Shown: positions 1-64,000, numbered from the stretch's first letter. The stretch is DNA of 64,000 bases from an uncultured Nitrososphaerales archaeon (GCA_963713605.1 CAVQMO010000010.1:896001-960000); one strand, 5' to 3'. Made by a program: numbers and translations. Notes: generated by a model from the sequence alone, not told the origin.

Positions 1-360
1 ATAGAGCTTAAACATGCCCGCCATATGCAAGAAGAGTTCTAGGCTCTCAACCAACTTCATGAGCTGGCTTTTGTCTACAGCGAAATCAAAACCTTTCTGC
101 CATCATTTCTGAAGTTGTTCCATTGTTTGAAATCGCGCCGTATGTTGGATGAAAAACATATTTTTAAGTTCCTCAAATACGGAAATTATGATTTATCTGA
201 TTTATCGAATAGAGTTCTATATCTCAGTAATGAGATAACAAATCTAGAGGGCCAAAAGAGAAATTCGATGAATAACGTAATTCTATGGAATGCTCAATTA
301 TCAGATCTTGGTAAAGCTTTAGATCACAAAAACCAACAACTACAGCAGATGGGTAAATAG
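1..360 (+). CDS. Hypothetical protein, 5'-partial (coiled-coil C-terminus)
   Basis: ORF 115..360; the reading frame continues upstream towards the window edge. Confidence 0.45.
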
Positions 361-441
361 ATATCATAGGATTGACGCTGGTCCTAATACCTTTAATACA
401 TTAGTTCATATTACCATAATGTAGATCAACTACGACTTTTA

Positions 442-678
442 ATGAGTTACTGACAGAACACGGGAGGTTCCTCAAAACCTGTAGAAACAGGCAAAGAGTA
501 CACGGTAGACATCACTGACACCGGTAAATCGGGTGATGGTATTGCGAAAATACAAGGCTTTATAATATTTGTAAAAGGCGCAAAGGCGGGGGACAAAAAC
601 GTAAAGATTAAGATTAATTCAGTGGGTAGTAGATTTGCTACTGCAGAAATAGTAGCAGGTTCGACAGATATGATTTAG
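442..678 (+). pseudogene. TRAM-domain (archaeal cold-shock/RNA chaperone) protein with in-frame TGA at codon 4
   Basis: Manual translation MSY*QNTGGSSKPVETGKEYTVDITDTGKSGDGIAKIQGFIIFVKGAKAGDKNVKIKINSVGSRFATAEIV; missed by the ORF track. Confidence 0.85.
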
Positions 679-865
679 GTTTTATTTATATAGCTAAACG
701 AAGCTACCTAACATTACCCCCTAACGTATAATTATATCACTAATTTCTCCTATTGAGTAATAGGTTATTTCAGGTTTAGTATATTCGATTGTTACTAACT
801 GGACTCGAGTTACTCTGATACCGAACAACTCGGTCACTGACTACTGTTTAATAACAGGGAAAGTA

Positions 866-1090
866 TTATGAATCTGACCACTCGAACTGTTGTTTTACAC
901 GTGAGATGCAAAGATTAGTGGGTCGTATAATGTCACTATTATAAGATAGCTTCAATATCTCAGACATGCATGGTAAAGATTTATGACCGAACGCTTCTAA
1001 TTCATTTAATAATGAACTGATTTCATCGGGATTAAGACTCGTTAATATTTTATGTTGTAAAACCTTCATTTGTTCCTGTTCGTTTAACAT
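866..1090 (-). CDS. Small hypothetical protein
   Basis: 74-aa ORF with helical composition. Confidence 0.45.
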   Translation of the reverse strand: MLNEQEQMKVLQHKILTSLNPDEISSLLNELEAFGHKSLPCMSEILKLSYNSDIIRPTNLCISRVKQQFEWSDS

Positions 1091-1150
1091 TTGACATCAA
1101 TCAATAAGTCAGTCAGACTTAATATCATATAATTATTCTTTGTAATTTTA

Positions 1151-1519
1151 CTATCCAGGTCTCACTAAGGCATTAACAGATTCCTGTCTAGACACAACTC
1201 TATTACTCTTATAGAATTCAATCTCCATCCCTCTTGTTAGGCTATATTCTATTCTAAATGATTCGTCAGTCGCAATAGGCATCAGTTCGGTGTTATGTGA
1301 ATTACAAACATGACAATCGAGAACATGCGATGATGATCCAGATAGAGACTCTAAATCATCAATGCCGAAATAAGACGCACACCAGTAACAGGAATTACAA
1401 ATCACAAAATAGATTTTATCGATAGGCTGCAATATTTTATTGTTTTCTATGGTAATAGGAGAGAGCTTGATTTTTTTCAGTGGCAAGTCGTACACCATGC
1501 TAAGTCTAGTCTTTTTCAT
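1151..1519 (-). CDS. Cys-rich (CxxCxWC...CxxC) putative Zn-binding protein
   Basis: IYFVICNSCYWCASY...CHVC; close paralog at 30832..31182. Confidence 0.75.
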   Translation of the reverse strand: MKKTRLSMVYDLPLKKIKLSPITIENNKILQPIDKIYFVICNSCYWCASYFGIDDLESLSGSSSHVLDCHVCNSHNTELMPIATDESFRIEYSLTRGMEIEFYKSNRVVSRQESVNALVRPG

Positions 1520-1762
1520 TACATCTCAAATAGTATCATCTCACCTTGAGCATATATACATTGTCATATCAACTTTTCTGAGCCAAATCAGAGAGAAGCT
1601 ATAAATTCTTGAGGAAATGATCATATTATTATAAATTCTGTGCTATAAATATTTTTCATAATGATATTTGATCAATACGGTAGTAGGTCGGGGTAATTCG
1701 TTCTATTCATTCCCGACTCGGATGAGTTCTGTTTAGTCTGGTCATCTTAGCTTTCTCCAGAA

Positions 1763-2182
1763 GTGGAAAGTGCAGTAGTTAGAAGATATTTATTGATCTC
1801 TGCATTGGGTATGTTATTATTCTTCACAATAAATCAATATCCGCCGCTTCAAGAGAGCTTGATCCCGCCATTTGGTGTCGTCTCAAAATCGTTCGAGGGA
1901 TTGTCATGTTATATGATTTTCATCGGGATATATACCACTGTAATATATCTTTCACGCAGGAATACCCCCACAAACATAGTATTGAATTGTCAAGCGACAG
2001 GCTCTTTGGTTCTTTTGTCAGATCAGAACAAGAAATCCAAATTAAAGAAATTATCAGACAAAATATGGACCATATCAACCCTTTGAGGAGGTTAAGACAG
2101 AAGATTTGTCAAAAGAAGAAATTAGTGAACTTGTGAATATAGTAAAAAAAGAAATATCGCAACGTAAAAACTCCGATGGCTG
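1763..2182 (+). pseudogene. Fragment of a membrane protein (frameshifted C-terminal part)
   Basis: Hydrophobic ORF 1763..2086 continues in overlapping frame 1906..2136. Confidence 0.5.
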
Positions 2183-2914
2183 AAAACTATAATCTTTTTC
2201 AAACAATCATCGCATTATGGAACATCAAATGGATAGAGACCTAGAAGGGCTATAGGTCGACCGCAGGCATTTGAAGAGAGTTCCGCTGAGCACTTAAATA
2301 TAATGGCGACCTCAGCGTCACTACGAACTCTTTAATTAGTGGGTTTGATTAAGATGGCATCTTTTTCTGAGAGTTAATTTTATATCCGGGCCAACACCGA
2401 GATTTCCAACTTTATCATACTTACAATATATTTTTCTGGCCTGTTGGGCGTTAATAGAAAACACGAGTGATCGTTGTTTCCAGAAATATACGTATTGAAC
2501 CCACTTTAAGATCCAAGATACTGAGAATGAGATTAATGCTCAAATAATAGACTGTAATTAAGATGGTCACAAACTTAACAAAACAGATTTAATAATACAC
2601 TCTATCGTGATTTCAGTACGACCATGACTATCTCTTTTAGAGTATTAATCTGGCCAAGCATGGTATTTTTGTCCCCGGTTCTGCAGGGCTTGTGATATAT
2701 TCAAAGCATCGCTTTCCCAAAACTCTCCGTCTCATCAGCTCATCTACTAATTCTTCGTTAGCTAGACACATTTTAGCAAAAAGTTAACTTACTGCTCTTC
2801 AGATGCAATATACGTTAACTTATTTTACTACTAATATAAACTAATTTACCCGACACGGTTAAATCATCAAATATTGACCAACAATGATTTAATACGGAAA
2901 GAAATTCTTTTAGT

Positions 2915-3295
2915 CATCGACCCACTGCTGTTACAATAATAGCAATTCTGGTTATTATCACCGGGATAACTGCTATCGCTGGCGGACTTGTTCTTTTGGG
3001 CACTGCGGCGGTTGTTCCTGAATTAAGTATAGTATTTCTTTCGATAGGCAGTGTTCTAATAGCAATAGGGATCGGATATCTGGCTGTCAGTTATGGCTTG
3101 CTTAAGGGTAGAGGATGGGCCTGGTCAATTGCATTAATCTTATCTTACATAGGAATTGTAATTGCTATTATCTCAATTTTGAGCGGAAACCTCATATCGG
3201 TAATAAACCTGGCAATTAATATAGCAATTGTGTACTTTTTGTATAGGCCTCAAGTTAAAGCATTTTTCGGAAAATCGCCTAGTGCAAAAATCTAG
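2915..3295 (+). CDS. Small multi-pass membrane protein (start uncertain)
   Basis: RPTAVTIIAILVII...GLLKGRGWAW...YLYRPQVKAFF-like motifs, several TM helices. Confidence 0.65.
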   Translation, partial: HRPTAVTIIAILVIITGITAIAGGLVLLGTAAVVPELSIVFLSIGSVLIAIGIGYLAVSYGLLKGRGWAWSIALILSYIGIVIAIISILSGNLISVINLAINIAIVYFLYRPQVKAFFGKSPSAKI

Positions 3296-4106
3296 TGTTA
3301 TCATGTAAGCCAATTTTCACTGGCTCACTACGAGCTGTTCACGATTTTTTATTGTGATATTATATTTCTTGGAATACTCAATACTCAATAATATTGACTC
3401 TTCATAAACAGTTTATAGAGCGCACAGAAGCAACATTGACTCTTCATAAACATGGACGTTTTACCGAAATGATAATACTCTACTATAGAACAAATAATGA
3501 CACTTAAATTAGCAATACAATATACCGTAGTCAGTACATCATTGCAATAATTGCACACGTCTAGACATTTAGATCTCATTCTGCATTGTACTTACGACCG
3601 CACTTGTAGCAGTGCCAGTATGTTTTATCATCTTCCATATGCCAGATACGCTCCATCTTCTTGTTACCACACCGATAGCTCTAGGCTGAAAGAGCAGAGA
3701 GCACTTACAGCAGAAGAGTATGAACGTATCAAAAAAGATCTCCTTGGAGGAAAAATATAATGCACTTGCTCTTCTATGCTTTTGGTTTAGATATTGTCAT
3801 TCTGGTTGTTTGTAACTCCTAATTATAGTCTGATAACACCTTACACAGTACCGAGCTACCTTTATAATAAAAGATTGTAGGGTGTACATTTTCACATTCT
3901 ACACATACTATTTCGAGTCACTAATTACCTATTACCATGTTATAGCTTCTGAAGTAGAAGAGTATTACTATTGTTAGTATGGTGAGTCACTTTTGTCTCG
4001 TCAAACCATTCTTTTGTCTTTTGTATTAATTGTTCTAAAGATGATTTTCTGTGAAAAGGTGTTTCAACGTCATAGATATTAGAGATATTGGCGTAGTAGT
4101 TGAGGT

Positions 4107-5073
4107 ATGATGGCAATTCGTATTCATAAATTCGGCGGTGGACCTCAGGACCTTGTATATGAAGAAAATGTAATTCAACCACACCCCAAAGAAGGAGAAA
4201 TTTTGGTTAAAGTCTATGCTACAGGCGTTACACGAAATGAAATAGATTGGATCTGGTATCATTCTGATATTTCTCTTCCTATAATCCTAGGCCATGAACT
4301 TTCAGGCATTATAGAAGAAGTTGGTCCTAAAGTAACCAATCAGAGGGTAGGTGAGGCTGTATATGGATTAACTGATACTTTGTCATTCACACGTGATGGT
4401 GCAGAAGCAGAGTATGTTGTCTCGATAGATTCAGAGATGGCACCAAAACCACAGTCTCTTGATCATGAATATGCAGCGGCTGTTCCAATGGCTGGGCTTA
4501 CAGCATGGCAGGCACTTTTCGACCATGCGCATTTGTCATCAAAGGATACGATACTCATTCATGGAGCAGGCTGGAGGCGTGGGTAGCTTTGCAGTACAAC
4601 TTGCTCGATGGACTGGAGCACATATCATTGGAACAGCTTCAGCACACAATTCCAGTTTTTTAAAAGATCTAGGGGTAAATGATGTGATTGACTACAAGAA
4701 AATAAGCTTTGAGGATAGAGTAAATGACGTAGATGTAATATTTGATACTGTAGGTGGAAAGACGCTTGAAAGATCTTGGCAAGTACTTAGAAAAGGAGGT
4801 AAGCTCGTGTCCGTGGCTAGTCAAGATCTTCCCACAACTTTTGATAAACTTGAGACATATTTCAAAGAAAAAGGAAATTCATATAGTATTGAGGCAACGT
4901 GGTTTATTGTTCATCCCAGCAGGGACCAACTTATCCGAATTGGAGATCTAATTGATTCTGGGCGGGTAAAACCTGTTGTTGATACAATACTTCCTCTTTC
5001 TCAAGCAAGTCAAGCGTATGGAGGTGCAAAAGATATTCATAAACATGGCAAGATAGTCTTACGTGTGAGATAA
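4107..5073 (+). pseudogene. NADP-dependent quinone oxidoreductase (MDR family), frameshift near 4570
   Basis: ILGHELSG, AAAVPMAGLTAWQAL; the HGA(A)GGVG Rossmann motif is split across two frames. Confidence 0.9.
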
Positions 5074-5369
5074 GGTGAGTTGCAATCAGAGTTGCAATCA
5101 GAAATTAACATTTGGTGGGTATTATGCTAGATCAAATCATGTCTTACAATATGCCACTGCTTGTGTATGAACCAACGAATAACCTTAGCCGCTACCTAGA
5201 AGAACAAAAAAGTTGTCAAGTATGTCATATCTGTCTAAGATGGGAAGGCACATCATCACTGATCCTTGAATGTCTCTCTAATGCATAAAAAGGTTAGAAC
5301 ATTAGTATTCAAGAACACTATCTTCAAGTATTATATAACAACACATCTACAGTCTCAGCGAGTATCCGC

Positions 5370-5460
5370 GAGTTGCTCACTCTTCGAAATTGGCTCAAAG
5401 CTATCGATTGATCGGGAACACTATGAAGAGTAAAGTTCGGTGCAGGAATTCCAGGATGGA
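5370..5460 (-). pseudogene. Redoxin/AhpC-family N-terminal fragment
   Basis: Manual translation PGIPAPNFTLHSVPDQSIALSQFR. Confidence 0.45.
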
Positions 5461-5981
5461 CTACAAAGATTACGCATAATCCTCAAAGGAATCCATGCGC
5501 TGCCTTCTCCATTGCAGCCTTTCCACTTCTGTGCTCAACCTTTCAACTTACTCGTATTAGGAGGGTGACTTGTATTTTTCAATATCTGAAGGCGTAGCAT
5601 GGACCAGTCCATCATCTCTTGACCCTCTTGCTAGTGTACATATGGCAGCCTAAATGTCCAGATTGGAGTGACATATCTTACCTGTAGCATTATCTATGGT
5701 ATTACATGAAGGTTTATCAAATTTAACTTTTCTACACACAATTTTTCGCCACTCTCTCCCAGAATCCTTGTATATTTACAATATAAGTGTCAGGACCGGA
5801 TGAGCCGAACCAATGAATATTCCCTTTATCCAACCGCTGTCAGGTTTGCTACTGTCTGAAGGTGTCTATCTTTCAGTAGCTTTTTCTTATATTCTTACAG
5901 CTTAGTAGAGAAGGTAGGTAACGAGTAATCGAAACTCCTATATTTTATTGAACGAAAGTCCCAAAGGCCATTGCAATGCAT

Positions 5982-6380
5982 TCAGACATTGATTCGGGAG
6001 CCGATAACATCAACAACTGCCTGTGCAATTTTATCATGGTGATCTCGACGAGCTTTCTTGCATTGCTCAATTTGTATACCCTTTATTCCTAGGCGGTTTA
6101 CGATATTGCATGGGTCATCACCATTAAACCCTCCAGGACGAGCGGTATCCTCGACGCACCTTGTACCCTGTAACTTTTGCTTTTTCATTTCGTAAAGTGC
6201 CTCTGCAACGTGATGGCCTGAATCCACTATTATTGACGGTCCATTAGAATCGATACAGTTGTTCAAAGTAGCCTTGGCAACAGAAAATACTTGGAATGTT
6301 GAATTCTTGATGTTTTCTTCGCCATAAATAACCTCTGTCTTCTCTTCTACATATGGCAGTGACGAAGAAGAGAATTCCAT
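5982..6380 (-). pseudogene. Chimeric ORF: sensor-kinase-type N-terminal fragment joined to a DUF867/poly-gamma-glutamate-hydrolase-like C-terminal fragment
   Basis: EKTEVIYGEENI...CIDSNGPSIIV then NGDDPCNIVNRLGIKGIQIEQCKKAR. Confidence 0.55.
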
Positions 6381-7519
6381 GAAAGTCTTATCTGAAAACG
6401 GAACTGCAGATTTCTATTTAAAGCTGATGATAGGTCTTGAACTTCAATCAATGCAAGGTTTTTTCTACTCGTCATGAGTGACGTTGGTTATTTCACACGC
6501 GTGAAAGTGATTTCAATTGATAAATAGTGAAACTGCCGATATGATACCATATGTCCTCATTAAAAGAGGAAAGAAATAAGAGTATAACCACCAAAATATC
6601 TATCATTAATCGATTGTATTCTGATTCACTCAATAGGTAGTGTGACAATCAGATGTATGGCCAAGAATAGTAGAGTAGTTTAAAGATTCTACACTGTCAA
6701 CAGTTACATTTTTGTTATGAGAGATATATCATGTTATGGGTTCGGCAAGGTTTGATACAGAAGTGACTCTGTTACTTTCTAACTAGTAATGTTAACTTCA
6801 AGATATTTGATGATCTAAACCAGAATCTTCAGGATTAAAGACCTTTATTACTAAGGAAATGGCAGGAATTAAATCTAATATCCGCCTACTGCGTCTTGAG
6901 ATTTATCCTTCAGTTTGTCCAAGAATCCATTGAAATCTTTCTTAAATTCATCGCTAAACCCTTGTTCCTCCACGGCTCTATGATATTGTTCTAAATTAGA
7001 TGAAACATGAGAGAATCCGTCGGCCAGATAGTGTTTAATAAATAGACGACCGTCGACAGGTATAGAAAAAGTATCATCTTCAGAAAGGTTCGCAGCATCG
7101 TTGATGAGGGGCTCATCATCTATATGAGAGATATCTGGTTTACTGATAAAAAATGTTTTCTGTCTATAGAACCATTTTCTAGTCAGATCACGAAATCAGT
7201 TCATACTTTGTCCAATGGAAAATTTTTTGGAACAGTCGATAATAATGTATTTAATATCTTACCAATTACACCTGAGTATTGATCCACTACTGCATGACCA
7301 GAATCTTTGATCTGTACGGGCCAGAATTTTGCTTGTTCTGCAACAATGTTTTAGGATGTCTCAACAGTTCTGGCATTGAAGCCTAAAGTTGTAGTAAAAG
7401 ATTGTGTAATAACAGTCTATAACATTAATAAATATCCATTTGTAGATATAAACGTCGAACATGTTTTGCAATGAGGCTAGCAGGTCTCTGCGATAAGGAA
7501 TGGTTTTGGGGAGATTAAT

Positions 7520-7711
7520 ATGGTTGGCAAATGGGTTAAAGCTATTGCCGCAATCGTCATAGTATCGATATTAGTATTTATACTGTACTTTGCTTACGGC
7601 AGGAATCAATGCCAGGCGGCACAAGACCGTTACGAACGGTCAGTGGGCGAAAATGTCGCTGAAAATACACGCCTTTTGACTGAATATCAACAGGCTTGTC
7701 ATATAAAATGA
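7520..7711 (+). CDS. Small membrane-anchored protein
   Basis: N-terminal TM helix, GGAGA RBS-like sequence upstream. Confidence 0.6.
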   Translation: MVGKWVKAIAAIVIVSILVFILYFAYGRNQCQAAQDRYERSVGENVAENTRLLTEYQQACHIK

Positions 7712-8319
7712 TTTGCTGGATGTATTCAGGATGTCTATGTTGTTCTGGCATTGCCTACACTATTTTTTAGGCACTTAAATCTAGGGTAAGATAACGATGA
7801 AAATGAAGTTGTTGTCGTTGGCTTGTCTGTCTGTCGGATAAGCACGAGTATTGAATTCATAGTTTTGCCGGTGGTACTGGTTGTCAATGCAACTGTCACA
7901 TTAGAAGGTTACTAGTTAGGATAGAGAGGTTATGGCATTTTTCAAGCAGGTTGAAAATGACTTTGGTTATTATAATATCTATATCATACGGGTAGTGCCT
8001 GAAGATGGAAGGCCGTCATATTATGTACATATAGATATTGTAGAAAGGAAATAATACTACAGGGTTCTACAATACATCGAACCAGTCCCACAAGAATATT
8101 GATTAGTAACTATTCCTAACGTAATGCATTCATTAATGTTCAAATGGCTCAAAAAAAATTGGGATATTCCGGTGGTAATTATTGTAATGAGTGTATCCTT
8201 CGTCGTCCTTATTCTACATTTAAGTGGCTTACTGACTGTTTGGCTGACTGACTGACTGATATGGGTTTGACGACCTAAAATGGCAAAGTAGTGATAGATG
8301 AGTTACCCTATTTCAGCAG

Positions 8320-8520
8320 TCATTTCTGATAATCCAATAGTTTAGTCTGTCCCAGTATCTGTCCTCTTTTCAATCGTTTCTCTAGTTTGCATTTTGATCT
8401 ACGCATCTCACTCTCTTTTAATTCGTGGAGTGGCTCTACGCTCCTCCTCTCGTTCTTTCTGTACCACTGCAATGTCGTTCTGAATGTATCCGTTTTCATA
8501 AATGACCTAATCGATTGCAT
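8320..8520 (-). CDS. Basic hypothetical protein (possibly the frameshifted tail of 8560..9036)
   Basis: Lys/Arg-rich ORF co-oriented with neighbours. Confidence 0.35.
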   Translation of the reverse strand: MQSIRSFMKTDTFRTTLQWYRKNERRSVEPLHELKESEMRRSKCKLEKRLKRGQILGQTKLLDYQK

Positions 8521-8559
8521 CTTGCCGCTCTTCTTCAGTAATTTCCTCAGGATGTTCTC

Positions 8560-9036
8560 TTAAATGGTATATTCAGTCCAGAATCTATTTACCTCAGTCA
8601 GAAGGTTATAACCATAAGAGCCGTACTCCCCGACCTTGATATTAACCCATCTGAATTCTCTTATTCTGTCTGTTTTTTTATCCTTTAATGGAACAAGTGA
8701 AAGCCACCTAAATTCATCTCTCTTTTGTAATCGATTAACAGATCGTTTGATATGTTTTTCTTTTCTATTATGGAGATAATCCATCATCCCATAATACACC
8801 TTCTTGTCGTAATGTTCAACGAGATCATAATACATTTCCTTAAAGACCTGCATTGATGTAAGGCCCTGTTCTACTGTCGTCCTATGTCTCATCAAATACA
8901 TCAATCTCCGTTGACGGTTAATCTTTTTCTCTTTCCATCCCTCTTTCTGTTCCAGGATCCGAAACTTACGTCTTGCCAGTTCCATGTTCTGAAGTTTACG
9001 TCTTGTCCGTTCATCATACACCTTTGGGGGAATCAT
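8560..9036 (-). CDS. Basic hypothetical protein, virus/plasmid-like
   Basis: 158 aa, very K/R-rich, 4-bp overlap with upstream ORF. Confidence 0.55.
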   Translation of the reverse strand: MIPPKVYDERTRRKLQNMELARRKFRILEQKEGWKEKKINRQRRLMYLMRHRTTVEQGLTSMQVFKEMYYDLVEHYDKKVYYGMMDYLHNRKEKHIKRSVNRLQKRDEFRWLSLVPLKDKKTDRIREFRWVNIKVGEYGSYGYNLLTEVNRFWTEYTI

Positions 9037-9266
9037 TTCTTAGTCCCTTCTTGTGGATCAGATGGATGACGTTCGGCTATGGCTTCGAAGACACCTACAT
9101 ATGTTTTCATGAAAGCCAGTAAACGTTTTAGAAAAGCAACGTCTTCATATCCATATTCATTAATAATATCTACCAAGATCATAAACATGGCTCCTACTAT
9201 GTCCGCATTTGTCGAGTTTCGTATGGCATATCTAATGTCCTGATATGTTCCTCCTGAGCGAACCAA
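9033..9266 (-). CDS. Hypothetical protein
   Basis: ORF coupled to 8560..9036. Confidence 0.45.
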   Translation of the reverse strand: MVRSGGTYQDIRYAIRNSTNADIVGAMFMILVDIINEYGYEDVAFLKRLLAFMKTYVGVFEAIAERHPSDPQEGTKK

Positions 9267-9627
9267 CTCCTCATTAGGATAAGGGCCATAGGTCTCCCAG
9301 GTTGAGACATTTTCATTTTAACTCATCTGCCGTATCCTCATCTATGTCGGTCGCTTGCTTAATCTTCATTGGTCTAGGCTCTATATGACATTCTCTTCTA
9401 AGGACGTCACATGCCTTACTATTTCTTTTGTAATACTTAGGATACTAGAATCACTAGCGCACCTAAAAAAATGCTTGATGCGCACAAGATAATCATTCCA
9501 CGTGGTAATCCAGCGTTTGTCAGGATCGTGCGTTCTTGCACTTCATCAAATAATGACTGCTTCAGTCCCACCAAAACAATAATTACGTCAGTTGATTGTA
9601 CTATTAACACTAAAAGGAGGTCTTTGT

Positions 9628-10620
9628 TTGAAGACTAGAACGCTTGGAAAAAATGGACCACAGGTTTCCCAGATTGGACTGGGATGCATGGGAATGTCGG
9701 ATTTTTATGGTAGCAAAGAGACAAGAGATGACAAAGAAAGTTTAGCAACCATAAACTTAGCAGTGGAAGAAGGTATTAACTTCTTTGACACAGCCGACTA
9801 TTATGGTATGGGTCATAATGAGCTGCTATTAAGAGAAGCTATGAAGGGAAGACGAGACAAATTCTTCTTATCAGTCAAGTTCGGAGCATTACGTGGCTTA
9901 AATGGAGAATTTGCTGGCACTGACTTGCGACCTGTTGCTGTCAAGAACTTTCTTTCTTATTCTTTGCAGAGACTTGGTACTGACTATATCGACCTTTATC
10001 AGCCAGGACGTCTGGATCCACAATTTCCAATTGAGGATACAGTCGGTGCTATTGCAGATTTGATCAAAGAAGGCAAGGTACGCTACCTTGGACTATCTGA
10101 GGCAACTTCTGACCAGATTAGGAGAGCTCATGACGTTCATCCAGTATCTGCAGTTCAGATTGAATATTCACTTGCCAGCAGAGTAGTTGAATCCAAGATT
10201 CTGCCTACCACACGTGAGCTTGGTATAAGTCTGGTGGCTTATGGTGCGTTATCTCGTGGATTGCTTTCTGGTCAATCAACTACCACTACTACTTTTCAAC
10301 CAGGCGACTTTAGAAACCATCTTCCACGGTGGGCACCTGAAAATAGAGAACAGAATAGCCAGATAGTTAACGAGCTAAAGAAATTTGCTGAGAGCAAGGA
10401 TGTGACTGCGGCTCAACTGGCTCTAGCTCGGCTCTTGCATCAAGGAGAGGATATCATAACTTTAGTAGGAACATCCAAGAGATCGAGACTTCTTGAAAAC
10501 CTAAAATGCCAGAACATTCAACTTAATAATGAAGATCTGGCTTACCTTGACCGAACTTTTCAAGAAGGTGCTGTAGCCGGAGACCGTTATCCTGAGTTTA
10601 TCACAGATACCGTTAGATAG
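9628..10620 (+). CDS. Aldo/keto reductase
   Basis: [46 protein letters not shown] at 9612..9620 supports a TTG start at 9628. Confidence 0.95.
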
Positions 10621-10733
10621 AAAAAATAGGAAGACAAATTGCCATAACTCACCTTCAAAGATTCTTCCATTTACTGCTATGAAGATTATGGTTATGAAAA
10701 TATCATGAGAAATGTTATCGTAACGGTACAACA

Positions 10734-11198
10734 ATGAAGACAGTATCTTTAGTGTGTGATGCAATTGATAAGAAGTTACTGGATACATCAGAGGATGTAT
10801 GGGATCAAACGATAGACACCAATCTAAAAGGTGCCTTTCTTTTTACAAAGGCTGTTCTTCCTTACATGATTCAAAGGAACTCTGGTTATACTAAATGTAA
10901 ACTCCGGGGCAGGCAAGGCTGGTTTCAGCAATTTATCATCTTATTGTGCAAGCAAGTTTGGACTTACGGGGTTGGCTGAAAGTTTAGCATTAGAAGTCGA
11001 GTCATATAATATAAGAGTAATGACATATTTCTGGGACAAGAGGCTACAAGAATGTGGCAAGACTATGATTACGATTATTACGAGAAAAATAAGAATAAGA
11101 TGCTTAGTCCTCAAAAAGTGGCAGCAAAAATTGTTGAAATGATCTTGGATGTTAAAAAATACAATAATGGAGACTCTGTAGAAATGTATAGCCCCTGA
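10734..11198 (+). pseudogene. SDR oxidoreductase C-terminal fragment, frameshifted
   Basis: WDQTIDTNLKGAFLFTKAVLP, then YCASKFGLTGLAESLALE in another frame. Confidence 0.8.
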
Positions 11199-11412
11199 GT
11201 ACTAGGAAATATATGATTTCAGAAACAATTTGAGCCTTGTTATATATCTTAGTAGCTCATATAGCATATAATTCAGATATTTTCTGCAGGTATAATTTAG
11301 ACTCATTTCGATAGCAGTTTGATAAAGAAAATTACAAGAAATAGCAAACTGATATCACACAATCACATCATCAGTTATTATACACTTCATACATATTCCT
11401 TAGCGTAGAAAT

Positions 11413-11842
11413 ATGAACATGTTAAATGAATCTAAAGTTGCCACCCGACTCCCGGCCCAGGATCTTGAGCGAGCTCGTAGGTTTTATGCTGAAAAACTAG
11501 GACTTGAGCCAGTTGAAGAACGCCCTGGTGGCCTGAAGTATCAGTGTAGGAATGGGTACTTTGTGTTGTTTGAATCTAGAGGCGCTCGCCTCTGGTGAAC
11601 ACACGCAGATGGCATGGGAGGTTGATGATATTGAGACAGTGGTAGCGGAACTGCGAAAGAGCGGAGTCGTGTTTGAAAAGTATGATTTACCCGGGCTCAA
11701 AACGGTCAACGGAATAGCTGATGTTTCAGGCAATTACCCATCTTCGGGAGGCATAGGCGAACGCGGTTCTTGGTTTCGTGACAGCGAAGGAAACTTACTT
11801 GCAGTCGGCCAGCCGATGCTACGACACGAGAGACAAAGCTAA
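11413..11842 (+). pseudogene. VOC/glyoxalase family protein, frameshift near 11580
   Basis: LPAQDLERARRFYAEKLGL + WEVDDIE...SWFRDSEGNLL. Confidence 0.85.
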
Positions 11843-12612
11843 TCCAAAGTTCAACTCATTCATTATGGTTTTAAGAGAGTTGGCATGGTTAGGGGTTTGA
11901 CTCCAATTCATTCAAAACAGAAATACTTTATGTAAAGTCTTTCGATAGTTCGGTAGCAAACCTATGTATTCAAGGGAGAAACTTGAAACTTGCACTTAGG
12001 AAGTTATGATGCCGAAACTCTATGAGAGAAACTGCCAAGCTCAGAGGGTTGATAACAAAGAGAGGAACACTTGAAATCTCACATAATTTGACGATAAGGA
12101 AGGCAATAGAAGTATGTGATGACATAAACCGCAATAGATAAAACACAACTATCCGAAGTAGTAGTCGCAAATAATGCGAGCCCGTTAGGTCGTAATTTTA
12201 TAAGTTCCTTACCGATATCACTTGCTCTTTAGTTAAAAGTACTCTCGAACTAGTAACAAAAAAGGTATTTAGACTTTCTTGCTCAAAATATCACTGCTGT
12301 AAATGGAACGACCGTACAACTAAATCCTCAATATAATACGAATAATGATGCTCTCATAAGCATTAATGAGGAACTCAAACCTAGGGCCAATTGCTATCGC
12401 AGGGTTACATTAATCAGTTATCAGCAATTCTTAATCATGATCAAGAACTGTCAGACAAGATTGAAGACACTCTAGCGGAATTGCTAAAATTTCCGTTAAT
12501 GGAAGCACTTATAGATTTTTGCCCAAATCACAAATTACAAGTTGGCAATTAGTTATAGAGAGGACGAGCTTAATTTAAAACTTAATAGTATCAAACATTT
12601 CAATTTATCAGC

Positions 12613-13716
12613 ATGGAAAATACGGCGTCCGAGAGAGAAAAAGGAGTATCATCATCATTTTCTGAGACTGGATTCCAAGACTATCTGACTGACACTTTGA
12701 ATAAGGGTACGCTTGCTATAATGCTGTCGATAGGTCATAGAACTAAATTGTTCGACATTATTTCGTCTCTTGGTAATCCGTCTACGAGCGAGGAAATCGC
12801 ATTACAGGCGAAACTAAATGAAAGATATGTTAGAGAGTGGTTAGGTGCAATGGTTGTAAGTAGAGTTATCGAGTATGATCCTGCACATAAAACATATTCG
12901 CTTGATAAAGAAAAGAGGGATTCCTTAACCAGGGCATCGGATTCATATAACTTTGCAGCTTCTATGCAATGGATTCCCATACTTGCTCAAGTAGAAGATG
13001 ATATTGTAAACTGCTTTGAAAAAGGAGGTGGCGTACAGTATGGTTCCTTTAAACGTTTTCATGAGGTGATGGCTGAAGAAAGCGCTCAAACTGTAGTGGC
13101 TGGTTTATTCAATTTCATCATCCCACTCGTACCAGGTTTAGAAGAAAATCTTAAAAGAGGTATTTCTGTTTTAGATATCGGATGCGGTAGCGGTCATGCT
13201 ATCAACACCATGGCGGCCAGATTTCCCAAAAGTAAGTTTGTAGGATACGATATTTCTGAAGAAGCCATTAATAAGGCCAGATCTGACGGACGACAGCTAG
13301 GCAACAAGAACGTATCCTTTGAAGTAAATGATGTTTCAAATCCTCAAGCCATGAAGACAAATTTTGATCTAGTCGTAGCGTTTGACGCTATCCATGACCA
13401 GAGAGATCCTGCGAGTGTACTGAAAAATATTGCCAAAGTCATCAATCTGAATGGCGGAATATTCCTAATGCAAGATATTCTAGGATCAAGCTTCCTTGAG
13501 AAAAATATCAATCACCCGTTAGGACCATTTCTATATACTTTTTCTTGCATGCACTGTATGACTGTATCTTTAGCTCAAAATGGGGCTGGTCTTGGAGCAA
13601 TGTGGGGAAAGGAGAAAGCTATTGAGGTGCTAAAAAACTCTGGCTTTACCAATGTCGAAGTCAAGACACTTGCACATGATTTTCAAAACTATTATTACAT
13701 TGCAAAGATAACCTAA
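12613..13716 (+). CDS. Class I SAM-dependent methyltransferase with N-terminal wHTH (Rv2258c-like)
   Basis: LNERYVREWLG, VLDIGCGSG, FDAIHD, HCMTVSLAQNGAGLGAMWG. Confidence 0.92.
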   Translation: MENTASEREKGVSSSFSETGFQDYLTDTLNKGTLAIMLSIGHRTKLFDIISSLGNPSTSEEIALQAKLNERYVREWLGAMVVSRVIEYDPAHKTYSLDKEKRDSLTRASDSYNFAASMQWIPILAQVEDDIVNCFEKGGGVQYGSFKRFHEVMAEESAQTVVAGLFNFIIPLVPGLEENLKRGISVLDIGCGSGHAINTMAARFPKSKFVGYDISEEAINKARSDGRQLGNKNVSFEVNDVSNPQAMKTNFDLVVAFDAIHDQRDPASVLKNIAKVINLNGGIFLMQDILGSSFLEKNINHPLGPFLYTFSCMHCMTVSLAQNGAGLGAMWGKEKAIEVLKNSGFTNVEVKTLAHDFQNYYYIAKIT

Positions 13717-14112
13717 AAGAGTATATCTTTGAATTTGCGACTCTTATTGCTTACTATTTTACATATATGATCATATCGTTCTGATAACTTTGGAACCGGT
13801 TTCTCACCTCTAACCTTATGTTACCTCTGAGAACTAGAACCACAGTCAGCTGTACACCCGGCCAATTGCTAACGCAGGGTCTAACTGGAAGCCTTGCAAT
13901 AGGGTTTACTATCGGATTTATGAGAGGATGATGTGAAGTTGGAGGAAGAATACAATATCCAATAAATTAAGGAAAATATTAGCCAAGGAAAATGGTATCA
14001 AAATACCTGAATGTCAACATATCTTTAACAATGTGATTGGTTATAGTTTACTTCTAACAAGTACAGCTAACAATATATTCAAATATATTAGGTTATGACA
14101 GTGGAAAAGTAG

Positions 14113-14760
14113 ATGAAAAATCAAAACAGCCTAATAGATTCGTCATCATCGTCAACGCCATTACCATTATTTATCGTTTCTGTCCTTGTATTCCTTTTTG
14201 GTATTATAGGAGTGCAATATCTATGCATAGCGAAGACATTCAAATGCTAATATCTCTCCCATTTGCAAATCTAGCTAATGCTCAGCAACAGCAACTCCAA
14301 CAGCCTCCGGAATCGCCCTTACCCTCTACTCCTGCCTCAGGTCCATCTTCTCTCCCTCCTGATAATCTACAGGCAGCAACAACCAGCACCATCATCTTCT
14401 GTAAAGATGTTACCACTAGTAGTACAAACTCTAGTTTCGAAAATAAATACTACATCAAATGATGCAACAACAACTGCTATTAAATCAGTAGGGGATAACA
14501 ATAGTAATTCTCTGGCCATTGGAACTTTTATGGAAGCAGAAATAGATGGTGGTCTTGTATACAAAGTGTTCATTTTAGATCCGGATAGCCCTGAAAATCT
14601 GAACATAGTGACAGTGGATCCCAGTAATGGCAGAGTACTAACAATAGCACAGTTACCTGCTCCCGGAATATTATCTGGTATGGTAATACCACCTGAAGGA
14701 GGTCTTGGAGTCAGCGGCGGTGGAAATATCATTGGATCTGCTCCTCCCCCTGGTGGTTGA
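14113..14760 (+). pseudogene. Secreted protein with PepSY-like domain, frameshifted
   Basis: Signal-like N-terminus, Q/P-rich linker, GGLVYKVFIL...VTVDPSNGRVL. Confidence 0.55.
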
Positions 14761-14907
14761 GAATTGCTGTCAATAAGTGATAGAAGTGCCACGGCCAATA
14801 AAGGAGAAATCTCCAGCGTTCAAAGTCGAAGACTTGCCATACGAGTGGATAGTAAATGTATTATGCAAGTGAAATCGATGGAGGAGAAATTAGCCAACAT
14901 TGAATCT

Positions 14908-15165
14908 CTATATATCAACTTGGTCCTGTCTTTTTTCGAGAATAATTATCTTATCAAGTAGATAAGAAGTATAAGTTTCGGATTGGTTCTTATAGAGATT
15001 GACAGCCTCCTTTAGATATTTAATATGTGCAAAGAACTGCTCTTCGCGTATGCCATCCAGAGTACTACCTGAAAGTCCATTGGCATAAGTTTCAAATGAC
15101 GTTAATATCACTTCTAGGTCTTTTCTAGCGCTCTCTTTGTTCCTTGCTAAATCTTCCAGACTCAA
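14908..15165 (-). CDS. Hypothetical helical protein
   Basis: 85-aa ORF. Confidence 0.4.
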   Translation of the reverse strand: MSLEDLARNKESARKDLEVILTSFETYANGLSGSTLDGIREEQFFAHIKYLKEAVNLYKNQSETYTSYLLDKIIILEKRQDQVDI

Positions 15166-15749
15166 ATCTAGTCAAGTTTGACTAGCTGACAACTTGCTCA
15201 TTTAAAGTATTCGTGACAAATACCAGAACTGCAAAGATAATCTAAAACTATCGAACAAGCCGTCGTGACTCGTAGTCTGCTGACGGCGTGATGCGGGTCT
15301 ACAGGTCTTGAGCTCTTTTCAGTTGTCATTATTTTCTTCAGATGATTGGTCTTCCCCTGGTTGTGGTTCCTCGATTGCATCCGGCTCTCCTCCCCCCCTT
15401 CGTGTGTGTTTCAATACACAAACTTACAATATAACTCCTAAAGGAAGTAAATTCTTGGAACTGTATGCAGAACTAGGCAAGGTGGGATAATGCTGTCTGC
15501 CACCTACATAATTGCAACATGTAGTCGTATATTATAAGGCAATACTATAAGTAACTGATCTATAATACACTCGATTTTAGTTATTGGATATCGTATACAT
15601 ACGTAAACAATGATTTTTGATGAAGTAATCAAGAAAAGGAAGATGATAAGAGATACCAGCAAACTAGGCAAGTACCAACAGGAATAATAAATAAACTACT
15701 TAAAAATGCATGACTATCGCCAGTCCCCACTTCCGTTACGCCAATTGTC

Positions 15750-16405
15750 TTGAAAAAGCCCGAAATTGGGTCATTTCCGAGTCCTTGCGCTACCACAAAA
15801 TGACTCCGAAAGCAAGGTCACTACTGTGACTCCGGATACGGTAAAGGTTAGTACTGCGAACAAGGCCACTGCGACTTTTTGGGAAATATTTGTCCTCATT
15901 GCAGACATTACTCCACTTTTCAATTTTCCCTTTCTCAATTGCAGCCTCAATATCTTTGACATGAAAGACGTTATCAATTAACCCAAAATATTTTAAATTG
16001 TACTCTCTTAATGAACCCCCCATAAGTGTAATCAAATAATAGCCTTTTGTAGAGGCAGGTAGATTCAGACTCCAGCCACGCCATATATCGCAGCATAAAC
16101 TCTGTCACGCCTAATCCAGTGGCTTTCTTAATCCATACGTGTTTGTTTGACTGTAGTGTGTCAAATAGCAATTGTTCATAGTCAAATAAGGGATAGGATT
16201 GCCCATTCTCTTCTGGGAGTCCGATGGCATGATTAAATGTGTTACTGGATGTGAGAACTTTAGCCGGTATCACAGCAAGTTGGGGCGGCTTAGTAGACCA
16301 GTCGTAGAAAGGTAATCCCTTCAGTCTATCAAACTGTTGGACGTCGGCAATTTCTAATTGGGATTCGTACTTATCCAGTATTTTCGACAGGTTCTGCAGA
16401 GTCAT
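15750..16405 (-). pseudogene. Terminase large subunit-like gene, internally deleted and frameshifted
   Basis: YPLFDYEQLLFD (adenine-binding region), WIKKATGLGVTE (Walker A variant), then CLYKRLLFDYTYG and REYNLKYFGLIDNVFHVKDIEAAIEKG in the next frame; Walker B region absent. Confidence 0.65.
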
Positions 16406-16737
16406 CTATCACTACTTTGTCAGTGTGGGGCATTAAGCCTCTTTGTTGATGAGATTCACTGCCGTCGCAACTGTTCGTCGTATCCAGCCACGACGATCTA
16501 TTCGTCCTATTTTGTGATCGGAGAAATTTCTTAGTTGATATTTAATGGGAGTTGATCATACAGTCTGTACGCTATATCGAATCTTTTCAATAATCCATTA
16601 TTTGAAAAGATGTACATTATAGATGTCAACTTACAAAGCAGACAGCTTACAGTTTTCCAACGAATTGAACTTGGTCTGAAAAAGAAACCAATACTTCAAG
16701 AGCTGGTTAGCTCAATGAATCATTAGGTGGTAAGGGT

Positions 16738-17331
16738 GTGCAGACTCCCATACTTTTAGTCAATACTGTAAGACCGTTCGTAGAACAACAACAATACTTT
16801 TTTGATATGTTATGGAAGAAGGCAATCCCTGCCAGACGGAGAATTAAAGAGATTGAAGAGAATCTGAAAAGGGAATTTATCGAGACAATCCAAGACACGG
16901 AAGAAACTACGACCCTTATTTCAAAAGTGTTGTCCTCTGCGACTGATGAAATACAAATGATATATTCGCGCGCGAGTACATTAAGACAGTATGAAAGACT
17001 TAAAATATTCAATATTTTGAGAAAAAAGGCAGAGAATGGTATTGTCACTCGAATACTGATTGGTACAGACAATCCAATTAACAAGAGAGAAGTAGAATGG
17101 TTAAATGAATATCCTCAAATAGAATTACGTTACCTAATCAAATCGATAAAAACTAGACTGACAACAATTGTAACTGATAGAGAGTTGTTACTCGTAATTG
17201 AAGAAAAAGAAGATGAAGATATTGATGATTTAGGACTGACCACTTATTCGAATAGTGAATCAACAGTTCTATCTTGTGCCTCTATCTTTGAGAACCTATG
17301 GGCACAATCCACTACTCAGAGCCCACAATAA
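16738..17331 (+). CDS. Sensory domain of the type found at the N-terminus of thaumarchaeal histidine kinases (TrmB/PLD-like); no kinase domain, probably partial
   Basis: FVEQQQYFFDMLWKKAIPA, TYSNSESTVLSCASIFENLW. Confidence 0.7.
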   Translation: MQTPILLVNTVRPFVEQQQYFFDMLWKKAIPARRRIKEIEENLKREFIETIQDTEETTTLISKVLSSATDEIQMIYSRASTLRQYERLKIFNILRKKAENGIVTRILIGTDNPINKREVEWLNEYPQIELRYLIKSIKTRLTTIVTDRELLLVIEEKEDEDIDDLGLTTYSNSESTVLSCASIFENLWAQSTTQSPQ

Positions 17332-17395
17332 TGGGTTGACTTATCGAATGAAAAATAGTTGACCTATCGTCATCATAATAGGGACAATCAGAGAT

Positions 17396-17409
17396 ATTTG
17401 CGCGCAAAT
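17396..17409. repeat. Perfect palindrome ATTTGCGCGCAAAT; related copies at 17628, 18370, 18849, 49739
   Basis: Read directly. Confidence 0.8.
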
Positions 17410-17671
17410 TTCAATTATCATCGTTATCGTATACAAGTATGTCAATTGAAAAGGTAGGCGATCAGGGGTAGATAGGATGTCGAAAGGGTCGCCCACCCTT
17501 ATGGTCTCTGTTTTCACTAAAGGCGATCTCTATATAGAACTAAACCTAATGGCCATTTCGTAATTAGATCATTTAGTAGTATCATATACATTCCTACAAT
17601 GATTTCTAGAAGGAAGAGTTTTTCCGTTTTTGCGCACACGGTGTCAGTGATAGTTGACTGGATAAACTCAC

Positions 17672-18313
17672 ATGCATGCCAGACAACCTTTATTTTTGTC
17701 CTCATTGGAGATAGTCCAGTTGACGCCAGAATACTGGAATAGGCACATAGAGAGATGGATGGATGTATTTTCAGATTACGAACCAGATCTAATGGCACTA
17801 AAAATAGTGAGGGAGTTTGATAACTTGACAAAGAAATTCTACAGTATTTTTGATGATGATGATCTGAATGAATGGGGCAAGTCCTCAGAGATTTACGTGG
17901 GTATCAGAAGTGAGGTCGTTAGAGAAGAGGTGGGCGTTGTTCTAGACAGTTCTTATCCTGTTGCCAGACCGAACAAAAATGCAAAGGTAAGGAAATTCAA
18001 AAGAAAGATTGAAACTCTACCAGTTTCTGGTAAGGCCGTTAAGTCCCGAATCGAAAAAGTAGAACAGGACTCTTCCGAGGATGTAATTGTATCTGATAAG
18101 AACATCAAAATAGCGTTCCAACTTCCTATTAACAATAAGAAAGAAAACGTCAAGGTTGTTGCCAATCAAGATTACTCGATTACAATTTCCCATCTAAATA
18201 ATGAAGGGAAACGATGCACCCATACACTAGACATTCCTTATAATATTGACTCCGAGACCGCCAAGGCGACTTATAAAAATGGGATATTAGAGGTTAAATT
18301 CGATAGACGATAA
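17672..18313 (+). CDS. Hsp20/alpha-crystallin family protein (start may be downstream)
   Basis: C-terminal AKATYKNGILEVKF. Confidence 0.8.
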   Translation: MHARQPLFLSSLEIVQLTPEYWNRHIERWMDVFSDYEPDLMALKIVREFDNLTKKFYSIFDDDDLNEWGKSSEIYVGIRSEVVREEVGVVLDSSYPVARPNKNAKVRKFKRKIETLPVSGKAVKSRIEKVEQDSSEDVIVSDKNIKIAFQLPINNKKENVKVVANQDYSITISHLNNEGKRCTHTLDIPYNIDSETAKATYKNGILEVKFDRR

Positions 18314-18390
18314 ATAATTTGATACCAGTTAACATGATGAAGTATCCCATCTAATTAATCTCTCATGTTTTTGCGCGCAAATCTAATATT

Positions 18391-18720
18391 CTATGCATCA
18401 GTCGCAGATTCGCAAACATCTCTAGTATTTCCTTCGACGGACATGCATCCATCTATGAATCCCTGATAGTATCTATTGTCACCATTAAGAGGTCCGCAAT
18501 TATCCTGAAATGCATCTTCACTAAAACTTCCGTTTCGTCCGTCATCATATCCTACGCTATAACAACCACCTTCGCTACTTACATTGTTGTCAGAGTTGTC
18601 GTTATTCTGTTCTGTTGCAGACGCCATCGTTATTGGAACTGTAAGTGAGGTTAATACAAGAAGTATAACGGTCATAATTTGGGTTGTCCTACTTCCGAGT
18701 TTACGATTCCAATTGTCCAT
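18391..18720 (-). CDS. Secreted small Cys-containing protein
   Basis: Signal peptide; CYSVGYDDG...YYQGFIDGCMSVEGNTRDVCESATD. Confidence 0.7.
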   Translation of the reverse strand: MDNWNRKLGSRTTQIMTVILLVLTSLTVPITMASATEQNNDNSDNNVSSEGGCYSVGYDDGRNGSFSEDAFQDNCGPLNGDNRYYQGFIDGCMSVEGNTRDVCESATDA

Positions 18721-18921
18721 TAATTGATATTTTAGTTTAGGTACAAGATTAACATTCTCTATCAAGACTATAGAACAATTTAAAATCAGAAACTGACGAC
18801 TCTATTAACAGATTAACCTACATTGAGTCCAAATCTTACCTTAGGGATTTTTGCGCACAAAATACTCAAGAAAACCTTCGAAACTCTTATTCAAGAGTGT
18901 CCATAGTACCTACCAAAGAAT

Positions 18922-19308
18922 TTGCAGTATTACATAGGATGTTCCGGATGGTCCTATTCATCTTGGCAAGGACCATTCTATCCTAGGGGTATTGAAAATT
19001 CTAAATGATTAAAATATTACTCGAAGGTCTTCAACTTCGTTGAAATTGACTCCTCATTTTACAGAATTCCCAATGAATTTATGGTAAAGAATTGGTACAA
19101 TAGGACTCCAGAGAACTTTCGATTTACTGCAAAATTCCCTAAAGTTATAACCCATGACAAGAGATTGTTGGATTTTGATGAAGATCAATTAAGTTATTTC
19201 TTTTCCTCTATATCCGAATTAAAGGAGAAATTACTTGCATTATTGATTCAGTTACCGCCGAGTATACAGATTGTAGGCCAGTACAATCCCAGAAAATCCA
19301 CTGGATAA
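18922..19308 (+). pseudogene. DUF72 family protein, TGA at 19006 and truncated
   Basis: YIGCSGWSY...VEIDSSFYRIP...FRFTAKFPKVITH...LIQLPPS. Confidence 0.85.
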
Positions 19309-19460
19309 AGGTGTTGCTGCAAGAATTATCACTATGGCGACAGAGTCGTAAATTGGATTATTTTCATATTTGTAGACAGTTGGTGACTTGATGGGAATAA
19401 GGAATCTGGTACAGACATCTAAATGAGTGTAAATAATCATAACCAAAGATTATCAATCAC

Positions 19461-19476
19461 TTAGGTACTTGTACCA
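19461..19476 (+). promoter_or_regulatory. 16-bp motif TTAGGTACTTGTACCA upstream of a TATA box
   Basis: Matches four copies at 20965-21162; TTTATA begins at +8. Confidence 0.7.
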
Positions 19477-19574
19477 TAATGCATTTATATTGCAAATATA
19501 CCGGAGAAATCATGATCTTGCATTTCGTAGGATATTATTATTTTTGTAGTTTTCTTGTTGAGGACTGCTAGATT

Positions 19575-20117
19575 GTGGATGAGCTTGGAGATATTGCTGA
19601 GAGGATATCACAATTTATTCAGCAGAATCCTGGCTGCCACCTACGTAAAATTAAGGTGATGACGCACATATCTTTGGGAACAACTCAATATCATCTGGAC
19701 AGATTGGAGAAAATGGGAAGGATATCATCTACCAGACTTGGATTTTATAAACATTATTTCCCCATTGGAATATTTCACGAGAATGAAAAAGAGATCCTAA
19801 AAGTTCTAGGTCAAGAAACTACTCGAGAGATTCTGATGTCGATCATAGAACGGCAAGCTCCTACCCAGACAGACATAGCTAGTAGCGTAGGAATATCAGC
19901 CGCATCAGTTAATTGGCATATAAAACATTTAATTAAATTCAGGCTGATCGAGGAAGTTAAAGAGGGCAAATACAAGAGATATCAATTACATGATAGAGAA
20001 ATCTCATCTAGGTACATTATCGTATTAATGCGAAATTACTATCCAAACATCTGGGACAAGTGGAGTAATCGACTGGCTGAAATCTTTCTTTCCTTGTCCA
20101 GAGGAGATACTCAATAG
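19575..20117 (+). CDS. Double winged-HTH transcriptional regulator
   Basis: IQQNPGCHLRKI...GTTQYHLDRLE; second HTH TQTDIASSVGISAASVNWHIKHL. Confidence 0.88.
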   Translation: MDELGDIAERISQFIQQNPGCHLRKIKVMTHISLGTTQYHLDRLEKMGRISSTRLGFYKHYFPIGIFHENEKEILKVLGQETTREILMSIIERQAPTQTDIASSVGISAASVNWHIKHLIKFRLIEEVKEGKYKRYQLHDREISSRYIIVLMRNYYPNIWDKWSNRLAEIFLSLSRGDTQ

Positions 20118-20119
20118 AA

Positions 20120-20456
20120 ATGATAATCGGACCAGAGATAACGTTACTGATAATGATTTCAGCACTATTGCTTCAAGTCTTTGAAGATGTAGAAACTGTA
20201 ATCATCGCAGTCACAGGAATTTTTTCTTTGTTACTACTAGCACTATCTATTTCAGCGTATAGAAAAACAGGTCTCAGGAAGATATTGTACAGCGGCTGCA
20301 GCATTCGCCCTCTTTGGCATTCAATTGTTATTTGAATCATTTGAAGATACATTCGACGTATGGGATACTGGCTTTGGTTCCGTGATAACAGCTTCAATGA
20401 CTTTGGCTATTCTGATTTTGTTCTTTCTAGCAATAGTACAAAAAATAGATAGATAA
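20120..20456 (+). pseudogene. Small 3-4 TM membrane protein coupled to the regulator, frameshift near 20290
   Basis: ALSISAYRKTGLRKILY continues in another frame as AAAAFALFGIQL...ILILFFLAIV. Confidence 0.7.
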
Positions 20457-20656
20457 GAGAATAAAATCTTAAACAAGCTAGTAACTATACACGACCTCAC
20501 ATATCATATTAACGAATTGATACCTGTGGATTAAGAAATATTTTGATATATTCTGAATTACACTCTGAGCCCCTTCATGATCTATAGACGCTCAATGAGC
20601 TAAAAAAAGGAGATATTGAATCTTTTTCTTACAATATCTATTATGTGCACAGTGTT

Positions 20657-20926
20657 TTAGTCTTCCTTTTCATTTGTGTCTACATCTCCTGGTTCATCTT
20701 CATCCTCGCCTTGTCCTTCTTCTTCACCTTCATTGGCATCATCATTTTCGCCAGTACTAGATGCTAATCCTGTCATATTTGTCATATTAGTGGTCTGACC
20801 TGCTGCGGTGTCCGCTGTCTGTGTAGCATTTTGTGCATATGCCTTCATGGAGATCCCAATAGACATTATTGCCACCGATGCTAGCATCAGGATCACCATT
20901 GCTCTGAACGGGTATTTTATTTGCAT
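20657..20926 (-). CDS. Secreted protein with acidic tail
   Basis: Signal peptide ending AYA; D/E-rich C-terminus. Confidence 0.75.
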   Translation of the reverse strand: MQIKYPFRAMVILMLASVAIMSIGISMKAYAQNATQTADTAAGQTTNMTNMTGLASSTGENDDANEGEEEGQGEDEDEPGDVDTNEKED

Positions 20927-20964
20927 TAAAATAACCTAATGTTTATGGATGTTAATAAGAAAAT

Positions 20965-21162
20965 TGATACAAGTATCTAATTATTTCACAAACTTTGCTA
21001 ATGATATTCATCATTCAATTAGATGCTTGTACCACAAAGTTTTTATATATGCAATAAATGTAATTACGAATCTTGTTGATATAATAGGTTTATGATACAA
21101 TTATCTAAACGTTCGCAAATATAATATCATAACTTTTCGTATTCATTTAGCTGCTTGTACCA
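20965..21162. promoter_or_regulatory. Divergent promoter with four copies of TTAGnTRmTTGTAYCA
   Basis: 20965..20980(-), 21019..21034(+), 21093..21108(-), 21147..21162(+). Confidence 0.75.
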
Positions 21163-21199
21163 GATTACTTATTAATTGTAGTACCGCATACTTGATTCA

Positions 21200-21943
21200 A
21201 TGAAAACAAAATCACTTTGCGGATCTAATGTAATCTACATGATAGCATCCGCCGCATTAGTATCAGCAATCATACCATTTATTAGTTCCACTACTCCGAC
21301 GGTAATAAATGCACAGAATGAATCGTGGACAAGCTCATTTAACATGGGAGATTGTAAGTTCTCCACTACAGGCACTAATCCATACTTTATTCTACAACCC
21401 GGTTATCATCTTGTATTTGCTGGTGTAGAAGATAGCGAGCCCCTTAATGTGACTGGAACAGTAAGTAATGAGACCAAAGTAGTTGGAGATGGGATAGTCA
21501 CAAGAGTTGTTGAAGAAAGAACTGTTAACAGCGAAACGAATGACCTAATAGAAATCACCAAAGGTTATTTTGCCATAAGCGATAAGTCAAATAGTGTATT
21601 CTACTTTGGGGAAGATGTTAATAATTATGAAGACGGTAAACTCGTTGATCATGAAGGGTCATGGCTGCATGGTTTTGATAACACAAAGGCTGGTCTAATA
21701 ATGCCTGGAACTATCTTACTTGGTTCGAGATACTTTCAAGAAATAGCTCCAGATGTGGCATTGGATAAAGCCGAGCTAGTGAGTATGAATCAAACGGTGA
21801 GTGTTCCTGCTGGCAACTTTCGTGGTGTAATACAAATGAATGAAACAAGCGATCTCGAACCAGGGATAGGGGAGGTAAATCTACATGCTCCTGGAATTAA
21901 GCAAGTTATAGATAACGATTTGGAACTGGTCAGCTACGGATAA
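21200..21943 (+). CDS. Secreted conserved hypothetical beta-rich protein
   Basis: Signal peptide; NPYFILQPG, VFYFGEDV...HEGSW...AGLIMPG. Confidence 0.8.
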   Translation: MKTKSLCGSNVIYMIASAALVSAIIPFISSTTPTVINAQNESWTSSFNMGDCKFSTTGTNPYFILQPGYHLVFAGVEDSEPLNVTGTVSNETKVVGDGIVTRVVEERTVNSETNDLIEITKGYFAISDKSNSVFYFGEDVNNYEDGKLVDHEGSWLHGFDNTKAGLIMPGTILLGSRYFQEIAPDVALDKAELVSMNQTVSVPAGNFRGVIQMNETSDLEPGIGEVNLHAPGIKQVIDNDLELVSYG

Positions 21944-22080
21944 AATAAGTAAATATCGTACATAATATGCAAAGGCCCGAGCGACTTTATCCTCTCATTT
22001 TTTCCTCCTCTCAGTATCATTGATGTTCAACTTCATTTCATACAAAATATTACTAACTATGGATGGTTCAGAAATTGAGA

Positions 22081-22507
22081 TCCAAAGTATTAGAACTAAC
22101 GGGTAAAGGAGAAACTAATCAATCTTAAATGGCAAGAATACTGCAGGTAGACCGATCCACCATATACAGAGATGTAGATTGGGACCAATAGAGATCGATT
22201 AAGGCAGGAAGCGAAGGAGAACATCAAGAAGTACAATGATGAAAAACTTCCAGAAGAGTACGAGAAAACATTTCGCGGCCTTAACAGCTTCTTACGAGAA
22301 GCATGGACTATGTCGCATGCAAGCGAGACCGGAATTATGGAGAAATTAAAGGCGCTAAGTCTTGCAAAGGGTTGCTATTCAATGAAATTTGATCTACTGA
22401 CTAATGCAACAGTTGTAGACGATGCGATGAGGTTTGTTCAGTCTAATCGAATCTTCACTACCTCAGGAGGCCATCATATGAAATCATTGGATCGATCAAC
22501 GAAGTGA
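22081..22507 (+). pseudogene. HTH + helical protein relic (terminase small subunit-like)
   Basis: SKVLEL...RILQVDRSTIYRD (HTH), LRQEAKENIKKY...LPEEYEK...CYSMKFDLLTNATVVDDAMRFV; paralog at 61290. Confidence 0.55.
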
Positions 22508-22860
22508 ACAGAATGAAACGTGAGCAAATAGATAGGTCATCATAGCATGGTTGTTACTCGATAGGAACAGCGGGTTTACAATAATCCTAAATGTTGAAGA
22601 TAGAGAGTTCGTGGATCTCTGCCAACCGGGATGATAACCTGTTCAGAATCATTGACATGAATTGAATTTATCATCTTTATTGAATTAAGCTTAATGCGTC
22701 AAGTACAGAATAAGGGATAGAAGTTAACGGCACTAATTTAGAGTTGGCATAGCGGGGGTAATAAACAGTCAAAAGAGCAGATAAGTAGCCAGAAGCGCCC
22801 TACATTGTTGTGGGATTAAAATATTAATTCATTCATTCTTATTGTAAGCTTAGCTTGTAA

Positions 22861-23211
22861 CTATTCTAACTCTGCTCTAATACGCCTTAACAGCTGTTCT
22901 CCAGTGATTGGCTTCTTGATAAAACAGCCTATACTTTTAAGTGGATGCACTTCTCTTGCTGCATCCATATTTATTTCTCCAGCGGTTATAAAACAAACCC
23001 GGACATTGAGGTCCCTCCGTACTAAATTCTGGGCTAATTGAAAACCGTCCATTAAAGGCATGTTAATGTCAATCAGTAATAAATCGTAAAAATTTGGTGT
23101 AAATTCTATTAATGCAGTTACTGGATTATCATAACCAAAAACCTGCATAGTTGGATCGCTTTCTAGTCCAACACGTAAGGTAAACAAAATATCTGGGCTA
23201 TCGTCAACCAA
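22861..23211 (-). CDS. Stand-alone response regulator receiver (5' end disturbed)
   Basis: VDD, LLLIDINMPLMDG, FITA, FIKKP. Confidence 0.85.
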   Translation of the reverse strand: MVDDSPDILFTLRVGLESDPTMQVFGYDNPVTALIEFTPNFYDLLLIDINMPLMDGFQLAQNLVRRDLNVRVCFITAGEINMDAAREVHPLKSIGCFIKKPITGEQLLRRIRAELE

Positions 23212-23486
23212 GACGGAGAATTCTCTTGTGCAGTGGGGGCTCAGAAGATACTAGTGAAGAAGATAATTTTGTATGGTCTGGCTTTAACTTTCCAATATGG
23301 GCAGTTTCCTTCTCTGGCTCTGGATTGTCGTTGAGAGCTTTGTTCACATTCCTTTCAAATCAAAGGGTTGTAATCATCTAAAAGTATACGGTGTGAGGAT
23401 AGCTCTGCTGAACTAATTACCATTTCGACATTTGAAATGTCTCACTGGTTTTGATAACATCATACGCGCCAGAAAGTGGCATCACC

Positions 23487-24101
23487 TTAGTAGATATTTA
23501 CTGCTATGCTAAAGGGGACATGAAATGTAAACTTGTCTGTCTTTGGATCATAAATCGTATATAGAGACGACAAATCTACGTTGTTGAAATTCTTATTGAT
23601 TATTCCATTACTAACATTTACATCTCTAGCTAGCATAACTGGAAAGTCGATTCTTGTATTATTGATTTGATCAGCATCATCAGTTATCTGCTTTGCGCTC
23701 GCATTCACCTCAATATTTGTAGCTGAGATGTTAAAACCCAATAGACTATACTTAAGAGTAGGCATTGTGAATTTTAATGGCCCCCCCGAGTCACTCACAA
23801 TTTCACGCTTAAGGGTTTCATTTGGAAAGATCTGGTCTCCATCGATTTCTACTGTATGTTCAAATAGGTTTGCAATGTTCAATGAATTACCTTCAAAAAT
23901 ATCAAATACATTGTTACCATTATCAACTTCAATAAAATCATGCCGTGTGTCCGCAAGTAGCCATTGAATATTACAACTACCAAGTACCAGAAGTGACAAA
24001 TACAATGACAAAAAAGAAAAGACCTTCATCAATTCATAGACTTTTTGCATAGGTACTTCCCCAAGTAGTACGAATATCTTTAGCGAGCCTTTCATCTCCA
24101 T
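23487..24101 (-). CDS. Hypothetical exported protein (start uncertain)
   Basis: Hydrophobic segment followed by a beta-rich domain. Confidence 0.6.
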   Translation of the reverse strand: MEMKGSLKIFVLLGEVPMQKVYELMKVFSFLSLYLSLLVLGSCNIQWLLADTRHDFIEVDNGNNVFDIFEGNSLNIANLFEHTVEIDGDQIFPNETLKREIVSDSGGPLKFTMPTLKYSLLGFNISATNIEVNASAKQITDDADQINNTRIDFPVMLARDVNVSNGIINKNFNNVDLSSLYTIYDPKTDKFTFHVPFSIAVNIY

Positions 24102-24336
24102 CAGTTGTTCAAGCTCCCGCTACTATCAACGAGTAGGCATAGTCCCGACCTATTCCTGGGTCTTTTACAAGTCATACCAAGAGCTAATATAGCAAGAACG
24201 TAGATAAGGATTAAGAGGACGCTAATAATAATTTATATTCTTGCCCAAGCCGTTTTACCGACTGTAATGAATGAGCTTTGTTTCAGGAGCGTACTTTCAG
24301 GCGCTATTGAGAAGTGATACCAACTCTTACCACACA

Positions 24337-24867
24337 TCACCTTATTATTGCATTCACCTTAATTTCATGCATCATACTATACATTGCAGGACATCTTTCT
24401 TCTGCTAATCTAATTATTTCTTCTAACTGCTGCTTGTCTGCATTTTGACTTTCTGCTTCAATCTGAAACTCAATTCCTTCAGTTATTGGTTCGTCAGCTA
24501 TATCAAACGTCTTTGCAAAATTAATGCTACATTGTGCATTCACATTGAGTTTGGAGAGTCTTATACCTTTAGAGGAGGCTACAGTTACAAATGTTGCAAT
24601 GAAACAGGATGTAATCCCTGCCACACAATATGCCATAGGTCCAAGTCTGTTTCCATTACCACCAAGAAATGAAGGAGAATCAATTTCAATTACTTGTTTC
24701 CCTTTCTCATACGCTAATTCTGTCTTGAATTGATATGGTTTATCAGGATTCAAGTTCCATTCAGCTGCTAACTTAACTGGCCTTCTCAAGGTGGAGAGAT
24801 CATTTCTTCCTTCTTCAATAGTCTTTGATATTTTATTTAGATCTACATTGTTGGTAATGTTGGACAT
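24337..24867 (-). CDS. OsmC-like protein
   Basis: DSPSFLGG...AGITSC...AEERCPA. Confidence 0.88.
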   Translation of the reverse strand: MSNITNNVDLNKISKTIEEGRNDLSTLRRPVKLAAEWNLNPDKPYQFKTELAYEKGKQVIEIDSPSFLGGNGNRLGPMAYCVAGITSCFIATFVTVASSKGIRLSKLNVNAQCSINFAKTFDIADEPITEGIEFQIEAESQNADKQQLEEIIRLAEERCPAMYSMMHEIKVNAIIR

Positions 24868-25387
24868 TTACATTCTTGTAGTAGTAGTAGTGTTACATAT
24901 ACTTGCTTACTTGGAAACTCTACGACATTCTTCTGCACATCTGTGTATTATCCTTAGCAAATGAGGATGATTCTGTGGTAACCACTGATGTTGAAGAAAA
25001 TACAATTCCCATATCCCGTAGTAGATCTATTGAAAATGTTAATGATAGACGGGTGGGGGGTCTATTTTTCAAATTCCATTCTTAGCTACACTGGGTGCAC
25101 CGACCCCACACTAAGATTAGTCCATCAAATAGCTTGAAAGATGAGCTTTTTCGAACAGCATCAAGAAAGTACCAGTTGAGAGCGACAAAATAGCATAAGT
25201 GTCCCTGGCTTGGTTTCACTATCTATTCTATATATACACTATCTTCATACTATACGTATTCATATTCAGTCTAGTTATTACGGGGATAGATAATGACTGG
25301 TAGCTAGGGACACTAGGGACAGTTATTTCTGTTTGAATCACTACCTAATCTACCGATGTAAAGAGATATTATATACATTAAAAAACT

Positions 25388-25600
25388 ATGAAGACTGTCA
25401 ACATGAGTAATTTTCCACCCAGATGTTATTATTGTGATAGTAAAGACTTTGGCACGGTTGACGGATATGAGCGTCACATCGTAACTAGGCACCCAAACCT
25501 GCCCGGTTACCCTGGACCTGCAGATATCAAGTATTACCGCTTAGAAAAACAAGACATGTACTGGGAACGTGAGATAAAAGCGGATTTTGAATGGAAATAG
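25388..25600 (+). CDS. Small CxxC...HxxxxH Zn-finger protein with PGYPGPADI motif
   Basis: CYYC...YERHIVTRHPNLPGYPGPADI; relic paralogs at 58267 and 62800. Confidence 0.7.
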   Translation: MKTVNMSNFPPRCYYCDSKDFGTVDGYERHIVTRHPNLPGYPGPADIKYYRLEKQDMYWEREIKADFEWK

Positions 25601-25942
25601 TTAGTTGTTCACCATTTTTGATACAGCCCCTAATTATGTATGTAAACTCGAACGAAGGTAAGATTGAGATAAATATTACCGATGATCATGATCGGGTTGA
25701 ACAAAAAGGTAAAACAGCTAAGGATATATGCGATGATCCAAATTGCAATCGTATTACGTGTAACACATTTTATCCATTGAAAACCGTGCATTTTAGGCTG
25801 GATCTTCAGGTTAAACTCGGATTATCTTTGCGTAAATGGCCTAATTTCATCATATAGCATGTTGAATGATTCTATGGTATTTAATGGTGACTAATACCAT
25901 AAGTTGCCAATGTATATATAACTGTCATGAGAAGATAGAAAC

Positions 25943-26581
25943 ATGTCAATATCAAAAAGAGTAGAAGAGAAAGCTATTGAAGATACTCAAAGAGTCGCTG
26001 CAGAAGCCAAGAGTATGAAAGATAAACGCGATGCAGCTCAAACTTTACAACAAGTTGGACAACAACAACAGGTAGTAGCACAAGACTTTACACACACATT
26101 GTATAGAACATTAGATGAAACTAAAGAGAATGTAAATAAATCACTAGATGAAGCGAGAACTCAAATTCCACGATTTACCCATGTAGTTACTAATTATCAA
26201 GAGCAAGTTTTACAATCCACTGGAAAAATGGTAGAAGATTATGTTGAAGCTCAAAAATCAGTAATGAATGCTGTCTTTAACTCTGCAAACCCGTATTATG
26301 AAAATGCTAATAGAATGTTTAGTTACTGGTTTTCTCCTAGAGTCTCTGCAGAGATATGGGCCAGATCAGTTAGCAATATTGTCGAAAACGTCTCAGCATC
26401 AGCTAGAATAGGTAACGACATCTTATTTAGAAATATTGAAGCCTTGGGAAACGATTTCGAACGAGCTCAACAACACACAAAAGAGTTTACGAGAGTCAAT
26501 GCGAATACAGCAAAAGCTATTGAAAATACTGCAAGAGAAATTACAGCAGAGTTTTCAGTTAATAGTCAGAGAAGTTTATAG
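25943..26581 (+). CDS. Helical Q/N-rich protein, phasin-like
   Basis: All-helical amphipathic 212-aa ORF; TATA-like box at about 25913. Confidence 0.65.
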   Translation: MSISKRVEEKAIEDTQRVAAEAKSMKDKRDAAQTLQQVGQQQQVVAQDFTHTLYRTLDETKENVNKSLDEARTQIPRFTHVVTNYQEQVLQSTGKMVEDYVEAQKSVMNAVFNSANPYYENANRMFSYWFSPRVSAEIWARSVSNIVENVSASARIGNDILFRNIEALGNDFERAQQHTKEFTRVNANTAKAIENTAREITAEFSVNSQRSL

Positions 26582-27011
26582 ATAGAACTGCCTGCTAACA
26601 GAAATCTGATATATTAGAAATTACTCTAGTCATCAACTGATGACTAGGTAAGCTAATTATTTTGCGATATAATCGCTATGTTTTTGCCGTCTGAATCTGT
26701 AGAATTTAGAGCCGTTTTATTATTGCGACTAATGTTACCATTCGGTTGAGCTATCACGACCATAGTTTCGCTGATGGTAAACCCAACGACAACTGCTACA
26801 GCTCACATGTGATCCAGCTATTTTTCAACTCTGTCCAGTAATTAGGTATTTCATCAAACGCGTAATCTGAGTCATTCAATTCCATTAGTAGGCCTTCATC
26901 AATGTCTGCATGTTTCAACTGAAACGACGATACCAGATCTGCTGATATTAAGTTTTAATGTTCAGAAATTCGAGCAGTTTGTATATATATCGTGTGCTAT
27001 ACACCTGTGCA

Positions 27012-27188
27012 ATGACAAGAGTTATAATTAAATGTACTCAGAATGGTCCGAACCTGATTACGGTAGATGGCAATGTCTTTGCCGCCATGTGTAGATGTGG
27101 GGCGTCCAATAGTAAACCGTACTGTGATGGAGCTCATGGTAAGATTGGATTCAAGGCGGAGCCTACAGAAATAATAGTTTCAAAATAA
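27012..27188 (+). CDS. CDGSH iron-sulfur domain protein
   Basis: NGP...CRCGASNSKPYCDGAH. Confidence 0.9.
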   Translation: MTRVIIKCTQNGPNLITVDGNVFAAMCRCGASNSKPYCDGAHGKIGFKAEPTEIIVSK

Positions 27189-27708
27189 CCTCGTGTCAAT
27201 CTTGTTAAACTTACGACCTAGATCGATGATCAGCCGAAATTGCATTCTTGCCCCATTAATTTCAAAATGGATGCTGATGTAGTAAAAAAGATCCATATTA
27301 CGGACGACTAGGAGGACAGAATAAATATGAGGCAGCATTCTGTGGCAAGCAAAATGACCAGAGCAATAGTGAAATAGTTGATAATTCAATCGCTACAAAC
27401 GTCGCAAACAATTTTGCATCCTGAACTATTGATTCAACAGTAGATCAGCGAGCTGCTGTTCCCTCATCTGAACTAAATAACTATAGCATTCATTTGATTT
27501 ATTAATAGTACCGACGAAATAGCATGGTACGACTGTTTATATGAGCTTTCTATTGAGCCTAATATATCAGATTTAGATCGTCTTGTCGTTATCATAAGAT
27601 TAATTTACTAATTATGCGCATTAGGTCTCAGATGCTGATATCGATAGAGCGATACATATATGGTACAAGAAGTTCATTGCATCAAAACCACCTCTGACAT
27701 TCTATATT

Positions 27709-28518
27709 TCAACAACCAAAATTGGTAACCCATTTATCATTCGCAAACTCGCTCACATCGCAAAAGTCTTCATACACGGTAGCCTTCCCCGCCTCTAATA
27801 GAAGCTGGTTCACAGATGCCTTGCTGTCGTTACAATATACTACGCCAATCAACCTATCATAGCTTCCCTCTTTTTGACCGTCGTCTTCATCTACCAGTGC
27901 GTTACCCCCAATTTGACATGTTGACTCTGTGAAATCGGTCGCCTCATTATATCCAACTTCCCCCTTCTCTGGCGTATTGACCATTGAAAGACGGATGCGC
28001 ACATTATTGACGTCGAATGTATCGCCGTCAACAATATCAGTAACAACGCCTTTAAAACAATCAGCTGAACCTTTGCATTCAGGCAGCCCGCTTCGAGAGC
28101 CAGGAATATTAGAAACCACACTACCTTTGCGGATTGATTCTCGCGGGACAACCTCGTTAGAGCTAGAACTTATGCTCGCACTGCCTGCCTCACAACCTGT
28201 ACCGTCACCTTCGCTGTCAAATCCATGTGGATCAGGCGGTATAACTTTGAAATCTTCGTCTATGATATCATCACAATTCAAGTCTGGCGGTGGAGACGCT
28301 ATACAGACTTTTGGATATGAAGCATCACAATTTGCGTTGGGTGGATAAGGTTGTGTTGGCGTAGTAATGGAGTTATGTAATCCCAACGGCTCTGAGGTAT
28401 TAGAGATTTGTGTGAGCCAATTTGCTGCTGCAGCTGACACTTCTCCCGCCGCTTCCAATGTTATCATAATGATAATGGCGGCTGCGACAGTAGCCATACT
28501 AACAATCTTCCGTACCAT
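27709..28518 (-). CDS. Secreted thermonuclease (SNase-like) with excalibur-like Ca-binding domain
   Basis: CDASYPKVCI...DLNC...DPHGFDSEGDGTGCE; IVDGDTF, IRLSMVNTPE, SYDRLIG. Confidence 0.88.
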   Translation of the reverse strand: MVRKIVSMATVAAAIIIMITLEAAGEVSAAAANWLTQISNTSEPLGLHNSITTPTQPYPPNANCDASYPKVCIASPPPDLNCDDIIDEDFKVIPPDPHGFDSEGDGTGCEAGSASISSSSNEVVPRESIRKGSVVSNIPGSRSGLPECKGSADCFKGVVTDIVDGDTFDVNNVRIRLSMVNTPEKGEVGYNEATDFTESTCQIGGNALVDEDDGQKEGSYDRLIGVVYCNDSKASVNQLLLEAGKATVYEDFCDVSEFANDKWVTNFGC

Positions 28519-28876
28519 AACTTTTCTATTGAAATGATATTTATTAGTCTTAGAAAAAGTAAGAGTGTAATCTATTTCTAAGATATACGATTTTAGATTT
28601 AACTCACGAGGTTTAGCATGCACAGTTTTTAATAGATTTTTCTGCTTCGTCTCAGGTTCATCTAACTCTTCAAGTGAGTCAATGTAATAGCCGAAGTTGA
28701 GAACGATAGTAGTAGCGCGATCGTAACGGACAGACTGAATTTATGAACAAGTAACTTGAAGAGTCAGAGTTCATTCATTAATTGTTTTGCCAGCTATTGA
28801 TAGAATCGATTTCATCTTAATAGCCACACAAATAATAATTGAATAAAAAATAAGGCAGAATCTCGTTGGATAGAGC

Positions 28877-29297
28877 CTATTGCCCGATAGTTCCATTAGT
28901 CGCTAGTCTCAACACCGGACTAAATGTACCACCATTGTCAGTGCTAAATCTTAGCACTGGCTCAGAGCTTGTAGAATTTGTTTCCCACCAAGTTACGATT
29001 ACGTTATCATCAGTAGCTTCTACATCGACGTCAGTTGAATTGGAACCAGGTGAATTGCTCAGATTAACTTTATCTTGGTATATTTGTCCACCATTTCCCG
29101 ACATTCTAAACATAACCTCCGTGTTCTTAGTAACCGGATAACTGCTATCCAGCACAACATAAACGGTTTCACCAGATGTAGCAATAACGGCTGGAGCTTG
29201 TTTCAGTGAGACAGCTGCGTATGATGACTGCAACTTTACTCCCGAATATTGCTAATACGACCACAGCAATAACAAACTCGGCAAGGTATTGTTTCAT
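28877..29297 (-). pseudogene. Secreted BNR/sialidase-like repeat protein, deleted and frameshifted
   Basis: Asp-box-like STDNGGTFS; VNLSNSPGSNS; signal peptide in another frame. Confidence 0.6.
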
Positions 29298-29536
29298 GAT
29301 ATTTCAAAATAAAAAGTTGAATATAAGCAGTGTTGTTTATCATTTAGCATCGCGTTGCGTATTGAGTGATATCCAAGTTATGCTAGAGTAATATCCAATC
29401 TAGTATGATTTTCACTGAAGTTCAGTTCAAGAAAATTCAGAAAAACACAGTCGATAATTAATATTTTGTATATTTTTCGGCTAGGACCAAAAATCCGCAT
29501 GAAATATTTATATAACATGCGTAAGACTTTGTATGT

Positions 29537-29728
29537 ATGAGTAAGATAAAGAAAGGTGCTGAATATGCTGGACATGATGTGAAGAAAGGTGCTGAATATG
29601 CTGGACATGATGTGAAGAAAGGTGCTGAATATGCTGGACATGATGTGAAGAAAGGTGCTGAATATGCTGGACATGATGTGAAGAAAGGTGCAAAGTCTGT
29701 ATTTAATAAAATGAAAAAAGCTCTATAG
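29537..29728 (+). CDS. LEA-like protein made of 11-aa repeats KKGAEYAGHDV
   Basis: Four exact 33-bp tandem repeats in frame; TTTATATA about 30 bp upstream of the ATG. Confidence 0.75.
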   Translation: MSKIKKGAEYAGHDVKKGAEYAGHDVKKGAEYAGHDVKKGAEYAGHDVKKGAKSVFNKMKKAL

Positions 29729-30831
29729 TGACCTGAACGAGCAGGGACGTCTGAATATTTTTTCAATTTTCTAATCTAAGACCTCCGTCGCTAATCAAAC
29801 ATGAATTCATTCGCAACGGGTTTTTTTACGTATTTTGATATGGCCCGCTTTATACGCTGCAACAGATTATTGACATGTTGGTTTTTTCATTTAATTCACG
29901 TTACTTTTGATTTATCTTTTTGTGGCCTAAATGGTGGACTATATTATATGATGATTTTAGCGCAATCTTTGTAATAATAACTTCTTGATCTCCCTCTGCT
30001 AACAACAGCATGATCTTTCGTGATAAATTGTTTGCATGAGATACAGCGCCCGTTCTGCTTTAATTCAACCATCTTGATTATGCGAAGTATTCTTTCGTTT
30101 GGGCAGGCCATGTGCTATCTTTAGTCCACGGTAAGCGATAACATTGGAACATCTTCCACAGAAGTGTTTGTCATTTATAATTATCTTGGACTTGTATTTG
30201 TTACATCTACTACAATACATTTTTTCTATGCTCTGGTAATAGTGTATTAAGTCTTCCGATTATATCTTGAAGAGTTACCAGTCCAATTGTTTGATTTGGT
30301 TGGATCAGCTAATAGATTTATAACATCTGTTTTTACGTTTTAGATTTGGATCTCTGTCAAGTGGTACTGATCGAAGCATCCCAGCTGTAGCGAGTATAAA
30401 ACCCCTAACATCGTTTTGTATTCCCAAGCCAGAGACGTATAAATCCCCAACATGTCCCCGTTGTGCACATGGCCTGCCCAAACATTACACAAAATGCCTA
30501 TATGTGTTAACTTCTGATACATCTCAAGCCCGGCATGACCACAAATGTATGATTTCAAAATACCAGTTCTGCTTCAGAATTAAGTGATAAGCTACTCAAA
30601 GTCGTCAATGAGCATTGCTATCTCCAGACTTGTGAATCTCGTTCACCACCATCGTCATATACTCTTTGATATCATTATCGTTCATCGAAGATTCAACTCC
30701 GGTCTGGGCGTTTTATAGATGAATATAGTCTACATTGTATTTCTTACAGTTTTAAAAACTAAATAAAACATTATCAAGACATATAAATAAGATCTAGATC
30801 AAAGAGCTGAAATGATTAGGCTTAACTTAGC

Positions 30832-31182
30832 ATAATTACTGACTTACTGATCCAAACAACCAAGATCTCTTCCAATAACACATACATTAATAGAGAGAAA
30901 CGTATTAATCAGATCTACTTTGTAATCTGTAATTCGTGTTTTTGGTGTGCGTCTTATTTCGGAATTGACGAATTAGAGTCTCTTTCTGGATCATTATCAC
31001 ATGTTCTCGACTGTGATGTTTGTAGTTCTCATAACACTGAACTGATACCCATATCGGCTGACGAATCATTCAGAATAGATTACTATCTAACCACGGGAAT
31101 GCAGATAGAATTTTACAAGAGCAACAGCATTGTTGTTAGGCAGCAATCTGTTGTTTCGCCAGTGTTGATGGATGAGAGTTAA
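30832..31182 (+). pseudogene. Paralog of the 1151..1519 Cys-rich protein; ATA where the paralog has ATG
   Basis: IYFVICNSCFWCASYFGIDELESLSG...CDVC...ESFRIDY; missed by the ORF track. Confidence 0.8.
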
Positions 31183-31414
31183 AAATTTTTATTCATCAGA
31201 AGAAATTACAAATAGGTCATGGAATCTATCGGCTAGAATCGTCATGACCAGCAACCCGTCAACCCGCTCGTCGGATTACATCGCATGCAAAAGTTGAATT
31301 CATATGTGGAATAAATAATATAAGCATTGTAATTTAGGCGATCATTTACCGGCAGTTTTACAGTTAGTTCGCGACGGCGTAGCCAAGATCGATTATGAAT
31401 AGTACATATTGAGA

Positions 31415-31688
31415 TCATATCCATACAATCATTTTCGAAGCATTGGATTTCATCTTGCCAATGTGAGTCATTTGGTACAAGCCGCTGATTCGATCTTGCT
31501 TGATCCATCCAATATCTTTGAGAAACTCCATAATACCATTGATGAACCGGACGTCATCATCGAAATCTTCTGAAATCTTTTCGACACTTTGGCTATCTAC
31601 AAGTCTCATTAAAACATACTTTGCCAGTTCTAAACCAGATAGCGCATTGGAATAAATTGAGTACTCATTTGTCGTCGCTGTCAGTCAT
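31415..31688 (-). CDS. Small winged-helix-like protein (5' end uncertain)
   Basis: FLKDIGWIKQD...LYQMTHIG; paralog of 57730..57966. Confidence 0.6.
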
Positions 31689-31908
31689 CTTGCCCACCAT
31701 TATCATGATATACATTCCCGTTCGCCTCATTTTATGGTTATTATCATCACTTTTAAGCCTGCTGGTAAGTTAAACGTAATGCATTGGTGCGTTTTTTATT
31801 AACTTCTTTTTAATATGCTGATATAAACATCAGTGATGACGACATTCTATTCAGATATGGATTTCGATCGATGAGGCAGTCAAATTTGTTAATACCTAAT
31901 TTATCGGG

Positions 31909-32276
31909 TTAGTCTAACTTTATTGTCTCTTCCACAAGCTTAATCCAACTACTTAATTAGATTGGCTTTTTTACATATCTTACTATACACTTGCTCTCTT
32001 CCAATTCTTTCAGTAGTGACTCAGTTAGACTATATGCAGATATCAAAATTATTTTAGTTCATTATACTCTTTTATCTTACGGGCAACAGATTCTTCAGAT
32101 ATGTCGCTCAATCTGTAATCCAATAATAAGAGATGTATTTTGTTTCCCCGGTTCTTTTCTTCTATGAATTTCTCAATGCAATCTTTGCCAGAACTGCTTA
32201 AAATGACATTATATTTTGATTTGAAGGCCTTTCCAAATAAATTTAGTAGATCCTGCTCATCATCGCATATCATCAC
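31909..32276 (-). pseudogene. Response regulator receiver, frameshifted with internal stop
   Basis: ICDDE, LLLDYRL; ILISAY...VKKPI in another frame. Confidence 0.8.
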
Positions 32277-32729
32277 AGTCTTTTATTCTGTTTCAAAATC
32301 TTGAAATTTCAATTTTGGTTATGCAAGCCAGAGTCTGAGTGAGTATTTATAACATTTGTCATAACTTGTATTGATTGTATTGACATTAACGTATCACATA
32401 CATACCTCAATAAATTATTCCATAAACATAAACTTAACTCAGTACTCATGGAAGCACTATGTCGATAAACTATTTAGATACTTTATCCGCTGAACGTTCA
32501 GTAAGATTTACCTTACTAGTGTTCAACTGCCTCAGCGTTTAGTCAATATTCGATCGTAATGAATCTCCCAGCATTGCCAATGTGGGTAAAGCGGCCTCTA
32601 GAGAACTCCCAATCAGACTTGCAGTTATGTTGTAGTACAGTTGCCAGGCTACATAACTTGTTCTCCAATGATGGTAAAATAATACAGATGAATGATCAAG
32701 TTATAAATAAAAAGACACAAAACTTATTT

Positions 32730-33099
32730 ATGGTAAAAATCGTAGAAATGGACGAAAGAATAACTCTTGCGAAACAGTTGGATGAAGATGTCGGTCCAAT
32801 CGTTATGATGAACAAGTTCAATGTAAACCCCGACGAAGTCGATGAGTTTTTAAAGGTATTCGCTAAGACTACTGAAACGTTTAAACAACAACCCGGATTC
32901 ATTTCGGCTCAGTTCCATCGAGGCATTGGTGGCAGTACTACGTTTGTTAACTATGTTGTATGGGAGTCTGCGAGCACATTTTAAGCAGGCATTTGATAGA
33001 CCAGAATTTAGATCAAACATGGCTAAAGTTTTGCCCAATACTGTGATGTCTCCACATCTTTTCAAGAAGGTTTCAGTCCCCGGCATCTGTGTAGATTGA
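32730..33099 (+). pseudogene. Antibiotic biosynthesis monooxygenase (ABM) family, frameshift near 32980
   Basis: QQPGFISAQFHRGIGGSTTFVNYVVWES + SPHLFKKVSVPGICVD. Confidence 0.85.
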
Positions 33100-33530
33100 T
33101 CTGTATTCAAGACAACTCAGCTGACTCAGGTTTACAATGTATGGGAGATGATTCATGACAAGATATTTGGTATTATTTGCGGTAACGATAGAAGTTTATT
33201 TATATTATATGATGCTTGAACTGGAGATTGCGATCTATTATCGGTGGACTAAAATCTTCAAGCAAGATTAAAGGCTTGAGCATTTAGGATACATTGCTAC
33301 GAATTAAAAACAGATTTATTTTCTATTTGAGCTAGCTATCGCCAGGGTTGTGGTCAGGGGTTACTTCAGAGCCCGATAAATTCAAACTCGAGAAACCTCG
33401 TAGTTGGACCTATCAGTCCGCATAAAAGAAGATTTTCATTAGATTTCGACTATTAGATGCTGGGATACATAATTGATCGTGAAATTCAAAGCTCCTTGTA
33501 AATACTTTTTAATTATCATAACAAGGAGCA

Positions 33531-34430
33531 TTGAACAAACAGCTTCCATTCAATAAAGGAACGTGTGCATTGATTTGCGGATCTCTGTTAGTCATGTCAA
33601 TTCTTTCTACGGCTAATGTAGGGATAAATTACATATCCAAGAATAACATACTTGTCGCAAATGCAAAATCAAACACTGAAAGAAGTGATATTCCATTCAT
33701 ATTACCTTTACCTGTGCAAAAAATGACAGATACTAACCCTACCATGGAGGCTACAGCAACCTACGCTACAAGTACCGTGGCAGATAATTTTGAAAGCGGA
33801 CTGTATACTCTGAAAGGAGGACAGGTATCTCCGAATGGAAAATGGAAGGACATTTACACGGGCTATGGGACGGTAGGTGTACGTCAGGGTCAGAGTAACA
33901 ATGAATATATGTATTTAGCTACAAAACCATCTACTTCTCCAAGCGAGACGCACGCTGCTTTATTAAGTACTACTAAACTATTCAAGAATTTTGATCTGAC
34001 TGCAAAAGTGATGACCGAGAAACAACTAAGACAAAATTCACCTCCCGGTAACTGGGAAACTGCTTGGATTATGTGGAATTGGCAAGATAACTATCATCAA
34101 TATAGCTTCAATCTTAAAAAAATTGGATATGAGCTACAGAAAAAAGACAATGAGAGGCAGGATAACTCGGCACAGGTATTCCTTGTAACTGGAAAATCCC
34201 CTTCAACAAAGATTGGAGTCTGGCAAAATTGGCACATACGGGTCACCGGAACAGAGACGGGAACACCTCACATAATAGTATGGATAGATGGTATCAAAAT
34301 CATTGACTATATCGACAATAAGGCTGGTATCCCAAGAAACAGCTTGAAAATGAATCAAGGAGGATTCATCGGATTATATGCAGATGATGCGGCGGCTCGC
34401 TTTGACAACGTGGTCATAAAGCCATTGTAA
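33531..34430 (+). CDS. Secreted ConA/LamG-like (DUF1080-like) beta-sandwich protein
   Basis: Signal peptide; KNFDLTAKV, GFIGLYADDAAARFDNV. Confidence 0.75.
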   Translation: MNKQLPFNKGTCALICGSLLVMSILSTANVGINYISKNNILVANAKSNTERSDIPFILPLPVQKMTDTNPTMEATATYATSTVADNFESGLYTLKGGQVSPNGKWKDIYTGYGTVGVRQGQSNNEYMYLATKPSTSPSETHAALLSTTKLFKNFDLTAKVMTEKQLRQNSPPGNWETAWIMWNWQDNYHQYSFNLKKIGYELQKKDNERQDNSAQVFLVTGKSPSTKIGVWQNWHIRVTGTETGTPHIIVWIDGIKIIDYIDNKAGIPRNSLKMNQGGFIGLYADDAAARFDNVVIKPL

Positions 34431-34574
34431 TTGACGACAGGTAGTACACTAAGTCCATGATTCATTTCACTTCCTGCTATATCCTGTGGAAGTACATTGG
34501 ACATGTCAGTTTCCTAAGCAATAATGAACAGGAAATATTCAATTCTCTCGGACCTGGGGGACCGTGTGATCCTG

Positions 34575-34729
34575 ACCCTAGGCCGGTGGTTTTGGCAATG
34601 GACCATTTTGATACTATACTATACTAGGGGCTTAGATGGTTTAAGTGCTATTCTTACCCTAGGCCGGTGGACCATTTTGATACTATACTATACTAGGGGC
34701 TTCTATGGTTTAAGTGCTATTCTTACCCT
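34575..34729. repeat. Tandem duplication, period 69 bp
   Basis: 34599..34660 and 34668..34729 differ at 2 positions; ACCCTAGGCCGGTGG at 34575 and 34656. Confidence 0.9.
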
Positions 34730-34959
34730 TATTCCGCTGGCGGCGTTGCATTCCCTTTTCTTATCTGTTGTTCTGTTTTAAGATACTCCTCGAATTTTAC
34801 AAGTGATGGTATTAAATAGTGTAAATCATGCAATGTATCATCTACCTTGATGTCTTTCCAGTTTGAGATAATTTTCTGAAAGCGTTCTTCTTCGTTACTT
34901 GGAAAGCCTACTAGTGCGCCATATAATTCACTTATAACCTTGTTCACTTCAGTAGCCAT
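34729..34959 (-). CDS. Hypothetical protein
   Basis: 76-aa ORF with GGAGA upstream. Confidence 0.5.
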   Translation of the reverse strand: MATEVNKVISELYGALVGFPSNEEERFQKIISNWKDIKVDDTLHDLHYLIPSLVKFEEYLKTEQQIRKGNATPPAE

Positions 34960-35310
34960 TTCTTATTCTCCTGTAGCCTCTTTGAAGAGATTCATCTTAT
35001 AACTTTCTACACCCTTCATTAGTTTATAAACTTCGCATCTCTGTACCTGGCCAGCATGGAAAGGTCATTAGTGTCATTTCGTTTTGACTAGACATCAAAC
35101 CCATTGGTTTCAACCAATCTTTTCAGTTTGTTGCTTTCCATAACTTGAATTGCCTGAATTCAATTGTTCCATAAACTGAGGATTGATATTTCTCTTGCGG
35201 ATTACAAATGGTAGTTCTTATGAAATTCACTTAGATTGACTAAAAAAAGGAAGGTTCAATCGGTTAAACTTATCTACGTCCCCCATGAATTTTCCGCAAT
35301 GACTATGCAC

Positions 35311-35399
35311 GTAGAAAAAGGAGATGGTACCCGGATAAGGAAGCAACTTCATTTGATGATTGCTTTGACGCTCTCAGGATGAGTTTACTTTTCTGGCAT
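35311..35399 (+). pseudogene. TerL-like C-terminal tip relic A
   Basis: VEKGDGT/DKEATSFDDCFDALRMSLLFWH. Confidence 0.65.
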
Positions 35400-35554
35400 T
35401 TATCTGGCGATCGATTATTTCGCGTTACTGGTTTAGATGAGGAAGCCGCTGACAATCTAGGGTATTTGTGATAGATGTATCGGAAGGAACTTTACTTATG
35501 ATATCCAAAGTAGGTATCGAAGAGTATTGTGATGTAAGCCAGATAGGACAGGGA

Positions 35555-36062
35555 TTAGCTAGAGCGAGACACTTTTCCCCCTGGTGTTACAACTGATAAT
35601 GATTTGAGATTTTCTATTAACCTAGGTTTGAGTTCGTCATTAATGCTTATGAACGTGTCATTATTTGTATTATAATGGGGATTCAGCTGTTCGGCTGTTC
35701 CATTTGCAGTAGTAATGTTTTGGGTAAGAGCCAGAGTAAGATTTCCGACGATAGAACTGAAAACAGGATTCTCCGAGGCTTCTTGTACTGATATCAATCC
35801 ATTATCATCATGGATTAGAACCTGTTGAACATGGAGTATTGGGAGTGTAACACCTTGGAAGTTATCCAATATCACTAAAGTTCTGGGCCACTACCCCCAT
35901 CAGTACAATATTATCTACTATATCTGGATTATCGATTGCAACTCTTGTACCCTCGCTATGTCCAACTAGGGTTACATGGTTAGAATCAACCTCCAGGTGC
36001 TGTATTAGAACATCTAGCGCCTTCTCCGCATCTAGCGTTAGATCGTCAAGATTACTGCGATC
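35555..36062 (-). pseudogene. Alpha/beta hydrolase (GHSEG) fragment
   Basis: DLTLDAEKALDVLIQ...LVGHSEG..VAIDNP...NIVLMG; related fragments at 50349 and 58780. Confidence 0.7.
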
Positions 36063-36236
36063 ATTTAGATTGTCGTCGCAGTTCTGGCAACAATCCGTTT
36101 CCTACATAAGTTAATCAATTAATTAAGCAATCAGTTATCATAACCGCTATTCTGATTCTTTCAGAAGTGCTCTTTCTATTAGATAGTGATGATGATCGGG
36201 ATGGTTTATTACTATTAAACCCAACTTGGGCTCCTT

Positions 36237-36282
36237 TGAACCCTGACTTTGAGTCAAAAATGGTTCACATACCCTTGGGCCC
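36237..36282 (+). repeat. Dispersed site TGARCC-N19-GGTTCAC (copy 1 of 3; others at 49508 and 54997)
   Basis: Shared CAAAAATGGTTCAC core and identical 19-bp spacing. Confidence 0.75.
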
Positions 36283-36319
36283 ACTTTAAAGTGGGTTCAA
36301 TACGTTTATAGCTAGGGTT

Positions 36320-37267
36320 ATGTCATCTAACGAGCATAGCGTCTTAATGCAAATGTATTCGCAAATTAGGCTCGAAGGGCCAATTCTCCGAGTTATCGAT
36401 TTGGATGTAGAATTAACATATTACCAAAAATTCGGATTGATACCAATACGAAAATTTCTAGGGGAGGGTGGGCATGAGATGATCGAGCTTGGGTTTGATG
36501 TTAATACTACTTTGGGTTCTCAAATTGATAATCCTCCTATCCTAACACTTATACACGATCCTAACGCGAGCAGACCCCGTCATGGGTCGGCAGGCTTGTT
36601 TCATTTTGCAATTCTGACTCCCGATAGAGAGAGTCTTGCCGCTACATTCGTATCCCTTGAAAAGCAAAGTATCCAATTTGTTGGATTTGCCGACCATCTG
36701 GTCAGTGAATCACTTTATCTCCAAGACCCTGAAGACAACGGAATAGAGATCTATTGTGACAGACCCAGAGAAGTATGGCAATTTGATGAACATGGTCATG
36801 TACAAATGGATACATTAGCACTTAATTTTCAATCATTGCTTTCAGAACTATATAGGAATGATGATATGATAATGAACGAATCACCAAATAAAGAATCGAT
36901 GGCCTTTCCACGAGGAGCAATAATTGGGCATATGCACCTAAAGGTTACCAACCTTGCCGCTTCGACTAACTTCTATCATGAGATGCTTGGATTCGACTTA
37001 ATGCAAACAATTCCTGGAGCTTCGTTTCTTTCAATTGAAGGATATCATCATCGTTTAGCTCTGAATACCTGGCTAAGTCGTGCGGGCATTTCCCATAAGG
37101 ATGGGGAGTCTGGACTTGAACAGTTCACTATTCATTTTACTGACAAAGCATCTTACAAGCGCCTTTTATCAAGGATTCCAAAGTCATCACTGCACACAAC
37201 AATAAATAAGGTCATGGTCACGGATCCAGATGGAATAAAAATGGCGCTTGCCTGCGATGACCAATAA
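36320..37267 (+). CDS. Two-domain VOC protein (catechol 2,3-dioxygenase CatE-like)
   Basis: AGLFHFAIL, ADHLVSESLYLQDPEDNGIEIYCDRP, IGHMHLKV, GYHH. Confidence 0.9.
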   Translation: MSSNEHSVLMQMYSQIRLEGPILRVIDLDVELTYYQKFGLIPIRKFLGEGGHEMIELGFDVNTTLGSQIDNPPILTLIHDPNASRPRHGSAGLFHFAILTPDRESLAATFVSLEKQSIQFVGFADHLVSESLYLQDPEDNGIEIYCDRPREVWQFDEHGHVQMDTLALNFQSLLSELYRNDDMIMNESPNKESMAFPRGAIIGHMHLKVTNLAASTNFYHEMLGFDLMQTIPGASFLSIEGYHHRLALNTWLSRAGISHKDGESGLEQFTIHFTDKASYKRLLSRIPKSSLHTTINKVMVTDPDGIKMALACDDQ

Positions 37268-37293
37268 TAGATTCCGAATTTTCCAATGAGCCT

Positions 37294-37460
37294 GTGGAAC
37301 TTTTCCGCTCAGAGAATCGCTATCGTGACATTGACTTTGAGCCGGATGGCCGTACTATCTACGTGATCACTGACATGATGGGTCCGGTACAAGCTATGAA
37401 AGAAGGTCCAATTACTCCATCCACAACTCTGTGGGATCCTGGCTCGCTGCCTTTATGTTT
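37294..37460 (+). pseudogene. PQQ-dependent sugar dehydrogenase C-terminal fragment
   Basis: ELFRSENRYRDIDFEPDGRTIYVITD. Confidence 0.6.
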
Positions 37461-37649
37461 ACATATGAGCGATAGTTTTGCTGGGACATTAGCCATATTC
37501 GCAGGACACTTTTGCAAGTAATTGGGTCACTCAACTGCTATGTCCTCTAGTGCACTAATAAGAAGCAGTAAAGAAAATAAGGAAAAAGCGTAACTGATTT
37601 ACATAATGGAGGGAAGATTATTGTATGAATTACAACTCCCGAGTGCATA

Positions 37650-37730
37650 CCTGAATATTGGTCTAATTGTAGTTGATACACAGAACGGCTTTGTAAGTAA
37701 AGGCGGATCATATGATAAGCTTAGGAATAA
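37650..37730 (+). pseudogene. Isochorismatase/cysteine hydrolase N-terminal fragment
   Basis: GLIVVDTQNGFVSKGGSYDKL. Confidence 0.5.
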
Positions 37731-37884
37731 ATATTTATGATTATTATATATATTGAGTAATTATAAAAGAGTATCATCATAAATTGCAGTGTCTGTAGAT
37801 TATTATCACTCTTTCAGTCAGTTCAGAGCTCGGATGATATATACAATGAGGAAAGAAGATATACCAATCAAACCATAAATCCAT

Positions 37885-38265
37885 ATGGACTATGAAGAGA
37901 ACCCTACCACCTATGGAGAAAAGCATTTAGAGCAAACAGGACCAGTAAATTGGCAAAATACAATAGGAAAGACAATAATGAGCAAGGATAACTTGGATAT
38001 GGGTAAAGTCATCGTGAATGCTGATACTGATTACAATACTTCGGACTTGATTACTATTGAATATGGTGATCATGAAAGGTTTAGGATTCCAAAAGAGACC
38101 ATATATAAAATAGAGAAGGACTCTGTGTATACAACGCTAACAGAAAATGAAATACTTGAAACTAGGAAAAATGATCCGTTTTGGACATCGATGGGATCCT
38201 ATACAAGCCATACCGGACATGAAGAATACAATCTCCACCATGGATCTGTACGTCCAACAGACTGA
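37885..38265 (+). CDS. Hypothetical protein (PRC-barrel-like)
   Basis: IGKTIMSKDNLDMGKV...FRIPKETI. Confidence 0.65.
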   Translation: MDYEENPTTYGEKHLEQTGPVNWQNTIGKTIMSKDNLDMGKVIVNADTDYNTSDLITIEYGDHERFRIPKETIYKIEKDSVYTTLTENEILETRKNDPFWTSMGSYTSHTGHEEYNLHHGSVRPTD

Positions 38266-38901
38266 TTACTCGTCCTAGGTCGCCAAGTGAACGAGGGCTA
38301 GCTCTTGCTATAGAACCTCTTCAAGACGAGATCTTAATAAATATGCATGGATCAGCTCTTATCATATATACAGTCAGTATCTTTATCCGGACAGAAGAAT
38401 GTTTGGTAAGAAACGCTGGCCTAAGCACTTTGATATTTACAGGACGACCCACGGCTACTGATAAAGAGATAATCTTTACCCTTCTCCATTCCTTCAGAGT
38501 CGAAAATCCTGTGCAGTTCTTCGTCTATCGCATTCACTAGATCTCCGTATATCTGTTTGTTATCATTGGTAGTATGAATCATAAAAGAATGGAATTTTCT
38601 TTTATACCATGTATCTACTTGTGATAACGATGTAACTTATTGCTTATTCCAGGCGTCAGCATTCTACAACGCACATCCACATGCCGCATGATATACGAAA
38701 ATGTATATCTCGGTCAGTTATTGTATGCCTTTGCCTTTTTCATTTCGCCTAAGGCTACTTTGTTTGTTACTACTTAGCGGTCTGGTTCCTTAACTGAAGA
38801 ATCAAAACAAAAAAAGAAATGAAGTCAGTTTCAGTATTTCAGAAACTCTTTGTTGCTACTTATGCCCGTTACCGTCGTCGCCTATCGATGGGAATGTTTG
38901 A

Positions 38902-39126
38902 TCAAGCTGCTAACGATACGCCATTCTCATCACCTTGAATTTGAGATGCTGTATTTTGACATCCGACGTTCAATGGTAGTTCACCATTTCCACAAGCATT
39001 TGCTTGTGAGAGTGCTTGATTCTTGCCCTTGTATTTTGTTGCATAAGCGCTGTCGGTTGTTATTACAGATGTTCCCACTAATGCTGCTGCTATTACCGCT
39101 ACTATTGCGATATATTTGAATTTCAT
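38902..39126 (-). CDS. Small secreted protein
   Basis: Signal peptide; QANACGNGELPLNVGCQNTASQIQGDEN. Confidence 0.7.
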   Translation of the reverse strand: MKFKYIAIVAVIAAALVGTSVITTDSAYATKYKGKNQALSQANACGNGELPLNVGCQNTASQIQGDENGVSLAA

Positions 39127-40204
39127 ATTTCTACTAGGTGGCTAACATGCTATACTTATGTGAATTAAGCAAAATCAGTCGATTACATAAATCTGATATT
39201 TATTCTATTAGAACAACCTCAAGACAACAGTCCTCGTAACACGTTATTCTAACATTAGAGATTGCCACTTATGGAGATTATGATTACTAATTCCTAATTG
39301 TAATTTTTCGAATATTTACCTAGATGACAATTAGTGATTATCCTTAGTTACCCCTACCTATCTATTTAGTGATTTTTTCACTGCGATGTTATTTAACTAT
39401 GCCTATTTCAGTTAATGTGCCAATCTTGAGACAACCATTCATACTAGGTGAGTAAGTGGGTTGTGTATGGTTCCATCGTGCACCTTACTCACCTATCTCA
39501 TTTTTAGAACGTTTTAATTAATTAATTAATTAAGTGTTGCCGATTGGTAACAGGATTTGAAGCAGCAGATTGAAAGGCAAGAATGTGAATCATGTCTCGA
39601 AGCCTACGAAATAGAAAAGCTAGGGTCAGCCGAATTTCTCCAACCCGCTATTATTCTTCTTCCAGCCTTTTTCTAACTTAGTTACACGTTCTGTAAGTTC
39701 AATTAATTTATTAGTAAAGTCCTCGTGCTCTATTAGACCTAGTAAATGAGCCATGTACCAATTCGGACAGGTATAATGGCAGCTCTCAACGCGGTCATGA
39801 TTTTAATGAGCTGTATTGCAAATAACTGATAAAGTCGAGTTTTGCTTTTCAGGTACCAATGCGGTATCCCAGTCTCTGACTACAGTATTCATGGCACCAT
39901 CATCTAGTAACACCTTTTTATTTCCTGTCATATTTATAAATCCAAAGTAGCCTCCATGATTATTACCTCTATCAATTGTGTCATTCATTTTTAGCGGCCA
40001 ATCCGCTACATCATCCCCCTCTGCATCACAAAGAGGAGGTATTGTATTCTGAACGTCTTTCTCCACATATTTTGATGATAGAGTTGTATTCGCTTGTGCT
40101 CCATTAGGTTCAAGCGCACCGCAATCAGCAACACTTTATTCGAATCCAATAAACTGACTCCGGAGTATGAAGTATATAAGCGTGTGAAATCGTGAAAGTT
40201 TATC

Positions 40205-40314
40205 GTGTCGAAAAGGACATCTATAGAGAATGGCGAAGGGTACCTGGATAAAGAGGCTACTTCACATGATGACCTATTTGATAGTTTCAGGCCGTCTTGC
40301 AATTCTGGTATTAG
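40205..40314 (+). pseudogene. TerL-like C-terminal tip relic B
   Basis: RTSIENGEGYLDKEATSHDDLFDSFRPS/LQFWY*. Confidence 0.7.
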
Positions 40315-41176
40315 AGACTGTTCGTTTAGAAAGTCACTTTGGAGTATTTGTATTACTAGGGAGGCGGTGGTGGCAAGAGCGGTGTAAGCCAAAGAAATAA
40401 AAATTACGAATCTTTTGATTTCTCTCGTTTGTTATCTTGTTCATATTCGCCAGTGTCTTAAGATTACGAATCTCAAGTCCAACTTGAGTATATCGGACTT
40501 TTCATTAAATCTTGACCTTAAGCAAATCTAGTACGTCTATTTATTATTCTAATTAAATCAGATATTTGTTATCGTAAAGTTAAACTCGAGATGTTAAATA
40601 CAATAAGCGAAAAGTTATGATCAGTCTGTGTTATTTTATGCAATAATATAATTAATTCTATCTTTTGACCTATTGGTTACTTACGGTCAGCAACAAAATC
40701 ATTCAAGATGATTTTCTTCGTCCTTCTTCTTCCTTGGAGGTCGATTATTACATGCTCTGTTTTGCATGAACAGTACCGCCTGTATTCCAACATGAAGAAA
40801 GTCAAGAGATGATCTCACTACCTAAACTAAAGGCATCTAGTGAAGGTTAGCAGCTGCAAATTACCATTATTATTATAATGTAGAGTACAAAGCAGTTGAT
40901 TTCCAAACTATAATGTAGTAAACAATTCATAATTACAGGTCCTATATGCATACTAAGTAAAGATCTTCACGCTTGATGCCAAAATATTAAGAGTTATTTA
41001 AAAGCATCACCAGTGTCCGACATCCTTACAAACGCCATTCATAACCGCCGCCCATAGTGACAGTTGATTATTGCAATCATTAGTCGGCCTACTGAGAACA
41101 AACTAATACTTTAAGGCAATATTTAAATTAATCGAAAAATAGATAAGCAATTATTATAATCGTTTAGCTGTAAATT

Positions 41177-43258
41177 ATGACTAAAAAAGTATCTAAAGTA
41201 ATAATTATGTTTCTGGTCACGGCGGCAATTTTGACATTGCCGTCGTCGGTGTTGCAGGCTTCGTATGCGCAGACAAATGCGAATTTCAAAGATACCGTCC
41301 TAAGTATGCACAACAATGAGCGCGATGCCGTTAAAGTTCCGAGGCTCACGTGGAACGACAATCTCGCAGCTGCCGCCCAGGCATACGCCAATCAACTAGC
41401 GTCGAAGGGGTACGTATGCATTCCCGGGAATTGTCCGGGGGTTAATTCAGTCCCTCCCCTGCCCCATGGTGCTAAAAACGAGAACCTCAGCTTGGGGTGG
41501 CGTCGGTCCTCCATTCGCCTCTCTGATTCAGAGATGGATCAACGAGAAGTCGATATATAACGGCGGCCCAATTCCGTCAGGACCGAACTATGCCGGTCAT
41601 TACACAGCGATGGTCTGGAAGAGTACGACCCAAGTCGGTTGCGCGACCGCCAGAGGTGCGCAAATAGAGATTCTAGTGTGCCGCTACGATCCCCAGGGTA
41701 ACATGGTTGGACAATACCCGTTTGGTCCTGGTGCAGCCCAACTACCTTTGCCGAGTAGGGCAACGTTAGGGGAGGAGCGGTTGTTCAGCGAACCAGCGGC
41801 AGGTAATGGAGGTACAGGATTTCCACCTACTGGAACAACACCACCACCACCACCACCTACTGGAACAACACCACCACCACCACCACCACCTACTGGAACA
41901 ACACCACCACCACCACCACCTACTGGAACAACACCACCACCACCACCACCTACTGGAACAACACCACCACCACCACCACCACTGGAACACCACCACCACC
42001 ACCACCACCTACTGGAACAACACCACCACCACCACCACCACCTACTGCACCAACACCACCACCACCTACTGCAACACCACCACCACCACCACCACCTACT
42101 GGAACAACACCACCACCACCACTGGAACAACACCACCACCACCACCTACTGGAACAACACCACCACCACCACCACCACCTACTGGAACAACACCACCACC
42201 TACTGAACAACCAGCAGCAGGTAATGAAGGTACAGAATTTCTACCAACGGAACAACCAGCAGCAGGTAATGAAGGTACAGAATTTCTACCAACGGAACAA
42301 CCAGCAGCAGGTAATGAAGGTACAGAATTTCTACCAACGGAACAACTGGCAGCAGGTAATGAAGGTACAGGATTTCCACCAACTGGAACAACAACACCAC
42401 CACCACCACCACCTACTGGAACAACACCACCACCTACTGAACAACTGGCAGCAGGTAATGAAGGTACAGAATTTCTTCCTACTGAACAACCAGCAGCAGG
42501 TAATGAAGGTACAGAATTTCTACCAACGGAACAACTGGCAGCAGGTAATGAAGGTACAGGATTTCCACCAACTGGAACAACACCACCACCACCACCATAC
42601 TGGAACAACACCACCACCTACTGAACAACTGGCAGCAGGTAATGAAGGTACAGAATTTCTTCCTACTGAACAACCAGCAGCAGGTAATGAAGGTACAGAA
42701 TTTCTACCTACTGAACAACCAGCAGCAGGTAATGAAGGTACAGAATTTCTACCAACGGAACAACTGGCAGCAGGTAATGAAGGTACAGGATTTCCACCTA
42801 CTGAACAACTGGCAGCAGGTAATGAAGGTACAGGATTTCCACCTACTGAACAACCAGCAGCAGGTAATGAAAGTACAGAATTTCTACCAACGGAACAACT
42901 GGCAGCAGGTAATGAAGGTACAGGATTTCCACCTACTGAACAACCAGCAGCAGGTAATGAAAGTACAGAATTTCTACCAACGGAACAACTGGCAGCAGGT
43001 AATGAAGGTACAGGATTTCCACCTACTGAACAACCAGCAGCAGGTAATGAAGGTACAGAATTTCTTCCTACTGAACAACCAGCAGCAGGTAACGAAGCAG
43101 AAGACGGAGGCGGAGAGGGCGGAGATGATGCAGATAATGAAGCAGAAGACGGAGGCGGAGACGACGGAGATGATGGCGGAGGCGGAGACGGCGGAGATGA
43201 TGGCGGAGGCGGAGACGGCGGAGATGATGGCGGAGGCGGAGACGGCGACGGAAATTAA
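41177..43258 (+). CDS. Secreted CAP/PR-1 domain protein with Pro/Thr repeats, 15-aa repeats and acidic Gly tail (several frameshifts)
   Basis: HNNER...LTWNDNLAAAAQAYA, ENL, GHYTAMVWKSTTQVGCA, VCRYDPQGN; the repeats continue across frames to TAA at 43258. Confidence 0.85.
41820..43250 (+). repeat. Coding tandem repeats: TGTTPPPPPP units, 45-bp PTEQ(P/L)AAGNEGT(E/G)F(L/P) units, GGGGDGGDD units
   Basis: Read directly. Confidence 0.95.
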
Positions 43259-43769
43259 AGAAGGACAAAAGGATCTTCATTTTTTTATTCTTCTATTTTT
43301 TGCTGCGCTTTAGCGGTTATCATCACTATTCACCGTTTGGAAACCATAACCTCATCGAATAAACGTTACTACACCATAATACGATGCCTCAAAAATATAT
43401 TAGCGATTTCAGTTCCTGCCCTAATGAACCCCATAGATTCATTATATTTGTGTAGAGTCTTTCGATATCATGGGGGAGTGGGTTTTTAGTGGAACTTGCC
43501 CATCTACCCAATTTGTGAAAGTAATTTCTATCATAGACCCCGATTTTTATATCTAATCTGATGGAAAGAGGGGATTTTAATTTATTGAAACAGAGTCTAT
43601 AAATTCTGCAGGCCCTCTGAGCTGTACTCTTGACAGGATCTACATGAGACTCCCGATTAAAATATTGTGGACCAATAAATTCAGAGAAGTTGCTTACATT
43701 TCCTGTATTATTTTTATTCTTTTAGTTCTGTATTCTGTTGTCCTGCAGCGCGACTTCCTCGGTCACTGA

Positions 43770-44000
43770 CTATAGCGCGATATTTATATCACCTACAGTA
43801 ACGCTGTGTGATGGCATATTATCCAAAATAGCGGCTTTGGATTGAAAAGAAGAAATACGAGAGGAAGAAGTATCGCTGATATTCTGTCCTTGGCTGTATA
43901 CTGGTTCAGGTTCAAGTGAAACTAAACCGTTATTGGACAGTGGTATAATCAAATATAACAGCGTTATCGAAGGCAAAAGCATCCGACTCTTAATTATCAA
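43770..44000 (-). pseudogene. N-terminal fragment of a secreted alpha/beta hydrolase
   Basis: Signal-like segment then LDNMPSHSVTVGDINIA, truncated. Confidence 0.45.
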
Positions 44001-44419
44001 TTCTGTCTTCTAGGCCAACAATAAGACTGAATACCCTTTACGATTGTATAGAACGTGCTCCAGGGATTGTCTAAGAGATATAAATGCTGCATTAATCACT
44101 CCAAATACTACTACTCCTCCCCAGTTACTTTCTATCTTTTTTATATGGAAGGTAGGACCAAAACGGATACTCGTGCTAACCACACACGGGCATCAGTTTT
44201 TACAGGCGCCAACGTGTTCTTGGCAAAACAGAGTCAAAGTTTTAGCGCATAAAAGATTAGGGTTCCATCCAAAGCTTTCTGACTTAATCACTGCATTGAA
44301 ATCGGCTACAGAATGATGAATTTTCTTGAGATAAGACAAAATCTGCATTCAATGATTCGTTTGATAGTTTTAGGCTATCGCTACAATTCTGGCATTAGCG
44401 TATTCTGTATGCTTCTATT

Positions 44420-44806
44420 TCATCGCTTCAGTAGCTCTTTTGATTATCTCTACCCACCGAGATCGCCACTTAGGGGGTTCGAAAAGATTTGCAAAATAGA
44501 GTGTTTCATGGACTTTTTTTATTCTGAAACTCCATGATGGCTACGCCATTGATTGAATGCTCATTATCATTGCCATAGGTGGCAATCAATCCAGTAGTCC
44601 AGAGATTTCCATCTCCACGAATTCGCAGCATTTTATAGGTAACTTTAGTAGGGTAGTGTGCTCTGAGGTCGAATATGTTTTGCTTCCCCCGAAGTCGTTC
44701 GCTGGACTATGGAAATTCTACTACATTCATGTGCTTTCTTTAAATCATGAGCCATTGTGGCTTCCCAGTAATGGTTCAGTGTCGCACGTATTTCTTGGCT
44801 ATTCAA
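44420..44806 (-). pseudogene. SnoaL/NTF2-like protein, degraded
   Basis: Manual translation VVEFP*SSERLRGKQNI...RIRGDGNLW...GVAIMEF...ETLYFANLFEPPKWRSRWVE. Confidence 0.7.
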
Positions 44807-45027
44807 TAACTCCTAACCATATCAGGACGCTGGATTATTAGTCTACCCTCTTCATTTTCAAAGTGATTGAACCGACAAGGCTTGGCAAATTAAATACTTG
44901 CGCCGAGGATCGCCATGGAGAACGGGCCCTGAGTTAAGTAGGCTCTTCTCGTTATTAGGATCGCCTGGCTAGTTATGAAGTGTGAAGTATGGAGAAGAGT
45001 AGAGTGGGCGAGTCGAATCATTAGTGT

Positions 45028-45432
45028 CTAATTACCAACAATATCGTCAGTCGATAATTCTTGATTACTACAACGATCTTCACAGAATTGTTCTAATGAT
45101 ATAGTGAATCCCACATGGGAACAATCGGGTAAGTCGCAATCGCTACAAAATGGAACGCCTTCTTTAATCTCAACATCTATTTCAGATCCCAAATTCCTAT
45201 CGTATAATATTGCCTGTTTGTCCTTAATGAATTTCCTTAAAATTAGAGGTGTATCCAAAGAATTAGTGGAATATTGTTGGTTATTCACTAAATCCAGCCA
45301 TTGCATGAAAGCAGCTGTTCCGTTGTCTAACGTACCTATCTTTAGTTCTACTACAGACCTACTTTGAAGGTTAGCATTATTGTCATTCCTTTTCTTATCA
45401 CTAGGACCATCACTGCCATCACTTTCTCCCAT
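45028..45432 (-). CDS. Hypothetical protein with C-terminal CxxC-x3-C-x-H Zn site
   Basis: PFCSDCDLPDCSHVGF. Confidence 0.65.
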   Translation of the reverse strand: MGESDGSDGPSDKKRNDNNANLQSRSVVELKIGTLDNGTAAFMQWLDLVNNQQYSTNSLDTPLILRKFIKDKQAILYDRNLGSEIDVEIKEGVPFCSDCDLPDCSHVGFTISLEQFCEDRCSNQELSTDDIVGN

Positions 45433-46572
45433 ACTAGTGCCTTCTTGGTTAAGCTATAAAATGATGTATTTGAACATCACTCCACTCGACATCAAAGTTT
45501 AAACAATTTCATACTTATTCTAAATTCAAATGGCTAAGATTTTTAGAAGATTATATAATAATATCATCCGATAGTTTTTTATTTTATTGGATTTCATAAT
45601 AATATATTGAGAGTAGAGAAGAAAACAGAGGGGAGTACTAGTCATTATGATGACCAAACAATTGAGAATTTAAAGAATTATTACAATGTAGAGGAGCATC
45701 ATTCTAGCGATCTATTAAGATTTATAAAAACGCATGGAACACGTCATGATTCTGATGATCGATAAGGCTGTAGGACTAGTCATCTATTCGACTCTATATT
45801 CAACTTGACTCTTTAAGATTATGTATTAGCGCACGATTTTGTTTCTAAAAACTGAAATCCTTCTTAGGCCGAATATTTCTTGGCAGTCAAATTGACTTTT
45901 TAATGCCATGCTCTCCTCTTGCAATGTTATTGGCATGCTAACTTGAATATCCTTTATCTAGCTGGTATCCTTGCTAAGTTAATTTGATTTAACACCGGAT
46001 CGGATTGACTGCTTTCCACGACACCCGGCGAAAGATTGTTAAGTCTAGAAAAGTAGATTCAACCAATTGAAATTAGTGTCTATTTGAATGGTTAGCATAG
46101 CATCCCCTACTCCCCACTGTATATGATGTCATCACCTTGTCTAGATTTCCTTCACTTTTCTCAATTGCAGAACTTAAACAGTTGAATCATAACATTGGCC
46201 AAACATAAAGATTTATGCCGAGTCTCCAACTATTCACTTTTCCATGGGAAATTTCGAATGTATATCCTTGCGTGACTCCTTCAGATAACTGGCATATAAT
46301 ACTAACTAAATGGAAACCAAATTGAGTAAATCACATTTAGATGTAAGAGTACGAATAGAACCCTTCAATTGATTTGTCTGACACTATGAAAACTAGGGTA
46401 CCTGCGGAGATATAGTCTCTGACAGGATCCGTAAGCCAGCCGAAAAGGGAATACACGATCCTCCAACGATTCTTGTACCTGATATAAATCCATGGTGATT
46501 GTGGTCTAGGAGGTAGTGAAGGGATGCAGAAATGGAATAGAGCCAACACATATGCTCGTGTTATGTAATTAG

Positions 46573-46932
46573 GTGATTCCATTACATATTTCTCTTTTTA
46601 AAGAGATAAATAGGACAGAATTGCTAGAAAATGCAATGGTCTTTAAGGTTATTATCAAGTACCCAAGCGAAAAAAATGATGAACACACCTATTATGGAAT
46701 AGTTTTTCCTAACAGAGACATAGGTCAAATAAAACGACTTGAATATGTTTCACCCGAACTACAGGCCACATTTGAATTTGAGGAGGATAAAGTAAAAGTA
46801 AATGAGCATTTCCTTGCGATATTGGTGCCGGTGGATGAAAGTGAGATTAAGGAAGGCAACTGCAGTAAGCTTGCATGCAAGGTAGGGACGAATTCACCCG
46901 CCCACCAGCCAGAAGTAATTAATTTCCCATAA
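46573..46932 (+). CDS. Hypothetical protein
   Basis: 119-aa ORF ending GTNSPAHQPEVINFP. Confidence 0.5.
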   Translation: MIPLHISLFKEINRTELLENAMVFKVIIKYPSEKNDEHTYYGIVFPNRDIGQIKRLEYVSPELQATFEFEEDKVKVNEHFLAILVPVDESEIKEGNCSKLACKVGTNSPAHQPEVINFP

Positions 46933-47717
46933 TAAGTAAATACATGTCGAACAGCGATCATAGAATTACTACGCACAAATAAAGATTACTATTGGAATTG
47001 ACTTGATCAAATATGCTCTTTATTCAGGAACACCATACTTCTCCATTCGAAGCACTTGCAAACAACAATATTCGTACTTCTCTCGGGGATTGGCAAGACT
47101 TTGAAGGGTAAATAATTTCAGTAAATAGACAATATAAATTATTGAGGATCTGAGAACCGCCAACCCGGGACTTCAGAATAATGTGTATTAACCTAACAAC
47201 TTTGGATGCTTTCGGATGTAATAAACTTCGATTTCTATCAATAGATTGAATCATAAAATTACAATTCCCCTGCTTTATGAGGGAGTAGGTCGAAGTGTTA
47301 TGCAAAAATAGCTATAGCTGTACATATCGATTCTATTAAAACAGAAAAGAGATGGTTGTAGTAGTAATATGCTTATCAATTAATTAAGCCAAATCATGCT
47401 TAACGTCATTACAAAGACGAATGGATAGAGTCATACGTATGCTGCCTATATTTCTTCATATATGATATTTTTTGAACATCTTGAATTCGAAGGACAGTTG
47501 ATCGTTGTAGTTTGTTCTTAATTGTTGTTTTGGCTCTGGCTCTGGCTTTATTCATTATCCTGACTCTCGTATGAAGAATGGTGGGCACCTGCTATATTTA
47601 CAATTATTTTATGGCTGGGCTGAGTTTGAGTCTGACCGTCTAGAAATAAAGAAGCGTCTTAAAGATGCCCCAGAGATAAATCTATTGACATAGACACAGA
47701 CATTTCCACACTAATTA

Positions 47718-48608
47718 TTATGCTTCCAATATTTTAGCAATAGGATATCTTCTACTTGTCAGAAAACGGGAAATCAACTCAGCAATTAACTCGCCTTCCT
47801 CTTCCAGCGCGAAATGACCAGTATCCAACAAATGGATTTCAACGTTCTTTAGATCACGTTGGTACGGAATTGCACCTTCCTTAAGAAATATGTGATCATT
47901 CTTGCCCCAAACTACGAGCGTTGGTGGTTGATACATTTTAAAGTACTCTTGCCACTGGGGATATAATGGAAGGTTGGATCTGTAGTCATAGAATAGTTGA
48001 AGCTGAATCTCTTTGTTGCCTGGACGTTCTATGAGTGACTGATCAAGAACCCAATTGTCAGGACTTATTGCATTTTCGCTTCTCACCCCATGTGTATATT
48101 GCCATTTAGTTGCTTCTATAGTCAAAAATTTCATAAGGGCATCTTTGTTCTTTTCATTTGGCTCGGTCCAATAGGCTTTAAGAGGCTCCCAGAATTCCCC
48201 TAATCCTTCGTCATAGGCATTGCCGTTTTGTACTATCAGGGCTTCTATCTTTTCAGGATTTTTTACTGCAAGGCGGTATCCTATTGGGGCACCATAGTCC
48301 ATAACGTACATGCTAAATCTTTCCAAACCCATCTGTGCTATGAATTTGTTTAAGATCTCAGCCATATGGTCAAATGTATACTGAAACTCCTCTGCAGAAG
48401 GCATGGAACTATAGCCAAACCCAGGATAATCGGGTGCGATCAGATGGAATTTGTCTGCTAAGGCAGGTATAAGGTTCCGGAACATGTGTGACGAAGTTGG
48501 GAATCCATGTAATAATAGGATCGTCGGTGCATTCTCTTTATTCCCAGCCTCGCGATAGAATATTGTCTGTCCATCAATGTTGATGGTTCGATTTATGGTT
48601 TTCACCAT
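47718..48608 (-). CDS. Alpha/beta hydrolase (epoxide hydrolase/dehalogenase-like)
   Basis: [39 protein letters not shown]. Confidence 0.93.
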
Positions 48609-48613
48609 GGTTA

Positions 48614-48666
48614 AGATATCTAGATATCTGATATTTATTTCTATCGATCTAGATATCTAGATATCT
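48614..48666. promoter_or_regulatory. Two perfect 16-bp palindromes AGATATCTAGATATCT in a divergent promoter
   Basis: 48614..48629 and 48651..48666. Confidence 0.8.
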
Positions 48667-48694
48667 TTAATTAGTATAAAAGGGAAGGATTGGT

Positions 48695-49387
48695 ATGGTA
48701 AAGGACTTGTTTGTTCGAGGTTTCGATGAAAAACTTCATGCGAAGGCAGCCCAGATTGCCACTAGTGATAGTGTTACTCTCGCTTCAATTGTAACGGATG
48801 CTATTGACAAGTGGGTTAAAAATTACGAAAAAAATAAACATAGGCACAATTTGATTTTGTATTCTGATCAGATATCATTAAAGAAATTACTGGACGAAAT
48901 CGACAAGCTGGCCTCAGACAATTGGCTCAAAGCTTATTGTGGTCCGGCGAAACACTCTGGCATACAAATTCTGAATAAGAAAATGTGGGTTGATGCAGCA
49001 CGTGATTACTATGAAGAGTTAATAGAGAAACCACAAGAAACGGCGATTAAAGTTTTCGATACTATCAATGGCAAAATTGGGGATAGAAAAAGCAACGGTA
49101 ATAACAGAAATAATACGAATCTATTACCACTGATAATCACTTTCTTAGTTGAAGATATTTCTCGTAACGAGTCTGTAAAAAAGGCTGCAGGGGTTTGTGG
49201 GTGGTATGAAAGTAAATCTATGCCAGGAATTACTTACTGTATAGCAAACACAAGAACTGTTCTAGCCGGATCATTTGGCGATCTGTTTGAATTATTTAAT
49301 GCCCATAACGCAGTATTCCTGATTAAGAGTAACAAGATATATCGGTTGCGTATAGATGATGAACACTTTTATTCACTTCTAATTTGA
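48695..49387 (+). CDS. Ribbon-helix-helix regulator fused to a putative sensory (MEDS-like) domain
   Basis: KDLFVRGFDEKLHAKAAQIA...TLASIVTDAIDKW strand-helix-helix pattern; HNLILY...ITYC...H. Confidence 0.7.
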   Translation: MVKDLFVRGFDEKLHAKAAQIATSDSVTLASIVTDAIDKWVKNYEKNKHRHNLILYSDQISLKKLLDEIDKLASDNWLKAYCGPAKHSGIQILNKKMWVDAARDYYEELIEKPQETAIKVFDTINGKIGDRKSNGNNRNNTNLLPLIITFLVEDISRNESVKKAAGVCGWYESKSMPGITYCIANTRTVLAGSFGDLFELFNAHNAVFLIKSNKIYRLRIDDEHFYSLLI

Positions 49388-49774
49388 TCCAGTAAGTCCC
49401 ACTGCGTTACGTGAAGGTTTTAACATTATTTCGTGAAATGAACGATTTGCTAGATTCGCATTTGTGTTAAATTCATACCACCTTCAACAAACTGAAAGGG
49501 ATGTATCTGAGCCTGAAAATCATGCCAAAAATGGTTCACAAACCAGTGGTTGGATTCAGTGGAATCAGTGGTAAGATTCTTCTAGCAGTTACATTAGTCA
49601 TAAATAACAAAGACTACCCCGAAAGGAATGCAGGTATTATAGACTTACAACAAGATGGAAGAATTGTTCGTTAAGACTAGTTAATTTTTAACTTGATTCT
49701 ACGAAGACTAAGAATATGTGATAATATAATTTTGAACTTTTTGCGCGCAAAAGTTGCGAAGCCTATTCATTGAA

Positions 49775-49996
49775 CTATGGAAATGGTATTACTGAAGGAA
49801 TTTTTTCCTCAATATTTCCTCTGTCATAGTCATCATCATTTTCGGTTTCTTCTTCTGACGACGATGAAGGACAATCCACTGGTGAAACTGTTTGGCGATT
49901 GCAATCTGTAGATCCCTGTACATCTACACTAGACACGAAGGCAAAATACCCCAGTAATACGAGAATAAATACTGGGATCCAATTGGGCAATCTCAT
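49775..49996 (-). CDS. Small secreted acidic protein
   Basis: Signal peptide; ends IPSVIPFP. Confidence 0.65.
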   Translation of the reverse strand: MRLPNWIPVFILVLLGYFAFVSSVDVQGSTDCNRQTVSPVDCPSSSSEEETENDDDYDRGNIEEKIPSVIPFP

Positions 49997-50348
49997 TCGA
50001 TAAATCGGTACTAACTAACTATTAATATTTGACTTACCGATCATGAATCTATCTTAATCATATAGAAGATACATACGGGATGAATGCATTCGTATAGTGG
50101 AAATAGATTGATACAAATGTAATGACGCCACCTCCCTCCTTTTATCATTTTTATTAAGTGATAATTGTACTTCATGTGTGCGATAGTTGGCCACTGGCAA
50201 TGACAATAACTACCCAGGTGTGAAAATTGAAGTTATACGTGGAATGGAAATTATTACCAAGGCTACGCTTACTCGATTTTTCCCTTACAAAGCATTCAAT
50301 TGATTCGTGTCTAGATAAGGATAATCATAAAACAATAGTGACTCAAAA

Positions 50349-50800
50349 TCAAATAGTAACTGCAATAATAAATGACAAAAACAGAGGAATTAAGTCTAGG
50401 GTAATTACTGAAGCAGGACATTCGAGTTGATTGCATTTACGCAAATTGAAAGTTGTATGATTTTCATGTGCCTTTATCAGTGCAGGTCTAAGTTGTTTAT
50501 CAATGCTTAAGGAATCATTAGTACCACCAAGTTCTTTTACCAATGCACTAGACATGGCTTTCACATCAGTAGCATTTAATAACGATCCTGGTGCTGGTTG
50601 CGGTATATTGCCTAATTTTATATCATGATCTACTAATTGCTGAACTGATATCAATCCAGTGTGATTCTTATCCAAGACTTCCATAGTGTACAATAATGGC
50701 AGGATGACTTTTTGATTATAATACAAACTTCGAACGTTCTGAGCTACAGTTCCCATATGGATAATGTTCTTAATTCTTGTAGAGTTATCAATAGCAACTC
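50349..50800 (-). pseudogene. Alpha/beta hydrolase internal fragment
   Basis: VAIDNSTRIKNII/MGTVAQN...VLDKNHTGLISVQQ matches the 35555 relic. Confidence 0.6.
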
Positions 50801-51061
50801 ACGGAATCACTAAAATAGACCGTCATTATTTACAGGTAGTCGAAAAGATAGAAGTTAATTTGGGGGCCCCGTCATCCGGACCTAATTTTAGGCCATCTAT
50901 GTTACTATGAACAGAAACACTTCTTAAGAATCAATCAATCAGGTTTTTCTAATATCAGTAATGGGCCCATTTACCATAGATGGTAAAGACTATTATTTGC
51001 TGAATAATAAATATTATCTGTTACCTAATAGTCTGTTGTAGTCTTCTGTCTGGCACATATC

Positions 51062-51301
51062 CTATGCCGTCGTTTCTACTTCTGTAATCCATTCACACTT
51101 TAATCCAAATCTCGCATGATGTTTTTCTATTGCTTCCTTATTGGGAGCATCAAGAAGACAAAAGAATCTGTCCTCCTCTTTATTGTAAAACATATTCTCA
51201 GGTTTGACACCAAATTCATCCACAGGAGCAGGCAAGGTCCATTTTCTTAAGGTTTCTTCATCAAAGCCTTTCATGGAATGTACATCCAGAAACTTTGGCA
51301 T
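51062..51301 (-). CDS. DUF4242 (SCO4226-like) protein
   Basis: MPKFLDVH...FCLLDAPNKEAIEKHH. Confidence 0.85.
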   Translation of the reverse strand: MPKFLDVHSMKGFDEETLRKWTLPAPVDEFGVKPENMFYNKEEDRFFCLLDAPNKEAIEKHHARFGLKCEWITEVETTA

Positions 51302-51911
51302 TCCATAATTCGCTCATTGCTAATATATTTAAACGTATATTTTTTGTAAATGTCATTACTAAGATTTAGCATTTTTTTAGACGACGGAGAGACTATAATA
51401 AGATCAGTACAGACTGACTTTCATGCATAACTGCGCAATTTCTTAGGTACGCCTCCATTATTAGTAAACTCCGGGTTCTTCCTTACATTGCTCCATAGTC
51501 TTACCATTTTTATATGCATGAACACGGCTATCACAACTATTTAGATTATTAGTTTTCTCCATAGATATACAACTAAAAATGGAAGGAATGACTAATAATA
51601 ATATACATTCAAGGGAGTACGCTTAATACTTCGTTCTAATATTTCCACGGATATCTTCTTAATTATGGGCTCATTCTCGATTACAACTCTTCTTCTCCCT
51701 GCCTTTCTTTACAATGTATCTGCTGGCAAGGTAAGCTGCTAAGGCGGAGGCAATTGCAATAGCGATTTTTCTCTTAATAGACAATATCTTATTAATATGC
51801 TCTAATGGACTTAATAATCATGATCTAAAATTGACCTATAGTTCTAAAGCTGATGAACTTATGGGACAATTCTTATAATTGAATTCTAATATATTCGATT
51901 CAATTGCAAAA

Positions 51912-52263
51912 ATGCAAAAGAAGAATCTAAATACATCACCTGATGAAACAAGAACATTCGAAAATGGTAGAATTGAGCTGGCGAATCTTGGTGACGTCAC
52001 AATTGGTCGAGCTATATTTCAACCAGGTTGGAGCTGGGAAAAATGTGTTAAACCCATTGTGAAAACAGATAGCTGCCAGGTGCCGGATACTCAGGTACAT
52101 TGTTTCTGGTAGAGTTAAGGTGGTAATGGACGACGGCGAAGAAGAAGAATTCGGTCCAGGCGATGCTGCTGTAATCCCACCGGGACACAATGCGTGGGTT
52201 GTTGGAAATGAACCTGTAGTCGGAATTGATTTTACTGGATTAAAAGAGTATGCCAAGACCTGA
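51912..52263 (+). pseudogene. Cupin domain protein, frameshift near 52100
   Basis: FQPGWSWEKCVKP...SC + IPPGHNAWVVGNEP. Confidence 0.85.
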
Positions 52264-52449
52264 AGCCATAGGTAATAGACAATAGTCTATTTCCTATTTT
52301 TTGGAAAGTAATACTAATGGATACTAATGAAACTGTATCACTAGGCCGATGCCTTCTGTGTTGACTTCTGATATGGTCTTGAGGTTTCTTGATGTGTCCT
52401 GAATTTAAAGTTGCAGACTCGATAAATAAGCCGTCTTGCTCTTGGATTG

Positions 52450-52550
52450 TTCATATACATATAATACGCCGTATAGGACGTGTAGTGATGCCATTTGTGC
52501 TCATCGGACTTGGAATATATTTCCTAACGAAAGGGTTTCTCATTGGGTAG
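52450..52550 (+). pseudogene. Cadmium-resistance transporter (CadD-like) C-terminal fragment
   Basis: RRIGRVVMPFVLIGLGIYFL. Confidence 0.45.
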
Positions 52551-52711
52551 TGTAGGCATCCGAAGTTAATCACTGCGCAGTTGAAGTCCGTGTCAGACTC
52601 CATATGTTATGGAAACCGCAGGAATCCGGGACTATTCAAGCAAACTTCAGTAAGTCTGCTGAGAGGTTACGTTTCCAACTATTCTAAATGTGCCTCAGAC
52701 TTACACAGGAG

Positions 52712-53029
52712 TTAAAACCAAGTGCCATTATTTTGACATTCTCTGTTTCCACCAGGCATGGGCACTACCGAACCTGGGCTGTATAGTTCACCTTTATACA
52801 AGCAATCTTTAGTAAACACTTCGTCTCCGCCAGGAGGTATATTTACAGGGAACGAATCGTTAGAAGGTATATTTATTCCCGGCGACAAAGATTGATTCAT
52901 TCCGGTTGGCGAGGCGAACTGACTTAATGCAGATTGAGGCATAATTGCCGCTGTCACAAGTGCAGCGAAAAATCCCAATGTGACTACAATCCCCCTCAAT
53001 AAATGGTTATCATTCACTTGGAATCTCAT
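52712..53029 (-). CDS. Secreted protein with small Cys-containing C-terminal domain
   Basis: Signal peptide; CLYKGELYSPGS...ECQNNGTW. Confidence 0.7.
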   Translation of the reverse strand: MRFQVNDNHLLRGIVVTLGFFAALVTAAIMPQSALSQFASPTGMNQSLSPGINIPSNDSFPVNIPPGGDEVFTKDCLYKGELYSPGSVVPMPGGNRECQNNGTWF

Positions 53030-53456
53030 CGTCTCACAATTTAGCGTACTGTCATACTAAAACTTTTCGACAGGGGACTAACTGATTCTTTGTTGATGTT
53101 TGGATATGATTAATCAATTTTAACATATTTCCATATGCTTTTGGATTTGTCGAACTCTCATCCTCGATGGTTCCGAATCCCACCGGCTCGTTTCCTATCC
53201 AATGATCTCTATACTAAATGAGACCTATGCATTATGATGAGTCGGCAGCTGGATATAATTGATAGTTTCCAGATCAATCAAGATACGATCACTCAGGGTC
53301 AACAATCAGGAGGGGGCCAAGATGGCCGATTTGATACATTTGTGCAAAGACCTCAGGAACAAAGGCTGGAAGATTGATAAACGGTCCGGCTCGATAAATA
53401 CGCCTGAACGGTACGGATCGTAAGATGTGTGAGCCCCGATCGAACAGAATGCTTCT

Positions 53457-53552
53457 GCAGTCGAAGACAGTTTAAGTAACGTGGATAAAGAAGCAACTTC
53501 ACATGATGACTGCTTTGATGCGTTCAGGTTATCTTTACAGTTTTGGTACTGA
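53457..53552 (+). pseudogene. TerL-like C-terminal tip relic C
   Basis: AVEDSLSNVDKEATSHDDCFDAFRLSLQFWY*. Confidence 0.7.
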
Positions 53553-54126
53553 TACCCTTTTGTTTATGAATCTTGACTCGCTATAACTAAATGTAATGAG
53601 GTAGATGTATAGGACTAGTGAGCCAAACGTATGGATCTTGTGACAACAACAACAACAACAACAACAACAAACTCGCAGCGACAACAAGAACAACAACAGC
53701 AAGGATATGGCCTTGGCACTAGAGGCCCAACTAGTACAAACAGTTGAAGAAGCACAAAGAGTTATCGAGAAGTACCACCTAATAAATAACAGTTAGCCGT
53801 AATAACACGTACCAGAAACCTCTTTTTTTAATATAGACGGATGAGTCTGCAGTTCTGGCATTGATCTAGGTCTTTGATACTTCGGTAAGGATGTCTCCAA
53901 CCGTGTCCTCACTGCAATCAGTCTAATCTTACTTAATGCTAGGATCGCATCCATTTCATCCATTTCGATACGGCGTGACGGACTGCCTTCCCTTCTGGAT
54001 ACTGTTACGATATAGCCATAAGCTTGATCATCGAAGTGGCATACCATAGAATTGATGATCGGATGATATGAACTAGGAACCAGGATGTCCTTGCAGTTCT
54101 TGCGACCTGATTTTACACTGTAAGCG

Positions 54127-54543
54127 TTACGTAGTCGTGGACTCCACGTCTTTCCAGAAATCATCCCATGTGATATAGGCCTTATCCCTTAGTTGTTTCC
54201 TACAAATATTACGAAGTCCTGAATCAAGTGGTATTGTGAAGGTGTTGTTGTGTTCGACCATGAGATCCGCTTCCACCAGAAGTCTATAAATCTCGTTATG
54301 GACTCGTTGATAAAATGGATGTTCTCCACTGAACTGGTATTCATTTACCCCCAACTGATCCAGAAAACCTCTAGCACACTCTTTGATCATATCTACACCA
54401 TGAAACGACGTAGGTTCGTTGGATATTATACGACTGCATACGCATTCTAAAATGCGACTCTTGAGCAGGTCAATATATTCCTCTTCATTCTTTTGTCCAC
54501 TTACTCCGTGTTCCATCGATCGGTTCCATTGCGATACTATCAT
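54127..54543 (-). CDS. Hypothetical protein
   Basis: 138-aa ORF divergent from the wHTH gene. Confidence 0.5.
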   Translation of the reverse strand: MIVSQWNRSMEHGVSGQKNEEEYIDLLKSRILECVCSRIISNEPTSFHGVDMIKECARGFLDQLGVNEYQFSGEHPFYQRVHNEIYRLLVEADLMVEHNNTFTIPLDSGLRNICRKQLRDKAYITWDDFWKDVESTTT

Positions 54544-54575
54544 TTATGGGCTTCTCTTAGTGATTTCCCTACCTC

Positions 54576-54851
54576 TTGCCCCAGCGTGACAAATGCACCA
54601 TTGTTAAAGATATTCTAGAGATAGTCCATACCACCACGCCTCTTTATCGCAATCAAATGAATCAGACGAGGATAGGCCACCATGCAAACCTGACGCATCC
54701 ACAAACCGTCAAGTATCTAAGGCAATTAGTAGACTTAGGGCTACTCATTTTGACGGATTTCAGGCCATTTTCATATTACGAAATCACTAAGATCGGTCGT
54801 CGATGTCTGCAGTTATTCGGCGAATTGGAAGATGATTTACGGCCTGTCTAG
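54576..54851 (+). CDS. Winged-HTH protein (HTH_45 type)
   Basis: RDKCTIVKDIL...TRIGHHANLTH...YLRQLVDLGLL...YEITKIG. Confidence 0.8.
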   Translation: MPQRDKCTIVKDILEIVHTTTPLYRNQMNQTRIGHHANLTHPQTVKYLRQLVDLGLLILTDFRPFSYYEITKIGRRCLQLFGELEDDLRPV

Positions 54852-55299
54852 CCACCAGATTCCCACCTCTGACTTTTAGCGCAGGCTAAGTCAGTTAACC
54901 TTTATTTAACTAGCATACAAATGCGTTACTATAAAGAGATAGTTGAGTATGGTGATGATTGGGGCTCGATTATTCCTGAACCTACCTTGAATCCCCTGAG
55001 CCCAAAATTTGGGTCAAAAATGGTTCACGCACCCATGTGCCCGTGGAAATATTACTTCTAAAATATGATTCTCTGATCAGAGTAATTGTCATCCAGCAAA
55101 TGACGTAAGTGGTTAAATACGGCGACCTATTCGCCAGTTTCATTCGGTATTGGTTTAGCGAAATGAACAATAGTGTGACCTGCAACAATCAACAGCAAAT
55201 CTGACAACAAATAACACTATTCTCTAGGAACATATGAAACAATTCAATTACAAAGTATGACAAAACCTTATCTATACCTGAAATGATTTAGTAAAGTAT

Positions 55300-56538
55300 T
55301 TGCAGTCACAAAAATCCATACCCTTAGTATTAACTTCGGTCGATATTATTTTTACGTTATTATTGCTATTGATATTATCAATCTCATATTCGCTTTTTCA
55401 TAAGGCTTTTGCTGCATCGCCTCCGTTTGATCAAATTTTCATAACTGATGAAGAAACCAGTAATCAAACTAATGATTGGGTTCAAACTTATGGTAATGAC
55501 AGCACTCATTTGAGGTCTGACCATGTAAACCTACTGGCAGTAGATTATGTTAGTGATGGAAAAACTCTAGACACCACGCTTTGGTTAGCATCGAATTTGG
55601 AAAATGCTTCTACATATAGTCAACCACTCAAAAGGATTAGGTATGGTATGCTTATTGCCATTGTTTCCTTGCCTCAAACTTCAGGATATAACGGAGCAAA
55701 TTACAACTATTATATTGAAGAAGTTGATGGAAAATGGAGTGAATATCTTTACCAATTGTCATCAACGGGTTCTTCTGCGCTCATAGATTCTAAGATAAAC
55801 TATACAGAATCTTTTGGTGGCCCTACTGTAGGGCCAGGATATGTTAAACTGCAATTAAATCTAAGTTCTATAAATAATCCTACGGCATACGGCTTATCAT
55901 TTTATACTGCAGAATCCGACAAATCAAATGAAGTTAGAGATTTTACAAACTGGATTGCTATCCCTCCTGCTACTATTGACATGTCGACAAGTCCCGAGAA
56001 TATAGTCATGAGACAAGGAGAAAAGCGCCTTATTACGGCTGACGTGGATACGCCCTTTTCTAATAATGTTACAAGTATAACTTTCGTTAATGGTACAGAT
56101 TACAGTTCTAATGGCTTAAATGTATCTACACAAAGAATTCACCCTCCATTATTTGAGGTAGAGGTTTCTCCACAAACACCAATAGGAGCGTACCATATAC
56201 CGTTTGTGGCTTCAATGTTAATATCAACGACATATACGACATCGACTAACACTCCTGTTGCCACTGCTACTTTTGACACAGGAGCCACTGGAGTTGTAGA
56301 TCCAGAGTTTCAGGTATCAAAGAAATATCCAACAGTTGGATATATTACTGGTCCGGGAAATTTAACAGTAAATGTAATAGCACCACTTACTGTTAATGAG
56401 ATATTTCTGGACTTTTGGACCACATATGCGACAACCATAGCGATTGTTCTAAGTGGTATGGTGGGTGTGCTTATGACATTTATTGTAGATCATATGAGAC
56501 GTAGAAAGGAACACAAACAGAGTACGGAACACAAATAG
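55300..56538 (+). CDS. Surface protein with N-terminal signal and C-terminal TM anchor
   Basis: 412 aa, S/T/N-rich, TM helix followed by RRRK. Confidence 0.8.
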   Translation: MQSQKSIPLVLTSVDIIFTLLLLLILSISYSLFHKAFAASPPFDQIFITDEETSNQTNDWVQTYGNDSTHLRSDHVNLLAVDYVSDGKTLDTTLWLASNLENASTYSQPLKRIRYGMLIAIVSLPQTSGYNGANYNYYIEEVDGKWSEYLYQLSSTGSSALIDSKINYTESFGGPTVGPGYVKLQLNLSSINNPTAYGLSFYTAESDKSNEVRDFTNWIAIPPATIDMSTSPENIVMRQGEKRLITADVDTPFSNNVTSITFVNGTDYSSNGLNVSTQRIHPPLFEVEVSPQTPIGAYHIPFVASMLISTTYTTSTNTPVATATFDTGATGVVDPEFQVSKKYPTVGYITGPGNLTVNVIAPLTVNEIFLDFWTTYATTIAIVLSGMVGVLMTFIVDHMRRRKEHKQSTEHK

Positions 56539-57059
56539 GGAAAAATCCAATCCATCAACCTGTACTCCAGGTCTAACCGAATAAATAAAGTACCTTGATT
56601 GTACTATCAGCAAGGATATAATTATTCTGATACTAAAGTAACCTAGTCGGTGATGGCATAACAAATAACTCAAACCTATACAGCATAGGGAAGACCTTTA
56701 AAGACCAGTAAGACGTGGCAATAGTAGACAAGACTGTTTCGATTTTATTGTGATTTTATGACCATTGTGGATATATCGGCGCTAGAGGCCTCCCTCCATT
56801 TGAGGATATACTACGAAACGATGGTGCAATCAATATAGTAGTACAGGACTGGCTAGATTAACCATAAACATAGATGTATCCTGTTATCACTGATATAGGC
56901 TAGATATGAATTCAGTAAAAGAAAAGTTAGCCCTGGAGTAATCCACATGGTTCTAGCCCTCTACTGTTCCAGAATAGGCCATTTAACACACTGTGGGAAA
57001 GATGATAAAAATATATATTTCTTTCACGCGACAAAAATCACTGCGAAATAGTATCCAAA

Positions 57060-57326
57060 ATGTCTCCAAAAATATTGGCTATAATCTTTATTGGAGGAGG
57101 TATATTACTTGTCTTTGCCTTATCCGGCTTCCAAGTAACAAAACTGTTTTCTCCAGGGATTACCGAGGAAGTAGTTGTAAGCGCCAAACAAAGGGGATCG
57201 TGTATTGTTGAGGCATCTGACAGAGTCCCGAGAGAAATTTCAAATTGTCCTTACGAGGAAGGTGAGAATATAATTATCACTTATAAGGCTCAACAACCTT
57301 CAATCGAATCTCATAGAACTCTGTAA
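57060..57326 (+). CDS. Small membrane-anchored protein
   Basis: N-terminal TM helix, OB-like beta region. Confidence 0.65.
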   Translation: MSPKILAIIFIGGGILLVFALSGFQVTKLFSPGITEEVVVSAKQRGSCIVEASDRVPREISNCPYEEGENIIITYKAQQPSIESHRTL

Positions 57327-57729
57327 TGGACATCGTGTTTTTTGTCATTGCGTAATCTGAAAATTCTCCTTAATTTTGGCATATTCAACTTCGCTTGGTG
57401 ACTCGATACGGGAAAAAATTGAATTGGGCGATAGTGAAGATGATGCTAGCGGAATCACAAGATCTTTCCTTGCAATGAGGCATAGATGATGCATCCTGTT
57501 ATTATCAAGATTTAATGCTAGTGATTAAATTTGTGATTAGTCGCAAGCCGATCCTATAACCGCTTATGCCCATGTCAGTTTAGGATTACCCTCTTTCTGA
57601 CATATCTCGATAAATAAGTGACTTATTTCGATTTTACATAGGGAAATTTAAGAATGGGTTTTGAGTATTATATCCAGGTAATATGCTATTAGTCGCAGGC
57701 CGTAAGAGGCGTATCAGCGGTGAGTACTT

Positions 57730-57966
57730 ATGAAAAACGACCACCAAATAGTCACTACTAATGAACTAATAGGTGTGGAGATAATAAAATATCTTCTTTC
57801 AAGGCTTGTAGTGGACCACGTTGGTATTGAGAGAATGGCGGAAGAGCTTGACCACGATGAAAAACTAGTTTCAGAGGTCTTAGATTTTTTTATAGATATA
57901 GGTTGGATTAGGCAGAACACAAATGGGACCTATCGAATAACATCGAAGGCCATCGAAAGAACATAA
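57730..57966 (+). CDS. Small winged-helix-like protein
   Basis: FFIDIGWIRQNTNGTYRIT; paralog at 31415. Confidence 0.7.
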   Translation: MKNDHQIVTTNELIGVEIIKYLLSRLVVDHVGIERMAEELDHDEKLVSEVLDFFIDIGWIRQNTNGTYRITSKAIERT

Positions 57967-58266
57967 TAAGCGTGTATGACTATTAGTTTCTATACTTCTG
58001 ATAGAGACGATAAAATTGTAATGGTAATTTGAGTTCTCATCTCAAGTGGTTTTCGATCTTGTGATGTAGATTCTGTTCTTATTTTAGAATCACACGTAAT
58101 TGTATCAATGAAGTTTACAAGAGCTAAAATCAAAATATAATAAAGACAGTCCAGGGTAGTTTAGTGGCAGTGCATTAAGTTAAACTAATTTACTGGCAGG
58201 CTAGTCAGCATTACGTACTCAAGTAAAATAAGATTTCAATTTGCTAATCGAGCGTCGAATGGCATA

Positions 58267-58410
58267 TGTCATAACTAGCGAAAGACATATTTTTCTAATG
58301 TAAGTGACCATCTCGAACGGCATGTTGTAGTTCATCACCTAGACTTGCCGGGTTACCCGGGGCCTGCAGACATCGAGCTTTATGGTCTGAAGAAGCAGGG
58401 TATATATTAG
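58267..58410 (+). pseudogene. Zn-finger PGYPGPADI relic
   Basis: LERHVVVHHLDLPGYPGPADIELYGLKKQGIY*. Confidence 0.7.
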
Positions 58411-58779
58411 GATGCAACCCTATAATGGGTATTAGTGGATATTAATGTCAATAATTACCGAATATTTATATAGAAAGGGGAAGGCAACTAGCAGAAATGA
58501 AGTTCTTATCAAAAGCAAAAAAAGAGATCGTTTGTGCTCTAGTTAATTGTGGCTGCCGTGGTAGAATAGAATTCAGGCGTGAATTCGAAGCATTTCTTTG
58601 TGATAGCCATCTCATGTGGGCGATTAGAAAGAACTGGGGCAGTTATGAATAACGAGAATCTCAAATAATTCCGATTATGATTCATTAGACATAGGAAAAC
58701 GATTACGTCCCTACGGTTTATTTGTCAACCGCTATTACAACTAGGGTACATGTGAGGATAAAATCGTTAACTTCTTAAT

Positions 58780-58915
58780 GTCTCTGACCGGGTCTGAAAG
58801 CCAGCCAAAAAGATCTTCCAGAACTTTGTTCCATTGGTCCATAAGCAGTCAACCATTGAGATGAAGGAGAGAACATATGTCCAAAGTCAGGATATGTTTT
58901 CAATGAATGTAAGTT
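58780..58915 (-). pseudogene. Alpha/beta hydrolase C-terminal fragment
   Basis: HSLKTYPDFGHMFSPSSQWLTAYGPME. Confidence 0.55.
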
Positions 58916-59414
58916 TGAGTCAAGAGCCACACCCATAACAGGCTCTTATGCTTTGTATAATAGCGTCAAAGTTTTTGTTACAGTAATTGAATGATACTAA
59001 TCTACAATTCGAAGCCTGATTGCTGCTTTGTGACAGGCTTATCGCATATAAAAAATCTTTCCCAAAAATCCCTGGATCTAAAAGCTTGTTTATTCCGTTG
59101 TCGGCTAACACATCCCCATTGGCTAGTGTTGAAGAAATCATTGTTGCTCCAATGAACCCTAGCATTATCATGACACAAATATAGTCCCATTCAATCCTAT
59201 TTCTAGGCAGAGTAATTAATATTTAGAATCTTCTTAAACCTGTTTATGATTCGTCAAATTCATTTATTATCACCAATACAAAATCCTATCTGGAGTCAGT
59301 TCTTGCTTGAACATCAGTTCTTGCTGACTCATCGTACATGTATTATACTCAACAAGCTACTTAGAGAGAATTGATAGACCGTCATTGCCAATCAGTTGAA
59401 TTGCCACTCTCATT

Positions 59415-59808
59415 CTAATATATAGTGCTTGCTACTATCTCAATTAGATTAGCTACTTGAATTGGCTTTTTAATGTATTTTACAATATACTTGTATTCCT
59501 CCAATTCTTTTACAAGTGTATTATTTAGATCATAAGCTGAAATAAGAATTATTTTAGTTTCATTATATTGCTTTATTGTACGAGCAACAAAATCGCCAAA
59601 CATATCCCCTAATCTATAGTCAAGTAATATCAAATGAATTTTGTTACCCCGATTCTTTTCTTCTATGAATCTCGCAACACACTCTTCACCAGAACTAGTC
59701 AAAATTATGTTGTATTTGGACTCCAGAGCTGAGCTTAAATAGTTGAAGCACGTCCCGTTCATCATCACAAACCATTACTGTTTTCTTTTCTGGTGCAGGA
59801 TTTGACAT
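59415..59808 (-). pseudogene. Response regulator receiver, frameshift near 59740
   Basis: KTVMVCDDE + ILLDYRLGDMFG...LISAY...IKKPI. Confidence 0.85.
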
Positions 59809-60360
59809 TATTATGATAAATTATATTATGTATTAAATTATTAGGTGGTAAATTCTGTTCCAATTACTATACTAAGTGAGAAAACATCTATTTAGCAATC
59901 AACTGTATTTCCAATTATTCCTGGTCTGATGATGCATCAATATCACTGCTAGATGATATGATTGGCTGGTCAGCAAGTTGAGCAAGCACTTCGGTCTGCA
60001 CGTGGTTATTTAGTATAAATTCTTGATCAGTTGGTAAATCCTATATACACTATAATGAAAAAATGTAAAGTAGATTTCAGTGACCGTTCTTGGATTTGAA
60101 GCCCGATGAAATTCAGAGTAGCGGGGACGATCCTTAAATATTTTGATATATGACTCATTACACAATTTCTGTATAGCCACTCGTCTTACTTACACTCCTG
60201 CAGAAAATTTTAAGGAAAATAACTCGGCTCACCCGTCTTGCTTCTTCTCAATGGCTGATTCATTCGACAGACAGGTCCTCTGCGTATTAATCAAGGACCT
60301 GTCCACATGAAGCATTAATTATTGCTCCAGTCGAAGAGTTTGCCCGGTCAGAAGCAATGG

Positions 60361-60603
60361 AGGCTGCTTACCTACTTTACGCTTAATAGATTTTGAACTA
60401 TCTTAGACATGTCAGTACACCCCTAGCTAGTCAATGATGTCAGGATAGTTCAAAATGTTCTAAAATGCTTTCTAAAATGAAAAGCAACTATCCATCTGTA
60501 TCCATCCTTCACGATGTTATACTGTTATTTGGTACCTATTGATAGGCTGCTTACCTACTTTACGCTTAATTGATTTTGAACTATCTTAGACATGTCAGTA
60601 CAC
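60361..60603. repeat. 60-bp direct repeat (60361..60420, 60544..60603) with a partial inverted copy between
   Basis: One mismatch between the copies; ATTTTGAACTATC at 60390 vs GATAGTTCAAAAT at 60444. Confidence 0.9.
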
Positions 60604-60689
60604 TCCTAGTGTGTGTTGAAATTGAAATATTAAAAGCATCAACATGACAAAACACAGCCTCACTAAACTCGCTCCCCAAAGCAAGAATG

Positions 60690-61290
60690 GTGAAGCTAGA
60701 TAGCGAAATTGATCGCCCGCGATGGACGGATCTAATAGCTATAATGCCTCCAATCTTTTTTAAGACGCTTGAATTTCTTAAGGCAGTAAAGCCTGATCCT
60801 GTTACTGGTAGACCAGACGAGTCGTCCATGGACTCTAAACGCAGTACAGATAGCTAAGAACCTTCCAGCTCCGGTCAGTTTTGCCCAAACTATCTTTCAC
60901 GCTATTCACGCGTTTCTATTTGTAAATGCAGTGGATAAGCCACAGTACGCCAGATATCACTGGGAGCCTGAAGCAGGAGTTGCTAACCAGAAGCTGGAGG
61001 AACTTCAGAATAAACCGTCATCGTATCTCTTTGAAGAGTTGGAAGAACGGCTGCGATAAGCGCCAGTGGTTCAATCTAGTCCTGCAACTTGCCGAAAAAA
61101 GCGATCCTACTGACGATCCGACATCACTATGGCCAGACGAGCATCGTCGCGTACGCATAGGGCGACGACAGTCGAAGAGATCGGCATTCCCGTAATGCTA
61201 CAAGATTCTACTCGCCTTACAGATGGCATTGAACCATCTGATGATCCAATCCTAGCTGTGCGTCGCGGCGTCTATGAAGTCTCAGTGCAA
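60690..61290 (+). pseudogene. Catalase-related peroxidase (SrpA-like), degraded C-terminal half
   Basis: KPDPVTGRPD, PVSFAQTIFHAIHAFLFVN, LQLAEKSDPTDDPTSLWP, DGIEPSDDPILAVRRGVYEVS. Confidence 0.75.
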
Positions 61291-61552
61291 AAGCTACCAG
61301 AAATGTCTGGTTGGTTTTGATAACATCCTGGGTAAGATATGGGATATTGCTAATAATCAGGACTCTTTGGAAAGGGACAGGCCGAAAGCGGTCTCTATAG
61401 GAATGCAAGCATATGGTATGAAGATTGATCTTTTGTCCTCGGCTACTATGGTGGAGAGAGCAGTTCAGTTTGTGGAGAGTCATCGCAAGACCAATAGTAG
61501 TTCGACTTCCCAAAACGACGCTCAAAACTTGACTATGAGGACCAGGGTTTGA
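61290..61552 (+). pseudogene. Second TerS-like relic (C-terminal part)
   Basis: YQKCLVGFDNILGKIW...YGMKIDLLSSATMVERAVQFV. Confidence 0.6.
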
Positions 61553-61890
61553 AAGACCAAAACGAAGTAGAAAAACAGTATTAACTAGACTCTCATAATC
61601 AGGGAATCTTGAAGTTCGACTTTTCTTTTATTGTTTCTATCATACTTATCACGATGGAGAACATCAAATAAGACATTATTGTAATTATCACTGGAATATC
61701 TTAGATATTGGCATGTTATTGGCAGTTAATCATAGGCATAGTATATTTCTAGTAGTATCATATCACGTGTCAAAGCGTATCAACATTGACGCGACACTTC
61801 TGCAGAGTTAGTTTAGATGGCTCTTTCACTGACCATTATCTGAAGCATTGGTCTCATCAATGATAAATAATACCAGATGATTATTAGAAT

Positions 61891-62728
61891 ATGAATGATC
61901 AAAAAGTTGCCGTTATTACCGGCAGTTCCAGTGGAATTGGATTAGAATCTGCACTTTTATTAGCACGTAATGGTTACAAAACGTATGCTACGATGCGGTC
62001 TCTAGAAAAAGATACATCCATAAAAACAGCAGTACAGAATGAGGGTCTCCCCATTAGGGTTGTCCAGCTAGATGTTACTGATGAGAGTTCAGTGAAGAAT
62101 GCGATAGGGCATATAATATCTGAAGTTGGCAGGATAGATATCCTCGTAAATAATGCCGGCTATGGGCTCGGTGGCGCGTTAGAGGATCTTTCAATGGAAG
62201 AGATCAAGTCTCAGTATGAAACCAACTTATTTGGACTGATAAGAGTCATTCAGGCAGTTCTACCCACAATGAGAAAACAGAAATCAGGTAGAATTATAAA
62301 TATAAGTTCGGGTGCTGGTCTCTTTGGTTATCCCGGAGGTTCAGCTTATGTTAGTACTAAATTTGCAGTTGAGGGTCTGAGTGAATCTATTGCATATGAA
62401 TTAGAACCATGTGGAATAAAAGTTATCTTGATAGAACCTGGATTTATTAGGACTAACTTTGGAAATGCAATGGTCATAGCCAAAAAAGCGCAAGACTCGG
62501 CATCGCCATACTCTGAGCTGATGCAGAAATCTATGGCTAGTACCGCTGAACTGGCAAAGAATGCATCTGATGCAGAATTAGTTGCGAATATTGTCCTGGA
62601 TGCTGTTTTCGGATCCACGTCCCCGTCTCCGATATCTGGCAGGTAAAGATGTAGAATCTTGGGCTGCAGGTAAGAAAAATATGGATGAGCTTGAATTCTT
62701 TAATATGATCAAGAGGCTTACAACCTGA
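61891..62728 (+). pseudogene. SDR oxidoreductase, late frameshift near 62620
   Basis: TGSSSGIG, NNAG, YVSTK, IEPG; RYLAGKD tail in another frame. Confidence 0.88.
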
Positions 62729-62799
62729 TAATTGTAATTTAGGCAAAATCTTTTTGCAATAGTTCAAGTATTATCGCAGAATCGAGGCTATTGATAAAC

Positions 62800-62964
62800 A
62801 TGAGCGGCTCTTTCCCAAAATGCTATTATTGCTATAGCAAAAACTTCGGCTCAGTTGACGACTATGAGCATCACGTCGTAATTAGACACCCAAAGTTGGC
62901 CGGATGTCCCGGGCCAGCGGATATCAAATAATACTGCTTAGAGCCTAAACGATATTCCATCTAA
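62800..62964 (+). pseudogene. Zn-finger PGPADI relic
   Basis: MSGSFPKCYYCYSKNFGSVDDYEHHVVIRHPKLAGCPGPADIK*. Confidence 0.75.
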
Positions 62965-63483
62965 GCTAAAGCCAACTTTTCAGAGAATTTTAGACGACAC
63001 TAAAACTAGGAAAAAATTTGCAAAGATCTTAAATTTGCTTTAGATAGATAGTTTTCATAATTTGTTGTGCAAACGGCTTATTTATGCCGTTTATTTTCTA
63101 ACAAAGCCGTTAAGTTGGACTGCCTCAAGTCCCATAGAAACAGCTTCCTCCAGCGGGGATTTTTGTTGGGAGTAAAGCTCGAATGCTCGAGACGATATAG
63201 AAGTAGAGTATTCACTCAATTGCTTGTATCTTATTTACATCTACTACGATTTAGCTTTTGTTATCTTATGTTAATATGTAATATTGTAGTGTTATTGAGT
63301 GTAATCTCTTGTAATTTTCTATATCAGACTGATATTTGAATGAGCTCGATTGACTCCTTACAATAAATTTATCCTTTTATCCTACTCCATTTAGCTATAT
63401 TATTGCGAGACGAATTTCTTAACAATAAATTTGGCCACATGTTATTGTCATTCATTGAGTCTAGATCGTGTCCAATCTGTTCT

Positions 63484-64000
63484 CTATTCCTGAATTACTT
63501 TATGAACAAACGAGATCGCAATTGATCCTTCGCCCACGGCGGACGCAACACGCTTGATGCTGCCGTTTCGCACATCACCCACTGCAAATACCCCAGGTAA
63601 ACTGGCTTCGAGCAAATACGGTTGACGAGCAAGAGGCCAGTGTGCAACACTCAGGTTTTCAGGTGAGAGATCTAGCCCTGTCTTGATGAATCCTTTAGAG
63701 TCGAGCGCGATGCAGCCATCGAGCCAACTGGTATTAGGGTCGGCACCAGTCATGAGGAACATATGTCTGATCTTGTGTTCCTCTATCAATCCCGTTTGAT
63801 TGTTTCTCCACTTAATGGATTCTAGATGAGTGTCTCCTTGGAGAGCTATAACCTCTGTGTACGGTCGAAATACTATCTTAGGAGTTTCTTCAATTCGGCG
63901 AATCAGATATCGAGACATCTTTTCGGCCAAACTAGCAGATCGTACAAGCATGTGTATGCGCTCTGCATTCTCAGCAAGGAACACGGCAGCCTGACCGGCT
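63484..64000 (-). CDS. Thioredoxin reductase-like FAD-dependent oxidoreductase, 5'-partial
   Basis: MSRYLI, FLMTGADPNT, PGVFAVGDVRNGSIKRVASAVGEG. Confidence 0.9.
   Translation of the reverse strand, partial: AGQAAVFLAENAERIHMLVRSASLAEKMSRYLIRRIEETPKIVFRPYTEVIALQGDTHLESIKWRNNQTGLIEEHKIRHMFLMTGADPNTSWLDGCIALDSKGFIKTGLDLSPENLSVAHWPLARQPYLLEASLPGVFAVGDVRNGSIKRVASAVGEGSIAISFVHKVIQE

Follow-up and report, generated by a model that had tools for sequence, protein, structure and literature searches.

The window analyzed here is a 64,000-nt stretch of DNA from an uncultured Nitrososphaerales archaeon (GCA_963713605.1 CAVQMO010000010.1:896001-960000), set in a gene-poor zone of ~180 kb. A sequence-only reading had cited nine pieces of a terminase-encoding element in this stretch, and all nine are present and match profiles or paralogues far above chance. 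On the minus strand lies an internally deleted pseudogene of the large terminase (TerL). Its deletion had been recognized correctly, but its extent had not: instead of 15750..16405 the gene spans 15223..16405, as seen with the TerL profile and by tblastn with paralogues. Because the profile match is limited to positions 1-106, 235-252, 273-311, and 478-497, two internal deletions are assigned; the surviving pieces are an N-terminal 143-aa ORF (15974-16405), a middle piece, and a C-terminal tip (15223-15282). Solo C-terminal TerL tips were located by profile and tip alignment at 35334..35399 (profile 477-498), 40196..40297 (profile 460-493, with a degraded end), and 53454..53546 (profile 467-497). 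The profile search bore out the three tips proposed at 35311, 40205, and 53457 and added a fourth that had been missed, at 44330..44395 (profile 477-498). All four are co-oriented on the plus strand. Behind the tip at 44330, a SnoaL-like gene in decay occupies the minus strand up to ~44770, and the same unit recurs with a tip on either side at C10:642.9-643.6k and at C14:28.8-29.4k. Amino acid identity among the window tips is 50-77%; they are therefore mutually diverged copies, as had been proposed, and not assembly duplicates.

Two plus-strand relics of a TerS-like HTH/helical protein, expected at 22081 and 61290, were recovered by tblastn with intact HTH proteins from related loci: a frameshifted gene at 22078..22492 (E 2.8e-37, at most 67% identity) and a stretch of the helical region at 61289..61486 (E 2.1e-12). 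Neither is followed by a TerL gene. From the three proposed Zn-finger relics, two stand as gene fragments on the plus strand, at 58279..58407 (62% identity over 34 aa to the copy at 25388) and 62743..62928 (66% identity over 50 aa). The copy at 25388..25597 (plus strand), however, is an intact 70-aa C2H2 Zn-finger ORF with the motif PGYPGPADI and belongs to a stand-alone family of 45 protein clusters (47-100 aa, mostly 58-91 aa). It is homologous to the C terminus of a Rep-like protein (E 7e-8 against residues 689-743 of L013:4464-6692), and judging from this similarity the ~750-aa Rep-like protein of the elements has this Zn finger as its C-terminal domain. The Zn finger is linked to the TerL elements in part only: of its stand-alone copies in this genome, the best preserved are 18-74 kb away from the nearest TerL or HTH relic. 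The minus strand also holds an accessory gene termed cluster 6 (28880..29248, E 1.9e-30), which occurs at 26 loci within this genome and is a recurrent TerL neighbor in other genomes, and a weak integrase-like relic of 23 aa (9462..9530, tblastn E 2.3e-5, 65% identity to cluster-4 integrases). In agreement with the sequence-only reading, no portal or capsid gene was recognized by Pfam among 82 ORFs of the window.

Profile and fold searches all identified TerL as a large terminase. The profile phrog_2 matched the best copy of this genome with E 1.9e-17 and intact relatives with E values down to 7e-22, and Terminase_6C scored above its cut-off of 22.6 bits at L014 (32.3 bits) and L008 (26.4 bits). 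An AlphaFold model of TerL (pLDDT 85.5) gave top Foldseek matches exclusively to large terminases, namely T4 gp17 (E 6.6e-19), Sf6 gp2, D6E, and HK97, and matched solved structures across both the ATPase and the nuclease domain. The N-terminal ATPase was matched by 2o0h, the ATPase domain of T4 gp17, with an rmsd of 3.2 Å across 235 columns, as well as by full-length TerLs; the RNase H-like nuclease was recognized by the Terminase_6C scores and by Foldseek matches to the G20c and SPP1 nuclease domains. In an alignment of 50 TerL sequences, the motifs KKATGLGxTE, LDEADFF, GxDPxxGSS, DGANP, and HDDxxD are invariant or nearly so. The P-loop is deviant and has no GKS/T, and that of lambda gpA is likewise deviant. 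Residues Asp-315 and Asp-375 are invariant in this alignment and in one of 18 sequences, whereas Asp-484 is invariant and Asp-481 nearly so among the 50 sequences and the reverse holds among the 18.

A ~170-aa HTH protein is encoded at 34 of 79 related loci, mostly directly upstream of TerL, and its model consists of an N-terminal HTH, a core of two long helices (45-95 and 99-138), and a flexible, disordered acidic tail that ends in a conserved NxVF motif. No TerS profile in Pfam or PHROGs matched it. Its best Foldseek match was G20c TerS, with a nonsignificant E value of 0.43, and the direct comparison (VIA; Z 7.8, rmsd 8.5 Å) gave values as for unrelated helical hairpins. Nor does it resemble the ORFs that precede TerL in viral contigs and in the provirus of genome G079. 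The protein is thus TerS-like by position and architecture only.

Genome-wide, ~100 such loci were found, none with an intact TerL, and TerL tip peptides match 96 loci. Elsewhere, intact relatives of ~500 aa are plentiful (3909 homologous proteins). The TerL family is very common among the soil ammonia-oxidizing Nitrososphaeraceae, where it is present in 64 of 81 sampled genomes and in 17 of 18 genera, mostly in many copies, and many genomes have at least 20 TerL matches each; in the neighboring family it was found in only 2 of 80 genomes. The intact relatives are under strong purifying selection: dN/dS was 0.06-0.11 in the 15 closest of 630 pairs, paralogues within one MAG included, and its median was 0.076 for the 47 pairs with dS<2.

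The 79 related TerL loci were surveyed for their architecture. HTH, integrase, and replication genes do accompany TerL in these better-preserved loci. Tyrosine integrases occur in 21 + 6 of the 79; at six loci (L008, L013, L020, L027, L064, and L065) the integrase lies 9.2-11.4 kb upstream of the TerL end, and at L039, L071, and L080 it abuts TerL. A D5-like helicase, a PriX-like primase, or the ~750-aa Rep-like protein recurs upstream in some loci. Beyond HTH and integrase genes, no gene cluster is found in more than 12 loci, and accessory genes stand between the HTH gene and TerL at L014, L029, and L070. This variation of architecture between loci is a point against a satellite-like nature of the elements. 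As for element borders, a single direct repeat turned up (13 bp, L064), and it may have arisen by chance.

Head genes were sought around intact TerL copies. At 35 loci, 150 ORFs from the 7 kb that follow TerL were compared with portal, capsid, head-protease, and tail families, and none matched (threshold E≤1e-5); Pfam revealed no head gene among 149 ORFs of 8 loci, although divergent archaeal capsid genes could evade both Pfam and PHROGs. Phage_capsid and Phage_portal had no Pfam match in the whole genome (87% complete), and a viral major head protein query matched in 3 of the 81 family genomes and not in G000. By these searches, the TerL genes lack the portal and capsid neighbors that a viral TerL has, and the intact copies do not lie within complete Caudoviricetes proviruses, with their HK97-fold major capsid protein and portal. 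In positive controls, portal, minor-head, or major-head matches appeared in four of five viral contigs examined that have a 30-42% identical TerL, and in G079 TerL, a 470-aa ORF, the major head protein, and tail genes occurred together.

We consider it about an even bet (probability roughly 0.5) that the pieces in the window were left by numerous independent, now dead copies of a single Nitrososphaeraceae family of satellite-like integrative elements, which carry a terminase and no portal, capsid, or tail genes. The proposal that the pieces stem from one mobile-element family with many insertions is supported, since none of the three findings named beforehand as contrary to it was made: terminase profiles do match, TerL, HTH, and integrase genes do co-occur elsewhere, and intact copies are not parts of complete proviruses. 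Satellite-like features are the own integrase and replication module, the small size, and the incomplete set of virion genes. The best-preserved relatives in other genomes suggest a unit of ~9-11 kb. It would start with the tyrosine integrase, may carry a replication module (D5-like helicase and PriX-like primase, or the Rep-like protein with its C2H2 Zn finger), and would end with the HTH/helical protein in the TerS position followed by TerL. Such an element would rest integrated like a virus satellite, and would excise and replicate when a head-tailed helper virus builds procapsids; its HTH protein and TerL would then cut the element DNA and pump it into the helper capsids. A conjectural candidate for the helper is a provirus of the kind found in G079. 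In the ~180-kb zone, such elements seem to have accumulated in one common orientation, together with accessory cargo, before they decayed. The elements may also have brought in the accessory genes, as the sequence-only reading had proposed.

The 3′ tips far outnumber all other parts, an excess for which the satellite-like reading does not by itself account. They are arrayed on the same strand and separated by single accessory genes. Among adjacent tip pairs less than 10 kb apart in G000, 37 are on the same strand and 6 on opposite strands. At loci with an intact TerL, each of the six strict solo tips is located downstream of it and shares its strand, in agreement with a looser tblastn list, and in other genomes, too, single accessory genes stand between TerL and tips; at L009, L010, L012, and L029 the DNA from TerL to the next tip holds one or two of them. 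For these arrays alone, it is possible, in a tentative way, that other DNA repeatedly enters the TerL 3′ end, brings a replacement end, and leaves the previous one behind, or that it enters by one-sided homologous anchoring on TerL. The orientation and spacing of the tips favor this, as does the clustering of profile starts at 416-422 in the Group B tips. However, no integrase lies between TerL and tip at the four loci named, a shared core motif was not found, synonymous sites at the TerL 3′ end are under no extra constraint, and a comparison of 27 close pairs showed no chimerism between the 3′ end of an intact gene and its body. Nor do the arrays have the conserved recombination site per cassette and the adjacent dedicated integrase of an integron. 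A bolder version, to which we give little credence, takes the TerL 3′ end as a working cis site at which the terminase starts cutting or packaging and from which it runs into downstream DNA. Fragments would then begin with a TerL piece that serves as one-sided homology anchor for recombination in a new cell, and with each event a cassette of accessory genes would be inserted after TerL, so that the former TerL end moves further downstream. If true, this would be a terminase-driven, integron-like system for gathering cassettes, and it would account for arrays on one strand, for tips that vary in their 5′ ends and are separated by single accessory genes, and for the absence of a shared DNA motif or integrase within the arrays.

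A rather unlikely alternative to satellite-like elements is that the HTH-TerL pair serves its element or host in another way and that the copies are cargo-like modules of diverse islands. It might interfere with viruses by cutting or mispackaging tailed-virus DNA or by occupying procapsids, or it might act as a resolution or maturation nuclease in element replication. The pair is indeed the sole unit conserved between copies (2-3 kb), and even where copies share 83-93% nucleotide identity neither flank is alike; defense genes are often among the neighbors (GmrSD, HerA-like, type I R-M, and HNH at L013 and L080). The varying architectures point the same way, and strong purifying selection fits any function. 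On the other hand, the conserved partners seen most often are integrase and replication genes, TerL keeps both domains and the acidic and P-loop-like motifs of a real virus TerL, and the searches made matched no known defense family.

It is highly improbable that ordinary head-tailed proviruses like that of G079 gave rise to the loci by shedding their head and tail genes and keeping the terminase as a functionless leftover, which is how NitKor-E1 has been read in print (PMC6563490). A real provirus with a 42% identical TerL does exist in the same family, and every TerL copy in this genome is dead. Against this stand the low dN/dS among intact copies, even between paralogues in one MAG, the thousands of intact ~500-aa proteins, the same capsid-less layout in 35 loci, and the lack of any portal or capsid relic in the whole genome.

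Similarity among related copies stops at the TerL stop codon or within ~50 nt of it, and in the window the last 20-40 TerL codons are the best-surviving part; 61 of 104 loci retain the 3′ part alone, the density of 5′ break points climbs toward the 3′ end, and in one case a tip directly adjoins an internal part of another TerL copy. Despite these features and the many genomes with at least 20 matches, a two-gene, transposon-like unit with one end fixed at the TerL stop codon, in which the HTH protein picks the DNA, the TerL nuclease and ATPase cut and move it, and 5′-truncated copies are by-products, is the least probable reading, as there are no terminal inverted repeats around a constant unit (none scoring >10 between the two ends at 5 loci), no shared motif at breaks or ends, and no full copies that are dispersed yet nearly identical, many loci contain integrases, and the tips, which vary at third codon positions and by switches of Ser codon class, were not copied from one DNA master because they differ by codon-type changes.

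Among known systems, the provirus of G079, possibly the published Nvie-Pro1 of Nitrososphaera viennensis judging from its size and content, comes from the same archaeal family and has a TerL 42% identical over 477 residues, with the P-loop-like, Walker B, and first nuclease motifs in common. Its last two nuclease motifs are altered (VDSAHP and SFDLGD), the C-terminal motif differs, and its TerL is followed by the 470-aa ORF and major head, minor tail, and tail-completion proteins, none of which occurs in the present family. Bacterial phage satellites (PICI, cf-PICI, PICMI, and P4-like) are likewise small integrative elements with integrase and primase/helicase; their virion genes are incomplete and they depend on helper capsids. 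To our knowledge, PICIs and PICMIs carry TerS at most, and cf-PICIs combine the terminase with their own capsid and portal, whereas a complete terminase without a head gene is another combination. The tip arrays resemble integron arrays and the integration of phage 21 and e14, which enter the 3′ end of E. coli icd and bring a replacement end: 3′ ends or sites are repeated in the same direction with short accessory cassettes downstream of an intact gene. In contrast to those systems, the cassettes hold no integrase and share neither a conserved DNA core nor a hairpin-type site, and the tips have diverged as coding sequence. The archaeal satellites covered so far in one account (10.1101/2025.02.15.638363) belong to spindle-shaped viruses (pSSVx, pSSVi, and SRCEs) and not to head-tailed ones. 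Going by its published description, the one parallel is NitKor-E1, a cryptic element integrated in the genome of Ca. Nitrosopumilus koreensis AR1, where a tyrosine integrase gene is accompanied by neighboring TerS and TerL genes; it is described as having no other recognizable tailed-virus gene, is called enigmatic, and is read by its authors as a probable virus relic (Krupovic et al. 2019, PMC6563490). Both are thaumarchaeal integrated elements with integrase and terminase and, by that description, no further tailed-virus gene. NitKor-E1 is, however, a single element of a marine genome, whereas the present family is multicopy, centered on Nitrososphaeraceae (64/81 versus 2/80 genomes), and, in contrast to the account given of NitKor-E1, under purifying selection and linked to replication genes.

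The window and other parts of the source genome were searched with a profile for the large terminase (TerL) built from 17 intact homologues. A sequence-only reading had described dispersed relics of a repeatedly inserted, terminase-encoding element without capsid genes between 15750 and 62964, and all the pieces it cited are present in the sequence. The TerL relic that it placed at 15750-16405 is internally deleted as claimed, but its extent is larger, 15223-16405 on the minus strand. It carries two internal deletions, since the match covers only profile positions 1-106, 235-252, 273-311 and 478-497. The three solo C-terminal tips reported at 35311, 40205 and 53457 were recovered by the profile at 35334-35399, 40196-40297 and 53454-53546, and a fourth, which had been missed, lies at 44330-44395; all four are on the plus strand. 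Two relics of a helix-turn-helix (HTH)/helical protein were located by tblastn with intact HTH proteins (22078-22492 and 61289-61486). As for the three Zn-finger relics, those at 58279-58407 and 62743-62928 are indeed gene fragments, but 25388-25597 is an intact ORF belonging to a stand-alone small-protein family (45 clusters). The remaining genes form an accessory patchwork of oxidoreductases, hydrolases, response regulators and HTH regulators, several of them split or truncated. tRNA and Rfam scans of the whole window detected no tRNA gene and no Rfam family; the DNA 3' of the tips therefore does not correspond to any known RNA gene. The window itself holds relics only, and its added value lies in the scale of decay and in the co-oriented tip arrays.

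The window, at C10:896001-960000, is part of a low-coding zone of about 180 kb (contig C10, 880-1060 kb), where ORFs of at least 100 aa occupy 42-71% of the DNA. In the preceding stretch, C10:700-860 kb, ORF coverage is mostly 78-90%, with dips to 59% and 71%. Split accessory genes abound in the zone, among them an alcohol dehydrogenase (window 4107-5070) and a CAP-domain gene (41177-42203). The stretch 41400-43400 has a G+C content of 0.45 versus about 0.38, a strong AT skew (0.23) and, after a CAP-domain gene, long overlapping ORFs on both strands, and it may encode a low-complexity secreted protein. Just past the tip ending at 53546, a short run of a repeated triplet (53590-53720) would translate into poly-Asn, poly-Leu or poly-Cys in its different frames.

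Similar relics occur throughout the source genome. By tblastn, three window tips matched 96 loci, with open frames around a tip reaching 230 aa at most, and ten query pieces matched 104 loci. Only three of the 104 contain all parts (C10:220801-222723, C10:9772-11789 and C3:73125-74819), and each is frameshifted or bears stop codons. The C-terminal part stands alone in 61 and the HTH part alone in 15 of the 104. A six-frame search with the TerL profile, covering 465 kb around these loci, gave 81 loci, 53 of which extend to profile position 495 or beyond and 35 of which begin at 450-480. This excess of 3' tips does not stem from easier detection, since TerL is best conserved at positions 180-290. 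Two tip subfamilies were distinguished: one ends in ...FWH directly followed by the stop codon, where DNA similarity ceases, and the other ends in ...CNYEPPKN. Near-identical copies of a tip plus its flank were found near contig ends (C13:11076-11283, C2:89653-89860 and C12:388973-389159) and may represent a collapsed or recently duplicated repeat that broke the assembly. Directly 3' of the group B relics, a subset of the TerL relics of this genome, lies a multi-copy secreted-protein family (C10:4802-9527 and C3:71952-72906; partly in loci L002 and L003) whose members have a signal peptide and share a conserved region, 'ARPTNNIVNT...YKVTVTTRN'.

The assignment of these pieces to a terminase was borne out by profile and fold. 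The best copy in the source genome matched the PHROGs family phrog_2 (terminase large subunit) with an E value of 1.9e-17. A protein search yielded 3909 homologues, most of about 500 aa, from Nitrososphaeraceae MAGs and soil metagenomes, nearly all unnamed proteins. One intact member was modelled with AlphaFold (pLDDT 85.5), and in a fold search the model matched large terminases over both domains, with T4 gp17 at E 6.6e-19; other matches were Sf6 gp2, D6E, HK97, T7 and herpesvirus terminase as well as isolated ATPase and nuclease domains. Profile searches among the sequences of solved structures returned no terminase match, so that terminases emerged from the fold search alone. Invariant or nearly invariant positions include KKATGLGxTE, LDEADFF, GxDPxxGSS, DGANP and HDDxxD. 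Among 36 intact TerL genes, dN/dS was 0.06-0.11 for the closest pairs, which include paralogues within one MAG (L043/L050; L008/L011/L013). Ratios of this size argue that TerL is a working protein elsewhere and dead only in the source genome.

Within the Nitrososphaeraceae sample, a match was obtained in 64 of 81 genomes and in 17 of 18 genera, a tally that takes in two unpublished genomes, G035 and G077, both with a match. Many genomes of the family gave at least about 20 scored matches. One genus had no match in any of its seven genomes, four of which are single-contig assemblies. In the class sample, 5 of 151 genomes were positive, one of them the unpublished G210, and the neighbouring family contributed just 2 of 80.

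A scan of 185,579 species genomes provided 79 loci, all from Nitrososphaerales-type MAGs and often several per MAG, and their neighbours were analyzed by clustering 1200 crude ORFs. The families seen as relics in the window co-occur in these loci, as the sequence-only reading had supposed. An HTH protein of about 170 aa is present in 34 loci, usually as the closest same-strand ORF upstream of TerL, and two clusters of tyrosine integrases cover 21 and 6 loci. Recurrent upstream in some loci are a D5_N/DUF5906 helicase, a PriX-like primase and a protein of about 600-880 aa. The last 55 residues of this large protein align with the Zn-finger ORF of the window (E 7e-8), which ties the third relic family to the element. 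As a lead only, comparison with a protein atlas suggests that the large protein (743 aa in one case) resembles primase- and plasmid-type replication proteins. The 743-aa protein had been joined to TerL by single-linkage clustering and proved unrelated to it on comparison.

Six loci have an integrase on the TerL strand, at a distance of 9.2-11.4 kb upstream from the TerL end. A search for att sites found few exact repeats of at least 13 nt between the TerL end and the flanks, most of them coding similarity. The sole repeat beside an integrase, in L064, is a 13-bp direct repeat with one copy 140 nt ahead of the integrase and the other 37 nt past the TerL stop, weak evidence when taken alone; L079 gave no clear att-type repeat. 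Copies with 80-93% nucleotide identity resemble each other over TerL, in some cases also over the HTH gene, and their similarity is lost at the TerL stop or at most about 50 nt from it. Right after the intact TerL of L013 (11529-21446) lies a defence island comprising a GmrSD-HEPN protein, a HerA-like ATPase and a type I restriction R subunit plus methylase. A histidine kinase and a response regulator lie between the HTH gene and TerL in L014 (6498-11488), and a patatin-like phospholipase occupies the same interval in L029, L028 and L070; therefore the HTH-TerL spacer, too, takes up cargo.

The layout of small terminases (TerS) is generally HTH, helices and tail, as in the HTH protein, which has an N-terminal HTH, then two long helices, and finally an acidic, disordered tail with a terminal conserved NxVF motif. 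Pfam matches of its N-terminal part to HTH and sigma-70 region 4 families were mostly below the cut-off, with one ECF sigma match just above. The best Foldseek match, short of significance, was G20c TerS (E 0.43); VIA gave a Z of 7.8 at an rmsd of 8.5 Å for this pair, amid many unrelated helical hairpins. No similarity was detected to ORFs upstream of TerL in one viral contig or in the provirus of genome G079 (hhalign probability 0.3).

Head genes were sought beside the intact TerL genes. Among 149 ORFs of 8 loci, Pfam searches detected one ClpP-like SDH protease but no family of capsid, portal or tail proteins. In PHROGs searches at E<=1e-5 with ORFs of at least 110 aa up to 7 kb downstream of intact TerL (35 loci), none of 150 ORFs matched such a family, in agreement with the capsid-less nature proposed earlier; four were integrases. 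Two matches to 'head and packaging' PHROGs turned out to be a HerA-like ATPase and an HNH protein. Given TerL identities of 50-80% between copies, any linked head genes would be expected to form clusters as well, and no head-gene cluster was present among the clustered ORFs of the 79 loci. Pfam Phage_capsid and Phage_portal had no match in the source genome, which is 87% complete. IMG/VR contained only distant TerL relatives (30-42% identity, 36 loci). As a control, four of five viral contigs examined had portal, minor head or major head matches in the ORFs after TerL. A query with one of their head proteins retrieved a 57% identical protein in G079, about 4 kb after a TerL. This region (G079:C1:2236001-2256000) is a complete-looking head-tailed provirus with a TerL 42% identical to the family, a 470-aa ORF and major head, minor tail and tail-completion proteins; it possibly corresponds to Nvie-Pro1, a published provirus. 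The Nitrososphaeraceae thus do contain a true head-tailed provirus whose TerL is related, and the capsid-less loci are something else. We are fairly confident that the element family exists and lacks recognizable head genes.

Adjacent tips less than 10 kb apart were on the same strand in 37 cases versus 6 on opposite strands. Examples of arrays are C10:1112-1130 kb with eight tips in 18 kb and C10:541-551 kb with six in 10 kb, besides the window with its four in 18 kb; three arrays are spaced by 355-386 bp, with mutually unrelated spacers. The tips differ at third codon positions and by TCN/AGY serine switches, in line with the earlier claim that the copies are mutually diverged; each tip therefore stems from a different once-selected TerL gene and not from one copied DNA site.

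Three origins of the tips were weighed. Insertion at the TerL 3' end could bring a replacement end, as phage 21 and e14 do in the icd gene. One-sided deletions in tandem arrays, anchored at a neighbour's end, may be another origin and have a precedent in IS-adjacent deletions. The third would be a cis site within the tip. Solo tips of other genomes lie downstream of an intact TerL and share its strand (by strict profile criteria 6 of 6, more by tblastn). In L009, L010, L012 and L029, the interval between TerL and the following tip is occupied by one or two accessory genes (polysaccharide deacetylase, cupin, PsbP-like protein, PhaC-like hydrolase) and contains no integrase. A SnoaL-like gene is flanked by two tips at C10:642.9-643.6k and C14:28.8-29.4k, and a decayed form follows the window tip ending at 44395. 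Intact TerL genes showed no chimeric 3' ends, tip identity following that of the body (0.79 versus 0.80-0.84, 27 close pairs), and TerL unit ends had no terminal inverted repeats. Integrase relics lie directly upstream of truncated TerL on the same strand (C1:715.4k, C10:466k, C10:1124k, L039, L071, L080), and one tip adjoins the interior of another TerL copy. The TerL 3' end had no extra synonymous conservation (codon identity 0.42-0.46, like the rest of the gene), and 8- and 10-mers 3' of 66 tip stops or 5' of 60 tip breaks were not shared in excess of shuffles, except for one 8-mer carried by paralogous flanks.

Intact loci, TerL identity and the absence of head genes support the mobile-element interpretation in substance. 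As a whole, satellite-like integrative elements with relics in the window are our best explanation, at a probability of roughly one in two; a satellite mechanism for the capsid-less terminase elements is a plausible hypothesis. A family with members in the majority of the Nitrososphaeraceae genomes sampled has retained a complete terminase under selection but no capsid, and a terminase alone is unfit as a hallmark for provirus calling in such archaea. To judge from the relic zone and the tip arrays, the elements seem to be a principal means for accessory genes (oxidoreductases, hydrolases, regulators, defence genes) to reach these unusually large genomes and accumulate there. Although nitrification is driven by the ammonia-oxidising archaea of soils, little is known about the viruses and mobile elements of these organisms. 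Were the satellite reading true, these elements would be among the commonest mobile elements of such archaea, and terminase specificity and virus-satellite conflict in archaea would become directly testable.

The limited literature searched contained no published description of this family. In a survey by Krupovic et al. (2019; PMC6563490), five TerL matches are listed in 21 thaumarchaeal genomes. One of the five, the element NitKor-E1, has TerS and TerL as its only virus-type genes, plus an integrase, VapBC and a nuclease, and its authors call the terminase enigmatic and probably a relic (PMC6563490). NitKor-E1 is the only such capsid-less terminase element noted in the literature searched. 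According to a 2025 preprint (10.1101/2025.02.15.638363), the archaeal satellites described before its SRCE elements were pSSVi and pSSVx only, and all of them, SRCE included, are linked to spindle-shaped viruses. The present elements, if the satellite reading is true, would be the first satellites associated with head-tailed viruses of archaea.
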